Shown here one piece after another: positions 1 through 64,000 of a stretch of DNA of 64,000 nucleotides. How positions within the stretch are numbered: position 1 is the stretch's first letter; the number at the start of each line of letters is the position of its first letter. The stretch is from positions 1 to 64,000 of the forward strand of contig CBDCEW010000096.1 in the NCBI GenBank assembly GCA_965215885.1. The letters run 5' to 3'. This stretch comes from Candidatus Moanibacter sp. Lineage in GTDB: Bacteria > Verrucomicrobiota > Verrucomicrobiia > Opitutales > UBA2987. Under the pieces are notes generated by a model that worked only from the letters and a program-made list of their open reading frames with translations, did not search any database and was not told the origin of the DNA. The position numbers were made by a program, and so were the translations under genes.

Positions 1-933
1 ATCCAAAGTCCCGTAGACTTCGAAATCGTCAGTAACCGTCATGGTGACCGGCCCATTTATGCGAAGGGTACGCCCGGAATAAATCCTCAAATCCCCATAG
101 TCGATGTAAGATTCTGGCGGTCCGCCCGGGCTACCTAATTCGACCAACGCGCTGCTCCCCATATTAAAAACAGTCCCTCCCGAGGGCGCTGTCATATCCG
201 GAAAGGAACTCTTGAAATCGCCCGCCACCCGGTTTTCGTCAATTAACACCCAACTGGGCGTATCCATACCGTAGACTCTGCCGCCCCTCCCCACCGAATA
301 ATACTGGCCATAGGAACGGGCCAGGTAACCGTAAACCTCCGTCTTGTTACGGTAGTAAGTATAGATTCTCCGAGCCGCCACGGTCCCGCCGTCATTTCGA
401 TTCAAGAGAGGATCGTAGGCACCTCTTAGGCCATCGTAACTGTCAATCTTGGCTGTGTAGCTGCCCCAGGAACTGCCTCGGTAAAAATAGACGTAGTCGC
501 GAGCTGTCACGGCATTGCCTAATAGCGCTCGGGGCCGAAGCTCCACTTCGATCTGCTCTCTCATAACCATTCCATTCTTGAGCCCTATCTGGGCATCGCT
601 CACTATGGTAGGTGTATCCGTCGTGCGATCCCGAATCTCTACTTTAACATTGCCGCTGTTGTTGTTGCCGACATCGAAAGGCGCGAGCTGGCGATAGGCT
701 TCGTCATTTACCAAATCCAGTGTCCAATCAGTCCAGTCATCCTGGTTCAATGCCAGAACCCCCGTCTCCGCGCCCGCTTCGGCCAGATTGACGGCGCTGT
801 CGGAGTAGAAATTTTGATCGGAAATTGTAAGCTCCAGCAGCGCCGAGCGAATATAGCTGGACACTACGTATCCGCCAATTGCGGCTACAAACAATGACAC
901 TAACAGGACCAAGCCGGTCTGAGAATTTCTCAT
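1..933 (-). CDS. PilX-like minor pilin/pseudopilin assembly protein, runs off the window edge
   Basis: Manual translation from ATG 933, which overlaps the TAA of the preceding gene: MRNSQTGLVLLVSLFVAAIGG...AVNLAEAGAE; hydrophobic N-terminal helix and open to position 1. Confidence 0.7.
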   Translation of the reverse strand, partial: MRNSQTGLVLLVSLFVAAIGGYVVSSYIRSALLELTISDQNFYSDSAVNLAEAGAETGVLALNQDDWTDWTLDLVNDEAYRQLAPFDVGNNNSGNVKVEIRDRTTDTPTIVSDAQIGLKNGMVMREQIEVELRPRALLGNAVTARDYVYFYRGSSWGSYTAKIDSYDGLRGAYDPLLNRNDGGTVAARRIYTYYRNKTEVYGYLARSYGQYYSVGRGGRVYGMDTPSWVLIDENRVAGDFKSSFPDMTAPSGGTVFNMGSSALVELGSPGGPPESYIDYGDLRIYSGRTLRINGPVTMTVTDDFEVYGTLD

Positions 934-1559
934 TAGTTTGTCGATCCCTTATTGCGCATCATCGCCCGCGCCGATACATCGAGATACACCGTTTTCTCAA
1001 TCCCGCTCCCGCGTGTCATCTTTGCGCTTAGTTGAATTTTCTTGATTTCCAATGGTTTTGTCGTGCTGTTGTTACTAATCGTAAAGTAGGTAAACGAGAA
1101 GGTTTCGACCCCATCCATCATGATTCTGATTACCTCACCGGGCAGGGCGGGATCTGTGGTCTTTCTAAGTGTATTATCGGACGAAGTGTAAGAATATTGA
1201 ACGGTATCGCTCCCTCCCCCTCCATCTGGTATTTCCAAAGTGAATTTGGTTGAAGTGGGTGTTGTTATGGTCGTTGCGGTGCGAACATCCTCGTTGAAAT
1301 TGTTTACTGTTCTTTTGGCCTGGGAGTTCATCGTAGAATGATACGATAAACTGATGCTGTGTCGCATGATGGCCGTTATCGCTGCAGTGACTATCGCCAA
1401 GGCTATGACCGAAAGTGAAACTACTACAAGAACCTCAGGTAGTATGAAACCTCCTTTCTTCGACCTGTGCGGCTTGTATTCTAATAAGCCTGAAACATTA
1501 AATAGAACGGTATGAGTAGTCGAAAAGCCCATCTTTGGTGTAATAGGTGACATACTCAC
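933..1559 (-). CDS. PilW/PulJ-like prepilin-type protein (true start uncertain, probably near 1500)
   Basis: KKGG|FILPEVLVV prepilin cleavage/methylation motif followed by a hydrophobic helix. Confidence 0.7.
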   Translation of the reverse strand: MSMSPITPKMGFSTTHTVLFNVSGLLEYKPHRSKKGGFILPEVLVVVSLSVIALAIVTAAITAIMRHSISLSYHSTMNSQAKRTVNNFNEDVRTATTITTPTSTKFTLEIPDGGGGSDTVQYSYTSSDNTLRKTTDPALPGEVIRIMMDGVETFSFTYFTISNNSTTKPLEIKKIQLSAKMTRGSGIEKTVYLDVSARAMMRNKGSTN

Positions 1560-1971
1560 GATTATGGCGGCGGCCCCTCAAATCTATCCACTCGACTATT
1601 AGACGTATCTCCTTCTGATTACTACCGGCGCTATTAATCAACCGTTGGCAGCTATAATCTCGCAAAGGTATGGTAGAAAAATAAGCTTCCGGATTAAATG
1701 CCCCCTGATTGCTTAGCTGCTCGATTTCGCTCCAATGCATAGTGTGAATTTCATCAATCTCACTTTGGAGAATCTGTGTCGCAAAATTGCTGCTCTCCAC
1801 ATTCTCGCTAATGACGATCGCTTGACCGATTCCACTAAAGCAACCCGCCAAAACCAACGTCATGACACCGGAACCGACCATAAACTCGACTAAGGAAAAA
1901 CCCCCATTTTCCCCTCTCCGTGCGCGGCCTTTCAGTCCCTGATCTACTTCGTTGCTCTTGAGCTCCTTCAT
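1498..1971 (-). CDS. PilV/PulI-like prepilin-type protein
   Basis: G|FSLVEFMV class III signal peptide. Confidence 0.75.
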   Translation of the reverse strand: MKELKSNEVDQGLKGRARRGENGGFSLVEFMVGSGVMTLVLAGCFSGIGQAIVISENVESSNFATQILQSEIDEIHTMHWSEIEQLSNQGAFNPEAYFSTIPLRDYSCQRLINSAGSNQKEIRLIVEWIDLRGRRHNREYVTYYTKDGLFDYSYRSI

Positions 1972-2217
1972 TAATCCTGGCTCCGAAGTATAGGGGGAAT
2001 CCTCTATCTGTCGAGTCTGAACGTGGTCAAAAACCTATCAAACTTCCTTAAAAAACCTGTCAACTCAACAGGGCAGCAGCGGATGATCGCGGGCTATACC
2101 CGCTCCTACAAACCCTTCGGGATGTAGGAGGGGCTTCTCGACACGGCATAGCAACGCGGAGACGGTTACGCCCCGATCGAACCGGAAGATCGATATACTT
2201 GCAACTGGCATCCATCA

Positions 2218-2399
2218 CTAGCCCGGACATTTCACACACATCGTAGCGAGACGGCGTAGGTTGCTGCGGATCAAGGTCTTTTCGCAGTCCGGCGGGCGAC
2301 AGTGTGTTGGAACTCTCTGAGGTCGCCGGACAAGAGAAGGCCTTGAGGCGCAGTGACATCCGTGGTCGCAGCAGATGGTTTGTGAAATGTTCGGGCTAG
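2218..2399. mobile_element. MITE-A copy 1 (182 bp including flanking CTAG)
   Basis: CTAG-CCCGGACATTTCACA...TGTGAAATGTTCGGG-CTAG; four full copies in the window. Confidence 0.9.
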
Positions 2400-2452
2400 C
2401 CCAAAAATGTGTTGAGTCGGCATATTCATCTCGACTAAATCGGAGGCGCATT

Positions 2453-4258
2453 ATGAATCGTTTTTCAGTACCGCCACTTTTATCGATGACGCGGGAACTG
2501 GCCGATGTAGCCTCCGGTAGAGAGCCGCCGGAACTGGTGATTTCGGGCGCCCGGATATTGTCCACCTATTCCGAACGTATCCTTCCCGGCCGCGAAGTCT
2601 GGATCTATAAAGGGCGTATCGCAGCCGTCAAGTCCGCCGGAAGTTGCTCGGAATCGGGAAATGTGCGCTTTTACGATGCCAAGGGCGGGATTCTCGCTCC
2701 CGGGCTCGTCGACCCCCACATCCATATTGAATCGAGTATGATGTCGGCTTGCGCCTACGCCGAAGGCGCCCTCCTCAACGGCACCACCACGATATTCTGC
2801 GACAGCCACGAGATAGGAAATGTCTGCGATCGGGAAGGTATCGAATGGATGCTGCAAGACGCCAGGGAAGCTCCCCTGAATATCTTCCTTACCATTCCCA
2901 GCACCATTCCCGCAACAAACCCGGACCTCGAAACAGCGGGGGGAGATCTCACTCCGGAGAAAGTCGGCGCCATTTTTGACGCCTGGCCGGAGGCAGTAGC
3001 GCTCGGTGAAAAGATGGATTTTGTGCCGGTCTGCATGGGTGATGAGAGAAGTCACGCGATTATCGAGGAAGCTCTCAAGAGAGCCCGCCCCATCTCCGGC
3101 CACATTTACGGAAGGGAATTCGTCGCCGCCTACGCGGCCAGCGGTGTCACCGACACTCACGAAGCCATCGATCGCAATATCGCGGACGACCTTGTCGAAG
3201 CCGGCATCTGGGTGTTTCTGCGAGGCGGCCCGCCCACAACTCCCTGGCATAGTCTTCCCGAAGCCATTAAGACTATCACCGAACTGGGCACCAGCCATAA
3301 ACGCGTCTGCGTCTGCACGGACGACCGCGATGCCGACGATCTCTTTCTCTACGGGCTCGATTGGGTGACCCGCCAGGCCGTAGGGGCAGGCATGACCCAG
3401 GCTCAGGCCTGGAGCATGGGGTCCCTCCATCCCGCCACCCGCTACGGCATGGAGAATGAGATCGGCGGGCTCGGACACAGCCGGCGCGCCGATATTGTCC
3501 TGCTCGATGACGACCTCGAAGTGCAAAATACCTGGTATGGGGGCGAGCTCGTCGTGGAACACGGAAAAGTAACTCCAACTCTCGATGAGCAGCTCTCCAA
3601 CAATCGTTATCGCTATCCTGACTCGGCCTACCGAACGGTGAATTTCCTGGATGGCTTGAAATTGACTCCCGCGCTTCCTACTGTCCCTTGCGCGCTTAAT
3701 GTGATACGGACCGAACTTCCCGGTATCATCACTTTGAAACGCCGGATCGAACTCGGTGATACCCCTTCGACTTGGGACGAGGTCCTGGATACCCACGACC
3801 TCTGCTTCGTCACAATTGTCGAACGCCACGGTAAGACCGGAGAAGTCGCGCACGGCTTTCTGCAGAATTTCGGCCTAAAATCCGGTGCCGTCGCCAGCAC
3901 CGTCGGCCACGACGCGCACAACCTCATCGTCGCCGGCACAAATGAACCGGATATGCATGTCGCTATTAAAACTCTCAAGGACCGGAACGGCGGCGTCTGC
4001 GTCGTCGACTCAGGTGAAGTTAAAGCGCTCGTCTCCCTTCCTGTCGCCGGTCTCCTCTCCGATAAGCGCGCCACCGAAGTCGCTGCCGAGACCACCGTGC
4101 TCAAAAAAGCCTGGTCCGAAGCCGGCTCTACTCTCCCCTATATGGGATTTAACCTCATCCCCCTCTCCGTTATTCCTGAGATCCGAATAACCGACAAGGG
4201 GCTAGTTACAGTGCCGGAGATGGAAATTGTGCCTCTTTTTGAAGTTTTCTCCATTTAA
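2453..4258 (+). CDS. ade: Adenine deaminase
   Basis: [30 protein letters not shown] and HDAHN motifs; GGAGG RBS before ATG 2453. Confidence 0.9.
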
Positions 4259-4347
4259 GGAATTGACATTGCATTAGCCGAAACGGAAATTACACTGCGT
4301 TCGGCCCGCTATCGCGAAATCTCATCTTAAGTCACCTTCAGAAAAAC

Positions 4348-6894
4348 ATGAAAAAGAACCTAAACACATTCATATTCTCAGCACTGTTGTCATCGTTTGC
4401 TTTGCTCGTTTCGGCGGGTAACTTCTATGGGCAGGAAGAGCCCGTAGAAGAACTCGAAGTGTTCGAAATCGAGGAGGAAGTCATCGATCCCGTCGGGCTT
4501 CTTCCCAAGGTGCCGGTCGACTCCGTCTTCGGCTTCGGCGAAAACCTCGTCGATATCCCGCGCTCGGTGAGTTCCATTAGCGCGGAGATGCTCCAGCAGT
4601 TCGGCATCACCGATATCAACGGGTTGGTCGCTTTCTCGCCTGGGGCATTTACGACCTCGTTCTTCGGAGTAGCCGGCCAGCTCGATCTTCGCGGCGCCCC
4701 GGGGGAGACTTATTTTCGAGGCATGAAGCGAATCGAGAATCCGGGAAATTACCAAACCCCGATTGGCGCATCCGACCGTGTTGACGTCGTCCGCGGTCCA
4801 GCCACCCCGATCTACGGCGCAGGAAAGATTGGCGGTTATTTGAATTTCATTCCAAAATCCGCGCGGGCCGCTACCGGTAAGTACTTCGATAAACCCAGGG
4901 GCCAGTTCAGCTTTACCTACGGTTCCTATAGCAAGAAATACGCTACCGCGGAAGTGGGAGGTCCCATCAGTTTGGGAGATAAAGCCGGTGGTTATTACGT
5001 CTACTTCCTGGTGGAAGACTCGGGCAGCTACTATAACAACACCTACATTGAGCAGACGATCGTGCAGTCCACTTTCACGATCGACCTCAACGAAAAATGG
5101 CGCGTCGAATTAGGCGAGCAGTATCAGAATTTTAACTCTACCGAAAACGCCGGTTGGAATCGTGTAACGCAGGCCCTGGTTGATGACGGCACCTACACCG
5201 CCGGTACTCCCCTGATTAATCCCGACGATCCGGCCAATGGTGGAGATGGAGACGGGCAATTAGATAGAATAGAGGCATTCAACGTCCAGCCCGGCAATTT
5301 CCCCCTCTCTTACTTTCTATCCTCAGGTTTGGGGTTTCCTCTTGAAGTACCTGGGTTTGGTAGTGTGCCGCCTACCGGTATCGGCGGACTTAATGAGGTG
5401 CTCGCACTCGATCCGGACACGGTTTTTATGACAAAAATCGAAGGTTCCCAGGTTTTGATCGACGAAAAAGACTTTCTTGTTTCCGACAGCTTCGTCTTCT
5501 TTATGGACTTCATCAACGATTCCAACCCCGATTTTACGATTAAGAATAAGATTTTCGCCGACTGGTTAATCCGAAACAAACGCGCCAGCTACGGATTTTC
5601 TCAAATCAACAACGTTTTTTCCATCGAGAATAAACTGATCATCGAAGGAAATTCCGGTCGGCGCGACGGATTCCACGTCAATTGGCAGCTTTCACCGTCC
5701 GTCCGTTGGTATGACGCCGATGATGGAGGCGACTTTCGGGTAGAGACTTTTGATCGTCGCGATCTCTCCTTTAACGGTGGGACCGGAAGGCCAACCGACC
5801 GGCGCGCCCACTCTCTTGATGATTCATCAAAGAATTCCTGGGGCAATAGATATCAGTCAGAAATGCTTGAGATAGCCGGCTCCATTATGGCAAACATCAC
5901 GATAAAAGAGAGGCTCAATTTCTTACTGGGTGGGCGGATTTCTGATTATGATATCGACAGTTTCGAAAGACCAGGAACACTTGCTGCCAACAACCTGCTC
6001 GGCTTAAATGACGATTGTTGCGTTGGAGGCCCGACTGGCGTACCTACAAGTTCCCACAAGGCTGTCTGGGCTTACACCCTAAGCGCTTCTTACAAAACTC
6101 CATGGGGATTCAGGCCCTACGTTACCAATGCCAGACAACCGATCTTAACTACCGGACAATCAGGAGGCGTCCCAGCTAGTGGCAACATCGGCGGTGATCC
6201 ACTGGCAAATACCGATCTCTGGGAAGGTGGATTCAAAGGTAAAGCTCTGGACGGTAAGCTCTTTTATTCATTCGCGATTTATCAGCAGAATCTCGCCTCC
6301 TACAATTCTCAGACACTTACCATCACGGCAACAAGAGGCACCGGATATGAGGCGGAGCTTCGGTATGTTCCCAACGCAAATCTGAGCTTCTCATTTGCTG
6401 GAAATTGGCAGAAGACGGTATATCGGCCACTAGTAGGCTCGAATTCCTGCTTTCAATTCATAAACCCGGAGCAGGCGACTTTCCTGACCGGGATTCCGGC
6501 GGACGGCGCCGACGTTTGGGGAGGTACTTTCAGCTCTAGTGATAGCTGCCGGCCCGACCTGCTTGCCGATCACGACGAACGGCCGGGAGTCCCGGATAAG
6601 ACGCTCAGTTTCAATACCACCTATCGAAACAACGGCGGTTGGGGCGTCAATGTCGGTTTCTCTTACATCGCTGACGTCCACGCCGACCGCCTCAAGCAGC
6701 TGAAGCTGCCCGATGCTTTCGTCATCAACGGAGCGCTCTATTACGGCACGGAGCGCTGGGAAATCAAGTTTACGGGAAAGAATCTCCTCGATGAACGCTA
6801 TTTTCGCGGAAATTTCCCCGGTCTTTTCGGCGGAGTCACGGTTCTACCACAGTTGCCCATCACCTCGGAAGTGACCTTCACCTACAAATTCTAG
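4348..6894 (+). CDS. TonB-dependent outer-membrane receptor
   Basis: Signal peptide, plug region (DIPRSVS, RVDVVRGP, GGYLNF), KNLLDERY, C-terminal Phe. Confidence 0.9.
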   Translation: MKKNLNTFIFSALLSSFALLVSAGNFYGQEEPVEELEVFEIEEEVIDPVGLLPKVPVDSVFGFGENLVDIPRSVSSISAEMLQQFGITDINGLVAFSPGAFTTSFFGVAGQLDLRGAPGETYFRGMKRIENPGNYQTPIGASDRVDVVRGPATPIYGAGKIGGYLNFIPKSARAATGKYFDKPRGQFSFTYGSYSKKYATAEVGGPISLGDKAGGYYVYFLVEDSGSYYNNTYIEQTIVQSTFTIDLNEKWRVELGEQYQNFNSTENAGWNRVTQALVDDGTYTAGTPLINPDDPANGGDGDGQLDRIEAFNVQPGNFPLSYFLSSGLGFPLEVPGFGSVPPTGIGGLNEVLALDPDTVFMTKIEGSQVLIDEKDFLVSDSFVFFMDFINDSNPDFTIKNKIFADWLIRNKRASYGFSQINNVFSIENKLIIEGNSGRRDGFHVNWQLSPSVRWYDADDGGDFRVETFDRRDLSFNGGTGRPTDRRAHSLDDSSKNSWGNRYQSEMLEIAGSIMANITIKERLNFLLGGRISDYDIDSFERPGTLAANNLLGLNDDCCVGGPTGVPTSSHKAVWAYTLSASYKTPWGFRPYVTNARQPILTTGQSGGVPASGNIGGDPLANTDLWEGGFKGKALDGKLFYSFAIYQQNLASYNSQTLTITATRGTGYEAELRYVPNANLSFSFAGNWQKTVYRPLVGSNSCFQFINPEQATFLTGIPADGADVWGGTFSSSDSCRPDLLADHDERPGVPDKTLSFNTTYRNNGGWGVNVGFSYIADVHADRLKQLKLPDAFVINGALYYGTERWEIKFTGKNLLDERYFRGNFPGLFGGVTVLPQLPITSEVTFTYKF

Positions 6895-6921
6895 ATTTTT
6901 CGTTCTCCGACTTTCCAATTT

Positions 6922-6953
6922 AAAGGAGGCGTCCGTCGTGACGCCTTCTTTTT
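6922..6953 (+). terminator. Rho-independent terminator
   Basis: AAAGGAGGCGTC-loop-GACGCCTTCTTTTT, 28 bp after the receptor stop. Confidence 0.75.
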
Positions 6954-7258
6954 GTACTTGAACACTCCCCGTCCCGGCTCGCCGCGGACGGAGTATCTGA
7001 TTCTTTCGCCATTTGGAACTTAATTGCCTACGCTATTTTCGAAGTTGAACGGCTTTCCGTTCAGATAAAGCCCCCGCTCTTCCGCTCCCGGCACAGTGGC
7101 CCAGTTCGCCAGAACGTGGGGCTTTTTCAGCAGAATCAAGAGAGGCACCATTCCGACATCTCTCTTCGTTTATCGGGCCGCATTGAATCTTCCCCACGAA
7201 TCTAAAGCACATCTCGATAAAGGACCGTATTCCCGACTTTTCTACTATTTCGTCTCTA

Positions 7259-7285
7259 TGTTCGTATTTCGCCGAAATACGAACA
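7259..7285. repeat. 27-bp perfect palindrome, copy 1
   Basis: TGTTCGTATTTCG-C-CGAAATACGAACA; second copy at 51566-51592. Confidence 0.85.
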
Positions 7286-7725
7286 ATCGATCCTACGAAG
7301 CATCAGCCTCCACCATATCGCGTTAGTCACTTTCTAATTTCGGTGTAAAAAAAGTGGTCCGGCCGGACCCCTTTTTTTCACATACATCCGTTTCGCCGTG
7401 AGCTGGCAATTCCCGTGAACAGCCTTATTGTGTCTGTTCTAATAACAAAACAGGAATTGTCCCATCCGTCTTCGCTTTGCCGTACGACAGAACTTTGGGA
7501 AGGCATGCAAGGTTACCAGGGAAACCGAAATTGCTTCCGCCATTCGAACATGAAGATTCCGATCGCTATTCCCTCATCCGCGGTTTTCTCGAATCCGTTG
7601 TCGATTCTTCTTCATCCGCGTGCATTCGCGATTCTCTTCTTTTCTTTTGGTCGCGGCTCTGCTGCGCTAGGTTCTTTTGCGGCTAATCATTACCTAGCGC
7701 CTGTTCGAGCTGCAGTGCGCTCCAG

Positions 7726-9097
7726 CTAATTCCCCGTTGAGATCCGCCACCAATCGCTGGAAACCTGATGATGGCGCCGAAGATTCCTATCCAGAGCCGG
7801 AAGCTGAAGTTCACCGTCATGAACGACGGATTTCCCGTCGATGATGGTGTGCCGGGCAAAGAGTGGCCCATTTCGCAGCCACGCTTCGACAAGATCTCCC
7901 TGGAAACCTGAAAAGAAGATACCGTCGGTCGGCCACACGACCAGATCAGCTGGAGCGCCAGGCTCGATGATACCCAACTCCCCTTCCCAGACACTGAGCG
8001 CCTCCAACCGTAGCCGCATGCAAGGCGTCCCGCGCCATCGTTACAGGCTTTCTGTTCCAGAGTTGCCCCGCTAGCATCGCGAGCCGTGCTTCATTGTAGA
8101 GCGACCCATGACCAGCCGAGGCCCCGCCATCGACACCAAGACCAACCGGCACCCCAAGTTGCTGCATTCGATCGAGCGAACCAATTCGCTGGTTGAACAG
8201 GATATTCGAGGTTGGACAGTGCGCGATTCCGCACTTCCACCCACCCATCTGCTTCATTTCATCATCGTTCAGGCAAACGGCATGGGCCACCCACTCGCGA
8301 CCAGTGCCCCAACCACAGTCTTTGAATCGATCCATCGGGCGACACCCATGGTGCTCGAGACAAAAATCTTCCTCATCCTGCGATTCAGCGAGATGGGTAT
8401 GCAACCGCACATCATGCTTTTCCGCCAGTTCAGCGCAGCTGCGCATGAGCTCATTAGTGGTGGCAAATGGATTACAGGGCGCAATCGCGATTTGAAGCAT
8501 GGAGCCTCTCGACGAGTCGTGGTAGGTCTTAACCAGCCGCTCGCAATCCGAGAGGATCGTGTCTTCTTCCTCAACGGTATCGTCGTGTGGGAGAGCGCCG
8601 TCCTTTTTGCCTAGATTCATCGCTCCTCTCGTCGGATGAAAGCGAACTCCCACTTCCTGAGCGGCCTTGATCTGAGCATCGATGAGTTTAGGCTTGGGAT
8701 GAACGTTTAAATGGTCGCTCGCCGTGGTACATCCACCCATCGCCATTTCCGCGAGAGCGACGTAAGTGGATAGGTAGGAACTCTCCTCGTCGAGCAGAGC
8801 CCACACCGGATAGAGCGCCTCCAACCATGCAAACAAGCCCTGCGCCAATTTGTCGGGAAACCAGTTGCGGGTCAGATTCTGGTAAATGTGATGGTGGGTG
8901 CAGATGAATCCCGGCGTCACCAGCCCGCCCGTCGCATCGACCACTCGATCGGCGTCGGGTTCAGTCCCTGAATCCCCGAGACTGTGGATACGCCCGTCCT
9001 TGATGCCGATCCACGTTTGGGCTCGCTCCTCGCCGGTCATCGTTACGACAAGCTCGGCTCCCTTTACAATCAGATCCAATCTTTCTTCGATTTCCAT
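7726..9097 (-). pseudogene. 8-oxoguanine deaminase/AtzB-like amidohydrolase, frameshifted near 7985
   Basis: PGFICTHHHIYQ, LHTHLAES, HCPTSN, LGVDG; C-terminus (ELGIIEPGAPADLVVW) lies in another frame. Confidence 0.8.
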
Positions 9098-10232
9098 ATT
9101 TCTCACCCTTAATCGGTTCCTTCACCCGGCATGTCAAATTGCTCCAATTAGTAAACACGATGATCGCGGTGAACAAGGCATTTCCCTCTTCGATAGGTCG
9201 CAACGACGTCCGAAGGTGTAACTCGAGTCATAATCGTCGCAAGAAGATTCCGGCTCCGTTTCAAATGTGACGCACCAAAATCAAGGACGACGAAGTTGGC
9301 GTCCTTGCCTCGCTCGAGAAAGCCGCTCCTCTCGCGACCGGGAAAGTGCCTCGTATTGCTCGTTGCCATTTTCAAGATGGAATTGGGATCCGGCCCTTTG
9401 GGATCGTCATGCTGGCTCCTTGCGATCCGGTAGGCAAATGCGAGTTCGTTAAATAGATTCGGAGAATTCAGCATCACATTGTCGGTCCCCAGCATCAGAT
9501 TTACATCCGCTTCGAGAAGTTTCGCCACCGGGGGCAAAGGCAGACCGAGGCTCGCATTCGCTTGAGGATTTAAGACAACGTTTGCCTGGTAACTCTCCAA
9601 CTGAGAAATTTCGGCGTCATTGGCGACCGTGAGATGGACGATGCGGTGCGGCTTGAGGATTTCGATCGCGCGCTCCAGATCGCCCCTTCCAGTCATCGCC
9701 ACACTGCGGTCCCGATAATCTTCGCTCTCAAGGCAGTGAATGGCTCTAAGCTTTCCTCGTTCCTTTGTAATCTCCTGCATCCGGCACCAGGCGAGATCCG
9801 TGAGATCGTTCATTGTGCTCTCTGAAAAGCCGTCCGCGACGTCCAACATTTCTTTCAATTCCGTTTCCGCCGATTCCGGCAACGGAACCAGATTCTCGGT
9901 GAGTCCCCGCTCGCCGAACGGAACGCTATCCAATTGCGAGAGTATTATGGACTCCACTCCAGTCGCAACCGAAGCTTCACGCAGGATCCTCGCACCGCCC
10001 GCGCCCTGCTCGCGGAAATCAAAGTGGCAAACTGTCCCCGTTCGAGCCATGTAGATGAGACAATCGACCATGGCATCCAGTATTGTGTCCCGTCCCAGTC
10101 GTGCGAATTCCCTGTACTTGTATCCATGAGGCCGAAAGAAGCCCTCCTCGAGTGTAAGTCCTGTAGCTCCATCGGGCAGGCAGGCATCGCCGACATGCGT
10201 ATGTGCATTTACCAGTCCGGGTATGATAACTA

Positions 10233-12149
10233 GACCCCATTCGAAAAGCCTTTCGAGCGGGCGGTTTAAGGTTCTCCGCCACGGGCGGACCAGCCTATGG
10301 CTGGCAGGTTTCGGGTTTTAGGCTGCCGGCGCTGCCGATGAGCAGGTATGGAGCGGCCATCGGCGTGGCTTGCTGCACAATACGTATATTTGCCGCTGTC
10401 TGGAGGCATACTCATCCCGTGGTGCTTTTTTCTCTGAGCTTCAAAGCGGTCAGATTCAGGCTGCCTGTTCCAGTTCCTCCCCTCGGCGTTTCTTCATCAG
10501 TATGATGCGGCAGAAGTTGTAGGCCAGAACCTTCTCGAGCAGTTCATCGCCTACCGCATCGATGCCGCGGCGGCCGAGTTCGCCAAAGGCAAATCCATCT
10601 TTAATCGTGAACATCAGCGACTCCACTGCGGAGCGATCGCGGCGTGCCTCGCGATACGCCTCGCTCTCCCAGTCCTCGGGGGTGGTCAACTTCTTGCCCT
10701 TCGCCCCACTGATACTGATCTGCTTTACCCCCATGCTCAGCACCTCCTTGCGTCCCTTCGCCGAAGCATATCCGTCATCGGTGCTGACCAGTTCAGCAAT
10801 GACACCGGTGCGCTTGATCGAATCGCCGATGGCCGGCGCCAGCTCAATGGAGTCTGCCGCGTTGCCTTGCGGTACGATCAGGCTGGTGACAAAACCGTTT
10901 TCGCTGCGAACCAGTTGTGGCTTGTACCCGATCACTGGATTGCGGCTGCCCTTCTTGATGTAGGCCGCCGATCCGTCCGAGAGGCTCAGGACCTTCTGTG
11001 TGGACGGTAGCTTCTTTTCGTGAAACACCCGATCATGAGCATACTCAACCACCCGCTTGGCGTCGGCAATATCACCCCTGATCTGGCTCAATGCCCGCTC
11101 CAGAAGCTCCCGGCGAGTGGGAGGCAGTGAATCCATCGACAGGCCCTCTTCAAGATGGCTCAGTTCCCCCGTTAGTGAGTCGGCCGCCTTGCGGCCCCGC
11201 TTGAGCAACCGCCGGTAGTGTTTCTTCAGCTTGCCCTTCGACTTCGGTTTGCCCGCGGCCAGACAAATCTGAAACTCCAGCTTGTCCATTTCCTCCAGCC
11301 AACGCCCAACCCATCCCTTGCGAAAATCCTCCAGCCCGAAGACATGCAACTTCTGACCCAAACGATTGGCCCGCATCAAAAGACCGCTCAGAATCTTCCC
11401 ATCGGTGGGCCAGCAGCTGTTTGCTTTCACCGAGGTGCTGTCGATCGTCAGCTTCCCGAAATCGTCCCATTGCTCCTGGAGGATAAACCCAATCTGTTTA
11501 TCAAAGATCAACTCGCGGGTCGTATGGCTGACCAGGTTCACGTTCTCCAGAATCGTCGTCACCGCCGGCATTCTCAGTCCCCCGCTCTGCAAAAATCCGT
11601 ACAAGCTCATCGACTCGCGCACAAACCGCCGTGCCGGTTTCGTGGTCAACGAACCCAGAAACCCACGAATCATCACGAACACGTATACCGCATAAGCCGG
11701 CATCCGCGGCCGGCCTGCCCCAAGATTCAATTCAGCAGCCAGAATATTCTCCTCCTCGATGTCCAGCTCCGGCAGCTCCGCTGTGCGCCCTTCAAAGAAC
11801 CTGCGATCTTCCAATCGAAGTTTCTTCTTCTCACGTGCATGGGCGTCCAGATCCTTCTCGATCGCCTCGATGATTTGCGGCGCGAACCCGGCCAATTCTT
11901 CAACTTCATCCAGAAAATCACGGAAATCCGTGTCTGGAACCGGCAGAATGAGGTTGCTAAGGGGCGTCTTATCGCTTTTGTTCTCCTCTGTCGCACATGT
12001 TGGCATGTTTAACTCCTTTCTTAATCTTAGGTTGTTAAACACTAGCATGTTGCGACACTTTTTATCAAGCCAAAAAATGATTTTTCTCAAGTTTTTCTTG
12101 CGCCTTTTGCGCCTCTTTGCGGCCAATCAGTAGCTTTTCGGATAAGGTC
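10233..12149 (-). mobile_element. IS element (ISNCY/IS5-like DDE) with 17-bp imperfect TIRs and a 6-bp TSD
   Basis: GACCCCATTCGAAAAGC / GCTTTTCGGATAAGGTC; TAACTA at 10227-10232 and 12150-12155. Confidence 0.9.
10456..12006 (-). CDS. DDE transposase
   Basis: IDSTSV, STDDGY, RSAVESLM triad; start taken at ATG 12006. Confidence 0.85.
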   Translation of the reverse strand: MPTCATEENKSDKTPLSNLILPVPDTDFRDFLDEVEELAGFAPQIIEAIEKDLDAHAREKKKLRLEDRRFFEGRTAELPELDIEEENILAAELNLGAGRPRMPAYAVYVFVMIRGFLGSLTTKPARRFVRESMSLYGFLQSGGLRMPAVTTILENVNLVSHTTRELIFDKQIGFILQEQWDDFGKLTIDSTSVKANSCWPTDGKILSGLLMRANRLGQKLHVFGLEDFRKGWVGRWLEEMDKLEFQICLAAGKPKSKGKLKKHYRRLLKRGRKAADSLTGELSHLEEGLSMDSLPPTRRELLERALSQIRGDIADAKRVVEYAHDRVFHEKKLPSTQKVLSLSDGSAAYIKKGSRNPVIGYKPQLVRSENGFVTSLIVPQGNAADSIELAPAIGDSIKRTGVIAELVSTDDGYASAKGRKEVLSMGVKQISISGAKGKKLTTPEDWESEAYREARRDRSAVESLMFTIKDGFAFGELGRRGIDAVGDELLEKVLAYNFCRIILMKKRRGEELEQAA

Positions 12150-12625
12150 TAACTAGAGCGCCATCGCTCAAACTCTCGCACGGGTCTGTGCAATCGATCT
12201 CTTCGACAATTCCATCGCAGACCCGAAACGAAGCGCACCAAAAAGGCTCCAGCTCCGAACCACAAAGGACGACGCAGTCGCTAAGGTGAAAATCACTCAC
12301 TTGTAATTCTATTTTTTATATGGGTTTCCGCGCGGAAACCCATATAAAAACATCATGAAACAATTCGTAAAAGGCGACCTCGATGGCTTTTGCGCGCTCG
12401 GGCTGGACAACCTGATTATGTTTCTGCTCATGAGCAATCTCTGCTTTAACGTCCTCGGGTTTTCCGCGGAGCTTTTTTACGGCCGAATCCTCCCGGCCAT
12501 GGCGGTCGGACTGATCATCGGGAACTGTTTCTATGCCCACCAGGCGCTGAAACTGGCAAGAAAGGAAAATCGCGACGACGTCTGTGCCATCCCCTACGGG
12601 ACGAATCTTATTACAATCATTGTTT

Positions 12626-13944
12626 CACTACTGTCCGGTTGTTTTTCTAGGAACGCAGGTTAATCGATTGATAACCAACATTTTACATATGATTTCTGCT
12701 GTTTTCGACTTGAAATTGCAAAAAGCCTTGTGGACTCTCAAAAATTTCGAGGGTCCAAATCATGTATACAGGTCGATTCGTTTTTTCTCAAATCATAGAT
12801 TATCTTCCGCGCCATCAGTTCCATCGTTGCGTCCAACGCTACGGAGGCGACTACAAAGTTCAAAAGTTCAGTTGCTTCGAACAATTTCTCTGCATGGGTT
12901 TTGCCGAGTTGACCTACCGGGAGAGTCTGCGCGACATCGAAACCTGCCTGCGGGCAGTACAACCAAAACTATACCACGCAGGGATTCGAAGCGGAGTATC
13001 CAAAAGCACGCTCGCCGATGCCAACGAGAAACGAGACTGGCGCATCTACGCCGACTTTGCACAGGTCCTCATCGCAATGGCTCGTCCTTTGTATTCAAAC
13101 GAGGATCTGGGCATCGACCTGGACAATACGCTCTACGCTCTGGACTCCACCACGATCGATCTATGTCTATCACTCTTCCCGTGGGCACGTTTCCGCAAGC
13201 ACAAGGGGGCGGGGAAGGTCCATACGCTTCTCGAGCTCAGAGGCTCTATCCCTTATTTTATCGAGATTACCGATGGAAAAGTTCACGACGTAAACATTCT
13301 GGATCTCATCATCCCCGAGGCCGGTGCTTACTATGTAATGGACCGAGCCTATCTGCATTACGAGCGCCTCTATCGGATCGCACAATGCGGTTCTTTCTTC
13401 GTCACACGCGCCCGCCGCGGCTTTCAGTTTCGCCGCCGCTACTCTCAAAAGGTCGACAAATCAACCGGTCTGCGTTCGGACCAGACCGTTGCCCTGGTCA
13501 GCTTCTATCCTGCCAAGGCCTACCCCGAAAGACTCCGGCGTATCACTTACCTCGATCCCGACAGTTCCGAGCGCTTCGTGTTTCTCACCAACCAGTTTGC
13601 CCTCCCAGCCATAATCATCACCCAGATTTACCGTTTACGCTGGCAGATCGAATTGTTCTTCAAATGGATCAAACAGCACTTGCGCATCAAGAGCTTTTTC
13701 GGCACCTCCGAGAATGCTGTGAAGACTCAAATCTGGATTGCCGTCAGCGTCTATGTGCTCATCGCCATCATCCGCAAACGCCTTCGCCCGGAGATCAGTT
13801 TGCACAAAATCCTACAGATTCTCAGCTTCACCCTATTTGAGAAAACTCCTATGACTGAACTACTTACAGAAACCGATTACACTTTCAATGAACACCGCAT
13901 TCCTAAACAGTTGGAGTTGTTTGACTTATAACCGGACAGTACTG
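12626..13944 (+). mobile_element. IS4-family element with a 9-bp TSD
   Basis: TIRs CACTACTGTCCGGTT / AACCGGACAGTACTG; TCATTGTTT at 12617-12625 and 13945-13953. Confidence 0.95.
12762..13931 (+). CDS. IS4-family transposase
   Basis: LDSTTID, MDRAY, YRLRWQIELFFKWIKQ (YREK-like). Confidence 0.95.
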   Translation: MYTGRFVFSQIIDYLPRHQFHRCVQRYGGDYKVQKFSCFEQFLCMGFAELTYRESLRDIETCLRAVQPKLYHAGIRSGVSKSTLADANEKRDWRIYADFAQVLIAMARPLYSNEDLGIDLDNTLYALDSTTIDLCLSLFPWARFRKHKGAGKVHTLLELRGSIPYFIEITDGKVHDVNILDLIIPEAGAYYVMDRAYLHYERLYRIAQCGSFFVTRARRGFQFRRRYSQKVDKSTGLRSDQTVALVSFYPAKAYPERLRRITYLDPDSSERFVFLTNQFALPAIIITQIYRLRWQIELFFKWIKQHLRIKSFFGTSENAVKTQIWIAVSVYVLIAIIRKRLRPEISLHKILQILSFTLFEKTPMTELLTETDYTFNEHRIPKQLELFDL

Positions 13945-14264
13945 TCATTGTTTACGTGTTCCTTGTTATGGATCCGGCTCAGAAAAAGGCGCTGGAGCAG
14001 GGCCTCACTCCTGAGAGGGCCGAGATCATTGCCTGGCAGGCCGGCCTCGTCGCCTGTCTGGGTTCCGGTCTCATCGAATTCTTCGGCGCCTTTGTCGTGG
14101 AACATATTCGGAAATTTACTCCGCGCGCCGCTCTCCTGGCCGCTCTTGCCGGTATCGGCATAGCGTTTGTCGGGATGGATTTTGTTTTGCGAAGCTATTC
14201 CTATCCTCTCATCGGATTTACCCCCATTGCGCTGACCCTGGTAATCTACTTCGGTCGCGTGAAG

Positions 14265-14356
14265 AGTAAAGATCCTCGGGGCAAGCCCCGAGGCATTTGA
14301 TATTAGACTTTATGAATTAGAAACGAAGCAAGCTTCGGGGAATTAAACCCGAAGCG
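14265..14356. mobile_element. 92-bp hairpin element (IS200/IS605-like non-autonomous, PATE-type), copy 1
   Basis: Hairpins CCTCGGGGCAAGCCCCGAGG and CGAAGCAAGCTTCG; followed by ATTAAA; interrupts the permease. Confidence 0.85.
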
Positions 14357-15592
14357 ATTAAATTCGGAATTCCGGGTGGCTTTGTCGTGCTCGCTCTCGG
14401 AACCGCCATTGCATGGATTCTACACAAATCATCCGGACTCGATGTCGTCCCGGTGGGCACGCTGCAATACGAGCAAATCGGTATGAGGTTGCCTATTCCC
14501 GTGATCGGCGACCTCTTCGCCTCTTTCAGTTATCTGATTGAATATCTCCCCATTATCATACCGGTGGGATTCATTAATCTCGTCCTTTCGCTTCAGAATA
14601 TCGAGTCGGCTGCCGCGGCCGGAGATTCCTATGAGAGTACTCCAGCTCTGGCTTTTAACGGTCTGGGGACGATCGGTACCGCTCTCTTCGGTTCCCCTTT
14701 CCCGACCACAATCTATATCGGGCATCCGGGATGGAAAGCAATCGGAGGCCGGGCTGGATATTCGACCCTCAATGCCATCGTATGGTCGATCGTCTGTTTT
14801 ACCGGAACACTCAGCTTTCTCGTCTATTTCATTCCAATCGAGGCGGGTATGGCGATTCTAATTTGGATCGGCATCATGATGGGCACCCAAGCCTTCCAGG
14901 CTACACCGGGTCACCATGCACCGGCCGTAGTCATCGGAATCATTCCCGTAATCGCTGCTTATGTTTCCGTCGCAGTCAAACACGCCCTCTTCGTCAGCGG
15001 GATCGAGACCGGATCCTTTCTATTCAATCCAGAGATCAATGACCGCTTCGTCTTATTCCGCTCCTTTTACACGGATGGCGCCTTCGCCTTGGAACAAGGC
15101 TGGGTATACACCTCGATTGTCCTATCCGCTGCCACCGTTTGTATCATCGAAAGACAATTCCGAAGAGCTTCAGCCTGGTTTCTGGCGGGGGCGATACTCT
15201 CCGCCATCGGCTTTATCCACACATACCAATTTATCGAGACAGATGTTATTGGTAAGATCGGTTTTTCGCTCTCAAAATGGACCTGGGGTTACCTCGCCAT
15301 GGCGCTCATTCTCTTTATTACCCCATGGATCACCGAACATGAGGAAGGTCCCGGCCCAGTCTGAAAAGTGAAATTGTCTCACGCAAAGCCGCAAAGAACG
15401 CAAAGGGGTTGTGGGGATTGACCCATCACATAAAATTGAGAAATCTGCCTACTTTTCGTAGAATTGTAATGAATAGAAAGAAAAGGTGTAACAATGACAG
15501 AGAATCAGATTGCTGAGCAAATAGTCGATGCCGCATACAAGGTACACACTAAATTGGGACCTGGTCTATTGGAGAACGCCTATGAGGCCGCT

Positions 15593-15774
15593 CTAGCCCG
15601 GACATTTCACACACATCGTAGTGAGACGGCGTAGGTTGCTGCGGATCAAGGTCTTTTCGCAGTCCGGCGGGCGACAGTGTGTTGGAACTCTCTGAGGTCG
15701 CCGGACAAGAGAAGGCCTTGAGGCGCAGTGACATCCGTGGTCGCAGCAGATGGTTTGTGAAATGTTCGGGCTAG
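15593..15774. mobile_element. MITE-A copy 2
   Basis: One substitution versus copy 1; removing it plus one CTAG restores the GxxExxY frame. Confidence 0.95.
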
Positions 15775-16076
15775 AGTACGAACTGAGGAAACGAGGACTC
15801 GAAGTTCTGAGACAGGTATCCGTTCCGATAAGATACGAGGAGGTTGTTTTGGAAGAAGGATATCGTGCAGACTTGATCGTGGAAGGGAAAGTGATCGTCG
15901 AATTAAAGTCAGTGGAGCAGCTGGCCCCCGTCCATTTTAAGCAGGTGTTAACCTATATAAGATTGGATGAGAAGCGCTTGGGGCTCCTGATTAACTTCGG
16001 TGAGGCGCTCATCAAGGATGGAATTCGAAGGATTGTTAATAACCTCAGACCTCACTATATTGCCCCTCTAAAGGCA

Positions 16077-18303
16077 CTATGCAATCGCAAGTTTAAATCC
16101 CGATTTTTTGCCCAGTCGGAAGATGATTCTTCGGCCTGAACCGTCGGGCATCAGTAAGGGCTTCTCATTGAGAGTTTGCAGATACTCAAGCACCACCGCC
16201 TGCACCCGAGGGGGATAAGTTGCGGTGGGGAATAAATGCGCTTCGACCGCACAGCCCCTCTCTATAAGAACGCCGTCACTGTGAGTCAAATTGCGAAACA
16301 GATCGTGGTCGTCACGATAGTTGTTGTAGCGAGCTTTAAAGGGTTCGAGCTGCTTGTAGAAGCTGTTACGGGCGAAGATTTTCAAGGCATCCATGAGGGA
16401 CTTGTTAGCGGTGTCCAGGCGGACATAGTTTTCATCAATGAGGCGCTGCAGCCTCGAGCATTCGGTGTCGATTTGCTCCAGTTCGAGTTGGAGGGCTTTG
16501 AGGGCCTGATCGAGTCGACGGATCTTTTCGCCCCTTGAGGCGCTTTTGCCCGGGTGGGCATGCTCGGCCAGGAGCAGTCTTTTCAATTCTTCGGTGCATT
16601 GCTGTTTTTGCTTCAGGAGGGCTTTGGCGGCACCGCTTTTCTCCTGCTTGTCCTCAAGGTGTTGGGCTAATCGCTTGTAGTGGACGGTGCGATAAGAGGT
16701 GATCTGATTAATCCCAAAGTGCTTATCGAGGTATTTGAAGTCATTCTCCTGAATCCAGCGACTGAACATCCCTTTGATTACCTCTTCATTTCGGGCCTGC
16801 TGATCGGTCGCCAGGATGCTCACGGTAATGGTTCGATTTTTTGGATTGGTCGCCTCCACGATCCACTGCACCAGTTGAGGATTTTTCTTCCAGGGGCCCC
16901 GCTGATAGCGAAGATGATACTCCTGGAGATCTTCGGCATGGTTGCGCGCGCGCTGCAGGCGCAACTGCCCGTCGATCCGTTGGAGGGGCTGGGCGCTGGC
17001 CTTGTAACCTTTTTCCCAGGTAATGATTTCGAGTTGAGGATGCTCCACGATGGCTTCGTAAAACCACTCCGCGGCGATCGCCCGGTCCACGTAAATACTT
17101 ACCTTTTTATCAGCTCGGCAACTGCACCAGCTCGAGCATCGCTTCGCAGTTGGGGATAAACCGTTCCCTTATATCCTCATAGTTGTCAGTGCTCGCAAAA
17201 TAGACCGGATAGCCCTTGAGGGTATGAATAAAATCGCTGTGGAGCGCTTTGTCGGCCAGACGGATACCCGGACACCATCCCGCCAGCACCTTGCTCATTC
17301 CGGTGTAATGTTTGGTGTGCGGATCATAATAAAAGCTCTCTTCATCCGAAGCATTCAGGCCCCTCGCGTTCACTCTGAGGATCTCTCTTAAAAGCCCTTC
17401 ATCGGCCAGGGCGCTAAGGCTTTGGCGTTGCAGATAGGGGGTATACAGGACTCGCCCGATGAGTTTTTGCAGGTCTTCGAGATCGAGCAGTTTGCTCTGC
17501 TCGATATTGACCGCGGCCAACAACCCGCAAGCCACCCATTGTTTCAAAAGCCAGCCCTCTTCGCGATCAATCTGAGCGACTTCTCTGAGCGCGGCACTGA
17601 ACAGAAGTACTCCCAAGTGCCGATACCATTGCACCGCTTCGGAGCTCTCCCTCGAAAAATCGGGAGACTCCTTGCGATTGTCCCCTTCGCTTTCGGGGCT
17701 ATTTTCTGCTTCTTGCTCCTGTTCGTCCCTCCCCGAGTCCTCCGGGCAATCCCAGGGAGTCTCCCGATTTTGCGCCCTCTCGGCTTCGGCCTCCTTTGCC
17801 CGGGCCTCTTTAAGCTCCTCAAAGACAGGGCGCAAAGTTTCCCCACTGAGGTTAACTCCGAACACCTCCTCGATCTCCCCCCGTATCTTCTTGCTGTAGC
17901 CATACCGACTCTCCCCATAGATCTGCCCGAAGCGCACCCGCACAAAACTCCGGATTTCCCTCGTCAATTTGCGATGAGCGCTGCGTCCCGCCAGCACTCG
18001 CGCTAAGGTCTCGGCATCTCCGCTTTGAAGCGCCTCCCCCCACCGCTTCATCGTTTTGGGGTCAACCTCAAATTGCTTCTCTAAGCGCCCTTTCTTCAAC
18101 CCCGCATTGTAGAGGCGCCCCACCAATAGCTTGAATTCAACTTGCTCCCGATCGTCCTCTACGACTTCAAAAAGCTCATGCCCGTAATAGACGTGCAGTT
18201 TGCCTTCGCTCAGATCCCGCTAGACCGTGATCGAGGGATTACCCTTGTCCACTCCAAGGATGCACTGTAAGAAGGTCTCTTCTTTGACGGTAGGTTTCTC
18301 CAT
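16077..18303 (-). pseudogene. Large (~740 aa) putative DDE transposase with in-frame TAG at 18220-18222 and a frameshift near 17105
   Basis: YYDPHTK, YVDRAI, RWIQENDFKY; N-terminal HTH-like segment (FEVDPKTMKRWG). Confidence 0.75.
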
Positions 18304-18343
18304 TTTTCTTCGAATTTGATGGTTCGAAGATGAAGATAGCTCT

Positions 18344-18430
18344 TAAAGATCCTCGGGGCAAGCCCCGAGGCATTTGATATTCTTTATGAATTAGAAACGA
18401 AGCAAGCTTCGGGGAATTAAACCCGAAGCG
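18344..18430. mobile_element. 92-bp hairpin element, variant copy 2 (3-bp internal deletion)
   Basis: Same hairpins and ATTAAA flank; sits inside the transposon's non-coding end. Confidence 0.85.
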
Positions 18431-18718
18431 ATTAAAAGCCGGGAATTGTATCTGCGATTGCCCCCTGCCCGCCAACCCGCATGATAGCGAGTTCTGAAAG
18501 GCGCTCATCAAGGATGGAATTCGAAGGATTGTTAATAACCTTCAGGATGGTTGAATTAGGGACATCAAAGAGCGCCAGGGAAGCTTAGTGAGAATCAAAA
18601 CATTCGACGAACAATCTCTCTTTAATCTTTGCGTTCATTGCGGCTTCTGGACAGGGCGTAGTGCCGCTTGCGGGTCGAAGACCGTTGCGTGAGAAAATCT
18701 TAATTTCTTTAACTTCCC

Positions 18719-19732
18719 CTACATCACGAGCACCGGCTTCATGTTCTTCTGCGCGATGGCTTCCTCAAAAGCTACGGAAGCCTTCGATAGTTCATAGTCC
18801 TGAATCAGTTTCTGGTAGGGGATTCGCCCTCTTTGCATCAAATCCATCGCCTGCAGATAATCAGGCTGAGAAGACCCATAGCTAAAGCGGACCGTCAACT
18901 CGCTACGTACACCGGTTGACATGAACCAGCTTACAGGTTGGGCATATTGTGCCACAACGGCAATGTTTCCTCCCCGGCTGACAGCATCAAGAGCGCCCCC
19001 CAAAGCCACAGACGATCCGGATGCGTCGATAAACATATCGGCCGGCCCCGGGAGTTTATCCAAAAGCGGCCGGTCGTCCGCCACTACTGTTTCAAAGCCG
19101 AGTTCCCTTGCCAACGGGAGTCTCGCGGCCGAATCCGGCGGCGCTCCCGAAACAATTACCTCTCCTCCACACAACCGGGCGGCAATCGCACAGAACATTC
19201 CGATGATACCCGGACCTGATACAACAACGAGATCGCCGGGATTTATCTCACACCGCTCGCAAACACAGTGAAGCGCTATCGTTAATGGTTCGATAATAGC
19301 AGCGTCATGAAGCGAGATCGCATCCGGCAGTGAAAAGACATGCTTTTCTTCAATCCTCACATATTCCGCCATGCAGCCGTCGTAATGAATTCCGATTACT
19401 CGTCGATTCTTACAGAGCTGCTCATCGCCCCGACGACAAACCGAACAATTCTCGCAGCCCTGGGTCGCGTTCACAACGACTCGTTCACCGGTTGCACAAC
19501 TCGTCACACCCTCACCCAACGCGACTATCTCTCCGCCGCATTCGTGTCCCAACGTCACCGGAGGTCGCATGTGGCCGAAACCGGGATCGTCCTTAAAAGC
19601 ATGTAGATCGGAACCGCAGATTCCGCATGCGGCGACTTTCAGGACCACTTCTCCAGGACCCGCAACCGGTTCCGGGATTTCCTTGAGTGCCGCTGCACCC
19701 GCTTTCTTTTCAAGTTTTCGATACGCAAACAT
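18719..19732 (-). CDS. Zn-dependent medium-chain alcohol dehydrogenase
   Basis: CGICGSD, GHE, CxxCxxCx7C, GPGIIG. Confidence 0.9.
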   Translation of the reverse strand: MFAYRKLEKKAGAAALKEIPEPVAGPGEVVLKVAACGICGSDLHAFKDDPGFGHMRPPVTLGHECGGEIVALGEGVTSCATGERVVVNATQGCENCSVCRRGDEQLCKNRRVIGIHYDGCMAEYVRIEEKHVFSLPDAISLHDAAIIEPLTIALHCVCERCEINPGDLVVVSGPGIIGMFCAIAARLCGGEVIVSGAPPDSAARLPLARELGFETVVADDRPLLDKLPGPADMFIDASGSSVALGGALDAVSRGGNIAVVAQYAQPVSWFMSTGVRSELTVRFSYGSSQPDYLQAMDLMQRGRIPYQKLIQDYELSKASVAFEEAIAQKNMKPVLVM

Positions 19733-21257
19733 TCAGCTTTCTTTCCCTTTCCTGTAACTGCGATCGCCCAATTTTTCCTGTGGGCGTCATAGGCATTTCA
19801 TCGATGATCTCAGCGGATTGAGGACTGTTCTCGCGCCCCAATTCATCGTGGCAATGCTTCAGAAGCTCTTCAGTTGTGACGGACTGACGCTCATGCAGCG
19901 ATGCCACCGCCTTCGGTATTTCACCCGCATCAGGATCTGGCTTGCCGATTACAGCGGCATAGCGTACCGCGCCATGAAGCATGAGCGCTTCCTCCATTGG
20001 GCGCGGAAAAATGACTTTCCCGTTCCAAACGATTCGTTCACTCCACCTTCCCAACATGGAAATGTAACCCTCGGAGTCCATCCGCCCCATGTCGCCGGTG
20101 TGCAACCATCCGTCGCGTATTGCTTCGCTCGTCTTTTCTGGCATATCCCAGTACCCGAGCATATGACCTCCCCTTATACACATTTCACCCGGCTCTCCGA
20201 TGGGAACCTCAATATTATCCTCATCGAAAATACGCACTTCCTTGTCCGGTAATGCTGGTCCTATCGCTGCCATACGATCAGCCGGCTCTTCTCTGGGATG
20301 ACCCAGCGCGACGAATCCACCCAACTCGCTCTGTCCGTAGCTCTCCACAAGGAAAATGCCAAGTTCCTCCCGAAACATCCGCTTCAATTCCATAGGTACC
20401 GGGGCTCCGCCCGATACAGCCGCCCGCAACGCAGAAGGTTTCGCTCCTCTCTTCCGGCAAATGGTAAGCAGGTCGGCAAAGAGGAGTGGGTTTCCTGGAA
20501 AAAGGGTTACTCCTCTCTCTTCCATATCTTCCCATGCCTTCTCCGCATCCCATTTGGACATCAACCCGACCGTTGCGCCTCGATGAATTGAAGGTAGCAG
20601 ATTAGCCACCAGCCCGTAAGAACTGGCCGGGGAAGTAGGGCCGAGCGTTACATCCGCGCCGCTTATCTGGAGCCGTTCAGCGATACAATGGCTGGCGCGC
20701 GCCGTGAACCCGTGCGCGAGCAGGGCGCCTTTCGGCATTCCTGAGGATCCGGAAGTGTAGGAGAGGTGGGCGGCATCGTCTCCCGTCACTTTAGCGGGTG
20801 GACATTTCTTCTCTGCTTGCAGCAACCCATTCCAATCCAACGCTCCCTCCTGAGCCCCATCCATGCAGATGTAGTGCGCTATACTCGGCATCTCCCGACG
20901 GCTTTTCTCGATTACCGGAAACATATCATGCGTATAGATCAGCACTTTCGGTGTTGCGTTGCGCACGAAATAGCAGAGATCGTTAGCTTGAAGGACATTG
21001 ATGTGACAGGAGATTGCCCCCAGTTTCCAGATTCCGAACATTGCCAGAATGTAATCAAGACCGTTGTGCGCAAATATTCCAACGCGGTCGCCTTTTTCGA
21101 CTCCCAGATCGGTCAGTGCTCCAGCGACTCTATTCGAAATCTCTTCCCCTTCCCTGTAGGTCAGCGATCGTCCCCGGTCCACCCAGTGAAGAAAGGTCTG
21201 ATCGGGCACCCGGCCGGCTGTGCGCCGCAGCATGTCATTAAATGTTGTGAAACTCAT
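19710..21257 (-). CDS. AMP-forming acyl-CoA synthetase
   Basis: YTSGSSGMPKG, YGQSE, TGDMG, GKI; start taken at ATG 21257. Confidence 0.9.
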   Translation of the reverse strand: MSFTTFNDMLRRTAGRVPDQTFLHWVDRGRSLTYREGEEISNRVAGALTDLGVEKGDRVGIFAHNGLDYILAMFGIWKLGAISCHINVLQANDLCYFVRNATPKVLIYTHDMFPVIEKSRREMPSIAHYICMDGAQEGALDWNGLLQAEKKCPPAKVTGDDAAHLSYTSGSSGMPKGALLAHGFTARASHCIAERLQISGADVTLGPTSPASSYGLVANLLPSIHRGATVGLMSKWDAEKAWEDMEERGVTLFPGNPLLFADLLTICRKRGAKPSALRAAVSGGAPVPMELKRMFREELGIFLVESYGQSELGGFVALGHPREEPADRMAAIGPALPDKEVRIFDEDNIEVPIGEPGEMCIRGGHMLGYWDMPEKTSEAIRDGWLHTGDMGRMDSEGYISMLGRWSERIVWNGKVIFPRPMEEALMLHGAVRYAAVIGKPDPDAGEIPKAVASLHERQSVTTEELLKHCHDELGRENSPQSAEIIDEMPMTPTGKIGRSQLQERERKLNVCVSKT

Positions 21258-21278
21258 ATTCAGTTCTATTTTCTTCAA

Positions 21279-21313
21279 AGGAATCTGTCGGATCCTAATT
21301 CCGATAGATTCCT
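21279..21313. repeat. Minimal MITE-C (two abutting TIRs)
   Basis: AGGAATCTGTCGGA-7 bp-TCCGATAGATTCCT. Confidence 0.7.
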
Positions 21314-21426
21314 GGCTTGACACTGATTCTCTCAACATTCTTGGAACCGTCTCGACCAAGTCAACGCACATACGAGAAGCAGACTATTCCTTGAATTAAT
21401 ACGACAGTAGTTTACTCTTCAAAATA

Positions 21427-22788
21427 ATGCCAACGGTTGCGACGGATACAAAGGAAGTTCCGGCGGAGGAGCCGAAACCCTTCGAGCAAATCCCTTACTA
21501 CAAAGCACCAGGAGAGGGAAATGACGGGTGCAATCCAAGATACGTTGAGAGGCCCACCACCTGCTTTATTGAACCCTATCGCACTCTGGGCCCGATTTTC
21601 CGCTGCAAATTCTGGGGTATCGAACGCGTGGCCCTTGGCGGAATCGATGCCAATCGCCTCTCCTGGGGCAATAAGCATCTCTGGAATTATCACCGCTCCA
21701 ACAGGATTTTTCGCGAGCAGTTCAGCAATCGTTATTTAAATCAGCTCCGGGGTAAGGCCTACCCGAAAAAGCGTATCCGCATTAATCAGGGCTTCAAACC
21801 GAGTCTCTTGCTCTCCCACGCTGGAGCCATGTCCAAAGTAATTCTCGATGAAATTGACGAATTACCAGATGGAGGAACTCTCCTTCGTATGCTCTCGATG
21901 CGTCTTATGATCTGCATGACGAGCCGGGTCCTTCTGCAGCAGGATCTTCCTCCCGGGATGGATCGCACGATGGCAATCAGCAATAAGGAGATGCTCCGGG
22001 CTACCAGCCTCGGACGTCTGCGCTGGCTCTGGTACTGGTACCCTCCCAAACGTTGGCGCCGGCGTAAGATCTTTCGCTTTCTCAACAAAGTGCTCGATCA
22101 CCGTGAGAGAAATCCGGTCGACCGTGAAGATATCCTCTCCCTCATCTTGAAAGCCCATCCTGAATCCGAACCTCCCATTCCCCGCTACGAACTCGTGCAC
22201 GATCTCTCTCAACTCTTCATGGGTGGCTCCACTACCACTTCCCTCCTCATTACCTGGATACTACTGTATGTATATCAGGATTCCGAGTGGCTCGCTGAAC
22301 TTCGCGCCGAACTCGAATCGTGGAACCCAGACAGTTTCCAGAAGCTGGACCAGTATCCCAAACTGTGGGCAACGGTACTCGAAATTGAGCGACTTAAACC
22401 ACCTGTTCCGGTGTTTAATCGAGTAACTGCGCAGGAGATCATTTTTAATGGCTATCGCATCCCTGAAGGCCAATGGGTACTCCATCTTCAGACTCTCTGC
22501 CACTTTCTGGATGAGATTTACGAAGATCCTTTCAAGTTTAATCCTCGTCGTTTTCTGGACGACCGTGGGCTACCTTCACGCGAAGTCCATGGCACCTTCG
22601 GTGGCGGTGAACACGCGTGCGTTGGATTTAATCTTGCGCGGGTCGGGTCGGGTATTGCAGTCGCATCGATTGTCTCCCGCTACGACATGAGTTTCGTTTC
22701 AGGACCACCGTCCATGAAAGAGCGATTCGATGTGGGCCCGGTTCCCCTGGAAGGAGATATTCGGGTTCGCTTTCAATCTCGAAGTTGA
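21427..22788 (+). CDS. Cytochrome P450
   Basis: EIER (ExxR), PRRF, FGGGEHACVG heme motif. Confidence 0.9.
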   Translation: MPTVATDTKEVPAEEPKPFEQIPYYKAPGEGNDGCNPRYVERPTTCFIEPYRTLGPIFRCKFWGIERVALGGIDANRLSWGNKHLWNYHRSNRIFREQFSNRYLNQLRGKAYPKKRIRINQGFKPSLLLSHAGAMSKVILDEIDELPDGGTLLRMLSMRLMICMTSRVLLQQDLPPGMDRTMAISNKEMLRATSLGRLRWLWYWYPPKRWRRRKIFRFLNKVLDHRERNPVDREDILSLILKAHPESEPPIPRYELVHDLSQLFMGGSTTTSLLITWILLYVYQDSEWLAELRAELESWNPDSFQKLDQYPKLWATVLEIERLKPPVPVFNRVTAQEIIFNGYRIPEGQWVLHLQTLCHFLDEIYEDPFKFNPRRFLDDRGLPSREVHGTFGGGEHACVGFNLARVGSGIAVASIVSRYDMSFVSGPPSMKERFDVGPVPLEGDIRVRFQSRS

Positions 22789-22809
22789 AGATGCTTGAGA
22801 AGAAATCAA

Positions 22810-23820
22810 ATGGACGAAACGCTTCCTAAACCCTCACTTATCGATCTCGCCCTCAATGCTGAATCCGCTATGATCATGGGCATCGGCGGAGGCGGCGATA
22901 TCATACAGGGGATTCCTGTTGCTAATCTCCTCCGAAAACTTGGTACCTCAAAGATCTACATGGGCGGAGTCGCCTGCCAATGGTGGACACCTGACGGTAA
23001 CCCACTTGCCGACGATTGGGGAACGGCTGTAATGGGTCCCACCCTCTATCCCGTGGCCGATCTCGGGGAAGCCGAACTTGTGGCGCCTCATTTCGCGGTC
23101 GTTAACAGAGATTCGAACTACGGTGGCCGCCGACCTTGTGAAGCGAGAGTGGCAGAGCTTCTGAAATCGGAGGCCGTGTTTGTGGCGGGTTTAACGGGAG
23201 GTGTCGTAGGCCTCGCTGATAGTCTCAAAGCAGTTATCGCTGAACTCTCCATCGACCTCTTCGTCGGGGTAGACATCGGTTCCGATTCATTTCATGACGG
23301 TAAGGAAGCGTGCCCGGCAAAGACCTCTATGGTCGATTTTATGAGCATGGGCGCAATGACTCAACTGAACTGTCCCGCTGTATACGGTGTATCCGGATAT
23401 GGATGCGATGGCGAAATGCAAATCGAGGAACTCGACGAGAGGGTCAGCCGAGTGATGCAGGCGGGAGGATTTCTAGGTGCTCAAGGCCTCACGCAGGAGG
23501 ATGTTTTGCAAATGGAAGTAGCCAGTGAGGCCTACCCCGATCCTGTCGAACCGATGTCTTACCGCGCTGCCAGAGGTGAGATTGGATTCAAAAACGTCTG
23601 GACGCACGGTCCATACGGAACCGTGGTCAAGGTTACACCCCTAGCCGCCGTAATGCTCCTCTTCGACCCCACAAGCGTGGTTGAATCCTGCTCGAAGGGT
23701 GTCAAAGCGCTCTTGAATACGAATTCTCTGGAGGAAGTAGAGCGTATCTTCAGGGATGATCTCGGTCAATTTCCCGAATCACGTATGCATCCGGTTATCG
23801 ATTTTTTCAGAAAAGATTGA
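22810..23820 (+). CDS. DUF1152-like protein
   Basis: GIGGGGDI, VDIGSDS, GYGCDGE motifs. Confidence 0.7.
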   Translation: MDETLPKPSLIDLALNAESAMIMGIGGGGDIIQGIPVANLLRKLGTSKIYMGGVACQWWTPDGNPLADDWGTAVMGPTLYPVADLGEAELVAPHFAVVNRDSNYGGRRPCEARVAELLKSEAVFVAGLTGGVVGLADSLKAVIAELSIDLFVGVDIGSDSFHDGKEACPAKTSMVDFMSMGAMTQLNCPAVYGVSGYGCDGEMQIEELDERVSRVMQAGGFLGAQGLTQEDVLQMEVASEAYPDPVEPMSYRAARGEIGFKNVWTHGPYGTVVKVTPLAAVMLLFDPTSVVESCSKGVKALLNTNSLEEVERIFRDDLGQFPESRMHPVIDFFRKD

Positions 23821-23826
23821 GCATAA

Positions 23827-25263
23827 TTGAATAAGTCTCGCCGTGAATTTTTAAACGCCTTGGGCGGAGCAGCCGCTCTCTCTGCGTTTCCCAATCTGCT
23901 CCTTTCTGCAAGGAGTCAGCAAGAACGCCGTCCTAACATCCTCTTTATTCTGACAGACGATCTCGGTTATGGGGATCTGCAATGCTACGGGCACCCTCAC
24001 ATCAAAACGCCTTTTCTCGATCTCCTCGCTAAAGAAGGGTGCCGCCTTACTCAGTGCTACTCCCCTTCCCCCCTCTGCTCTCCCGCTCGTGCCGGGTTTC
24101 TTACCGGACGCACCCCGTATCGGACGGGAGTCAAATCGTGGATACCCGAGGGCACTGATACGTATCTTCACAGCCGGGAGAAGACGCTTGCCACCTTGCT
24201 CAATGAAGATGGGTATAGTACTTTTCTAGCCGGAAAGTGGCACCTGTGTGGGAAGTTCAATTCAAGTATTCACCCACAACCGCACGACCATGGGTTCGAC
24301 CACTGGCTGGCGACTTCGAACTTTACAAAGCCTACCCACCGAAATCCCACAAATTTCGTGCGTAACGGCAAAGCGCTTGGAAAGATCGAAGGACATTCCG
24401 CTCAAATCGTAGTCGATGAGGCCATACAATGGCTCGAGAATCGAGATTCCAATAAATCCTTCTTTCAATACATCTGTTTGCACGAACCTCATTCCGAGAT
24501 CGCCTCTCCTGAGCGATTCAACCAAATGTACTCCCAATTCACAATCGGTGAACCGGATCCCTCCAGCTTAACGGATCGTGGTCCAGGCGAGTATTTCGCC
24601 AATGTGACTCATCTTGACCACCAGGTCGGTAGGCTCCTCAAGAAGCTCGATCAATTGGGCCTGCGGCGGGAAACATTCGTCTTTTTCACAAGCGATAACG
24701 GACCTGTCACCGAGAATTGGCGCCATTGGTGGGAGATAAACATGCACGGAAACACCGGAGGCCTCCGTGGGCGCAAGGGCGATCTTTATGAAGGCGGAAT
24801 TCGAGTTCCGGGGATTGTCCGCTTCCCTGGAAAAATCAAAGCCTCAACCGTATCCGAACTACCTGTTCATGGATGTGATCTTCTTCCCACCGTATGTCAG
24901 TTGGCAGGTCTCCCTCTGCCGGGCGATCGAGCCATCGATGGACAGGACTTCAGCCCTTTGTTTCAGAATGGCTCTATCGACCGCAAACAACCCCTCTACT
25001 GGCAATTCACCACTTACGATACCGCCCATTTCGGAGATTCATCTTTCCTCGCCCAATATGCAATTCGTGACGGTAATTGGAAGTTAATAGCAGACAAAAA
25101 TCTAGAGAGTTTCGAACTCTACAATCTCGCCGATGATCCCAACGAATCGCACGATCTGGCAGAGGAGGAGAAGGAGCGTCTAGCCAATCTCACGGAAAAG
25201 CTAGCGTCAATAAACGAAAGCGTAGCTAACGATCCCCTCCGACCCAAAGAAGATGGTGCATGA
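23827..25263 (+). CDS. Tat-exported sulfatase
   Basis: SRREFL, DDLGYGD, CSPAR, GKWH. Confidence 0.9.
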   Translation: MNKSRREFLNALGGAAALSAFPNLLLSARSQQERRPNILFILTDDLGYGDLQCYGHPHIKTPFLDLLAKEGCRLTQCYSPSPLCSPARAGFLTGRTPYRTGVKSWIPEGTDTYLHSREKTLATLLNEDGYSTFLAGKWHLCGKFNSSIHPQPHDHGFDHWLATSNFTKPTHRNPTNFVRNGKALGKIEGHSAQIVVDEAIQWLENRDSNKSFFQYICLHEPHSEIASPERFNQMYSQFTIGEPDPSSLTDRGPGEYFANVTHLDHQVGRLLKKLDQLGLRRETFVFFTSDNGPVTENWRHWWEINMHGNTGGLRGRKGDLYEGGIRVPGIVRFPGKIKASTVSELPVHGCDLLPTVCQLAGLPLPGDRAIDGQDFSPLFQNGSIDRKQPLYWQFTTYDTAHFGDSSFLAQYAIRDGNWKLIADKNLESFELYNLADDPNESHDLAEEEKERLANLTEKLASINESVANDPLRPKEDGA

Positions 25264-25546
25264 GGTAAGCAATTCGGAAATCAGTGAGATTCTCTCCTGA
25301 AAGTGTCCGGTGTGCCGGGATACGGCAGGAACGTTAATAGCGGAATTGGCTCTCCCGATCCATTAAATAGCGCAGTTCTGTCATTGCGAGGAGGAACGAC
25401 GAAGCAATCCACTGTTCCAATCGGCAACTTCGCTGGATTGCCACCGTCTGTCGAATCCCGCTCAGCAGGATGGATCTGCCTCCCCGAGAGCACAGAATGC
25501 GGGGCCTTCGGACGTTGCAATTTCGACTCAGTCGACCAGGGCCGCC

Positions 25547-25603
25547 TTAGCCCGGTTCTATCACACACTTCGTAGTAGAAGGTTTGTGAAATGTTCGGGT
25601 TAA
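25547..25603. mobile_element. Internally deleted MITE-A
   Basis: Both ends present, joined at the internal TCGTAG microhomology of the copy-3 type. Confidence 0.7.
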
Positions 25604-26037
25604 TCCAGCTTTGCCAGATTCTTGAAAAACTGTTCCGCGTACTGTCTTCCCACGCTTTCGAATAAGCGCGCTCCAATGGAGGCAAGGACTCCGCCTACCT
25701 GCGCCTCACTCTCGTAGGTGAGCTCCGTCGATTGGCCGCTATTCTGAGCCAGGAGGCGAAGCGAAGATGATCCGTTAACATATCCGGTCGAACCCTTAGC
25801 TTTGATTAAGAGGCGATAACTCTCCTGTTCAACCACATCAAAAATATCGACTGTTCCGCGAAATCGACCTTTTACGGGACCGATTCCCACCTTCAATGCG
25901 ACACTGAACTTATTCTCACCAATACTCTCAAGTTCCTCACAACCGGGCATACACTCTTTCAGCACTTCCGGATCCATGATTAGCTTCCAGAATTCCTGGG
26001 GAGAACGCTCGATAATTTGCGTTCCGCTTAGTTTCAT
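25600..26037 (-). CDS. coxG: CoxG-like SRPBCC protein
   Basis: DPEVLKECMPGCE, VGIGPVKG, QVGGVLASIGARL. Confidence 0.85.
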   Translation of the reverse strand: MKLSGTQIIERSPQEFWKLIMDPEVLKECMPGCEELESIGENKFSVALKVGIGPVKGRFRGTVDIFDVVEQESYRLLIKAKGSTGYVNGSSSLRLLAQNSGQSTELTYESEAQVGGVLASIGARLFESVGRQYAEQFFKNLAKLD

Positions 26038-26894
26038 GCCTTCCCGCTCGAAGAAAGAACCGCACGCGCTGCCAACACATCGGCGAGATGAGCCCGATAG
26101 TCGGAAGAAGCGTGGATATCCGAAAGCAAATCCTTTCCCTCGGCGATGCCCCTGACCGCAGCTCGAACCGCTTCTCCATCACCTACGCTTAGATCCCGCA
26201 AGGCATCTTCCGCCACCGTCGCCCGGTAGGCACAATCCGCAACACCTGTTACACCCAACGCAGCACTTACAATAGTGTCTCCATCGAGGCTCAATTGGGC
26301 AGCCACTCCGGCCAAGGCGAATCCGGAAGCGCTTTGTTTCATCTTTACATAGGACGCCGTGGATGGGTGAGCAGCAGGTATTCGGACTGCATTCACGATC
26401 TCATTTGGTGCCAGGACGGTCACGAAAAGCCCCTGAAGGAACTCGCTGAAAGGGACGGCTCTCTCCCCTGAAGAGGAGCCAATCACAACCTCGGCATCCA
26501 GAGCCAACATCGTTGCGGGATAATCCGCGGCCGGATCGGCATGACTGATGGAGCCAACCAGAGTCCCCACATTTCGCACCTGCACATCGCCAATCTCGGC
26601 CGCCGTTTTCTGTAATAGAGCGCAGCGTTCCGCAACCAATGAAGAAGTCTCCACCTCGTTATGGGTGACCAGTGCCCCGATCTTCAGACCCGCCTCCTCT
26701 TCTTCAATCGATCCCAGGCCGGATATTCGACGCAAATCGACAATCGTTGAAGGCGCCGCTAATCGTAGTTTCATAGTCGGTATTAAACTATGCCCACCAC
26801 TGAGAATCTTGGCCTCGTCTTCGAATCTATCAAGGAGGTCATACGCTTCACTGAGCGTATCGGGGCAATGGTATTCAAACTGCTCGGGAATCAT
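26034..26894 (-). CDS. Molybdenum hydroxylase FAD subunit (CoxM/CutM-like)
   Basis: GGHSLIP.MKLR, QVRNVGT, HADPAAD. Confidence 0.9.
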   Translation of the reverse strand: MIPEQFEYHCPDTLSEAYDLLDRFEDEAKILSGGHSLIPTMKLRLAAPSTIVDLRRISGLGSIEEEEAGLKIGALVTHNEVETSSLVAERCALLQKTAAEIGDVQVRNVGTLVGSISHADPAADYPATMLALDAEVVIGSSSGERAVPFSEFLQGLFVTVLAPNEIVNAVRIPAAHPSTASYVKMKQSASGFALAGVAAQLSLDGDTIVSAALGVTGVADCAYRATVAEDALRDLSVGDGEAVRAAVRGIAEGKDLLSDIHASSDYRAHLADVLAARAVLSSSGKA

Positions 26895-29230
26895 TTCTCT
26901 CCCTCGCTATGGAGCGCTCGCCAGACCTTTTCCGGTGTTAGCGGCATATCGATGTGCCTCACACCCGTATCTCTTAACGCATCCATAACCGCATTTATTA
27001 CCGCCGGCGTTGATCCGATGGTACCGGCCTCACCAACACCCTTCACTCCCAATGGATTGACGTCGGTCGGCGTTTCCGTGCGGTCGCATTCGAACCAGGG
27101 GAAATTGTGCGCCCTCGGCAAGGCGTAGTCCATAAAAGTTCCGGTTACAAGCTGCCCCTCGTCATCATATATAGCCTGTTCATACAGGGCCTGCCCTACT
27201 CCCTGCGCTATTCCCCCATGCACCTGCCCATCGACCAGGAGCGGATTTATAACCCTCCCGCAGTCGTCCACGGCCCAATACCGCTCGAAGTCTATTTCGC
27301 CCGTCTCTTTGTCGAGAGACAAAAGGCAGAGATGCGCGCCAAACGGATATGTAAAATTGGAGGGTTCATAAAAGTAGGTCTCCTCCAGACCCGGCGGCAA
27401 TTCTTCGGGCAGCTTGTCGGCCCTATGTGCCTGAAAGCACACATCACCGGAACTCACCTTCTTATCTCCGGCGCAGAATTCGCCATCACGGAATTCGACA
27501 TCCTGCGTTTGAACCTCCAGCAAAATAGCCGCAACCGCCTTCATTTTGTCGATCACCCGGCGGGCCGCTTCTACCACTGCAGTGCCCCCAACTGCAGTGC
27601 CGCGACTACCGAATGTGCCTACCCCAAAGGGAAGACGTCCGGTATCACCCCGATGGACAGCTACTTCACTGGGAGTAATAGCAAACATATCCGCCACAAT
27701 CTGAGCGAAGGTCGTCTCTTGACCCTGCCCGTGTGAACAAGTGCCGGTGTAGACATCGACCAATCCAGTTGGCCCGACGCTTACCCGAGCCGATTCCCAT
27801 CCCCCGCCGGGCATTCCTTTGGAAGGACCCATACCGCAGATTTCGACATACGTGGAAAGGCCGATACCCACCAATTCACCATTGGCCCGTCTCGTTTTCT
27901 GTTCTTCCCGGAGCGCCTCGTAGTCGCAGATTTCCAGGAGTTTATCCAGACTCTTGGTATAGTCTCCGCTGTCGTAGATCAGGCCGGTCGCAGTCTCAAA
28001 GGGAAACTCCTGTGCGAAATTCCGCCTCCTGATCTCCAGCACATCGAGGCCGAGTTCGGCCGCTAAAACATCCATCATCCTCTCGATAACAAACGTCGCC
28101 TCCGGCCTGCCTGCGCCACGATAGGCATCGGTCGACATCTTATTCGTGAATACTCCCGTGAGCGACATTTCGGCTGCCGGGATCGCATAGGAACCCGAAA
28201 TCATCAACCCCGTCAAAGTGGGGATTATTGGCGTGAACAACTGATGGTATGCGCCCACATCTGACAGTGCGTCGCATTTGATGCCGAGGATGCGTCCGTC
28301 TTCCTTTGCAGCAACCTCCACTTGAGCCACCTGCCCGCGACCATGAATTGTACCCACTATATTTTCGCGGCGTGTCTCCACCCACTTAACCGGACTCGGC
28401 CCTAAGAGGCGCGCCAACACTGTCACGAGCGCCTCCTCGACGTAAAAATTCAGCTTAGATCCAAATCCGCCTCCCACTTCCGGAGTAATGACGCGCACGT
28501 CATTTTCCGAGATATTCAAAGCGAGAGCAATTTGGGAGCGCACGATGTGGGGAATCTGCGTAGAAGTCCAAACCGTAAGCTCGCGTTCGCCGGGAAGGAA
28601 TTGCGCCACCACTCCTCGAGTCTCGATGGCACAGGGAATAAGCCGTTGGCTCTCGATTCGTTGCTTGATAACCTTGTCTGCATCCGCGAACGCCGCATCC
28701 AGATCACCCCCGGAAACCCCCCAGCGAAACGAAACGTTATCTTCCATATCGCTGTGTGCGGTAGGCGAACCATCCTTTGCCGCACTCTCAAGATCAACTA
28801 CCACTGGCAAAGGGTCATATTCCACATCGATCTCGGCTAGAGCGTCTTCCGCAGCAGCGGCCGATTCCGCCACCACCGCCGCAACCGCCTGCCCGACAAA
28901 ACAAACTTCATCACTCGCCAATACCGTTCGCGTTGGGATCTTTACGTCGATGTCTCCTGCCGCAACTCCCGGTACCGGTGCACACAAGTCTTTAATATCC
29001 TCATGCGTATAGACTCCTATGACACCCGGCTTCGCTCTCGCCGTCCCTGTATCGATCGAGAGGATCCTGGCATGTCCGTAAGTGCTTCGTAATACCTTTA
29101 CATGGAGCAGGTCGACAAATCGGATATCGTCGACGTAGTGTCCAGTGCCGGTGACAAGTCGTCCGTCCTCTTCGCGCTTGTGCTTCGCACCGATATATCT
29201 CCGCGCTTCCAACATCGCCAATTTCGCCAT
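26891..29230 (-). CDS. Molybdenum hydroxylase large subunit (form II CoxL-like)
   Basis: VGGGFGSK, AYRGAGRPE, HGQG, KGVGEAG. Confidence 0.9.
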   Translation of the reverse strand: MAKLAMLEARRYIGAKHKREEDGRLVTGTGHYVDDIRFVDLLHVKVLRSTYGHARILSIDTGTARAKPGVIGVYTHEDIKDLCAPVPGVAAGDIDVKIPTRTVLASDEVCFVGQAVAAVVAESAAAAEDALAEIDVEYDPLPVVVDLESAAKDGSPTAHSDMEDNVSFRWGVSGGDLDAAFADADKVIKQRIESQRLIPCAIETRGVVAQFLPGERELTVWTSTQIPHIVRSQIALALNISENDVRVITPEVGGGFGSKLNFYVEEALVTVLARLLGPSPVKWVETRRENIVGTIHGRGQVAQVEVAAKEDGRILGIKCDALSDVGAYHQLFTPIIPTLTGLMISGSYAIPAAEMSLTGVFTNKMSTDAYRGAGRPEATFVIERMMDVLAAELGLDVLEIRRRNFAQEFPFETATGLIYDSGDYTKSLDKLLEICDYEALREEQKTRRANGELVGIGLSTYVEICGMGPSKGMPGGGWESARVSVGPTGLVDVYTGTCSHGQGQETTFAQIVADMFAITPSEVAVHRGDTGRLPFGVGTFGSRGTAVGGTAVVEAARRVIDKMKAVAAILLEVQTQDVEFRDGEFCAGDKKVSSGDVCFQAHRADKLPEELPPGLEETYFYEPSNFTYPFGAHLCLLSLDKETGEIDFERYWAVDDCGRVINPLLVDGQVHGGIAQGVGQALYEQAIYDDEGQLVTGTFMDYALPRAHNFPWFECDRTETPTDVNPLGVKGVGEAGTIGSTPAVINAVMDALRDTGVRHIDMPLTPEKVWRALHSEGEK

Positions 29231-29251
29231 CGCTTGCTCCTCTCCTGGACG

Positions 29252-29752
29252 TTACTGTTTAGCCAACTCTGATGCAGCGTATTGCACCGACTGGACGATA
29301 TGTTGATAGCCCGTACAACGACAGTAATTTCCTTCCAGGGCGTGCCGAATCTCGGCCTCGGAAGGCTCAGGGTTATGATCAAGAAGAGCCTTGGACGCGA
29401 AAATCATGCCCGGTGTGCAGAATCCACATTGCAAACCATGACACTGTCGAAATCCCTCTTGAAGCGGGTGTAGTTCATCCTCTCCCACCAGGCCTTCTTC
29501 TCGCGCCATGGGCGCCAACCCTTCGATGGTCGTGATTGAAGAACCATCTACCTGAACAGTCAGCAAGGTGCAGGATTTTGCGGCTTTCCCGTTTACTAAA
29601 ATCGTACAAGCGCCACAGATCGAAGTCTCGCAGCCGATGTGCGTTCCGGTAAGCCCCAACTCCTCCCTGAGAAAGTGAACAAGCAGTGTGCGCGGCTCCA
29701 CTTCGCGCTCAATTCTCTTACCGTTTACGGTGATTTCTACAGGGCACTTCAT
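29252..29752 (-). CDS. Molybdenum hydroxylase 2Fe-2S subunit (CoxS-like)
   Basis: GCETSICGAC, QCGFCTPG, CRCTGY; start taken at ATG 29752. Confidence 0.9.
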   Translation of the reverse strand: MKCPVEITVNGKRIEREVEPRTLLVHFLREELGLTGTHIGCETSICGACTILVNGKAAKSCTLLTVQVDGSSITTIEGLAPMAREEGLVGEDELHPLQEGFRQCHGLQCGFCTPGMIFASKALLDHNPEPSEAEIRHALEGNYCRCTGYQHIVQSVQYAASELAKQ

Positions 29753-30199
29753 AGAATTCGATAGGTAACGAATCCAGTGTGCCCTCAAGTCTGAGGCTGT
29801 AAAGTCAAAATTCGAATCCTGTGAAAAAGCCGTCGTTGCGTAACTGTCGGCCACAATTATGACCATTTAGGGACCGATTGAGCCACACCACGGTGAAGCC
29901 GTGGTGTAGAGAAGTTTCAACCCGAGGTTAAGGTTTATTCAAAACTGCGTCCTGAAGGGACGCTGTCCGGGTCGATACAGCCCCTCTTCAAGGCGCATAG
30001 GTATGCGTATTCCCCGGACTCGGGTTAAAACCCGAGGCTTTGTGACCATGCCCGTTTCGGGCATTCCAGCCAGAAAACAGATTCGGACAGACACGTAAAA
30101 GAGCGAGGCGAATTGCTTTTCTGGTTGTGATCTTCTCGAATATCGACAAACATTAGGCCTTTGCGGCCGTGAACGCATCCTCCACATTAAACAACCAAC

Positions 30200-30610
30200 A
30201 TGACAACGAATACGAATCCAACTGATATCCGAGAAGCCATTGACCAGGCCAACAGGATCTCCACCGCCACTTTCAAAGGAAGAAATGCCGCCGAAATTGC
30301 TGCCCTCTACACCGATGACGCCATGCTTCTACCTCCCAATAGCGACATCGTATCCGGCAAGGAGGCAATTCAGGATTTCTGGCAGGGCGCCCTCGATATG
30401 GGCGTTGAGGAGATTGAGCTCGAGACGGTGGACGTCGATGGCCAGATAGACACAGCGATCGAGGTGGGAAAGTTTGTGCTAATAGGAGCCAATGGTGAAT
30501 GCCTCGATAAAGGAAAATATCTCGTAACATGGAAACTCGTCAACGGCCAATGGAAACTTCATTGGGACATGTACAACTCGAGTATGCCAATCGAAAAGAA
30601 TGATGGCTGA
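30200..30610 (+). CDS. SnoaL/NTF2-like (YybH/DUF4440) protein
   Basis: LYTDDAMLLPP, GKYLVTWK...WKLHWDMYNS. Confidence 0.8.
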   Translation: MTTNTNPTDIREAIDQANRISTATFKGRNAAEIAALYTDDAMLLPPNSDIVSGKEAIQDFWQGALDMGVEEIELETVDVDGQIDTAIEVGKFVLIGANGECLDKGKYLVTWKLVNGQWKLHWDMYNSSMPIEKNDG

Positions 30611-30685
30611 CTGAGAAAATATCATCGAAGGGAAATTTCATACCTGGTTCACTCTCACGTTTCACATTCTCACTTCCCCTCTTGA

Positions 30686-31642
30686 ATGAATTCCCCTACC
30701 TCAGAAATCGATCCGAACTATGTCGAGCTTCACCGCTCTGGCGAATTGGAGCGGCGAATCGAAATCGCTCTCGCCAAACTGGAGCGATGTCGGATCTGTC
30801 CCTGGGAGTGTGACGTCAACCGACTCCAGGATGAAATCAAGATCTGTCGAATCGGTCGATACGCACGGGTTGCCAGCTTCTTCCCGCATTTTGGAGAGGA
30901 AGATTGCCTGCGGGGTTGGAACGGAAGTGGCACGGTCTTTTTCGGCTCCTGCAATATGCGCTGCGTCTTCTGCCAAAATTCCGATATAAGCCACAATGTG
31001 GTGGGCGAGGTAGCGAATCCAGGACGGTTGGCCGCGATCATGTTGCACCTGCAGGAGTCCGGATGCCATAATATCAACTGGGTCACACCGGAACACGTCG
31101 TGCCCCAGATACTCGAAGCACTGCCCATCGCCATCGAAGGAGGTCTCAGGCTTCCTATCGTTTACAACACCAGCGCTTTCGACTCGCTCGACAGTATAGA
31201 ACTGATGGATGGTATAGTCGATATCTACATGCCTGACTTCAAATACTGGCATGAAGAGAAGGCCAAACGATACCTCAAGTCTCCAAACTATCCCGATGCG
31301 GCCAGGCGGGTTATCAAAGAAATGTACCGCCAGGTCGGTGATCTCAGTTTCAATAGTTTCGGGCTGGCCCGGCGTGGACTCCTCGTACGGCATCTCGTAA
31401 TGCCCGATGAGCTCGAAGAAACGCGCCACATCATGCACTTTCTCGCAACAGAAATATCAACCAATACCTACGTCAACGTTATGGGCCAGTATTATCCGGC
31501 CGGAAAGGTAAGTGAGAAACTCTATCCCGAATTAAATCGCCACCTCCAGACTTCCGAGTTATCCCGCGCTAAAGTGATCGCCCGCGAAATGGGTCTGCAC
31601 CGTCTCGATGAGCGCCGCCAGCTCCACTTCTCCCTGAACTAG
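30686..31642 (+). CDS. Radical SAM protein (PflX-like)
   Basis: CxxCPxxC, HFGEE, CNMRCVFCQN, YMPDFKY, RHLVMP. Confidence 0.85.
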   Translation: MNSPTSEIDPNYVELHRSGELERRIEIALAKLERCRICPWECDVNRLQDEIKICRIGRYARVASFFPHFGEEDCLRGWNGSGTVFFGSCNMRCVFCQNSDISHNVVGEVANPGRLAAIMLHLQESGCHNINWVTPEHVVPQILEALPIAIEGGLRLPIVYNTSAFDSLDSIELMDGIVDIYMPDFKYWHEEKAKRYLKSPNYPDAARRVIKEMYRQVGDLSFNSFGLARRGLLVRHLVMPDELEETRHIMHFLATEISTNTYVNVMGQYYPAGKVSEKLYPELNRHLQTSELSRAKVIAREMGLHRLDERRQLHFSLN

Positions 31643-31659
31643 CTACTCCATTATAGACC

Positions 31660-31756
31660 GATCTTCGTCTACCGGGTCTTTGCAGACCCGGCTACGGACC
31701 ACCTCGCGAGCCTGTTACGTAGCCGTGCCTGCAAAGGCGCGGTCCGAACCTACTCT
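31660..31756. repeat. REP doublet (GTAG-type) left of RAYT
   Basis: CCGGGTCTTTGCAGACCCGG-CTAC ... GTAG-CCGTGCCTGCAAAGGCGCGG. Confidence 0.85.
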
Positions 31757-32304
31757 TCCTCACTTCTCGATAAAACCGTCCGGTGAATTCGCCAGAACTT
31801 CTCCCAAAATTCAGAATCGCGGATCGTCAATTCAGGGTAATGTGGAAGAAGACATTCCAAATAATGATAGTCTTCGGCTCTTTCTACCATCCCAGCGCGA
31901 ACGGGATTTTCATAGATGTAATGAGCCACTGCCTGAAAAGCGCCACGTTGTCTGTCACTCTCCCGAAGGACACTGTCGTACGGTTCATCCTGAAGATGCA
32001 TTGGTTTCAAAATTCTGTTTAGATGCCTTCTGAAATATGGTACTGCCTCTGTCTGGTCTGATTTTCGGCTCATACCCATCCAGAGAAGGTGAATGTGCTC
32101 GGGCATAACCACGTATATAGGACAGAAAAGAACGTATTTAGCTAACGTATGCAGAAGCACCTCTCTGAATTTGAAATGAAAGCGCTCGTTCAACCACCCG
32201 GTTTTCCGATCACGAATAGTCATAGACCAGTGGACATAGGCATATCCGTGATAAAACTCACGAGCTAATCGAGGCAGGTGTCTGCGTCTTGTCTGGCGTT
32301 GCAT
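31750..32304 (-). CDS. REP-associated tyrosine (Y1 HUH) transposase, RAYT-like
   Basis: MPEHIHLL (HUH), YD.VLR, YIYENPVRAG; flanked by REP doublets. Confidence 0.85.
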   Translation of the reverse strand: MQRQTRRRHLPRLAREFYHGYAYVHWSMTIRDRKTGWLNERFHFKFREVLLHTLAKYVLFCPIYVVMPEHIHLLWMGMSRKSDQTEAVPYFRRHLNRILKPMHLQDEPYDSVLRESDRQRGAFQAVAHYIYENPVRAGMVERAEDYHYLECLLPHYPELTIRDSEFWEKFWRIHRTVLSRSEEE

Positions 32305-32396
32305 GGAGTGATGGTTGGATTCCTGTTTGTACTGCCAAGGACACTATCACACAGAGTCTTAGAACCTGGAAAAATGTCCAACAGAATTCAGATTTT

Positions 32397-32486
32397 GATC
32401 TTCGTTTACCGTGTCTTTGCAGACCCGGCTACGACAAACCGAGAATTCGTAGCCGCGCCTGCAAAGGCGCGGTTCCAACCTACTCT
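32397..32486. repeat. REP doublet right of RAYT (direct repeat of 31660-31756)
   Basis: Same two GTAG-anchored hairpins with a different spacer. Confidence 0.85.
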
Positions 32487-32791
32487 CTCGGGCAAATCAA
32501 AACATCCTCCCCCTCCACCCTGACATCGTAGCACGGTACCGGCTCATAAGCAGGTGGCGTTTCCTCCCCGGTCTTTACATTAAAACGTGCACCGTGCCGA
32601 GGGCACTCGATCTCCTCACCATCCAGTTCACCGTCGACGAGCGGACCGAAATCGTGCGTGCAGACATCAGATATGGCAAAGTACTCACCTCCGATATTGA
32701 ACAACCCGACATCCTCATCTCCGCAGGTAACGCGCATCTTCTCCCCGGGTTTAAGATCGGACACTGAAGCTACTCTGATGAAATTGGTCAT
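32480..32791 (-). CDS. Rieske-type ferredoxin
   Basis: CTH...CPRH; start taken at ATG 32791. Confidence 0.85.
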   Translation of the reverse strand: MTNFIRVASVSDLKPGEKMRVTCGDEDVGLFNIGGEYFAISDVCTHDFGPLVDGELDGEEIECPRHGARFNVKTGEETPPAYEPVPCYDVRVEGEDVLICPRE

Positions 32792-32998
32792 GAGATTCCA
32801 AGTTCGAAGTTCCTCACCAAACACAAGTGGAACAATGGAAGTTTGGAACCATCGAAGTTTGGAATAAAGGGAACAATTCGATGGCAGTATTGCCAAGGCT
32901 GATGAGCAAAAAACTTACTTCAATTGGAATCGTCTTTCCGTTCACCCAATATTCCAACTTGCCCCTACATAGCTCGAAGAGCGACGGCGGATCTTCCA

Positions 32999-34012
32999 TC
33001 ATTCCAGTCCGGCAGCCATCGCGTCCAGCTCGTCCAAATACCCTTTTTTCGAATCTCCATCCCACAAAGCGATCTCGAAACCGTTCCGAGCGATTTGGAT
33101 AAGCTCCCGCTTTGTAAAATTGAGCTCCTGGTGAAGCGCATAGTACTCTTCGCTCAGGGTATTGCCAAACATAAAGGGATCATCGGAGTTTATCGTTACT
33201 ATTACACCCGCATCAAACAGCTTCCGGATGGGATGCGCCGACATCGACGGTACTCCTTCCACCGCCAGCTTAACGTTACTGATCGGACAGACATCCAAAG
33301 GAATCTTTTCCCGAACCAGGCGATCGACCAGGGTGGGATCTTCAATCGAACGGACACCGTGTTCAATTCGAGAAACTTTCAGTTCGTCCAACATCCTTGT
33401 GACAAAATCGGCCCCCATAAACTCCCCGGCGTGCGCCTTGGTAAACTTGCCCGCTTCTCTAGCCTTCTCCCATACTCCCGCTGTCCAATCCTCTACCGGC
33501 CAGTACTCGGGTCCATGCAGATCAATGCCATCCAGTTCTTCCCAATTATGGCAATTATCCACAACCTCGGCTCCCCGGCGCCCTTCCCGCGCATTGTGGC
33601 TCATTCCCATGAACACCCGCACTTCCAGCCCTTCCGGGGCCGCCTCTTTGATAGCGCGAATCAATTCCGGTCCCGATTCCTCGATCAACTCAAAGGTGCC
33701 GGTGTGAAAGCTGGTTTCGACATACTTGGCGTTTTGTTTGAAGCAGTTGCCAAGAACGATCTTGGCCGCACGGTGGTACTGCTCAACGGAATCAAAGCCC
33801 GTTCCACAGTATTCCACATAGAGGTCCATAAATTCGTCAAAACTCGCATACCGGAAGTCATCACTCCACATCTTGGGAGGACCACGGAATTTATCGGGAT
33901 CCGCTTCCAGCAGCATTTCTAAGGGGCAAGAGCCCTCCATGTGCAAATGCGTTTCAGTTTTGGGTAGACTCTGAATAAACTCGGCGAATTCGGGATCAGC
34001 TTCGTATGGCAT
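32999..34012 (-). CDS. Adenosine/adenine deaminase family protein
   Basis: LPKTETHLHMEG, HAGE, RIEHG, CPISN, NSDDP. Confidence 0.9.
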   Translation of the reverse strand: MPYEADPEFAEFIQSLPKTETHLHMEGSCPLEMLLEADPDKFRGPPKMWSDDFRYASFDEFMDLYVEYCGTGFDSVEQYHRAAKIVLGNCFKQNAKYVETSFHTGTFELIEESGPELIRAIKEAAPEGLEVRVFMGMSHNAREGRRGAEVVDNCHNWEELDGIDLHGPEYWPVEDWTAGVWEKAREAGKFTKAHAGEFMGADFVTRMLDELKVSRIEHGVRSIEDPTLVDRLVREKIPLDVCPISNVKLAVEGVPSMSAHPIRKLFDAGVIVTINSDDPFMFGNTLSEEYYALHQELNFTKRELIQIARNGFEIALWDGDSKKGYLDELDAMAAGLE

Positions 34013-34161
34013 AAGCAAAAATTTTTGGAAGTCTGCTTTCGCTCGACGCGGAATCAAGGAAATAACGCAATCAGTTTTTTCTTAAAAACGCGCCGGAACT
34101 TCTGGATGAGGCGTCCCTAGCAGATATTGACGATCGTTTGGAACAGAGGACCGACAGTTTC

Positions 34162-35103
34162 TTACTTCATCTCCTTCAAAATTTCATTCAAGATACGCGC
34201 CGCATTCTTCTCTGCCATGGCAGTGAACTCCGGCTGCAGATCCTCACCCGGCTCTCCTCCGGCGAGATCGCTCATACTCCTCACGATTAGAAAAGGCACT
34301 TTATTCGCCCAGCAGACGTGTGCTATGGCGGTCGATTCCATATCGACGCCGTCACTCTGCCAGGTATCGAAAATGAATTTCCTGAATTCCGAATTCTCTA
34401 TGAACAATGGACCGGTCGCCCCTCTTCCCCCAATTTTTACTCGCGCTCGATGACCCGTCGCATTGACCAGTTGGAGCCTCTCACTCGCTCGGGGGGCAAT
34501 TTGCAGAAGATCGGGGTCTGCCTCAAAATAGACCTTCTCTTTGTTTTCAGTCTCACCCTCCCGAATTACTCACACGGATTCGGGATGAAACATCCCGAAA
34601 TTTCCAAACTTCAGGCGCGCACGGGCCTCCGGTGAGACCTGATATACGCCGGGATCTCCCGACTTCTCATTGTAAAAGGCACCTTCGAGTTCGTAGTGCC
34701 ATTCCGCCGGAATCGCGACATCGCCTTTCTTCAGTTCGGGATTAATTCCCCCGGCAATGCCGGAGAAGAGGAGAGCCCTGATCTCGAACTCCGATAGTAC
34801 GAGTTGTGTCGTCATCGCCGCATTTACAACACTGATGCCAGTCAGAAAAAAGATCACTCGCTTGCCGTATGCGGTTCCGATGGAGAACTTCACGCCATTA
34901 ATACTTCGTTCTTCCAGAATCTTCTCCCCTTCGATCACCTCACGAATGGCCTTGAGCTCTCCGTCATAAGCCGCTACCACGGCAATGTAGGAATCTTCCG
35001 GTTCTTCGCCATACCCTTGCGTCGTTATCAGGGAAACACCTGTGATCGCCGCGATTCCACAGCCCAAGAACAATCTCCAACACAAGAGACGTTTCTTTAT
35101 CAT
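34162..35103 (-). pseudogene. Exported MTA/SAH nucleosidase-like protein with in-frame TGA (34570) and a frameshift near 34490
   Basis: Signal peptide, GISVVNAA, SGIAGG, VDMESTA, RSMSDLAG. Confidence 0.8.
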
Positions 35104-36302
35104 ATCGCTTCCTCCATAATCCGCTGCACATTATCCGGAGCAAAGAATTCTACAGGAGAGACAGCCGTAGTCACCAACCCCAAAAACTGTCGCGTCGCCT
35201 CGGCGTTTCCTCGAAGGGCACTATATAGCTGAATTGTCTCAGGCTTAGGCGGCTCAAAGCTCGCCATCTCGCAGGTAAAGTGATAAAAAGGGAGAGCCCA
35301 CTCATCACGTTTCCTCTGATACGACTGCAAGGCTTCTTCCATATCGCTCCTTCCCGAAAATGCATCGTCTACCGCCTCGGCAAGCAACTCAGCATCACAG
35401 AACGCATCCGTAATACCCTGCGCGCTGGTGGGGTCCTTCTTATAGCCGGCATCACCGACTAAGGCCCATCCCGGCCCATACGGCTTCCTGAAGAAATTCC
35501 TCGTGGCGCCGGAGTACCAGCCCTCCTCCCGCTTGCCTTCTTTCACCCTTTCAGCGAGATCCGGAGCCACCCTCGATAAAAGACTCATGTAACTCTCCTC
35601 TATGTCCTGACGGGCCTCTTCGAACTTACCTGGCAGCCAATTCCCTCCGATCAGAACGCAGCCTCCCGAAGTTGGCCAGGCGTAGATCGATTCATACGGA
35701 GGCAGATACACCTCCAGCCCTCTTAGACCCACCCCGCTCCAGTAACTCCAAATCGTCCCTTGAATGATGGGCCGCTTATGATATTCTTCCGCCTCAACGC
35801 TCCTCGCTACTCTAGAGGCCGGTCCATCCGCTCCAATAACCAGCCTTGCCTTCTCCTCGAACCTTCTGCCGCTGTCGCTTTTGCATTTCACACCGCAGAC
35901 TTGGCCTGCTTCAATCAGAACCTCTTCCACGGAACATTCCTCCCTCAAATCGGCGCCGGCCGAAACAGCGCCCTTAACCAATATAGTGTCGAGCAGAAAC
36001 CTGCGAGGAGCATACGCAGTTTCCACGCCCTCTACGGCAGGCGCTGATCCTTTAAGCGCAAACGCGCCAACATCGATCTCGTAATGAGTTACCGGTGGAC
36101 AATCGGTCGCTTCGAGTTCTCCCAGCAGGTTCCACCGCTTCAAATGTGCCACTCCCCGCTGATGAATCATATGTGTAGACATCCGCATTTCACTGGGAAA
36201 CGAGGCACGATCGAGCAGAAGAACCTTGTATCCCTTTCTGGCCAACAACATAGCCGTCGGCGAACCCGCGCATCGCGCTCCAACTACAATTACGTCATAC
36301 AT
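35100..36302 (-). CDS. FAD-dependent oxidoreductase (GGR/halogenase-like fold)
   Basis: DVIVVGARCAG, GADG, LVGDAG..KDP..AQG; start at ATG 36302. Confidence 0.85.
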   Translation of the reverse strand: MYDVIVVGARCAGSPTAMLLARKGYKVLLLDRASFPSEMRMSTHMIHQRGVAHLKRWNLLGELEATDCPPVTHYEIDVGAFALKGSAPAVEGVETAYAPRRFLLDTILVKGAVSAGADLREECSVEEVLIEAGQVCGVKCKSDSGRRFEEKARLVIGADGPASRVARSVEAEEYHKRPIIQGTIWSYWSGVGLRGLEVYLPPYESIYAWPTSGGCVLIGGNWLPGKFEEARQDIEESYMSLLSRVAPDLAERVKEGKREEGWYSGATRNFFRKPYGPGWALVGDAGYKKDPTSAQGITDAFCDAELLAEAVDDAFSGRSDMEEALQSYQRKRDEWALPFYHFTCEMASFEPPKPETIQLYSALRGNAEATRQFLGLVTTAVSPVEFFAPDNVQRIMEEAI

Positions 36303-36477
36303 CGACCGGATCCGGAGCACACTCCGGGTATTTCTCCTCCTCGTACCTTTCCACGAGTAACGACCACAGCTCCAGATCATCCTCTTCATTCGAATCCGGC
36401 GCTGCATCCATAAGCGCCTCGACGTGAGCGAGGGCCGTTTCATAATCAGCTTCGGTCTTTATTAATCTGCGTTTCAT
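36295..36477 (-). pseudogene. HigA-like antitoxin, N-terminal half only (HTH missing)
   Basis: IKTEADYETAL...LVERYEEEKYP...PDPVD then stop. Confidence 0.7.
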
Positions 36478-36488
36478 TGAACTTCCGT

Positions 36489-36620
36489 TCTAAATTGTTC
36501 TGGCGTCTATACGGTCATAATCCGCGTATGTACCAACGAATCGAACAAAAAACGATTGCAACAGAAAAGTTCCCATTTCGGTAACCACCTTTGCTGTAGT
36601 TAGGATTATCTACATCTCGA
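36489..36620 (-). pseudogene. HigB-like toxin C-terminal remnant
   Basis: Manual translation ...VRFVGTYADYDRIDARTI* directly upstream of the HigA fragment; upstream boundary approximate. Confidence 0.6.
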
Positions 36621-36763
36621 ACAGCGAATTCTTCCAGCCAAAAAAATCGAAAATCACAACCATAATAGCGGGAACTCCAGTCCCTTTCCGCCCTTCTCCT
36701 CACAGTGCGAAACAGATGGTAGCGTGCGGAATGGAGTGATAGGCCTGCTGCCTGTCAGTGAGG

Positions 36764-37255
36764 AGTCTTCTCCACGTGAGGTGATCTTCGTCGTCAACTT
36801 TGTCGCGAGCTTTGTCGAAATCTCCCCGCCGGGAGCGAGGCTTTATCCAGCGGCATTCGAAACACATGGTGGAGAGGTAGAATCGACAAAGATTACGACG
36901 AGGCTCACGACCAAGTTTGGGAGGAGTTTTCTCCCGTGAGGGAATCTTCGTCGTCAACTTTGTCGCGAGCTTTGTCGAAATCTCCCCGCCGGGAGCGAGG
37001 CTCTTTCCAGCGGCACAAGATACACATGGTGAAGGGGAAGAAACGACAAAGATTACGACGAGGCTTACGACTAAGTTTGGGAAGAGTTTTCTCCCGTGAG
37101 GGAATCTTCGTCGTCAGCTTCGTCGAAGACCGGCTGAGGCAATGCGACAAAGTTCACGACGATGCTTACGAAGAAGTCTGCCAGGGCGTTTTAGTATTAG
37201 TTGGAACGGAGACATCTCAATCTTTGTTGTCAACTTCGGCGTAAGCTTTGTCGAA
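36764..37255. repeat. 160-bp tandem array built from inverted runs of a 12-bp motif
   Basis: Units begin at 36781, 36941 and 37101; CGACAAAGnTTA-like 12-mers alternate in orientation. Confidence 0.85.
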
Positions 37256-37316
37256 CAGCTCGCTACAGTTCTGCCGGTGAGCAGAACTCCCAAGCTCCAG
37301 CAAAGTCTCAGTGCTC

Positions 37317-38831
37317 TCACAATTGAACCCACTCCTCGGCCTGCTCAAACGCGTGGGCGACGCGGTAAACGGTCGGTTCATCGAAATGTCTACCCACAAG
37401 CATCATTCCGATCGGAAGGCCATCGCTCATACCACACGGCACATTCATGGCGGGATGGTGTGTGCTGTTGAAGGGTGAGGTATTGGCGATCGTTTCAAAG
37501 GCTCGTTGCACGAATTCTTCACGGCTCGCATCAGGCCCGGGAAGAGGTGTGGCCTTCATTGGCGTCGTCGGAAGCAGGAGAAGATCGCATTCCGCAAGAA
37601 CAGTATCATAGGCTCGACGCAGTTTTGGTACGAGGTTGATCCCCTTACCGTAGTAGAAATTGCCATGCCGGTTGCGAATGTAGGTGCCCAGTAGAGCGAA
37701 GACCTTGATTGTATCGGCCAACTCTTCAGTCCTCTCTTTCAAATTCCTCAAATGGCTTCGCAGGCTGTTTACATAGAGATCGCGACGACCGGCTCCGAGG
37801 CCTTCGCCGTAAAGGAGTGTCTCCGTAACACCCGCCACGCCGATCGCCGTGCATATCGGTTCGGCTTCATTGTGCATGGGCACCGATATATCTCGCACAT
37901 CAGCGCCCAATCTCGACAGAATCTCCGACCCGGCATGCACTTTCGAGTCGACATCGGGGTCGGAGTTCCTATGGCCAAAGCCCTCACGCAGGACACCGAT
38001 CCTGATTCCATCTATCCCGTCATCAATCATCTCGGTGTAGGGATGAACGATCGGATTGTACTGCCTCGGATCATAGTCGTCCGGACCTGCAATCACTTCG
38101 AGAAGCAACGCGTTATCCTTCACGGTGCCCGTGATGGGCCCGGTGTGATCAATCGTTACCTCGACCGGCATGATCCCGGTGTAGGGAACAAGACCGTGCG
38201 TCGGCTTCATCCCATAGGTGCCGCTGAATGACGAGGGCATGCGAATTGAGCCTGCCTGGTCCCCGCCTATCGCCATTTCCACCTCTCCGGCCGCTACGAG
38301 AGCGGCGCATCCGGAAGATGATCCGCCCGCCGAAAAACCAGTTTTGCGCGGGTTCTGCACCGGACCCGAATCACTCGTGTGGCTTCCGCCCGATAGACAG
38401 AAACATTCGCAAGTCGCTTTACCCACGATTTCCGCGCCCGCCTCAAGCAGCCGCGTCGCCACCGTAGCATCAATCTCCGGCACGTACCCTTCCAGGATCC
38501 TGCTACCGCACATCATCGGCACGCCAGCCAGCATAATGTTGTCCTTCAAAACGACGCGCCGACCCGCAAGCTTCCCATTCGCCGCCCCTTTGACAGTGGT
38601 CTTGTAATACCATGCGTTGTACCGATTCTCCTCTCCACTCGGCCGGTAGCCCGCATCCCTTGGAAATTTCACGGCGGGCAGGTTATCAGGCATTTCGTCC
38701 AGTGCCCGGTAGGCCTCGATCATGGGCCCCAAAAGGCCGTGAAAAGATTCGGCATCCGCATCGCTGAGCTGCAATCCGATCTCCGCACCGACGGCCTTCA
38801 ATTCCTCGATGCTAGGATATTTGACAGTCAT
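37317..38831 (-). CDS. Amidase signature family enzyme
   Basis: LKDN, GGSSSG, GGDQAGSIRMPS; start taken near ATG 38831. Confidence 0.9.
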   Translation of the reverse strand: MTVKYPSIEELKAVGAEIGLQLSDADAESFHGLLGPMIEAYRALDEMPDNLPAVKFPRDAGYRPSGEENRYNAWYYKTTVKGAANGKLAGRRVVLKDNIMLAGVPMMCGSRILEGYVPEIDATVATRLLEAGAEIVGKATCECFCLSGGSHTSDSGPVQNPRKTGFSAGGSSSGCAALVAAGEVEMAIGGDQAGSIRMPSSFSGTYGMKPTHGLVPYTGIMPVEVTIDHTGPITGTVKDNALLLEVIAGPDDYDPRQYNPIVHPYTEMIDDGIDGIRIGVLREGFGHRNSDPDVDSKVHAGSEILSRLGADVRDISVPMHNEAEPICTAIGVAGVTETLLYGEGLGAGRRDLYVNSLRSHLRNLKERTEELADTIKVFALLGTYIRNRHGNFYYGKGINLVPKLRRAYDTVLAECDLLLLPTTPMKATPLPGPDASREEFVQRAFETIANTSPFNSTHHPAMNVPCGMSDGLPIGMMLVGRHFDEPTVYRVAHAFEQAEEWVQL

Positions 38832-39150
38832 GGGAACCATTAGGCCCCAATCGGCCAGACGAAGCAAGTTGTTGTCTACAAAATTTGGAATGCCGGTCCC
38901 GCTCAGCACGATGCCCGAAGGAGAGCCAAGTGTAGCCGCGGCCGCCAAAGATTCACGATTCACATTACGACGGAAGATTAACCTTCAAAATACTTTCCCA
39001 TCGTGTCTCTCAATGATGTTCTGATGTCGGATACGTCGATTACCGAAGGTCCTAACTTCGACGTTCGGTGTTGGATGTTCGATGTTGGAGGTTCAATAAC
39101 TCAACTTCCAACGCCTTCCCGCCCTATCCCACCACCGAAAATCGCCTCTC

Positions 39151-39410
39151 CTAAACAGCGGCAGCAAGGACCTCGCACTCGCGTGCATCGACAGCCGCCC
39201 GGAATCCCCGGATATGCTCCGGTCCGGTTCCGCAGCAACCTCCAATGAAATACGCGCCGGCACCGAGCAGTTCGCCGATCTGAGCCTCCATCTCTTCGGG
39301 AGTCTGCGAGTAAATGGTCTGGGTCCTCTTATCCAGATGAGGAATTCCTGCATTGGGATAGGCCATCAATCGCTTTTCATCAAGAGCGAACTCACTCAGG
39401 GCACTGCGTA
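39151..39410 (-). pseudogene. Homocysteine S-methyltransferase family, C-terminal fragment
   Basis: AYPNAGIP, IGGCCGTGPEHI; upstream sequence is replaced by REP-like DNA. Confidence 0.75.
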
Positions 39411-39586
39411 ACGGTGATCCTTCCTTCTCGCTCCCCCCGTAGCCGGATCGCTTTGCGATTCGGACCCTGTGCGACTTCGTTTTCAGGCCCCTGGCACTAA
39501 TATGTTTCGGAGTTTCGAAGTCCGGGTTTAGCGTGACCATCGACTACGACGTGCGAAGTGGCTGTTTTCCCGCTTCGCTGAAGGAT

Positions 39587-40111
39587 TCAGCCCGAGATAG
39601 CAATTCTCTGCGCGATCTGCGGAATCAATTTTGAAACCGCCTGGCGCGCCGAAGTTTGAAAATCTTCAATGATCCTGAAACCGGGTAGGGGAATCGAGTA
39701 ATGCCGCCCAACGAGGATACCCAGATTCTCCTTCGCTCCCGGCGCTTTCAGCTGAGCAGCGAGACGTGTTTCAAACTCACCTAACCGATTCAATCGCCAC
39801 TGGTGTAGGAAGATATTTAAAACCACCGCATCTTCGGGAACTTTTGCACCCAATCGGACGTAGACAGTTTCAATCGGAATCTCCGCTTTTTCAAAGACCT
39901 GGGTAACGCTATCTTTGAGATAAAAATATCGGTCATATTCGTCGATAAAGCGGAAATCCTGGTCAAAGGGTTCCGGTAACATATCGATTATGCGCACATA
40001 GAGCGTTTCTTGCACTCCAATACTTACCTGTTCTTGGTTGGCCACCGCAAATACTGAGTTCCCGGTCAGGAAAGCGGCAATTAACAACGATGTTGATAGT
40101 TTCTTATTCAT
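39587..40111 (-). CDS. Hypothetical secreted protein
   Basis: AGGAG RBS, signal peptide, 174 aa. Confidence 0.65.
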   Translation of the reverse strand: MNKKLSTSLLIAAFLTGNSVFAVANQEQVSIGVQETLYVRIIDMLPEPFDQDFRFIDEYDRYFYLKDSVTQVFEKAEIPIETVYVRLGAKVPEDAVVLNIFLHQWRLNRLGEFETRLAAQLKAPGAKENLGILVGRHYSIPLPGFRIIEDFQTSARQAVSKLIPQIAQRIAISG

Positions 40112-40435
40112 TTTTCTTCTCCTTATTTTGATGTTAGAGGCGTTCTGTCATTCAATATTCCTCCATTCGTCGCTCTCCCCCGCGTCTACTTTCAGAGCCT
40201 TCGGATTTCACATTCTATTGACGTTTCAGGTTCGCCATGTTGCGATACCTGTTTTGCGTGTCTTTGATTGATGGCTGCCCTGGTCTTTTTCGCCTCGGCG
40301 AAGCCTCGCGCGAAGACGGGTGCCGAGGTGGAGCGCGTTCCCTGCTATGAACGGAATACCTCTACCAAGCCTTCCCCCGGCACAAGACCGGTTCAGCCTC
40401 AGAAACGTTAGACGCGTACACCCCGGGGATTGCGG

Positions 40436-40617
40436 CTAGCCCGGACATTTCACACACTTCGTAGCGAGACGGCGTAGATTGCTGCCTGTCAATGCCTTTC
40501 CGCAGAACGGCGGGCGACAGTGTGTTGAGACCCTCTGAGGTCGCCGGGCAAGGCAAGGCATTGACACGCGGCGAGATCCGTCGTCGTAGTAGAAGGTTTG
40601 TGAAATGTTCGGGCTAG
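40436..40617. mobile_element. MITE-A copy 3 (diverged)
   Basis: Same TIRs, CTAG flanks and 182-bp length. Confidence 0.9.
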
Positions 40618-40665
40618 TCCCGGATCAGCCGAGACTCATCTCAGGCATTTGCGGGGCAGATTTGC

Positions 40666-40764
40666 TAGGAAGATGTCGGTGGTGAAATCGGCCCCGATCC
40701 ACGAACGCACATAAAGAGCAGGTCCCCACCGAAGAATCGCAAAGCGAGATCCGACAGATTCCTA
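40666..40764. mobile_element. MITE-C copy; right TIR is an empty IS110 target
   Basis: TAGGAAGATGTCGG ... TCCGACAGATTCCTA. Confidence 0.65.
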
Positions 40765-43206
40765 AAAACTATAAGTGACCGAAAACCTCGCATGCATCGG
40801 CAAACCGACCGCCAGGAGATCCCCATAACTCGCCGTCTGCAGATTCGAGTTGAACGTCTTCTCATCGAAGAGATTCAGCAAGTCCGTTTTGAATCGCCAC
40901 GGCCCCTTCTCATAAAAAAGAGAGAGATTGACGATCAGCTGATCACCAATCCTGATGCTGTCAACCATATCGAAATCATACGCTCCCTGCCACTGGGGTC
41001 CTCCGGCTATCCCGAACCCATTCTCAAATGCGTAGAGAAAATAGGCATTGAAGTAGAATAACGGAATGCCACTGTGCCGGATGTTCTGACGTCCGGGAGG
41101 AACTCCAAAAAAGGTCGTGAATCCAAGATCGTCAGCGATAATATCCGTACCGAATCCCAGCGGTGAAAGAATCACACCGGTGAGGGGATCGGGAAAGTCG
41201 ATCAGGGTTGCGTCCTGGTAGGTGAAATTGGCTACCATCCAGAATCGCTCGCCCGGTTGATAAGTCAGGTCCATTTCGAAACCCTCGACTTCGAGGTTGT
41301 CCGGCGCGGTCCCGAGAAAATTCAGCCGCACGCGCTCCTGATGGTAAGCCGCGAAGGTGAGAAGTAAGTCGTCCTTTATCGCATATTTTAGTCCCACTTC
41401 CCACAGCTCCGAGTTCGCATTCCATACTTCTCCTCCAAGGCCCTCCTCCGGGTTCCAGATAAGCCCGCCCACAAAAACGTTACCGACCAGCGTATGATTT
41501 TTCTGATAAGTGAAATACACGCTCAATTCTTCCTTTGGGCGGTAAACCAGGCTACCAGATAACGTCCACCAGAACGTTTCATCCTTGGCGGCAGCATCGC
41601 CTACAAATGGCACGGGTCCGGGAAGCGGATTTTCGATTTCACCCCATCCGTAGTCGCCCCGAGCGCTCGCATAAATGGTGAGCTTTTCTTCATAGAGTTC
41701 AATCTTGTGATTGTGAAAGAAACCGATCGTCTTGAGCGTGTCTTCCGATGTATTGAAGTTGTTGGGAAAATCAGCGCCCCCCGCTTCCGCCGTCTGGCTG
41801 GGCTTTTTGGGTATAACCACCTCGGCAAACTCGTTGAAAGTAGGAAACGGTATTCCTAGTTCCTGGCGTCGAATATCCCAATTGCGGCCCGTAGCCGGGT
41901 CCAATGTGAGATCGAAGATATTCCAGTGCTCGGCAAAGAACCGGTGGTAACTCTCATTGAAGTTATAGCGAAACGATACTCCGGTCGTGGTCTCCTGAGA
42001 GTAAGTTCCCTTTCCTCCAAAATTTCCCTGTAACTCGAATCGATTCTCAAAGACCCAGTCGTTCGGGACGTATTCGATATAGTTGTACTCGAAAACGTCG
42101 ATGTAGGTATTCCACTCCAGATAGGTGTGGTTAACCAGGGTCATATTGTCGTTAAGCTCGTAGGTCGCCTTCAAATGTCCCGTTACATTCACTCCCCTGT
42201 CCTGATCGTCGGGATCGCTGACCTGGCGCCACGGCTCGATCTTGACTTCCGTCGCGAGAGCCGCCGGCAAAATATACCCGCCCAGAATGTCTCCGAAAGG
42301 TGTGGGAATTAATATCGGAAAAGGTTGGCCGCTGAGATAGGTGAAATCGTCCACCAGATCCTGAGTCGGCCGGTTCAACCCGGTTACCGGGACCCACTCC
42401 TCGTAGTAAACCTCAGCGCTGAAATCGAGGCGAAACCTGTTGCTCGGACGCCAGGTAAGCGCGGTATAAAGAGCAAAATTGTCGGTTCCCGAAAACTCAT
42501 GCCATCCATCGGAAAGTTGCCCCGTGAAGCTCACACGGTATGCCAGCTGATCGCTGAAGGGTCCCCCTGCATCAAGTGTGAAGCTGTAATCATCCCAGCC
42601 CCGACCATCAGAAGAGATGTTACCAAAACGTGCGCCGACCGAACCGCGAAACTTATCAAAATAGGGCTTTTTTGTCGTATAATTGATATACCCACCGGTG
42701 TAACTTGAAACTCCCAAATTGGCGGGTGCCGGACCTTTTACGATTTCAATATTCTCTACCCCATTGAAGTTTGTGGGACCGGCGCTCTGCTGAAAAAATC
42801 GACGCATCCCATTCTGGTAGGCCTCCGATAAATCAGCTCTTACGAACGGCGTGCCTTGGAAACCGAAAGAGGTCACTACCCCGATTCCGGAGGAGAATTG
42901 TCGGATGTCTTCGACTAATTCGATCCCGAAAATCTCCATCTGCTCACCCGTTACAATCGCCATGGACCGAGGGATGTTAAAAACCTCGTCTGCGAAACCA
43001 TAGGTTGAACTGATTGGTTTGTCAGTGGGCACGATCATGGCCGATTGCAGGTTTTCGATGATGACATATTCACCAAGCTCCTCAATTTCCTCCTTGTCTT
43101 CCTGAGCATTCGCGCTCATCGCGAAAACAAATACGCCAACTGCGGCAATAGATATTAATCGCTTTGTCGGCGACAAATTATGATGTGTTAATTTCGCTTC
43201 TTTCAT
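40762..43206 (-). CDS. TonB-dependent receptor, similar in layout to 4348-6894
   Basis: NIPRSM, NIEIVKGP, GGYINY, NLFDEK, C-terminal Phe; start taken at ATG 43206. Confidence 0.9.
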   Translation of the reverse strand: MKEAKLTHHNLSPTKRLISIAAVGVFVFAMSANAQEDKEEIEELGEYVIIENLQSAMIVPTDKPISSTYGFADEVFNIPRSMAIVTGEQMEIFGIELVEDIRQFSSGIGVVTSFGFQGTPFVRADLSEAYQNGMRRFFQQSAGPTNFNGVENIEIVKGPAPANLGVSSYTGGYINYTTKKPYFDKFRGSVGARFGNISSDGRGWDDYSFTLDAGGPFSDQLAYRVSFTGQLSDGWHEFSGTDNFALYTALTWRPSNRFRLDFSAEVYYEEWVPVTGLNRPTQDLVDDFTYLSGQPFPILIPTPFGDILGGYILPAALATEVKIEPWRQVSDPDDQDRGVNVTGHLKATYELNDNMTLVNHTYLEWNTYIDVFEYNYIEYVPNDWVFENRFELQGNFGGKGTYSQETTTGVSFRYNFNESYHRFFAEHWNIFDLTLDPATGRNWDIRRQELGIPFPTFNEFAEVVIPKKPSQTAEAGGADFPNNFNTSEDTLKTIGFFHNHKIELYEEKLTIYASARGDYGWGEIENPLPGPVPFVGDAAAKDETFWWTLSGSLVYRPKEELSVYFTYQKNHTLVGNVFVGGLIWNPEEGLGGEVWNANSELWEVGLKYAIKDDLLLTFAAYHQERVRLNFLGTAPDNLEVEGFEMDLTYQPGERFWMVANFTYQDATLIDFPDPLTGVILSPLGFGTDIIADDLGFTTFFGVPPGRQNIRHSGIPLFYFNAYFLYAFENGFGIAGGPQWQGAYDFDMVDSIRIGDQLIVNLSLFYEKGPWRFKTDLLNLFDEKTFNSNLQTASYGDLLAVGLPMHARFSVTYSF

Positions 43207-43589
43207 TGTAATAAATCCTCTTCTTTTGGGTGGTTTCAAATGTGATTTTGCTTTCTGTATTTGCACTCCTTCTACGGGACGCGCTTTGCAAGAGCGTGCT
43301 CTGGCAACGTTAAGGTGGTAAACCACGACCTATTTTTCGCTCTCAGAATAGTTACGCAAGAGTGAATTCTATTCAGCTTATAGCAAATTAATCGCGAGCT
43401 GAAGGTTGGTCCCTGCGCACCCGACGAGTTTTCGGCCAGGCCTACCAGGGGTCAACAGATACAACAGCCCCACTCTTTCAATAAGGTACGGGCGCGGGGA
43501 TAAAGGTTTCCCTTGAATTGAAGTTGACCCTTCAAGTTGCTCTGATTTCGTAAGTTAGATTATTTCAAGCGGTTTCCTACTCAATCCGA

Positions 43590-44639
43590 ATGTCTTCAGT
43601 CAACGAAAGCGAAAGTATCGTAGAGGATAAGGCAAGCAAAAATCGATCTCCCTTCGATTCTTTCTTTTTCGATCCTTTTCTGACGAATGAGTGGTTGGCG
43701 GTTTGTCCATCATCACAGGTGCTCGAAGGGAGTGTGAAAGAGGCTAGGCTTATGGGCGAACCCCTCGTGCTGTGGCGTGCCGAAGGAAACGTCCATGCCT
43801 GGAGGGACCTCTGCATCCATCGCGGTTCAAAGCTCTCCCTCGGAAGCGTGAGAGATGGCTGCCTCGTCTGTCCTTACCACGCATGGACCTACAATGGAGA
43901 AGGGAAATGCGTGCGGGTTCCAGCACATCCTGATCTTGATATTCCCGACCGAGCCCGGACCGTTACCTACCAAGCGCAAGACCACCTCGACCTCATCTGG
44001 GTATGCCTCGGTAAACCTCGATGCGATCCGCCACCCGCTATATGGTGGCGACGGGAAGGATTTAAGACGATTCCGGCGGGTCCTTACGAATTTGATGCTA
44101 TGGGAACACGTGCAATCGAGAATTTTGCTGATGTAGCGCATCTCTGTATCGTGCACGACGGAATTCTCGGAACATCAAAGAGACCGGAAATCGAAAATTA
44201 CGCGGTCAAAATGACAGAGGAAGGAATATCTGTGCCAGGGGTTAGAGTTTTCCAACCGTCAAAATATGGAGAGGGGGAAGGAACCTATGCGCTTTACGAT
44301 TACCACATATTCCGCCCTCTTACGATCCAGTTTAAATCCTCCGTTCCCGAAGGCACCGATGCGCCCCGCCTCTCTTCCTGGCTCACGGTTTCACCGGTCG
44401 ATCGAACAAGGAGCGTAGGCTGGATATGGATTATGCATAATATCGAAGGCGTGCCAGATGCGGAAATGGTAACGCTGCAGGATACCATCCTGTCCCAGGA
44501 CCTCGCCGTAGTAAACACCCAGCACCCCGAGCTCGTTCCTCTCGACCTCTCCGAGGAATTGCACCTCGCCTCCGATCGCACCGCTGTCGAATACCGTAAG
44601 TGGCTTCGCAAATTGGGCATGCAATATGGAACTTACTAG
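43590..44639 (+). CDS. Rieske non-heme iron oxygenase alpha subunit (VanA/NdmA-like demethylase group)
   Basis: CIHRG, CPYHAW, ENFADVAHLCIVH, QD. Confidence 0.85.
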   Translation: MSSVNESESIVEDKASKNRSPFDSFFFDPFLTNEWLAVCPSSQVLEGSVKEARLMGEPLVLWRAEGNVHAWRDLCIHRGSKLSLGSVRDGCLVCPYHAWTYNGEGKCVRVPAHPDLDIPDRARTVTYQAQDHLDLIWVCLGKPRCDPPPAIWWRREGFKTIPAGPYEFDAMGTRAIENFADVAHLCIVHDGILGTSKRPEIENYAVKMTEEGISVPGVRVFQPSKYGEGEGTYALYDYHIFRPLTIQFKSSVPEGTDAPRLSSWLTVSPVDRTRSVGWIWIMHNIEGVPDAEMVTLQDTILSQDLAVVNTQHPELVPLDLSEELHLASDRTAVEYRKWLRKLGMQYGTY

Positions 44640-44640
44640 G

Positions 44641-45743
44641 CCGAAAAGCTACTGATTTACCGCAGTGAACTACGCAATATTTCTTGTAAGATTACTTTGC
44701 CAACATGAGCGACAGATCGGCAAAAGCGATGTCCCTCATTCTCGCAATTTTCTGGATCGTTCGAATTGGCCGGGTTCGTAATCGAGAAGGATCTGGAATC
44801 GAGAAAGAAACTTCGATTGGAAGATCGCACTTTGAAGGGCGCACAGCGGATACTGGCGTGAATCTTGGGGCAGGCCGGCCGCGGACGGCTTATGCGGTAT
44901 ACGTGTTCGTGATGATTCAGGGTTTTCTCTCTCGATGAGCTTGTTGCCCGGCTGATCCGTGAACCTGGTCGCTCAGCTGAGGACGACAGATTGGGGCTCC
45001 AGGAGCATGGGACGATTTCTCGACAGCACCTCGGTCTTCCGATGGGAGATTCTGAGCGGTCTTTTGATGCGGGCCAATCTCTTATTTTCGCAAGGGATGG
45101 GTTGATAATCCAAGCGAGTTTCAGATTTGTCTGGCCGCGGGCAAACCGAAGTCGAGGGCAGGAAACATCGGTTGCTCAAGCGGGGCCGCAAGGCGGCCGA
45201 ACTAACGGGGGAACTGCCATCTTGAAGAGGGCCTGTCGATTGCCTCCCACTCGCGTAGCCATCGCCAAGCGGGTTGTTGAGTATGCTCATGATATCAAAT
45301 CGGCCGACATAGGGCAGCCGGGCGAACGTTTGCCTGACGTAACTCTGAGCTGGCGCCGGCCATCGGAGATGATCAAGCGCACCTGTCATTGCTCGCCGCG
45401 ATGACGGATATCGGCGCGATGCTGAGCCTGGGGGTGCAGAACGAAGGGCAAGAAGTTGGTCTTGGCGTATCGCGAGGCACGGCTCCGCAGTGGAGTCGCG
45501 TTCATGGCGAATCGGCCGCCGATCGATGCGGTAGGCGATGAACGTCATAATGGCTTCTGCCGCATCGGATCTGGTGGACGGAACAGGCAGCCCGCTGACC
45601 GCTTTGAAGCTCAGAGAAAAAAGCACCACGGGATGAGTATGCCTACCAGTTTCAAGCGTGCAAATATACGTATTGTGCAGCAAGTCCCACGCCGATGGCA
45701 TTCGTCTCAATACCTGCTCAGCCGGCAGCGATGCGGCAGCCTA
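44641..45743 (+). mobile_element. Multiply deleted relic of the 10233-12149 IS, inverted
   Basis: Collinear near-identical blocks such as CCGAAAAGCTACTGAT, GATTCTGAGCGGTCTTTTGATGCGGGCCAATC and CTGACCGCTTTGAAGCTCAGAGAAAAAAGCACCACGGGATGAGTATGCC. Confidence 0.85.
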
Positions 45744-46726
45744 CAAGAGCGTCATCACCAACATGCTCACATCAGGGCCGGCAGGGGCCTATTGGAAGGA
45801 GTATCTAAACTTTTCAAGCAGCAGCGAACATTCATTGCTAACGGCAGCTATGCGCATCCTTTCCGGCGAGTCACGGACAGCGATGGTGATAAGCTGGAGC
45901 AAATGTTCAGAATCGCCTATCCCTGTCACGGAGCAATTGACTACCGACTCCGATTTATCAGCGCGGCCTCGGCCTGAACGGTCTCGCGGCATCCGCCTTG
46001 CAGTGCCAGTGTTATAAAGAAAAATATGAAATAGCCGGGTCCGCGGTTGCTGATGTCGTCGTCAAGAATCGGTCCAATGCGACGGCCAACCCATTGGCTC
46101 ATCTCAGGTTACCGATAACTCGGGAGGAGGTAGATTCTTCTCCTTTTATCGCCTTGCCCTTGAGGCAACTGCAGGTTCCTCCCTATTCGGACGGTGTCTG
46201 CGTTCTAATCGTGGCCACTCCGGAGAGAGCATTGGCACTCACTCCCAATCCATCCTGGATTCAGGGAATGGGTTGGGCCTCGGATACCTACTGGATGGGC
46301 GATCGTCCCCTGGTGCAACTCACCTCTCTGAAAATTGCAGCCAATCAGGCCTATGCGATGGCCCAAATCGGAAACCCCGCCGAAGAGATCGATGTCTCCG
46401 AAGTTCACGACACGACCGCCTATCACGAGCTTATGGCATATGAAGCCCTTGGATTTTGTGACGAAGGTAAAGGAGCCGAATTCATGCTTTCCGGCTCCAC
46501 GCGGAAAAGCGGCACGCTCCCGGTCAATCCTTCAGGGGGCGCACTCTCCTCGAACCCCGTTTTCGCCACCGGCCTGGTGCGGGTAGCAGAGGCCGCTCTT
46601 CAAGTCATGGGTAGAGCCGGTGAACGTCAGATTCCGGATGTTGAAAGGGCCCTGGCTCATGCCACCCATGGATTCGCTTCCCAGGGAAACTCAGTTTTTA
46701 TCCTCGGAAACGAGCCACTCTCATGA
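45744..46726 (+). pseudogene. SCP2/Ltp-type thiolase-like protein, 5'-truncated and frameshifted near 45950
   Basis: KNRSNA..NP.AH, SEVHD, PVNPSGG, TGLVRVAEA; N-terminal part in another frame abuts the IS relic. Confidence 0.75.
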
Positions 46727-47913
46727 GCGCGGGAAAAGTGGCAGTCATTGGCAGCGGCCAGACAGTTTACAGCTCCCGAAGCGAGTTCACTTATCCTGAA
46801 CTCGTGGAGCAGGCAACGAGCGCGGCTCTAGCCCAGGCCGAACTCACTATTGATGACATCGATGCCGTCGTCTTCGCGCTCGCACCGGACGCCCTCATAG
46901 GAGTCAACCATGGCGAGCGCTGGTGCGTCGACGCAATTGGAGCTCAGGGAAAACCATTTATGCGCGTAAACACAGGTGGCAGCACCGGCATGTCCGCGTT
47001 TCTCGCCGGATATTTTCATGTCGCGTCAGGACTTTTCCGGCGAGTCCTGGTGTCAGGTGCCGATCGCGTTGGGGAGAGCGGCGATTCTCAACAGATTCTC
47101 AACAAAATGTGGGACAAAAACTACGAGCGTCCCCTCCCCTTAAACGCCATCAATATGCTGGCCCTTCAGGCAACTCGCTACATGCATCGTTACGATGTCA
47201 CGGAAGAGCAAACTTCCCTCGTCTCGGTCCACGCTCACAAAAACGGGATGAATAATCCTCTCAACCAGATTCGTGTGGAGGTCTCCATCGAGGATGTCAT
47301 GAATTCTCGCCCAATTTGCTGGCCGATCAAACTTTACGACGCCTCCCCCGCATCGACCGGTGGGTGTGCCGTCCTCCTCGCCGCCGAGGCAGAAGCCGAG
47401 AGCGGCCCGTTGCCACCTGTCTGGGTTCGGGCTGTATCTCACGTAGCCGACACCTATTACATCGGCGACCGCATGGGACCTGCCGCCGTGAGCGATTATG
47501 CCGATTGCGATGCTCAGGCCGAATCTACGCGAAGGGCCTATCGCATCGCTGGCATCACTAACCCGCGGAAACAATTCGATGTAGCAGAGCTCTACTATCC
47601 TTTCAGCTGCGTCGGACTCCACATGGTCGAGGCCGTCGGTCTCGCCGAAAAGGGTAAGGCCCACAATCTGTTTGAAGAAGGAGTTTTCGATATGAACGGC
47701 GAGATCCCAGTCAACCCCTCGGGAGGTCTCCTCTGCGCACACCCTATCGCCGTGACTGGCCTCGTCCGGGTTGCCGAAGCCGCCTTGCAACTCCAGGGTC
47801 GCGCCGGTCAGCACCAGGTACCTGGTGCCAAAACCGCTCTCACCACCGGTATCGGCGGTACCCACGAATTCTATGGCACCGTAATACTCGGGGTCAGTCC
47901 TGAATGGCGCTAA
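46723..47913 (+). CDS. SCP2/Ltp-type thiolase-like protein (non-canonical, possible retro-aldolase)
   Basis: NTGGSTG lacks the thiolase Cys; AELYYPF, PVNPSGG, HPIAVTG; last 3 residues come from the IS. Confidence 0.85.
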   Translation: MSAGKVAVIGSGQTVYSSRSEFTYPELVEQATSAALAQAELTIDDIDAVVFALAPDALIGVNHGERWCVDAIGAQGKPFMRVNTGGSTGMSAFLAGYFHVASGLFRRVLVSGADRVGESGDSQQILNKMWDKNYERPLPLNAINMLALQATRYMHRYDVTEEQTSLVSVHAHKNGMNNPLNQIRVEVSIEDVMNSRPICWPIKLYDASPASTGGCAVLLAAEAEAESGPLPPVWVRAVSHVADTYYIGDRMGPAAVSDYADCDAQAESTRRAYRIAGITNPRKQFDVAELYYPFSCVGLHMVEAVGLAEKGKAHNLFEEGVFDMNGEIPVNPSGGLLCAHPIAVTGLVRVAEAALQLQGRAGQHQVPGAKTALTTGIGGTHEFYGTVILGVSPEWR

Positions 47914-47987
47914 GATAAGCCAAAAATAATTGTAAAAAATATGTAAAAAAGCTTGTACTATGACCGTTAGTAGACTAATCTTGTTGT

Positions 47988-48997
47988 ATGAAAAATATGA
48001 CAAGATTCCTGCCTGGGTTTAATCACATTCTATGCGGTCGCCCGCCTAAGTCGGCCCTGGCACAAGTAAAGATCCTCGGGGCAAGCCCCGAGGCATTTGA
48101 TATTAGACTTTATGAATTAGAAACGAAGCAAGCTTCGGGGAATTAAACCCGAAGCGATTAAAAAACCATGAAAGCGGCATTTTGCGCAAATTCGTTGGGT
48201 ATTTGAAAAAAGCAGAGGTGGTTCTGTGCGACCGCGGTTATTGCTCTTATGCCAATCTGGGGCTGCTTCTAAACCATCAAATGGACGCGGTCATGCGCCT
48301 GCACCAAAGGCGCAAATGCGACTTCCGTAGCGGCCAAACACTGGGCCGATACGATCGGCTGGTGACCTGGAAAAAACCGCAGAGACAGCACGGGTTCAGC
48401 CCGGAAGAATGGGCTCAATTACCGGCCGAACTGACTCTGCGAATGGTGCGTTTCTTCGTTCAGATCAAAGGATTCCGTACCCGAAAGATCGATCTTGTGA
48501 CCACCTTTACCGACCCCCTCCAATACACCGTAGAGGATCTGGCCGATCTCTACTTCCGCCGCTGGTCAGTGGAACTGTTTTTTCGCGACATTAAAACGAC
48601 TATGAAGATGGAAACGGTACGCTGCCTTACTCCCGAAATGGTGCATAAGGAAATCCAGCTGTTCTTTATCGCCTATAATCTCATCCGCGCCCTCATGCAA
48701 CACGCCGCCACCCTCTATCAGCGTGACCTGCATCGGCTCAGCTTCAAGAGCACGGTCGACACCGTTCGGCAGTACTGCACCGCTCTGAACGCCACCCGCA
48801 AGCAACCTCGAAAGCAACAACGCATCATTGACGAGATGGTTCTGATTATTGCCGAGGAGACTGTTCCACTACGAGAACACCGCAGCGAACCACGAGCGGT
48901 CAAACGAAGACCGAAACCTTACCAATTACTAACGAAGCCGCGAGGGAAAATGAAAGTCTCGCGCTCGCGCAGAAACAAAGGCAAAAATCGTCGTTAA
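47988..48997 (+). pseudogene. IS4 transposase missing its N-terminal/central part
   Basis: MKNMTRFLPG...ALA, then the hairpin element, then ...CDRGY...YFRRWSVELFFRDIK; first catalytic Asp region absent. Confidence 0.85.
48065..48156. mobile_element. 92-bp hairpin element copy 3
   Basis: Identical to copy 1; ATTAAA flank. Confidence 0.9.
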
Positions 48998-49114
48998 TCG
49001 GGCTTATCTTAGCGCCATTCGGGTCAGTCCTTGATTCTTGACATTTTTCAATACCTCTGAGCCTTCTTTCCCAATACGAAATCGGAAATGTCAAGAATCA
49101 AGGACTGACCCCGA

Positions 49115-49600
49115 GTGGCTGAAGAACATCCAACCATAGAGCAGCGATGGGACATCACCTACCGCCACTCCACGGGCGAGACTGCGGCCTACTTTTTTGA
49201 GAAACTGAAGGGGAGGCAATTCGTCGGGAAACAGTGTCCGAAGTGCCACAGGGTGCTCATGCCGCCGCGCGCTTTCTGCGACCGATGCCACGCCTCCACG
49301 GAAAAGTGGGTTGACGTAGAATCACACGGAACAATCGAGTCATCCACGATAATCTATCATCCCTTTAAGGGCATGCCGGAAGTCCCCTACGCATTGGCCT
49401 ATGTTCTGCTTCAAAATGCAGGCACAGCCATGTTCAACTTCGTGCGTGGGATTGACCTGACGGAACCGAGGGAGGCGGCCGGAAAACTGGAGATCGGAAC
49501 AAGAGTCAATGTCGCCTTCATCGACCAACCGGAAGGCGCCATGACCGATTTCTGGTACGAGATAGCCACAAAAGAACGCAAAGATCCTAACGCAGCGTAG
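49115..49600 (+). CDS. Zn-ribbon/OB-fold (DUF35/ChsH2-like) protein
   Basis: CPKC...PPRAFCDRC, VPYALA. Confidence 0.85.
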   Translation: MAEEHPTIEQRWDITYRHSTGETAAYFFEKLKGRQFVGKQCPKCHRVLMPPRAFCDRCHASTEKWVDVESHGTIESSTIIYHPFKGMPEVPYALAYVLLQNAGTAMFNFVRGIDLTEPREAAGKLEIGTRVNVAFIDQPEGAMTDFWYEIATKERKDPNAA

Positions 49601-49743
49601 CCGCAAAGAAGAAGAGAACCGCAGATGCACGCGAATGGACACGAATCACTCTCCAGACAAAGCCAAATTTCGAATTTGTCCGTTCCGACACCTTCCCTGA
49701 ATCACTCTTTTTTTGCGTTCTCTGCGTTCTTTCGTGGCTATGA

Positions 49744-51354
49744 TTAGATACCGTCTAAGCTTTCGCCCTGCTTCTTCAGACGCGAAATAAACCACTCCTG
49801 AAGCCCCCTCTTATTGACTTTCCCCGTATCGGTCAGTGGCATCTCCTCGTTGGTCATAAACGCGAATTGAGCCGGCACCTTATAAGCCGCCAACTCCGTC
49901 CGGCAAAATTGCCGCAATTCATCCACTGTCATTTGATCTCCCTCCCGGAAAACAACGGCAGCCGCCAGCACTTCATCTTTCTCCGAATCCGGAATACCCA
50001 CAACAATAGCCTGATCGATACTGGAGCAGGATAGCAGGACCTCCTCGACCTCAGCCGGCGCCACGTTTATGCCCCCGGTCTTCACCATTTCTTTGATCCT
50101 CCCGCGGAAGTGAAGATAACCTGCCTTATCAAAAAGGCCGAGATCGCCGGTGAGAAAGAATCCTTCTTTATCGAATGGAGAGTGTGACGAATTTTCGGGA
50201 CGGTGGTAGCCTTTCGTCACGTAACCGCGAATTTTGATCTCACCGACATCACCTTGCGCTAACGGACGGTGTGTTTGTGGATCGGCGATGACAACTTCGG
50301 TCCCCGGGAGCGGCCTGCCACAAGTGCGGGTACGGATCTCAGGGGAATCCCTACCGTCATTAACGGTGCTGTTGCCATAGCACTCTGTTAAACCGTAACA
50401 ACTCGCCACTTCCGTGGCCCCCAGTTCAATCAAATGGGGTACCGCTGGTGGCAGGGTAAGACCGCTTCGCAGGCTGGAGAGATCCCGCCCACCGCGTCCC
50501 GCGCACCCGTGCAAGGCAAGCGCCATATTCGGTACCGCGTAAAGCGCGGTGCAATGCTCGCGCTTGATCAGCATTAATGCTTCCTCGGGATCAAAACGAT
50601 GCTGCAGGACAATGCTGCTCCCATGCGTCATCACCGCAAAGAGCGCATTTCCACAAGCAAAAATCCAAAACAGTGATACGCCAAGCAGCATGCGGTCTTT
50701 TTCCGTCAGGTGCATGCGTTCACCGATTCCGTGCATATTCTCAATCAGCCCGTAATGCTGAACTGGCACCGCCTTAGGCCACGCCGTCGAGCCGGACGTA
50801 TACAACAGGTAGGCAACGTCGCCCGGTTCGACCGTCTCTTGAATCTGATCGATTACGCTGTCCGGGATGTCTTTTCCAAGCTCCCATATTTCCGCGAGCG
50901 AACGTATTCCAGGGCGCTCTCCACCACCCAGGCACACAATTTCGCGCAATTTTGGCACCGCCTCGTTGCGATTTTCCATATTCTGCACCATCGCCAGATA
51001 ATCGTGCTTTAGATAGCGATCGACCAGGACGAGCACCGAGGCTTCCGCATGAGCCAGAGCGTAATGCAACTCCCTCTGTCGCCACCAGGTATTCAGCCCA
51101 AGGAGCGTGCCTCCCAGCATGGTCACGGCAAAATCGACCAGAAGCCACTCCGTCTGGTTTCCCATCAGAAGCGCCACCGTCTCCCCCTTCTTGACCCCAA
51201 TTCTGTAAAACCCCTTGCCCAGATCACGCACCCGGTGTCGAAACTCCGAGTATATTAATCGCTCGTCGCCATAAACCAGAAATTCACGCTCCGGGTACCT
51301 CCGGACCATCTCGTCGAGCAATCCTGGCATAGTGCGACTATCCGGCATTCTCAT
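49744..51354 (-). CDS. AMP-forming acyl-CoA synthetase
   Basis: YTSGSTAWPK, YGLTE, TGDLG, GKV. Confidence 0.9.
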   Translation of the reverse strand: MRMPDSRTMPGLLDEMVRRYPEREFLVYGDERLIYSEFRHRVRDLGKGFYRIGVKKGETVALLMGNQTEWLLVDFAVTMLGGTLLGLNTWWRQRELHYALAHAEASVLVLVDRYLKHDYLAMVQNMENRNEAVPKLREIVCLGGGERPGIRSLAEIWELGKDIPDSVIDQIQETVEPGDVAYLLYTSGSTAWPKAVPVQHYGLIENMHGIGERMHLTEKDRMLLGVSLFWIFACGNALFAVMTHGSSIVLQHRFDPEEALMLIKREHCTALYAVPNMALALHGCAGRGGRDLSSLRSGLTLPPAVPHLIELGATEVASCYGLTECYGNSTVNDGRDSPEIRTRTCGRPLPGTEVVIADPQTHRPLAQGDVGEIKIRGYVTKGYHRPENSSHSPFDKEGFFLTGDLGLFDKAGYLHFRGRIKEMVKTGGINVAPAEVEEVLLSCSSIDQAIVVGIPDSEKDEVLAAAVVFREGDQMTVDELRQFCRTELAAYKVPAQFAFMTNEEMPLTDTGKVNKRGLQEWFISRLKKQGESLDGI

Positions 51355-51565
51355 GGCTGATCCTCCAATCGCAGATACATGTCGATGATCGGGGGCTTTT
51401 CATCCGCCTCCCCATTGCCAATCGCACACCAGATTATGTTCAAAACCAAACAAATTTCCCGTGTTCGTTTCATCTTACCCATTTCTCCTTTGATCAACAG
51501 AACTGCAACAGCGCATCGAGACAAGCAAGGACCAATCGAACCGGCCTTCGATTCTTTAGATTCTA

Positions 51566-51592
51566 TGTTCGTATTTCGGCGAAATACGAACA
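51566..51592. repeat. 27-bp perfect palindrome, copy 2
   Basis: TGTTCGTATTTCG-G-CGAAATACGAACA. Confidence 0.85.
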
Positions 51593-51978
51593 AACACCTG
51601 AAACGCTCAAACAGAAGATCCTTCCGATCGGTCAGATAGCCGCGTATGCCTGAACTTTCAGGCCTGACGGCTTCAAGTCAGCGGAGTCCCGGTGCGCACG
51701 ACGCGGCCCGATCAAACAGGGGTGAAACTTGCGGCGTCCAGGAAGACGAAAAGCTTCCGCTTTCCGCGACACCCTTCGAGCCGGATAGTAGTAGCGGAAA
51801 GCGGAAGCTTCTCGTCCCTGTTGCCACCCAATTAAGCCATTATAAGCCGCCCGCCAACCAGTTAATTACCGTAAGACTGTCGAACGGCATGGACATTAAA
51901 GCTCCAAGTCAAATTGGCCGATGCAACCCGAGCTAGCCCGAACATCTCACTACCGATTCCGCATCAGCGACAGACATC

Positions 51979-53226
51979 CTAGAGATTTCCCGACTCCTGG
52001 GTAAACCGTACCGGCATCCTCTTAATACCACCGTGGTGATAGGAGAGCAGGCGCTCAGGCGGTGCGGTTACTTCGATGTCGGGGAGGCGCCGGAATAAAT
52101 CCGTGAAAAGGATGCGCATCTCCAGTTCCGCCAACCTCGCCCCGACACAGAAATGCTGGCCGGCCCCAAATGCGAGATGGGTGGGCCCTTCGCGCGTCAT
52201 GTCAAACTTGAATGGATCTTCGAATATCTCTTCGTCCCGGTTTCCTGAAAGGTACCACAGGACAACTTTGTCTCCCTGCCGAATTTTCTTTCCCCGGATT
52301 TCCGTATCTGCGATCGCTGTGCGCCTCATATAATATACCGGTGTCACCCATCGGAGAATCTCATTTACCGCTCCTGTAACGAGGGAGGGGTCATCGAGAA
52401 GCCGTTGGCGTTGGTCGGGGTTTTCCGATAGGGCAAGAAGCCCACCGGAGATGCCGTTGCGGGTCGTTTCGTTTCCCCCAACCATGAGAAGAATGAACAT
52501 GGCGAGATAGCGTGATTGGCTCATCACTTCATCTTCAACCTTGGTATGAACCATCAGCGAAATTAGATCATCACCTGGATTTTCGAGCCGATCGTTCCAC
52601 AGACTCATGGCGTATTCTCCCATTGGCCTGTACAACTCATCGAGTCCCCCTTTATCGGCTATGATCTCCGGATCGAACTCGCCCACGACAATGTCGGTCC
52701 ACTCCAGCAGTTTATGGCGCTCTTCCTGCGGCATTCCGAAGAGATCCGCCAATACCTGTACCGGAAGTTCCTTGGAGACGCACTCCACGAAATCGCACTC
52801 GCCCCTCTCCGCGATCTGATCGATCAGGAACGTAACTCTGGTCTGAATCGGTTCCTCGAATCCATGCACCCGCCTCGGCGCGAATGCCGGAGCCACCACT
52901 TTTCGATGCTTGTTATGTTCCGGAGGATCCATGTTGAGGAGTTGGTAATCCTGGTTGCCGATTGTATCCGTCGGCACGTCCTGTAGAAAGAATCCGCCGT
53001 ACTTCAAATCAGATGAGAATTCCTTCGGATTCTTAGAAACGGCCGTGATGTCTTCGTACTTCGTGATCGACCAATATCCACGGCCGCTCTCTTCCTGCGT
53101 CCAGTGCACCGGATCTTCACTTCTCAAACGCGCGAAGATCTGGTGAATCGTATCATCGAGATACAACTCCGGATCAGCCAGACATACTTGATCGAGATTT
53201 AGCTCTTTTACTTTTTTAGAGATCAT
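51979..53226 (-). CDS. Cytochrome P450 (CYP125/CYP108-like)
   Basis: MDPPEH, GGNETTRN, EILR, HLAFGAGQHFCVG; start approximate. Confidence 0.9.
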   Translation of the reverse strand: MISKKVKELNLDQVCLADPELYLDDTIHQIFARLRSEDPVHWTQEESGRGYWSITKYEDITAVSKNPKEFSSDLKYGGFFLQDVPTDTIGNQDYQLLNMDPPEHNKHRKVVAPAFAPRRVHGFEEPIQTRVTFLIDQIAERGECDFVECVSKELPVQVLADLFGMPQEERHKLLEWTDIVVGEFDPEIIADKGGLDELYRPMGEYAMSLWNDRLENPGDDLISLMVHTKVEDEVMSQSRYLAMFILLMVGGNETTRNGISGGLLALSENPDQRQRLLDDPSLVTGAVNEILRWVTPVYYMRRTAIADTEIRGKKIRQGDKVVLWYLSGNRDEEIFEDPFKFDMTREGPTHLAFGAGQHFCVGARLAELEMRILFTDLFRRLPDIEVTAPPERLLSYHHGGIKRMPVRFTQESGNL

Positions 53227-53297
53227 TTTCAAATTAGCGGGGCCGCCCACGCGTTATGGCTTACAAGATCAAAAGGGTGTGAAACTTCCGACAGGAA

Positions 53298-53369
53298 AGT
53301 GGGACAGGCTTCCAGCCTGTCGAAAGTCGTAGCAGGCATCCGCCGACAGGCTGGAAGCCTGTCCCACTC
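53298..53369. repeat. REP doublet (REPIN-like)
   Basis: AGTGGGACAGGCTTCCAGCCTGTCG ... CGACAGGCTGGAAGCCTGTCCCACT. Confidence 0.8.
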
Positions 53370-53708
53370 ATGCAATTCCTCTGTAAAGAAATCGATAATC
53401 ATTCGCCCGAAAACCCCCGGCTTGCCGAGGTGAGCACTGTCGAACTCGGTGAAAACCGTGAGCCTGTCCGACGCAGTACACTCATTTTTCTACACCGATA
53501 TATGACCAGAGAATAGTAGATTCTCACCGCCCAGATCAAACTGATCAACGCTACAAATGTCACGTCTGAATTTTCAGGCTGGAATTCGGTTCGGCTGGTA
53601 TGCTTTGGGACCGTCCAATCAGTCGAGACCTCCGGCATGCTTCGGTTATTCAATAGCCTCTCCCAGAAGTAGATCGATTAGCTATTGAACAATCCGATTA
53701 TAATATCC

Positions 53709-53800
53709 AGTAAAGATCCTCGGGGCAAGCCCCGAGGCATTTGATATTAGACTTTATGAATTAGAAACGAAGCAAGCTTCGGGGAATTAAACCCGAAGCG
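53709..53800. mobile_element. 92-bp hairpin element copy 4
   Basis: Identical to copy 1; ATTAAA flank. Confidence 0.9.
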
Positions 53801-53823
53801 ATTAAATAAGACCCCGGTGAACG

Positions 53824-54698
53824 ATGAAGAATTTGTCGATAGTCGAATCCGCCCGCACTTCACGATCCTCCAGGATTCCCAACACCCGCCTCAAGCGGAT
53901 GCTCGCCGTTATTCTCGTTTCCCTCAAACGGTCGAAAAGCGCCGGTGCCTTCTACCTGAATTTTATAAAGCGGCTCCTCGACGGGGTTCTCGCTTCTGTC
54001 CTTCGCAATAAACCTGCTTTCGCGATGGCCGCCGCCGCCGCGTTCACGGTCAACCTCCCGCCACCGCTTTACGCAGTGGATGTCCCCTTCGGCGCCCAAC
54101 AGGTAATCAGCCTGGCGGATGGCGCCACCTTCGCCTTTGCCGTGGACGGGGATGGGGACATCGACGCGCTCTCGGCCTCGTTTCGTGACGACAAGATCGT
54201 CTGGTTTGACAATACCAATGGGGTTGGAACCGCCTGGACGGCTCGAACCATTACGCCCGCGGCGGATTACGCCTACTCCGTCTTTGCCGGGGACGTGGAC
54301 GGGGATGGGGACATCGACGCACTCTCGGCTTCCCGTAATGACGATAAGATCGTCTGGTATGAGAATACGAATGGGGTTGGAACAGCCTGGACGCCTCGAA
54401 CCATTGCGACCGGGGCGGATTTCGCGTTCTCCGTCTTTGCCGCGACGTGGACGGGGATGGGGACCTCGACGCCCTCTCGGCCTCTACTTATGACGATAAG
54501 ATCGCCTGGTATGAGAATACCAACGGGGTTGGAACAGCCTGGACGGCTCGAACCATTACGACCGGGGCGGATTACGCCTACTCCGTTTTGCCGCTGACGG
54601 GGACGGTGACGGGGACATCGACACGCTCTCGGCCTCGCTTTCTGACGACACGATCGCCTGGTTTGAGAACCGTGGAGGACAGTTTGGCCTCACGACCA
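53824..54698 (+). pseudogene. FG-GAP/VCBS repeat protein, frameshifted and truncated by IS1380
   Basis: Four ~150-bp repeats encoding DVDGDGDIDALSAS..DDKI.WYEN; frame breaks near 54440 and 54590. Confidence 0.85.
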
Positions 54699-56552
54699 CT
54701 AATCCTAAAATAAGCGCGTTTAAAGGTTGAACAGGAAACTTCGTTATTCCTAACGTTATTTGCCATGCTGGCGGTAGTTTTGCCGCCGCCACCCTTGGGC
54801 TGGTTTCATGTTTTGCTTTTTTTGAGTCATATCCGTTCTGTTTTAACGTTAGTTCTGTCCCCTTTTTTGGATACGCCGACAGTCCTTCCGTTGTGGCTGT
54901 GCGTTCGCGGTTACTTGATCTGCTACCCAGGCGACATAGATCGGAATCGCTCCCAGGTGCTGATAAAATCTCCCATCCACTCGTTCCAGCTTAAAAGCCG
55001 ATAAACAATTCGGCGCCCGCTTCGGATGATTTGCGCGGGGAGCAAGATGATGGCGTGAAGGAAGCGCCGAAACTCCATCTTCACGATCTCCAACCCCCGC
55101 TGGCGGTTGGGCATGAGTAATCCATACCACGCCTTCAGGTTCCAGGCCAATGCTGTCATTACCATATAGGCCCAATTGCTCAAAAGATCATCCACGGGCA
55201 TACGCATCGCATTAACCCCGTTTTTGAGTTGCTCAATAACGTTCTCCTGATCGCAGCGTTGATTCGCAAAGGCGACCACCTGCTCCTTAGTCAGGTCCCT
55301 ACGATTTGTGATATAAAAAAAGTAGCGGATCTCATCAAAGAGCACTACTTCGCCCTTTTGCACACTGATGTTCTTACGCACCACCACCATCCGATAGGTC
55401 TTTTTGCACTTGTTGGGCCGATAGTCCAACTCGGCCACACTTTCTGCCTCCAGCACCTTGTTTTCAAAACCCTTCTGGTGCACGATCCCTTCCTTCACTC
55501 GCGGCGCTTTAGCTCTCGATTCGGTCGCTATTTCATGCTTGGGCAACCGCTCCAGTTCGCTCCAGGCCGTCTCTCTGAACTCCTCGGCCAGTCCCACCAC
55601 TTTGGGATGCGCATCCATTCCGAAGATAAATCCCGTTCCTTCTTCATCCCACCGATCGAAGTTTTCTGTCAACGAAAAGTCCGTATCCCCTCGCAAGCAG
55701 ATTTTCCCCGCATGCGCACGCACAAGTTCCACCGCCCGATCAATCCACTTTACGCATCCCTCATGGCTAGTCTCATTGCCCGGTCGATTCACCATGTAGA
55801 GCACTTCCCTGGTATTTGCCAAACTCACGATCAGCGGTGCATAGCCCCAGATCCCCTTATAGCTTATTCCCATACCCCCTTTGCACTTCCCTCTCGTCTG
55901 CGCTATCGTCCCGTCCACATCGATGAACGCCTCCTCCATGAATCCTTTTGCCTGCTTGTTCCACACCCCTTGCCGTATCCGGTTGATCCCTTCCATCAAT
56001 TTTTCGATCGCGCCTTCATCAAAGCGTCGGGTGAAGTCTCCACTGGTCGTCGGATCCGGTATCCTCTGCGCTCCTAAGGCATTCAGAAAAACCTCGTCCT
56101 TGCGGCGCAATTCGATGTCTTCGAGCCGGATCCCTCCCAATAATGCGTTGTAGGCTATGTTGAGCACATGATCACTCTCATGATACGGCAGGTGGCGCTT
56201 GAGCAACTGCACGCTCTGGTCGAGCTCTTCCACCAACCCCAGTCTCTTCACCATCAGGTGAATCGCTCCTATCCCTCCACAACTCACCCCTTTGCCTCGT
56301 TCGGCCGTCTCGTAGTGGATGTTGCTCGCTTTGAACATCGGTTTGGCCTGTTCAGGCCAGCCCCGATTTCTAAGCCGATGCTTTATTCTTCTCTTGCTAT
56401 TGTGGAGGTTCTTGCGGTATCTTCTTTTCACTCGAAACGTCCTTTTTTCTGGGTGGTTTTTTTGGTCGATTAACAGTTTTCCCAGTATCTAAGCGCGTTT
56501 CGAGCTTTTTATTGCGTTAGGTATATTCCAATCACACTTGTTCGAGGTCTAG
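54699..56552 (-). mobile_element. IS1380-family element; no TSD seen
   Basis: Imperfect TIR CTAATCCTAAAATAAGCGCG versus CTAGACCTCGAACAAGTGTG; unrelated broken genes on the two sides. Confidence 0.75.
54923..56431 (-). CDS. IS1380-family transposase
   Basis: PDPTTSGDF, IDVDGT, LRGDTDF, RCDQENVIEQLK. Confidence 0.9.
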   Translation of the reverse strand: MKRRYRKNLHNSKRRIKHRLRNRGWPEQAKPMFKASNIHYETAERGKGVSCGGIGAIHLMVKRLGLVEELDQSVQLLKRHLPYHESDHVLNIAYNALLGGIRLEDIELRRKDEVFLNALGAQRIPDPTTSGDFTRRFDEGAIEKLMEGINRIRQGVWNKQAKGFMEEAFIDVDGTIAQTRGKCKGGMGISYKGIWGYAPLIVSLANTREVLYMVNRPGNETSHEGCVKWIDRAVELVRAHAGKICLRGDTDFSLTENFDRWDEEGTGFIFGMDAHPKVVGLAEEFRETAWSELERLPKHEIATESRAKAPRVKEGIVHQKGFENKVLEAESVAELDYRPNKCKKTYRMVVVRKNISVQKGEVVLFDEIRYFFYITNRRDLTKEQVVAFANQRCDQENVIEQLKNGVNAMRMPVDDLLSNWAYMVMTALAWNLKAWYGLLMPNRQRGLEIVKMEFRRFLHAIILLPAQIIRSGRRIVYRLLSWNEWMGDFISTWERFRSMSPG

Positions 56553-56762
56553 GCTGTAGTCGAGCGACTTCAGCTTAGTTCCCTTAGAGATTGCAGCACT
56601 CGCGTTCGCAAGGTTCTCAACACTGCTTGCCGCAGCCCGTGGGAGATGATCGGTAATTGCATGTTTGGAATCCCACTCTTGCACTAATGAGTCTGCTATT
56701 CCATAGAACGCCAGCGTCTTCTGATAGACGTGGAGTTTCTCGTGATTGAAGGTAGCGCTCAA
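56553..56762 (-). pseudogene. Four-helix-bundle (23S rRNA IVP/Avd-like) protein truncated by IS1380
   Basis: FNHEKLHVYQ...DHLPRAAASSVENLA. Confidence 0.7.
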
Positions 56763-56814
56763 GTTTCAGTGGAGATTAGAGCACAGTATTGGACCGCGCA
56801 AGTAGAGATGAAGA

Positions 56815-57020
56815 ATCGACCAAGTTTGCGACAAAGCTTACGATGAGGTTTGAGAGGGTAAGATTTCCCGAAACTTTGTCGCGAGCTTTGTCGTTAGCTT
56901 CGTCGACATCTTTCCGGTCGCAGCCGGTTCATTCCGGCCGCCCGAGGAGAAGAAAGTAGAATCGGAGAATCGACCAAGTTTACGACGAAGCTTACGACAA
57001 AGACTCCCTAACGAGGCGAA
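56815..57020. repeat. Alternating inverted 12-bp motif cluster, same family as 36764-37255
   Basis: TCGACCAAGTTTGCGACAAAGCTTACGA ... AACTTTGTCGCGAGCTTTGTCG ... TCGACCAAGTTTACGACGAAGCTTACGACAAAG. Confidence 0.8.
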
Positions 57021-57092
57021 GACTTCAGGTTCCGTTCTCGGCATTCTTGATGTCTCTCGATTGCCGGGATTGATTGCAAGGGAAGATAACGA

Positions 57093-58526
57093 GTGACATC
57101 TCGACGGGATTTCATAAAATTGACCGGATTAATTGTTTCCAGCATGGCTTTCCCCGCGATCGACTCTAAGTCGGGATTAGTTAAGAGTAGACCGAATATC
57201 CTCTGGATTCATGTGGACGATATTTCTCCCCACACGAGCTGTTACGGGGAGACGGCAATAGAGACGCCTAATATCGACCGTCTGGCACGGGAAGGCGTGC
57301 TCTTCAGAAATGCATTTTCAACCTCACCGGTATGTTCTCCGGCCCGTTCGGCGTTGATCACGGGGATGTACCAGACTTCGATTAATGCTCAGCATCATCG
57401 TTCCTATCGCTATAAAGTGAAAAATGAGCTGCCCGAGTTCGTTGAAACGCTACCCCGGACGTTTCAAAACCATGGATACTATACCGTCCTGGCTCATGTA
57501 CAACATCCAGCCAAACAGCGATATTTTCCGGCAAATCCGAAGAACCTGGGAAAATCAGACTACAATTTTGAGTGGGATACCGAGATCTACGATTCAGGTG
57601 GCTCTCCCGGACTGCAGTTCAATGATTGGAAGGGCTGGACTCCCGATAATCCATTCTTCGCGCAGGTGCAACTGCGAGGGGGGAAATGCCGACCAAAAGA
57701 CATCGCGGATAGCATCAACCGGAAAAGCATCCGATACCCTCCCTATTATCCCCACCATCCGATTCTTAGCGAGCGTTGGGCCGATTACCTCGCGTCTTTA
57801 ATCCATCTCGACAAGGAAGTAGGTCTGATTCTGGATCAATTGGAATCCCGCGGTCTCAAGGAAAGCACGGTAGTCTTCTTCTTCTCGGATCACGGTCTCG
57901 AGCATATTCGACACAAGCAGAGCCTCTATGACGGCGGCATCCAAATTCCTCTGATCGTACGATGGCCGGCAACCGTGACGCCGGACACAAGACGGTCCGA
58001 TCCAGTCCTTCAGATCGATATCGCGGCATCTTCTCTGGAAGCGGCAGGTATACCAATTCCCGCACGTATGGAAGGCGTTCCCCTATTCGGAGCCAACTCT
58101 CGCACACGAGAATTTATCGTTGCGGCACGCGATCGCAGCGGAGCAGATATCGACCGGATACGCTGTGTTCGCACCGAACGGTTTAAGTACATTCGTAATT
58201 TCCACCCGAACAAACCGTATTTTGAAAATAGCAACTACATGTATAACAGACGCATGTCGAAGGTCATGCGAGAGCTACACGAAGCAGAGAAACTTGATTC
58301 CGTACAAGCGGCGTTTATAGGGCCGCATCGACCTGCTGAGGAATTGTATGATCTGCAGGTTGATCCATACGAGGTGCATAATCTGGCCAAAAGTCAAAAA
58401 TGGCGCAAACTCCTTGCCGACATGAGGAAAATCCTGACTGAATGGATCTGTCAAACCGGTGATATGGGCCAGCATCCAGAGCGCAGGGACGAGATCGACG
58501 AAAATACATGGTACCACCGCACATGA
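57093..58526 (+). CDS. Tat-exported sulfatase
   Basis: SRRDFIK, HVDD, CSPARS, SDHG, EELYDL..DP.E. Confidence 0.9.
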   Translation: MTSRRDFIKLTGLIVSSMAFPAIDSKSGLVKSRPNILWIHVDDISPHTSCYGETAIETPNIDRLAREGVLFRNAFSTSPVCSPARSALITGMYQTSINAQHHRSYRYKVKNELPEFVETLPRTFQNHGYYTVLAHVQHPAKQRYFPANPKNLGKSDYNFEWDTEIYDSGGSPGLQFNDWKGWTPDNPFFAQVQLRGGKCRPKDIADSINRKSIRYPPYYPHHPILSERWADYLASLIHLDKEVGLILDQLESRGLKESTVVFFFSDHGLEHIRHKQSLYDGGIQIPLIVRWPATVTPDTRRSDPVLQIDIAASSLEAAGIPIPARMEGVPLFGANSRTREFIVAARDRSGADIDRIRCVRTERFKYIRNFHPNKPYFENSNYMYNRRMSKVMRELHEAEKLDSVQAAFIGPHRPAEELYDLQVDPYEVHNLAKSQKWRKLLADMRKILTEWICQTGDMGQHPERRDEIDENTWYHRT

Positions 58527-58573
58527 AACGTCTTCGCGCACAGAAAACACCGAAGATCTCAAAGATTCTCGGG

Positions 58574-58755
58574 CTAGCCCGGACATTTCACACACATCGT
58601 AGCGAGATCGCGTAGCTTGCTGGGAATCAATGCCCTATCGCAGTCCGGCGGGCGACAGCGTGTTAGAACCTTCTGAGGTCGCGGGACAAGAGAAGGCTTT
58701 GAGACGCAGTGAGATCCGCGATCGCAGCAGATGGTTTGTGAAATGTCCGGGCTAG
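58574..58755. mobile_element. MITE-A copy 4 (diverged)
   Basis: TIRs, CTAG flanks, 182 bp. Confidence 0.9.
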
Positions 58756-58863
58756 GAATTTGCCGGACGTTAGTACGTGTGTAGCGTGATTTGAAGCTGC
58801 CCCGGTCTTGCGCCGGGGTGCCGCACGTTTTACAGCTACAATCAGTCAATGGCACCGCGCTTA

Positions 58864-58919
58864 CCCTCCGCCCCTTCTCGCCCCAGTGCGCCCGGACTGG
58901 GGCGAGAAGGGGCGGAGGG
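58864..58919. repeat. Perfect 24-bp-stem hairpin inside a larger palindromic element
   Basis: CCCTCCGCCCCTTCTCGCCCCAGT-8 nt-ACTGGGGCGAGAAGGGGCGGAGGG. Confidence 0.85.
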
Positions 58920-58972
58920 CATGGAAGCATCCGGTGTATAGCAAGAAGCGTGCACCACCCCGGCGCAAGACC

Positions 58973-60346
58973 CATAAGCGCTAACTTGTTTGCTGACCTG
59001 GGAATCTGACCTCTAACTGTGGTCGGCGTTGCCGTGGAGACTCTGCTAAGCCTTGAGCTATATCGTTCCAATTTTCTATCACTTGTCGCAAAGGCACAGC
59101 GGGATCGACGGCCCGCTGGAGTTGATGGAAGACGAAGGCAAACTCACGCCATCGACTCTGCTGTTTTTTCCGGCTCCAGGACATATCCCCAGGGGGAAAT
59201 AGAGATCGCACTTTGAATGATCTTCTCGGTGATCAGGGCCGCGAAGAGCTTGCCATAGAGCCACGCCTTGGCGCTTTCATCGTCATACTTAGGCAGATGT
59301 CCTAACTGTGCGATCTGTTTGAATCGTTTGAAGACCAGTTCCACCTGCCAGCGGATACGATACCATTCGAGCACCTCCAGTGCGGAAAAGAGCGATTCAG
59401 GAAAAGTCGTCAGCACCATGACGTATTCGGCGTAATAGAGCGTTTCGGGCATCAGCTTCTCGCCCCGCCTGCTGGCGATTCGCCGCAATCTCTTGTGGGC
59501 CATGGCGATCGCTTGCTCGCTTTTGCGGATGGCACACACCCGCGCTGGCAACGGGGGCTGATCCGATGCGGGCACCATGACTGGCCAAGCGCCCACCTTG
59601 CCACCGGCCCCGATCTGCTCCAGGCAGGCGGTCAGGTTCAGAACCTCTCCCCGAGGATCGAGCAGCCGTATGTTGTGCGGTGCCAGCCGTATACTTACAA
59701 AAGCCCCTTGGGAGGCTGCATATTGAAGCCCGGAAGCCTGGCAGTATCCCCGATCGGCGATCACGTAGTCACCTGCTGCCAGCGGAAACTGTCTAAGCGA
59801 CTCGCCGGTGCCTTCACCTTGCGCTGGCGTAAGTTTGAAAAAATCGCACGCCATCGAAGGAACTCGCAAGCTATAGTGCACACGCCACAAGCTGCCCGTC
59901 TTCCCGGGTTCCTTCACCATCGTCGCATCGATCAGACGAAACTCCCGTTGCCCCACCGCCCCCAAATCCAGGCCACGCTCGCGAAACAATGCCACGCACA
60001 GCGAATAAAGCCAGTCCTTGCACTTGCGCAGCCGCTTCAGCAACGCTACGTCTGACAGTTCCGCCAACTGCGCCTGGCGCGCACGCACCACGGTTTCGCG
60101 CAGCGAATACCCACATGCCAGGTGCACCATCAGAATCCTCAGCAACTTCCCAGGTGCCTTGTCCCGGCGCAATCCCTTCAACGCGTTGGTCTTCTTAGCC
60201 AATTCTTTCCATTGCGGCGGGAAAAAAGACATCAGCACGCTCCAGTCTTCATCCATCATGGTCGACCTCCCTTCAATTCTGCTAACCTGTTGCGGAAGTC
60301 CACAGCAGGAAATGCACTATGTCAAGCAAACAAGTTAGCGCTTATG
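58973..60346 (-). mobile_element. IS4-family element with an 11-bp TSD
   Basis: TIR CATAAGCGCTAACTTGTTTGC; GGCGCAAGACC at 58962-58972 and 60347-60357. Confidence 0.95.
59144..60259 (-). CDS. IS4-family transposase
   Basis: IDAT, ADRGY, YRIRWQVELVFKRFK. Confidence 0.95.
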   Translation of the reverse strand: MMDEDWSVLMSFFPPQWKELAKKTNALKGLRRDKAPGKLLRILMVHLACGYSLRETVVRARQAQLAELSDVALLKRLRKCKDWLYSLCVALFRERGLDLGAVGQREFRLIDATMVKEPGKTGSLWRVHYSLRVPSMACDFFKLTPAQGEGTGESLRQFPLAAGDYVIADRGYCQASGLQYAASQGAFVSIRLAPHNIRLLDPRGEVLNLTACLEQIGAGGKVGAWPVMVPASDQPPLPARVCAIRKSEQAIAMAHKRLRRIASRRGEKLMPETLYYAEYVMVLTTFPESLFSALEVLEWYRIRWQVELVFKRFKQIAQLGHLPKYDDESAKAWLYGKLFAALITEKIIQSAISISPWGYVLEPEKTAESMA

Positions 60347-60430
60347 GGCGCAAGACCGGGGCAGCCGGCAATCGAATGCAGGACGCTAAACAGGTACGGA
60401 CGTTACGTCCGACAGAAAACTGAGGTAGTC

Positions 60431-60436
60431 CGTCAA
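60431..60436 (-). promoter_or_regulatory. -35 box of the IS110 circle-junction promoter (-10 TATAGT at 62110-62115)
   Basis: Joining the ends at CT gives TTGACG-N17-TATAGT. Confidence 0.8.
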
Positions 60437-60467
60437 GGGATTTTTTGAGTTTTTTCTCATGTTGTGT

Positions 60468-61778
60468 TTACAAGGCGTTGGCATTTGCTTGCTGAAGTCT
60501 TTTCCACACCGGTGAACCGGTGCGTTGGAGCGATTGGAGATACTTTTGCTCATCGTAGCGTTCGCTATTTTGCCAACAGCGAAACAGAATGCGGGTCCAC
60601 TTGAGAGCGAGGGCACGAAGAATGGTTTGGCGGGGTTTGCCCTGTTCTTTTTTGATCTGGTAAAAGGCCTTTGCCCAGGCACAGTTTCGGATCGAATGTT
60701 CGGCAAATTCAACGAAACTTTGCCGCACGAAGGTAGGAGCCGCCCACCGCCAGTTGACCATTCGTTTCGGTTGTCCGGTTCTTTTGTCCTGCCCGCTGTT
60801 GATCGTGACCGGAGCGGATCCATTCCACTGGGTCATGTTCTGGGCCGTTTCGAAGTGCGAACGATCGGTCCCGAACGCGCACAGCAACCGGGGACTCATG
60901 ACCTCGCCGGCTCCGGGAATGCCACTGAACACGGCTGCATCGGGATGGCTTCTGAATAGCTCCCTGATACGCTTCTCATACGCTTTGATCTGCGGGCACA
61001 GGGTCAAAAGCTGTCCGGCCAACGTCTGTGCTTTTCTGCTGGATGCTTCAATGATGGCTGCATCTTCGGTCAAGGCTCGTGCGTTACCGATCAATTCGAG
61101 ACGCTCCTGGATTTTGGCGTCACTGCGACAGTTGTGCTTATAGAAGAACTTTCGCAAGACACCCTCCGATGCTCTGTGCAGCTTCTTGAGGGTCGGCCAA
61201 CGCAATATAAAGTGCAGGCACAGGCCACTGCCTAGATCATCGAACAATTTCAAGACCAAAGGGTTATATTGCTTCAGACAACTGCCCAACTGCTGTTCGA
61301 GGCTGGTAGCCTGATCGACGAATCCACGGCGGTCCTCGCACAACAGGTTCAGCTCCCGTGTTTGGGCCGTGTCAGGTATGAAACATTTGGTAAAAAGCTC
61401 GGGATGTTTGAGGAAAAACTCCGCGTGTATTTGCGCATCGACCGGGTCGCTCTTGGCCCCTGATGGATACAGCGCCCGGCGATAATCCTTCGCCCTGGCC
61501 GCATGCACTGGATAGATATCGACAAACTCCAAGCCCATCAGAAAGTTGATCAACCCTCCTCGCTTCTGGTCCACCACCATGGCCATGCGCTTGCCCACGC
61601 TGGCATACTTTTCTCTCATCTCTACGGCAAATTCGTGCAAGCTGACCGCATCCTGCGCCACCTGTCGATGGGTCCCTTTTCCCGTTTCGCTCTCTATGAT
61701 CCACAGATCGTTTTTCTGATCCGCCCAATCAATTCCTATCACCACACTATATCGATTTGTTTTTTCCCTTTTCTGCAT
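60468..61778 (-). CDS. IS110-family recombinase
   Basis: GIDWAD, KSDPVDA, IPGAG, APVTINSG; intact. Confidence 0.95.
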   Translation of the reverse strand: MQKREKTNRYSVVIGIDWADQKNDLWIIESETGKGTHRQVAQDAVSLHEFAVEMREKYASVGKRMAMVVDQKRGGLINFLMGLEFVDIYPVHAARAKDYRRALYPSGAKSDPVDAQIHAEFFLKHPELFTKCFIPDTAQTRELNLLCEDRRGFVDQATSLEQQLGSCLKQYNPLVLKLFDDLGSGLCLHFILRWPTLKKLHRASEGVLRKFFYKHNCRSDAKIQERLELIGNARALTEDAAIIEASSRKAQTLAGQLLTLCPQIKAYEKRIRELFRSHPDAAVFSGIPGAGEVMSPRLLCAFGTDRSHFETAQNMTQWNGSAPVTINSGQDKRTGQPKRMVNWRWAAPTFVRQSFVEFAEHSIRNCAWAKAFYQIKKEQGKPRQTILRALALKWTRILFRCWQNSERYDEQKYLQSLQRTGSPVWKRLQQANANAL

Positions 61779-61811
61779 CCCTTTGTTCCTTTAGTTTGTC
61801 TTTTTGCTTTT

Positions 61812-62101
61812 TTCAAAGGCACTGGATGTCCAGGCGAAGTCCTTATAGTTGGATCCTGTTATGAGGATGTAAACTGAGTGTTCGTTTTCGGTCATCCAGG
61901 CAGGCCGTCCACTCGAAATTCTGTCGGAAGTCCTCTTCGGACTGATTCCTAAGTTCGTAGTGGACGGCTGCCTTTGAATATTTTCACCCTTAGCCAAACA
62001 ATCTCTTTGACCCATCGCCAACCACTGATCGGCCAAGTTATTCACAAAGGGGCCTCGCCGAGTTTTTCCTGCGGCTCCACTCGGCCCCTTGGATGAATAA
62101 C
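61812..62101 (-). ncRNA. Predicted IS110 bridge RNA: two 5' hairpins, target-binding loop, donor-binding loop
   Basis: Hand-folded stems with internal loops whose sequences match the target flanks and donor junction. Confidence 0.85.
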
Positions 62102-62121
62102 CTGGAGCTACTATAAGATTC

Positions 62122-63270
62122 CTATGGCATTCCAAGCTCCTGACAGAAGGTATTAAAGGGGAGAATGCGTTGTCCCGTTTCTTCGTCACCAAAGTCGTTA
62201 TGACCGATGTGAACGAAGAAGAAACGGGGAATGTCGGTGCGTTGTCTGAAGTATTCAAACCTTGAGGAAGCTTTGGATTCGTTGAGCTTGCATTCTACAG
62301 CGAACTCAGCCTTCCCATCTCTTAATACGACAAAGTCGACTTCTCGTCTATCCGTATCACGGATGAAGCGAAGCTCCATTTCGAAGCCTTCTGTGTCTTC
62401 GATGTAACAGCAGTACTTTAGCAGTTGGCAGGCCACGAGATTTTCAAAACGGGCGCCCGCGTCGGATACTCGAGTCCAATCCCAGAAATAGAGCTTGTTC
62501 TCTTTCTTAACCGCACGGATCTTCTTGTGACCAAAGGGAGGAATACGGAAGACTGTATAGAGCCGCTCCAATATCGAGATCCAGCTCTCTATTGTTTCAT
62601 GGGCTACCCCTAACAGAAGACTGATCGAACGAATCGACAGAGGCGACCCAACACATTCAGGTAGATGATTAAGGAGGAGTTCGATTTTGGATACGTCACG
62701 CACCTGCTCCAATTCTCGCAGATCGTCATACACGACTCTTGCCGTGTATTCACGTAACCATCGTCTATGAAATCTGGCAGTCGCTCTAAATAGTGGTTCG
62801 GGAAACCCTCCAAATGATAGTAGCTGCTCCAGGTCGGAAATGGTAGGGCTTCGAGTGAGTTCCATGAGCGAGAGCGGGAAAAGCCTGAGAAAATGGTAAC
62901 GACCCTGAAGCGAATCACCACCTCTTCGATAGTAGTCGAGACGCGCCGAGCCGGTAACCAGAAATGAGATTTTGCTCTTATGTTTGTCGTAGTACCCCTT
63001 GACTAGATTTCGCCAACCTCCGAATTTGTGAATTTCGTCAAATATGACCAATGGCTGCTTCGATGGTAGATGGCCGTCGAGAATGCGCTTTCGGTCAGCC
63101 AGCGAATCCCAGCTGAGGTAGGCAGGATGAGATTCTTTTGCGTTTTCCGGCCGGAGACATTGCAGGGCCAAGGTTGTCTTACCCACTTGGCGTGGCCCTC
63201 CCACAATGACCATTCTGTTTTCCAAATCGGCTTTGACTGCTTCCAAGAGATATCTCTTAACTGGAATCAT
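62122..63270 (-). CDS. AAA+ ATPase (AAA_14 with DUF4143-type C-terminus)
   Basis: GPRQVGKTT, FDEIH, TGSA, SLQGR, EVDFV...VECK. Confidence 0.9.
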   Translation of the reverse strand: MIPVKRYLLEAVKADLENRMVIVGGPRQVGKTTLALQCLRPENAKESHPAYLSWDSLADRKRILDGHLPSKQPLVIFDEIHKFGGWRNLVKGYYDKHKSKISFLVTGSARLDYYRRGGDSLQGRYHFLRLFPLSLMELTRSPTISDLEQLLSFGGFPEPLFRATARFHRRWLREYTARVVYDDLRELEQVRDVSKIELLLNHLPECVGSPLSIRSISLLLGVAHETIESWISILERLYTVFRIPPFGHKKIRAVKKENKLYFWDWTRVSDAGARFENLVACQLLKYCCYIEDTEGFEMELRFIRDTDRREVDFVVLRDGKAEFAVECKLNESKASSRFEYFRQRTDIPRFFFVHIGHNDFGDEETGQRILPFNTFCQELGMP

Positions 63271-63537
63271 AGTATGAGTAATTTCGAAACCACTCTAAGA
63301 TACTCATGAGTAATTTAGAGTAAAGTCTAAAATACCCATGCTATCCATCTGTGCAGACCCTGGAAGAGTTATGTTCTCGGGGTCTGCCAGAGATCGTCGA
63401 ATCGGAAGCCTGTCCTGAGCCAGTCGAATGAATAAACCCCTTTCCCGGCCTGAGCTTGTCGAAGGCCTACACGTGTGGCGGATGATAACGGCACTTGCGC
63501 TTACTGACCGGCAACCTCAATTTCATCGGATCGAGCC

Positions 63538-64000
63538 ATGATTAAACCATTCGCAAACGAAGCAGGAACCAACCGTGTCAACATCACCGTAGACGGCCTT
63601 AACCCGGATGCTCCCGTGCCGGTTCCCGTGCGGTGCGGAGTTCCCCTCCCGAAGGGTCGGATTACGGATCCATCGCAGATCGCTCTGCGGGATGAGGCAG
63701 GACAACCCGTCCCTTTTCAACCCGTGGTGACCGGGTATTGGCAGGATGAATCGCTGAAATGGGTGAACTTGGGATTTTTGGCAGAGGGCGCTTCTTACGT
63801 TGCCGAGATCGGAACCGAAAACGTCGAGGATATCGACGAGTCGCGTATTGTGGTGGAAGAGAGCGATGAGGCGATCGCCATATCCACCGGCCCGCTCAAA
63901 CTCGAAGTTCCGACGACGGGCGCGACCTGTTTCCCCGGCCGGGTCTGGATCGACCGCGACGGGGACGGGGTATTCTCCGACGCCGACTTGGTGAACGAGG
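63538..64000 (+). CDS. Hypothetical protein, N-terminus resembling YetA/exo-rhamnogalacturonan-lyase-like proteins; runs off the window
   Basis: Manual translation ...PVRCGVPLPKG...YWQDESLKWV...ISTGPLKLEV. Confidence 0.55.
   Translation, partial: MIKPFANEAGTNRVNITVDGLNPDAPVPVPVRCGVPLPKGRITDPSQIALRDEAGQPVPFQPVVTGYWQDESLKWVNLGFLAEGASYVAEIGTENVEDIDESRIVVEESDEAIAISTGPLKLEVPTTGATCFPGRVWIDRDGDGVFSDADLVNE

Follow-up and report, generated by a model that had tools for sequence, protein, structure and literature searches.

An IS110 element whose predicted bridge RNA matches the terminal inverted repeat of an IS1182-type MITE family

Analysis of a 64,000-nucleotide window (positions 1 to 64,000 of contig CBDCEW010000096.1) from the genome of Candidatus Moanibacter sp., hereafter the source genome, revealed an IS110 element that is very probably of the IS621 type, with a predicted bridge RNA directed at the terminal inverted repeat of MITEs derived from IS1182. 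The evidence comprises the limits and copy number of the element, its constant insertion point and orientation, the identity of guides and target, the kinship of the repeat to IS1182 ends and the covariation of guide and target in an orthologue. The features of the window are listed in Table 1.

Table 1. Coordinates of the IS110 element, its predicted bridge RNA and the copies of the repeat in the window
Feature	Position	Strand	Remarks
Predicted bridge RNA core	61813..61978	-	Target-binding then donor-binding loop; from the fold, ends approximate
Left target guide TAGGAATC	61944..61951	-	Identical to target positions 1-8; TAGGAGGC in G006
Right target guide TCCGACAG	61921..61928	-	Complement of core CT plus GTCGGA; same in G006
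Left donor guide CTCAGTTTAC	61869..61878	-	9/10 to the element's own right end; 10/10 to the C84 site
Right donor guide ACTATAAG	61842..61849	-	Complement of core CT plus TATAGT
-35 box TTGACG, predicted circle-junction promoter	60431..60436	-	17 nt to the -10 box once the ends are joined
-10 box TATAGT	62110..62115	-	First six bases of the element; sequence reading
IS110 element	60414..62115	-	1702 bp including one CT core (60414-60415); ends common to 10 full copies
IS110 recombinase, 436 aa	60468..61778	-	D17, D70, D111, D114, S328; PF01548 and PF02371 over cut-off
Unoccupied 92-bp MITE copy	40669..40760	.	Stop codon of ORF 40762-43326 adjoins the perfect end
Unoccupied 31-bp mini copy	21281..21311	.	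Two ends, 7-bp spacer
CTAG flank plus host MITE left end GAATTTGCCGGAC	58752..58768	+	2 mismatches
Inner part of split MITE end, GTCGGAC	60407..60413	-	
Outer part of split MITE end, GAATCT	62116..62121	-	Includes the core
Outer flank CTAT, imperfect CTAG	62122..62125	+	On the minus strand, TAG serves as stop codon of AAA_14/DUF4143 gene 62122-63270
Second repeat element nested in the MITE	58773..60397	.	Inverted GTACGTGT(T/G)TAGCGT-type ends; limits inferred
IS4-family element with ORF 59144-60259, inside the second element	58972..60347	-	NF033592 over cut-off; ends +/- one base

The source genome, an assembly 90% complete with 5.47% contamination, holds ten full copies of the element with 0-3 differences each relative to the window copy, and this near-identity points to recent activity. 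Nine of the ten lie between AGGAATCT and GTCGG, at a fixed base and in a fixed orientation. Because the C25 and C59 copies have one right flank in common, the independent on-target sites number eight or nine; for both C104 copies (2/9), no partner MITE end was found within 140 bp. The initial annotation had proposed a MITE end as the landing pad of this IS110, which is borne out by these nine copies and not by the tenth (C84), found elsewhere at a donor-like, not a random, site. In two other public runs, a collapsed contig consists of exactly the IS110 and the shared target flanks (60409-62124). Loose ends in these runs lead to two MITE copies that carry no IS110 in the source genome; of two loose ends used as queries, one was without a match there.

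Both the DEDD_Tnp_IS110 and the Transposase_20 domains are present in the recombinase, with scores of 64.5 bits for PF01548 (cut-off 29) and 38 bits for PF02371 (cut-off 21.3). The NCBIfam equivalog NF033542 is its best family match, yet at 119.2 bits it stays below the cut-off of 140, which places the protein in a divergent subgroup. Its 436 residues match the ISCro4 and IS621 structures weakly (E about 1e-4). The DEDD tetrad and the serine are presumably those indicated in Table 1, assigned by the motif of IS621. Among nine aligned proteins, D17, D111, D114 and S328 are invariant (9/9), while the second catalytic position is D70 in the four closest proteins and E in the other five. In the 8 of 10 loci of distant IS110 relatives (34-44% identity) that were checked, no such motif lies nearby apart from one weak match, and these relatives thus give no indication of an ancestral target; for a third clade (P0004, 70% identical), no locus was found in the 9 genomes of the family.

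The non-coding ends of the element measure 337 bp upstream of the recombinase and 54 bp downstream. A two-loop bridge RNA with guides matching target and donor around a common core is predicted, from the fold and from the covariation described below. The fold has a z-score of -5.26, with 0 of 200 shuffles equally stable, and the orthologue in the relative G006 gives the same fold (compensatory pairs, 2/57). As first annotated, the guides spell the target, with 8/8 matches on the left and 8/8 on the right. An Rfam search of the predicted RNA gave no meaningful match. Contigs from RNA runs cover this region and carry no strand or transcript-end information.

By analogy with the IS621 model, the element would form a circle whose junction would create a TTGACG-17-TATAGT promoter, and this promoter would drive transcription of the bridge RNA. 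The circle junction, CAGTTTTCT joined to TATAGT, would recombine with TAGGAATCT followed by GTCGGA across the CT core. The MITE ends offer about 250 mostly intergenic sites, and occasional pairing of two donor loops may send the element to a donor-like site, as with the C84 copy. A promoter check saw no such promoter in the linear IS110. Neither a circle junction nor an empty window site was found in the assembled contigs of 4 of the 24 listed runs.

All four repeat positions of the initial annotation hold (40750-40764, 21279-21313, 58753-58767 and 40666-40679). The first is a perfect TAGGAATCTGTCGGA on the minus strand; the second comprises two 14-nt arms (21279-21292 and 21300-21313) that are 93% complementary; the other two read TAGGAATTTGCCGGA and TAGGAAGATGTCGG, respectively, each with 2 mismatches. 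We correct the limits in one respect: the element proper starts at GAATC, and the (C)TAG before it is flank. The IS110 does split the right terminal repeat of one copy (60407-60413 inner, 62116-62121 outer, partner 58756-58768), leaving an inner part with three terminal bases replaced and an outer part that keeps six. This copy is not the simple MITE that had been described, since two further elements are nested in it. The IS4-family element bears a 9-bp direct repeat, GCGCAAGAC, and TACGTGTTTAGCG has 44 exact occurrences in the genome. The IS110 may well immobilise the MITE, which would be of little consequence in genomes in which no transposase was detected.

In the window alone, the motif has 8 matches at up to 2 mismatches against 2.44 expected, a number reached in 1 of 100 shuffles. 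Genome-wide, the count of 124 perfect 15-mers is far above chance, and AGGAATCTGTCGGA occurs 159 times, compared to 0 for the reversed control. The motif is enriched as inverted pairs, as had been anticipated: when 11-mer matches lie less than 400 bp apart, 136 of the 159 neighbouring pairs face inward, with 9, 7 and 7 in the other orientations. The unpaired fraction amounts to 130 of the 293 exact 11-mers, which have no partner at up to 1 mismatch within 400 bp. The proposed intergenic character of the pad also stands, with 267 of the 293 exact copies outside ATG ORFs of at least 150 aa, which cover 74.7% of the genome. The end has the GAATCT form 256 times and the GAGTCT form 7 times.

In other genomes, intact IS1182 elements end in GAGTCTGTCGGAC, which differs from the motif by one base and is flanked by CTAG. 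Three of these elements (L119, L126 and L172; 1536-1703 bp) have perfect GAGTCTGTCGGAC ends, CTAG on both sides and IS1182 transposases over the NF033551 cut-off. The repeat is therefore an IS1182-type MITE end: the IS1182 family and the derived MITEs are alike in the end GA(G/A)TCTGTCGGAC with CTAG flanks, autonomous elements matching the GAGTCT form exactly and the GAATCT form with one base off. However, 74 of the 79 loci in the genome scan carry GAGTCT, whereas the source-genome MITEs are mainly GAATCT. Alternatively, a Y1 (RAYT) transposase could have spread the repeat as a REP/REPIN-like family, and the system would then be an analogue of IS621 in REPs. This reading would accommodate the 31-bp hairpins (24 of the 143 paired copies), several longer palindromes, the many Y1_Tnp matches in both genomes (29 and 75) and the failure to find an intact cognate IS1182 in either. 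We nevertheless regard it as very improbable, because intact IS1182 elements flanked by CTAG have the G variant as their ends, 19 of the 28 distinct paired elements from the genome scan show CTAG at the far flank, which was unconstrained, and the paired ends surround unrelated interiors of 31 to 181 bp.

CTAG is found on both sides in 10 of the 143 paired copies of the source genome, which are 31-181 bp long, compared to 18 of the 18 occupied paired copies of G006; a further count, 21 of 26 scored loci (4 of 30 being without a pair), is biased by a query that itself carried CTAG. Searches for an empty MITE site gave no true one, the sole match lying in mosaic repeats, and the 4-bp duplication is thus a putative one. 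A duplication of 4 bp is listed for the IS1182 member ISPse1 (PMC3281130). A TA duplication of the IS630-like kind, with TA on both sides in 74 of 250 candidate elements, was dropped in favour of CTAG after the flank data. An ISNCY-like element (about 100 copies; window 10456-12126) was rejected as mobiliser, its ends being different.

An autonomous IS with the GAGTCT form of this terminal repeat exists as intact IS1182 in other genomes, and no intact one was found in G006 or the source genome. In the latter (90% complete), family and protein searches gave fragments only, and the same holds for G006 (3 contigs, 96% complete), where one search scored 99 of 566 candidates. None of the long inverted pairs of the source genome is an IS bounded by the motif end, and those holding a transposase looked by eye like nested insertions. 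With no intact cognate IS1182 in either genome and with old MITE copies in the source genome (the identity of paired copies to their nearest neighbour has a median of 86%, and 10 of 116 reach at least 95%), the description of the pad as self-renewing is not supported. Nothing shows present renewal in the source genome, where earlier MITE bursts have left the pad behind; recent MITE amplification is visible only in G006. There, 17 of the 23 insertions lie in a 61-bp subfamily whose 40 best-scoring copies are 94-100% identical. This, together with the partial MITE ends left after insertion, is what an actively transposing MITE would lead one to expect if the IS110 were a hyperparasite that disables the MITEs it enters and tracks their youngest subfamily. 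Such a scenario is rather unlikely in view of the fragmentary IS1182, the age of the source-genome copies and the low occupancy of guide-type ends (about 3%, 9/265, in the source genome and 9%, 23/260, in G006), which implies weak pressure on the MITE.

The repeat occurs in only one other genome of 41, and this same genome, G006, has the IS110 orthologue (79-80% aa identity). Its left guide is TAGGAGGC, compared to TAGGAATC in the source genome (A6 to G), and its right guide is unchanged. The 23 left junctions in G006 read GAGTCT (20), GAGGCT (2) and GAGCCT (1), and GAATCT at none, with 281 AGGAATCTGTCGGA (GAATCT) and 237 AGGAGTCTGTCGG sites available. CTAG precedes 23 of 23 occupied ends and follows all 18 partner ends found. 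As it is known from two orthologues, the covariation counts as one event. The preference for GAGTCT could alternatively reflect the age or accessibility of the 61-bp subfamily, which takes most of the insertions, and wobble pairing might be possible between a guide G and the base opposite a target A, as reported at position 4 of IS621. We give this little credence: in four occupied elements (L037, L050, L053 and L057) it is the GAG end that holds the IS, the far end being of the GAATCT form, the six insertions outside the 61-bp class are still GAG-type, and the A-guide copies of the source genome are at GAATCT in 9/9. Read as a guide change, the orthologue pair provides a natural test of guide specificity at a single target base: both variants are abundant in one genome and discrimination is 23/23, with a mismatch tolerated at position 7 of the guide.

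The tenth copy (C84) is located within a gene, and its insertion site matches the left donor guide 10/10 and not the target guides. On either side of it are adjoining parts of a single membrane-protein gene, and homologues of this gene run across the site without a break; the two gene halves had no Pfam match. Judging from the sequence of this site, the copy is most likely a natural donor-donor insertion, a reaction documented for IS621 and IS622 (PMC11208160, PMC11208158, bioRxiv 10.1101/2025.05.14.653916). An assembly artefact, or an older remnant of an IS end, seems improbable. An inverted duplication of about 11 kb on C84 includes the right junction, and the contamination of the assembly has to be borne in mind; against this, both flanks belong to a single gene uninterrupted in its homologues, and the site has the A of the guide where the element's own end has T, an A that a copied IS end would lack. 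Donor-donor recombination is known from genome engineering as an off-target route; the C84 copy suggests that it also takes place in nature and can break a gene.

A wider reading, which we offer tentatively and consider possible but doubtful, is a three-level parasite chain caught evolving. IS1182 would spawn MITE bursts, and the RNA-guided IS110 would track the MITE end with single-base resolution, retuned to the variant of its host (GAATCT in the source genome and, in G006, the young GAGTCT subfamily), and would disable the copies it enters. The donor-donor route would then work in the native host at a visible rate (1/10 here, 0/23 in G006).

Insertion of IS110-family elements into mobile-element ends or MITEs is already published (IS4321 in Tn21 ends; IS1111 in QMITE2). 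IS4321 and IS5075 were reportedly found by Partridge and Hall in 2003 in the terminal repeats of Tn21-family transposons, and like the present IS110 they insert into the terminal inverted repeat of another mobile element. They belong to the IS1111 group and use a Tn3-family end, whereas the present element is of the IS110 group and uses a 13-bp IS1182-type end carried mostly by non-autonomous copies. The non-coding region of the IS1111 group is described as downstream (PMC11187229). In Coxiella burnetii, 20 of 21 IS1111 copies are reported in QMITE2 (PMC5896051), again a MITE family as landing pad, but there the site is a GTAG REP inside QMITE2, while here it is the terminal repeat itself, with the guide identified.

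Compared to IS621 and IS622/ISCro4 as described by Durrant 2024 (PMC11208160), Hiraizumi 2024 (PMC11208158) and in bioRxiv 10.1101/2025.05.14.653916, the present IS110 is alike in its CT core, in a non-coding end upstream of the recombinase with two predicted guide loops, in a putative junction promoter, in having a repeat as target and in a probable low-frequency donor-like insertion. It differs in that the target is a transposon end rather than a REP, the right target guide extends 6 bases past the core, D stands at the presumed position of the catalytic E, and the donor-like insertion is seen in the native host genome rather than in laboratory assays. With its presumed D-for-E active site and its long right target guide, this clade could be worth including in recombinase screens. 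Our analysis adds IS1182-type ends to the mobile-element sites aimed at by bridge RNAs; a literature search found no paper with such an end as target, and the supplementary target tables (Durrant, Siddiquee) could already list one.

An IS110-group element aimed at another IS is also described in ISEc21, which inserts into IS3-family transposase genes (PMC11187229). The change of guide and target between our two orthologues likewise has a natural counterpart in ISEc11 and ISXne4, reported as orthologues of 72% identity (PMC11187229). These share 3 of 13 target bases, whereas the targets of the source genome and G006 differ at a single position, and G006 itself contains hundreds of copies with both variants side by side.

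The Candidatus Moanibacter genome (G000; 6.36 Mb in 105 contigs, 90.3% complete, 5.47% contamination) contains 124 perfect copies of the motif TAGGAATCTGTCGGA. For AGGAATCTGTCGGA the count is 159, and the reversed control gives 0. In the window (C96:1-64000 of G000), the four motif copies listed by the initial annotation are all present at the given positions, and the eight matches (2.44 expected) represent a modest excess over chance. As expected of terminal repeats, 136 of 159 neighbouring matches less than 400 bp apart in G000 face inward, in line with the proposal that the motif is the end of a MITE; the spacing of neighbouring matches peaks at 20, 73, and 81-82 bp. An inward-facing partner within 400 bp is present for 163 of 293 exact 11-mers. 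The 143 paired MITE copies are 31-181 bp long, with a median nearest-neighbour identity of 86%, and only 10 carry CTAG on both sides; the family is old and mosaic in this genome. Most exact motifs are intergenic, 267 of 293 falling outside long ORFs, and the motif TAG terminates a long frame in 58 of 164 cases, compared to 2407 of 84994 for all TAG in G000. The TAG of the MITE flank at the window site likewise ends a long frame.

A scan of named genomes with CTAGGARTCTGTCGGAC identified at least 79 loci. Among the matches listed are three distinct elements (1536, 1595, and 1703 bp) that are bounded by perfect GAGTCTGTCGGAC ends, with CTAG on both sides, and encode IS1182 transposases scoring over the cut-off; a fourth (1934 bp) has an unscored ORF resembling theirs. 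Many other listed elements are about 160 bp long and lack long ORFs, and 19 of the 28 distinct paired elements listed have CTAG as their unconstrained far flank. Because intact IS1182 elements carry such ends with CTAG flanks, we assign the repeat as an IS1182-type end; the element begins at GA, behind a CTAG flank. No intact IS1182 bearing this end was found in G000 or in G006, a genome from another genus of the same family. Elements of 158-162 bp with IS1182-type ends and CTAG flanks form a widespread family (L101, L102, L105, L107, L115, L121, and other loci), represented among the matches listed in Proteobacteria, Nitrospirota, Desulfobacterota, and Verrucomicrobiota records.

Features of the IS110 locus in the window
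Feature	Position	Strand	Remarks
IS110 element	60414-62115	minus	1702 bp
IS110 recombinase ORF	60468-61778	minus	both IS110 Pfam domains over cut-off
Left target guide TAGGAATC	61944-61951	minus	predicted; first loop; 8/8 to left target
Right target guide TCCGACAG	61921-61928	minus	predicted; first loop; 8/8 to complement of core + right target
Host MITE	left end 58756-58768		outermost; right end split by IS110
Second repeat element	~58773-60397		inside host MITE
IS4-family element	~58972-60347		inside second repeat element; 9-bp direct repeat

The IS110 recombinase scores 119 against the NF033542 cut-off of 140 and matches IS621 and ISCro4 weakly. Alignment places D17, D70, D111, D114, and S328 at what we take, after IS621, to be the motif residues; the position of D70 is occupied by E in more distant homologues. 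G000 holds ten full copies of the element with 0-3 differences, and three partial matches. Mapping them upholds the claim of a MITE-end target for nine, but the tenth, on contig C84, lies elsewhere. At these nine, the left flank ends in AGGAATCT and the right flank starts with GTCGG, in one constant orientation throughout. A partner MITE end lies 86-88 bp away in six of the nine on-target copies; in the window it is present beyond nested elements, and neither on-target C104 copy has one within 140 bp. One of these partnerless copies (L004 1416-3315) is located between tRNA-His and tRNA-Arg. The C25 and C59 copies have a common right flank, so the independent on-target sites number eight or nine. 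The left flank of the C59 copy is similar to, but diverged from, that of the copy between the tRNA genes, a mixture pointing to recombination between copies or to a mis-join. At 62002, in its left end, the window copy differs by one base from the nine other copies and from four sequencing runs; this is either a sequencing error or a change private to this copy.

In the predicted fold of the element's upstream end (z = -5.26), stems bound two internal loops. Both target guides of the predicted RNA match the target at 8/8, consistent with the initial view that the bridge RNA is programmed for the MITE end. The second loop holds the donor guides, of which CTCAGTTTAC agrees with the joined ends CTCAGTTTTCT|TATAGT at 9/10 and ACTATAAG at 8/8. 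With the ends joined, TTGACG would stand 17 bases upstream of TATAGT. The bridge RNA would be expressed, and the element would form a circle; no circle junction was seen in the contigs of the four runs. This two-loop layout with a junction promoter is the one described for IS621 (PMC11208160). By analogy, insertion would proceed by the same mechanism as in IS621.

At least half of the element's words occur in 17 of 24 listed sequencing runs. In two of the four runs examined, the element contig corresponds exactly to 60409-62124, i.e. the element with its common target flanks. One loose contig end equals the MITE copy at C36 and another that at C41, both unoccupied in G000, and we read them as probable filled sites in other populations; a third loose end found no match. 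Empty-site searches found no true empty MITE site.

The repeat is present in just two of the 41 genomes searched, G000 and G006, which are also the only ones with the IS110 at E <= 1e-40. The G006 orthologue (79-80% amino acid identity, 25 matches) has an unchanged right target guide and TAGGAGGC as its left guide. Its 23 left junctions, all preceded by CTAG, read GAGTCT in 20 cases, GAGGCT in two, GAGCCT in one, and GAATCT in none, with 281 AGGAATCTGTCGGA and 237 AGGAGTCTGTCGG available in that genome; the matching 13-mers in G000 number 256 (GAATCT form) and 7 (GAGTCT form). P values of ~1e-8 treat copies as independent but concern one evolutionary event, and they carry no weight here. Seventeen of the 23 insertions lie within a 61-bp MITE subfamily whose 40 best-scoring copies are 94-100% identical. 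CTAG follows all 18 partner ends found, and the far end has the GAATCT form in four occupied elements. IS200-type Y1 elements are inserted in two G006 IS110 copies (L054, L056), in one copy at a point 18 bases inside the left end. Long (~330-370 aa) RAYT-like Y1_Tnp proteins number about 15 in G000 and about 25 in G006.

The C84 copy is inserted at CTCAGTTTACT|TATGGG, which does not match the target guides. This site matches the left donor guide at 10/10, one of these positions being an A in place of the T found in the element's own end; its match to the right donor guide is 6/8, with one possible further wobble pair. The two flanks are adjoining portions of a single membrane-protein gene, and homologues of this gene run through the insertion position without a break; by eye, a second frame break lies a few codons downstream. 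Donor-like insertions are described for IS621 in E. coli (PMC11208160, PMC11208158) and IS622 in human cells (10.1101/2025.05.14.653916). C84 1-~11500 and 43679-55142 are inverted duplicates of each other, about 11 kb long (99.7% identity); the duplication starts inside an IS110 copy and takes in the IS110 junction. Duplicated ends of this sort occur on other contigs too and are probably haplotigs. The best reading of the C84 copy, taken from an assembled contig with a duplicated junction, is a probable natural donor-donor event.

IS4321/IS5075 reportedly insert into the terminal repeat of another element. A MITE serving as a landing pad (IS1111 in QMITE2, PMC5896051) and natural retargeting (ISEc11/ISXne4, PMC11187229) are also described. 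The literature search results listed contain no paper in which IS1182 ends are an IS110 target. What sets the G000/G006 system apart is its target of IS1182 type, the discrimination of coexisting variants by a single base, and what is probably a natural donor-donor insertion.

At the window locus, the outer flank is CTAT, and the CTAG duplication is therefore imperfect. The IS110 insertion leaves an inner MITE end with three terminal bases replaced and a six-base outer end; analogy to other DDE ends makes it likely that the split MITE loses mobility. The second repeat element belongs to a family, GCTGCCCCGGTCTTG, with 97 exact copies in G000; this family repeatedly bears IS ends starting CCAT directly after GGTCTTG(T/C)GC, like the window IS4 element, possibly another targeted-insertion system, not RNA-guided. 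A 182-bp element with CTAGCCCGGACATTTCACA ends (window 58574-58755 and 40436-40617; 103 exact copies in G000) often adjoins the IS1182-type MITE via a common CTAG. A module starting GAAAATGAA(A/C)CTGA, with 71 copies in G000, is found after one end of the 92-bp MITE in many of its copies, as well as after the 61-bp MITE in G006, and could be a further MITE or belong to a composite unit; the first seven or so letters of its reverse complement are those of the left donor guide. An ISNCY-like transposase at window 10456-12126 (NF033593, 258 bits, under cut-off) has about 100 copies in G000, a very large IS expansion. Window 54700-56550 holds an IS1380 element with TAG/CTA-type flanks, and other IS1380 copies lie directly after the MITE end, e.g. 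at C104:25677.

Follow-up and report, generated by a model that had tools for sequence, protein, structure and literature searches.

Results

The element and its boundaries

The window, which is the whole 64,000-nucleotide stretch of DNA that was analysed, carries on its minus strand an IS110-group insertion sequence, downstream of a co-directional gene for an AAA_14/DUF4143 ATPase (Table 1). The stop codon of the ATPase gene, TAG, supplies the first three bases of TAGGAAT, the sequence that borders the left end of the element. Read on the minus strand, with a slash at the element boundary, the left junction is TAGGAAT-CT/TATAGT (62124-62110) and the right junction is CTCAGTTTT-CT/GTCGGA (60424-60408); the element starts as TATAGTAG directly after TAGGAAT-CT. 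Removal of the element together with one CT restores TAGGAAT-CT-GTCGGA, the reconstructed empty site. The element is without terminal inverted repeats, the core dinucleotide CT is identical at both junctions, and a long left end is paired with a right end of 54 nt. The element belongs to the IS110 group and not to the IS1111 group. The two groups share a recombinase family and guidance by RNA (seekRNA or right-end bridge RNA in IS1111), but IS1111 elements are described as having the RNA in a long right end and long subterminal inverted repeats (PMC11208160). Membership of IS1111 was rejected on the short right end and on the structured, covarying RNA in the 337-nt left end.

Table 1. Coordinates of the element, its flanks and its predicted functional parts in the window
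Feature	Position	Strand	Remarks
AAA_14/DUF4143 ATPase gene	63270..62122	minus	upstream of element, co-directional
Left target half TAGGAAT	62118..62124	minus	identical to positions 1-7 of left target guide
Left-hand core CT	62117-62116	minus	
Whole IS110-group element	60414..62115	minus	1702 bp, right-hand CT (60415-60414) included
Non-coding left end	62115-61779	minus	337 nt
Left-end terminus TATAGT	62110..62115	minus	right donor half read by right donor guide; predicted -10 hexamer of junction promoter
5' stem-loop of left-end RNA	62035..62103	minus	long imperfect hairpin; left-end fold
Target-binding stem-loop (TBL)	61899..61972	minus	fold and homologue alignment
Left target guide (LTG) UAGGAAUC	61944..61951	minus	seven flank bases and core C; 8/8 match
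Right target guide (RTG) UCCGACAG	61921..61928	minus	complement of CT and GTCGGA
Putative target-loop handshake AA	61919..61920	minus	complementary to donor positions 7 and 6 (TT), 2/2
Donor-binding stem-loop (DBL)	61822..61899	minus	fold and homologue alignment
Left donor guide (LDG) CUCAGUUUAC	61869..61878	minus	9/10 to right end CTCAGTTTT and C
Right donor guide (RDG) ACUAUAAG	61842..61849	minus	complement of CT and TATAGT, 8/8
Putative donor-loop handshake GA	61840..61841	minus	G.T wobble with target position 7, mismatch at position 6 (target AT)
Recombinase gene	60468..61778	minus	436 aa
Right-end terminus	60416..60436	minus	TTGACG (60436-60431, predicted -35 hexamer) and CTCAGTTTT (60424-60416, left donor half)
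Right target half GTCGGA	60408..60413	minus	reverse complement of RTG

Copies in the genome and the repeated target

Ten full copies of the element are present in the genome (6.36 Mb in 105 contigs), along with two fragments and a piece of the right end that lies at the edge of a contig. Each full copy is 1702 bp long and differs from the window copy at 0-3 positions, none of them in the stem-loops; the sole private base of the window copy is at 62002. Outside the 1702-bp ends the flanks of the copies diverge, yet nine of the ten are bordered by [C/T/A][T/C]AGGAAT-CT ... CT-GTCGG[A/T], with AGGAAT invariant on the left and GTCGG invariant on the right. The uninterrupted 13-mer AGGAATCTGTCGG (AGGAAT-CT-GTCGG) occurs exactly 256 times on the two strands, compared to about 0.2 expected, and 465 times when up to one mismatch is allowed. 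It often lies within palindromes of the form AGGAATCTGTCGGAC...GTCCGACAGATTCCT. It follows from this abundance and from the palindromic setting that the target is an abundant REP-like repeat, and that the empty site, which the original prediction had reconstructed from a single insertion, is real and common, being split at CT around nine of the ten copies.

The element is intact and recently active. It is present in 20 public runs from 9 studies. Contigs of one of these runs, from another sample, place it beside a different flank (loose end at 62117), which is consistent with movement in the wider population.

The recombinase

The 436-aa product contains both domains of the IS110 family, in line with the intact recombinase of the original prediction: Pfam PF01548 (DEDD_Tnp_IS110) at residues 14-173 with 64.5 bits (cut-off 29), and PF02371 (Transposase_20) at residues 283-374 with 38 bits (cut-off 21.3). 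Against the NCBIfam model NF033542, "IS110 family RNA-guided transposase", the protein reaches 119.2 bits where the cut-off is 140, with an E-value of 2.1e-34 over profile positions 1-341 of 343. The Pfam domains and the fold pass, and the low score therefore marks a divergent clade and not a non-member. A RuvC-like DEDD domain opens the protein and is followed by a coiled coil, into which a helical bundle is inserted, and by the Tnp domain, where Ser328-Gly329 lies. An alignment of 40 sequences shows no variation at D17, D111, D114 or G329 and at least 90% conservation of E70 and S328. D111 and D114 align with the D-x-x-D of the ISCro4 chain, and S328-G329 with the Ser-Gly of both IS621 and ISCro4. 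The DEDD motif and Ser-Gly loop are described for IS621 (PMC11208158), and, by this alignment, the window recombinase has all catalytic residues.

The only solved relatives found by sequence (phmmer) are ISCro4 (E 8.8e-5) and IS621 (E 1.7e-4). An AlphaFold2 model of the protein (pLDDT 88.9) was compared with solved structures, and the top ten Foldseek chains are all IS621 or ISCro4, with E-values of about 1e-12 to 1e-11 (1.9e-12 for 8wt9_A). Superposition of the model (range 8-414) on IS621 8wt9_A with VIA gave Z 20.5 and an rmsd of 7.7 for 312 of 319 residues. The coiled coil and Tnp domain of the model also superpose, with Z 12-15, on TIGR-Tas nucleases and on the Nop5 and Nop56/58 box C/D proteins, and the protein has a weak NCBIfam match to TIGR_Tas_endo. 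This fits an evolutionary link to TIGR-Tas that has been published (preprint 10.1101/2024.06.21.599552). The likeness is one of fold only; TIGR-Tas and Nop5 proteins are not mobile elements and are without donor and target loops.

The original prediction described the protein as larger. This holds in comparison to IS621 (326 aa; PMC11208158), but not as a distinctive feature, since 436 aa is the normal size in this clade judged from database sequences. At E <= 1e-30, 1558 database proteins match, and among the matches listed (119 non-self) most are 418-450 aa, the nearest being 79%, 79% and 70% identical. In the model, the extra ~110 residues relative to IS621 would be mostly a helical bundle between the coiled-coil helices and a C-terminal extension, a reading based on model helices 174-232 and 410-435 set against the IS621 domain limits given in PMC11208158. 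Within the helical insert W194, F211 and R218 are invariant in the 40-sequence alignment.

Guides in the left end

The left end contains two stem-loops with four words that match the flanks and the ends of the element. The positions and letters of the four guides and of an AGUCC/GGACU hairpin (61943-61929, minus strand) had been predicted from the DNA of the window, and are correct base for base. The same is true of the predicted matches of 8/8, 9/9, 9/10 and 8/8 when set against the junction sequences, the 9/9 being that of UCCGACAGA (61928-61920, minus strand) to the empty site. The one mismatch of LDG with the right end of its own element is at donor position 7. That all four guides read the CT core also stands, with one reservation: the base after LTG is A, which mismatches core T and leaves the second core base unmatched.

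Covariation of guides and flanks among homologues

Relatives were collected from two sources. A set of 401 genomes from the phylum, which includes that of the window, gave matches in 17 (best other genome, 44% identity), and a metagenome scan gave 576 relatives, of which the best 80 were kept. A single-protein pattern scan of genome contigs matched 61 stretches, none of which was a confirmed relative. A tblastn match was found at 98 loci; 86 of these offered 250 nt or more of upstream sequence and aligned from residue 20 or earlier, giving 87 with the window element. The homologues in the covariation tests have 26-47% protein identity, and about 50 are non-redundant.

In the alignment of the 87 upstream regions the conserved parts are the left-end terminus (CT)TATAG, the loop-adjacent helices ACGAAY/TTCGAG and AACGAAT/TTCGC, and the donor-guide words CTCAG... 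and ACTATAAG; the target-guide stretches are the least conserved parts. The TATAGT terminus is kept across homologues, and CTCAG is kept in LDG and in the right end alike. In 67 of the 87 loci the right-end motif TTGAC-N7-CTCAG-N4-core has a single occurrence, followed by 10 nt or more of flank. Conserved donor guides beside variable target guides are the pattern reported for relatives of IS621 (PMC11208160).

Guides were taken by alignment anchors, and flanks by the left-end terminus and the right-end motif, independently of the target guides. For the LTG test, 53 loci offered a flank of 12 nt and a left end beginning with TAT, or 48 after removal of repeated guides. The mean match of LTG to its own left flank was 5.0/9, compared to 2.8 for flanks of other loci; with three registers allowed, at least 7/8 positions matched in 27 of 48 own pairs but in only 14 of 2256 mismatched pairs. 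The RTG test drew on the 67 loci where the right-end motif is single and the flank reaches 10 nt or more, or on 56 after removal of repeated guides. Here the reverse complement of RTG matched its own core and right flank at a mean of 6.9/10, compared to 3.7 for other loci, and over the first seven positions at least 6/7 matched in 49 of 56 own pairs but in only 53 of the 3080 mismatched ones. For each guide, 0 of 10,000 permutations reached the observed mean. Positions 1-7 of RTG (core and five flank bases) match in 71-96% of loci, whereas positions 8-10 are at chance.

The core and the donor guides vary in step as well. Most loci have a CT core, and where the flanks have CC or TG both right-hand guides change likewise. 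RDG follows the left-end variants TATGG, TACAG, TATCG and TATTG; for example, TATCG is found with ACGATA and TACAG with CTGTA. These results bear out the predicted order of a target loop followed by a donor loop, with the CT core inside the guides. Failure of the loops to covary with their flanks in homologues had been named in advance as an outcome that would count against a bridge RNA; in about 50 homologues the loops do covary.

For IS621, the bases immediately 3' of RTG and RDG are described as pairing, once strands have been exchanged, with the partner duplex (PMC11208158). Among the homologues, 89% of 55 loci have a base after RTG that is Watson-Crick complementary to donor position 7 (0 of 10,000 permutations), compared to 13% for target position 7, the uncrossed pairing. 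Conversely, 87% of 47 loci have a base after RDG that is Watson-Crick complementary to target position 7 (0 of 10,000 permutations), compared to 7% for donor position 7. At the level of sequence, this comparison shows the rules of IS621, with crosswise pairing of the presumed handshake bases included, holding in a distant clade with longer proteins.

Predicted fold of the left-end RNA

The predicted RNA fold is far more stable than that of shuffled sequence. A 191-nt stretch folds at -66 kcal/mol, compared to -41.0 +/- 4.1 for 200 shuffles (z -6.07, with no shuffle as good), and the whole 337-nt left end folds at -120.6 kcal/mol (z -6.51). Both folds show the two stem-loops preceded by a 5' hairpin, and in the whole left end the GTTATTC arm of the 5' stem-loop is kept in many homologues.

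The stems were examined in a MAFFT alignment of 77 of the 87 sequences, which leaves out identical rows, rows outside 130-200 nt and four badly aligned rows (L025, L094, L098 and L110). RNAalifold predicted 15 pairs, 14 of them with compensatory changes. In a 21-pair structure made of the basal and inner helices of both stem-loops, 90.6% of cells are paired. Shuffles gave 72.0% (0 of 500 reached the observed value), and sliding the partner by 1-3 columns gave 31-48%. Both sides have changed in 18 of the 21 stem pairs, including 10 of 12 in the TBL basal helix and all five in the DBL basal helix, and the inner CGAA/UUCG helix of the DBL is 98% paired. Pairs of the G.U type are retained in the stems, as in helix 2 (GU:10 and UG:15).

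The original prediction placed the whole RNA at 61812-61978. Its stem-loops are well supported by the alignment, but the outer helix that set its ends is not a shared feature among homologues. This 10-bp closing helix (61978-61969 with 61821-61812), predicted in the window element, was rejected as a family feature; at least three enclosing pairs are present in the minimum free energy fold of 20 of 76 homologues, compared to 23 of 76 after shuffling of the first 12 nt. A scan of positions 59000-64000 against Rfam at E <= 1 gave no match, and Rfam 15 may or may not hold a bridge-RNA family.

A predicted promoter at the joined ends

When the two ends of the element are joined, TTGACG (60436-60431) stands 17 nt before TATAGT (62115-62110), a spacing that exists in the joined form alone. 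The ten integrated copies have 1-4 of six matches at the -35 place, and a sigma-70 consensus scan within the integrated element gave no sites (shuffle mean 1.0). Judged by these hexamers, the joined ends create a predicted promoter that is absent from integrated copies, as IS621 is reported to rebuild a sigma-70-like promoter at its joined ends (PMC11208158). Each of the two hexamers forms the conserved core of an end motif of the family. The donor ends, and hence the donor guides, are likely conserved because the ends form the junction promoter. The integrated window copy could also be transcribed by read-through from the ATPase gene upstream.

Two RNA-library runs of one study contain separate contigs over the left end, 61829-62062 and 61823-62123, which stop 1-7 nt from the base of the DBL (61822). 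Their word depth is 21.5 and 13.7, compared to 5.9 and 2.6-4.3 for the 5' half of the gene, although depth is given per contig and does not rank parts of the gene, and RNA libraries can carry DNA. These contigs are a weak hint of left-end transcription.

Discussion

A probable bridge-RNA-guided insertion sequence

The results presented here indicate, with a probability of about 0.93, that the window harbors an autonomous IS110-group insertion sequence that moves by bridge-RNA-guided recombination, as does IS621. This reading is built on anatomy, covariation and fold; the action of the guide as RNA, the chemistry and the circle are carried over from IS621. By analogy, excision would link the right end to the left end through the CT core, and the joint would form a promoter for transcription of the left end and of the recombinase gene. 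The resulting left-end RNA would have a 5' hairpin and two further stem-loops, a target-binding one and a donor-binding one, of which the latter would read the joined ends with CUCAGUUUAC and ACUAUAAG. A tetramer of the DEDD/Ser recombinase would then cut beside CT in both duplexes and exchange strands, with the handshake bases beside each right-hand guide pairing with the partner duplex. The outcome would be insertion into the abundant REP-like palindromic repeat.

It is conceivable that the guide words act as DNA, with hairpins of single-stranded left-end DNA pairing with the target and with the ends, in which case the conserved fold would be a DNA structure. IS200/IS605 elements have subterminal guide sequences that pair as single-stranded DNA. 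Covariation reveals base pairing and cannot tell RNA from DNA, and the hint of transcription here is weak. However, the protein is not an HUH transposase but a DEDD/Ser recombinase of the IS110 type that has the fold of IS621, the predicted junction promoter is directed into the left end, and G.U-type pairs are kept in the stems. Moreover, the RNA of IS621 is reported as required in vitro and visible in the cryo-EM complex (PMC11208160, PMC11208158). Guidance by DNA is therefore very improbable. A mere coincidence of words is less credible still, bordering on negligible. A leader of 337 nt may contain words of 8-10 nt that recur by coincidence, and a conserved fold in a leader that ends 34 nt before the recombinase start codon could be that of a 5'-UTR controlling translation of the recombinase. 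Against this, the matches lie in register in internal loops and track the flanks in about 50 homologues (0 of 10,000 permutations), and a UTR offers no explanation for the crosswise handshake covariation.

The element could also be a recently silenced relic, with guides that record past insertions and with movement blocked by, for example, the LDG mismatch or host factors. LDG does match its own right end at only 9 of 10 positions, and no circle junction, excision joint or empty/occupied polymorphism at one locus was found in the contigs of four runs, contigs being a form of data that drops rare forms. Nevertheless, ten copies with 0-3 differences, an open 436-aa frame, the full set of catalytic residues and the other flank in another sample all speak against silencing. 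The mismatch is also not peculiar to this element, as several homologues, among them L048 and L058, mismatch their own right ends at the same place. Silencing is thus as improbable as guidance by DNA, and an active, bridge-RNA-guided element is the preferred reading.

Relation to known systems

The closest paradigm is IS621, an element from Escherichia coli whose bridge RNA is 177 nt long (Durrant et al. 2024, PMC11208160; Hiraizumi et al. 2024, PMC11208158). As described there, IS621 shares with the window element the location of the RNA in a long left end, opposite a short right end, the order of 5' hairpin, target loop and donor loop, a CT core within the guides, handshake bases after the right-hand guides, a sigma-70-like promoter where the ends are joined and a target resembling a repeated extragenic palindrome. 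The DEDD and Ser-Gly catalytic residues and the fold (Z 20.5) are likewise shared. Unlike IS621, the protein is 436 rather than 326 aa long, with 16-19% identity over structural alignments. The guide words differ, RTG is effective over the core and five bases in the family and the core and six bases in the window element, LTG skips the second core base, and LDG has its mismatch at donor position 7. The differences from the IS621 paradigm are of degree. ISCro4 (IS622), the bridge recombinase used in human cells (10.1101/2025.05.14.653916; PDB 9t56), is likewise of the same family, fold and two-loop RNA logic, but is distant in sequence (16-19% identity).

In target choice the window element resembles ISPpu9 and ISPpu10 of Pseudomonas putida, IS110-family elements reported in REP sequences (PMC12288879; 10.64898/2026.03.19.712850). 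These are also multi-copy and home to one repeated intergenic palindromic sequence, but differ in host lineage and guide words.

The bridge-RNA mechanism has been known since 2024, and the window element adds one example. Bridge RNAs have been predicted in 85.7% of the IS110-group elements in ISfinder and for IS110 elements numbering in the thousands (PMC11208160), and a screen in human cells has covered 72 orthologues (preprint 10.1101/2025.05.14.653916). A literature search for bridge RNA together with "Verrucomicrobi" returned no paper linking the two. The value of the element lies in being a clean example, and the source of a donor-like insertion, rather than in raising a new question. It provides an annotated putative bridge-recombinase system, complete with ends, core, four guides, handshake bases, predicted junction promoter and natural target. 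With ten fresh copies and some 250 natural targets, this single genome offers a good data set for target choice and off-target rules, and the recombinase is a candidate orthologue for the pool that feeds genome-writing tools.

An insertion resembling the donor site

One copy of the ten, L010 on contig C84, lies outside the site read by the target loop. Its flanks are ...ACACCTCAGTTTA-CT-TATGGGG..., of which the left side with core C is the LDG word at 10 of 10 positions, and the right side matches the reverse complement of RDG at 6 of 8. The target guides fit these flanks at just 3/8 and 4/8. The 11-mer CTCAGTTTACT occurs twice in the genome. From these matches the L010 insertion looks like one chosen by the donor loop. 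"Half-match" DBL-DBL activity is reported for IS621 in a 2026 preprint (10.64898/2026.08.31.748434), and L010 is in line with it.

A further, speculative and rather unlikely proposal is that L010 is a natural record of DBL-DBL activity whose left junction is a perfect standing donor, and that it may recombine with the ~250 repeats and drive inversions and duplications. If so, L010 could recombine with target repeats without prior excision, and such recombination would drive rearrangements of the kind found on contig C84.

Contig C84 contains an inverted duplication of ~13.5 kb, 99.6-99.8% identical, with a copy of the insertion sequence at each outer end. The duplication may be linked to L010 or may be an assembly artefact. 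Large duplications bordered by insertion sequence copies are also described for ISPpu10 in P. putida.

Insertion sites of the IS110 element

The repeat family around AGGAATCTGTCGG is, judged from its sequence, REP-like. The motif occurs exactly 256 times in the genome, and 465 times if up to one mismatch is accepted. It frequently lies within the palindrome AGGAATCTGTCGGAC...GTCCGACAGATTCCT, and because of this the target is available on both strands in many repeat units. Nine of the ten full copies of the IS110 element occupy this usual target repeat; flank comparison placed only one, L010, outside it. The L010 insertion site resembles the joined ends of the element itself. Its left half is identical to the left donor guide at 10/10 positions and its right half fits at 6/8. 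L010 was probably inserted under the direction of the donor loop rather than the target loop of the bridge RNA. By sequence match, the present left junction of L010 is a perfect donor look-alike.

A departure of another kind was seen in the public sequencing run X2, from a different sample, where a contig joins the left end of the element (window 62117) to ...GGACTTTGAATTC-CT. This flank is the other arm of the REP-like palindromic repeat. By our own count it fits the left target guide at only ~6/9 positions, and the insertion in X2 is likely to have been relaxed or off-target.

Locations of the exceptional copy, repeats, second insertion sequence and element fragments
Feature	Location	Strand	Remarks
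L010, copy of the IS110 element	C84:54652-56355	minus	outside the usual target repeat
Another ~1.9-kb repeat	C84:5860-7785, 12033-13959, 70051-71975		97-99% identical
Example unit of the REP-like repeat	window 62124-62116 + 60415-60408		split by the IS110 element
Second insertion sequence, 1378 bp	window 58971-60348		gene 60259..59144, minus
L013, fragment	C6:7714-7799		86-bp piece, 77% identical to start of IS110 left end
L012, fragment	C99:54428-54638		210-bp internal fragment of the IS110 element, 97% identical

Genomic surroundings and variation

The contig that carries L010, C84, contains an inverted segmental duplication of ~13.5 kb (1-15348 versus 43679-55142), composed of three blocks that are 99.6-99.8% identical. 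Each of its outer ends carries a copy of the IS110 element: L011, where the contig begins, and L010. The duplication could reflect a genuine rearrangement or an error of assembly. The duplicated blocks are broken up by the ~1.9-kb repeat, which is probably one more insertion sequence.

The locus of the IS110 element in the window is an insertion hot spot. The second insertion sequence lies 60 bp rightward of the IS110 element, has perfect terminal inverted repeats of 24 bp and encodes a DDE_Tnp_1 transposase of 371 aa. It is present in ~6 copies in the genome, and its host site belongs to a separate family of ~55-nt repeats with at least 35 copies.

L012 and L013 are remnants of older or related copies. 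At window 62002, in the stretch that separates the 5' hairpin from the target stem-loop, the window copy has A (element strand), versus T in the other nine copies and in all four public runs compared.

Fold kinship of the recombinase

The coiled-coil and Tnp part of the recombinase model (residues ~135-430) superposes with TIGR-Tas nucleases, as well as with Nop5/Nop56/58 and Prp31, at Z 12-15 in both cases. An NCBIfam search with the protein (window 60468-61778) returned a weak match to TIGR_Tas_endo. These likenesses reflect the distant relationship, already known, that IS110 recombinases have to box C/D proteins.
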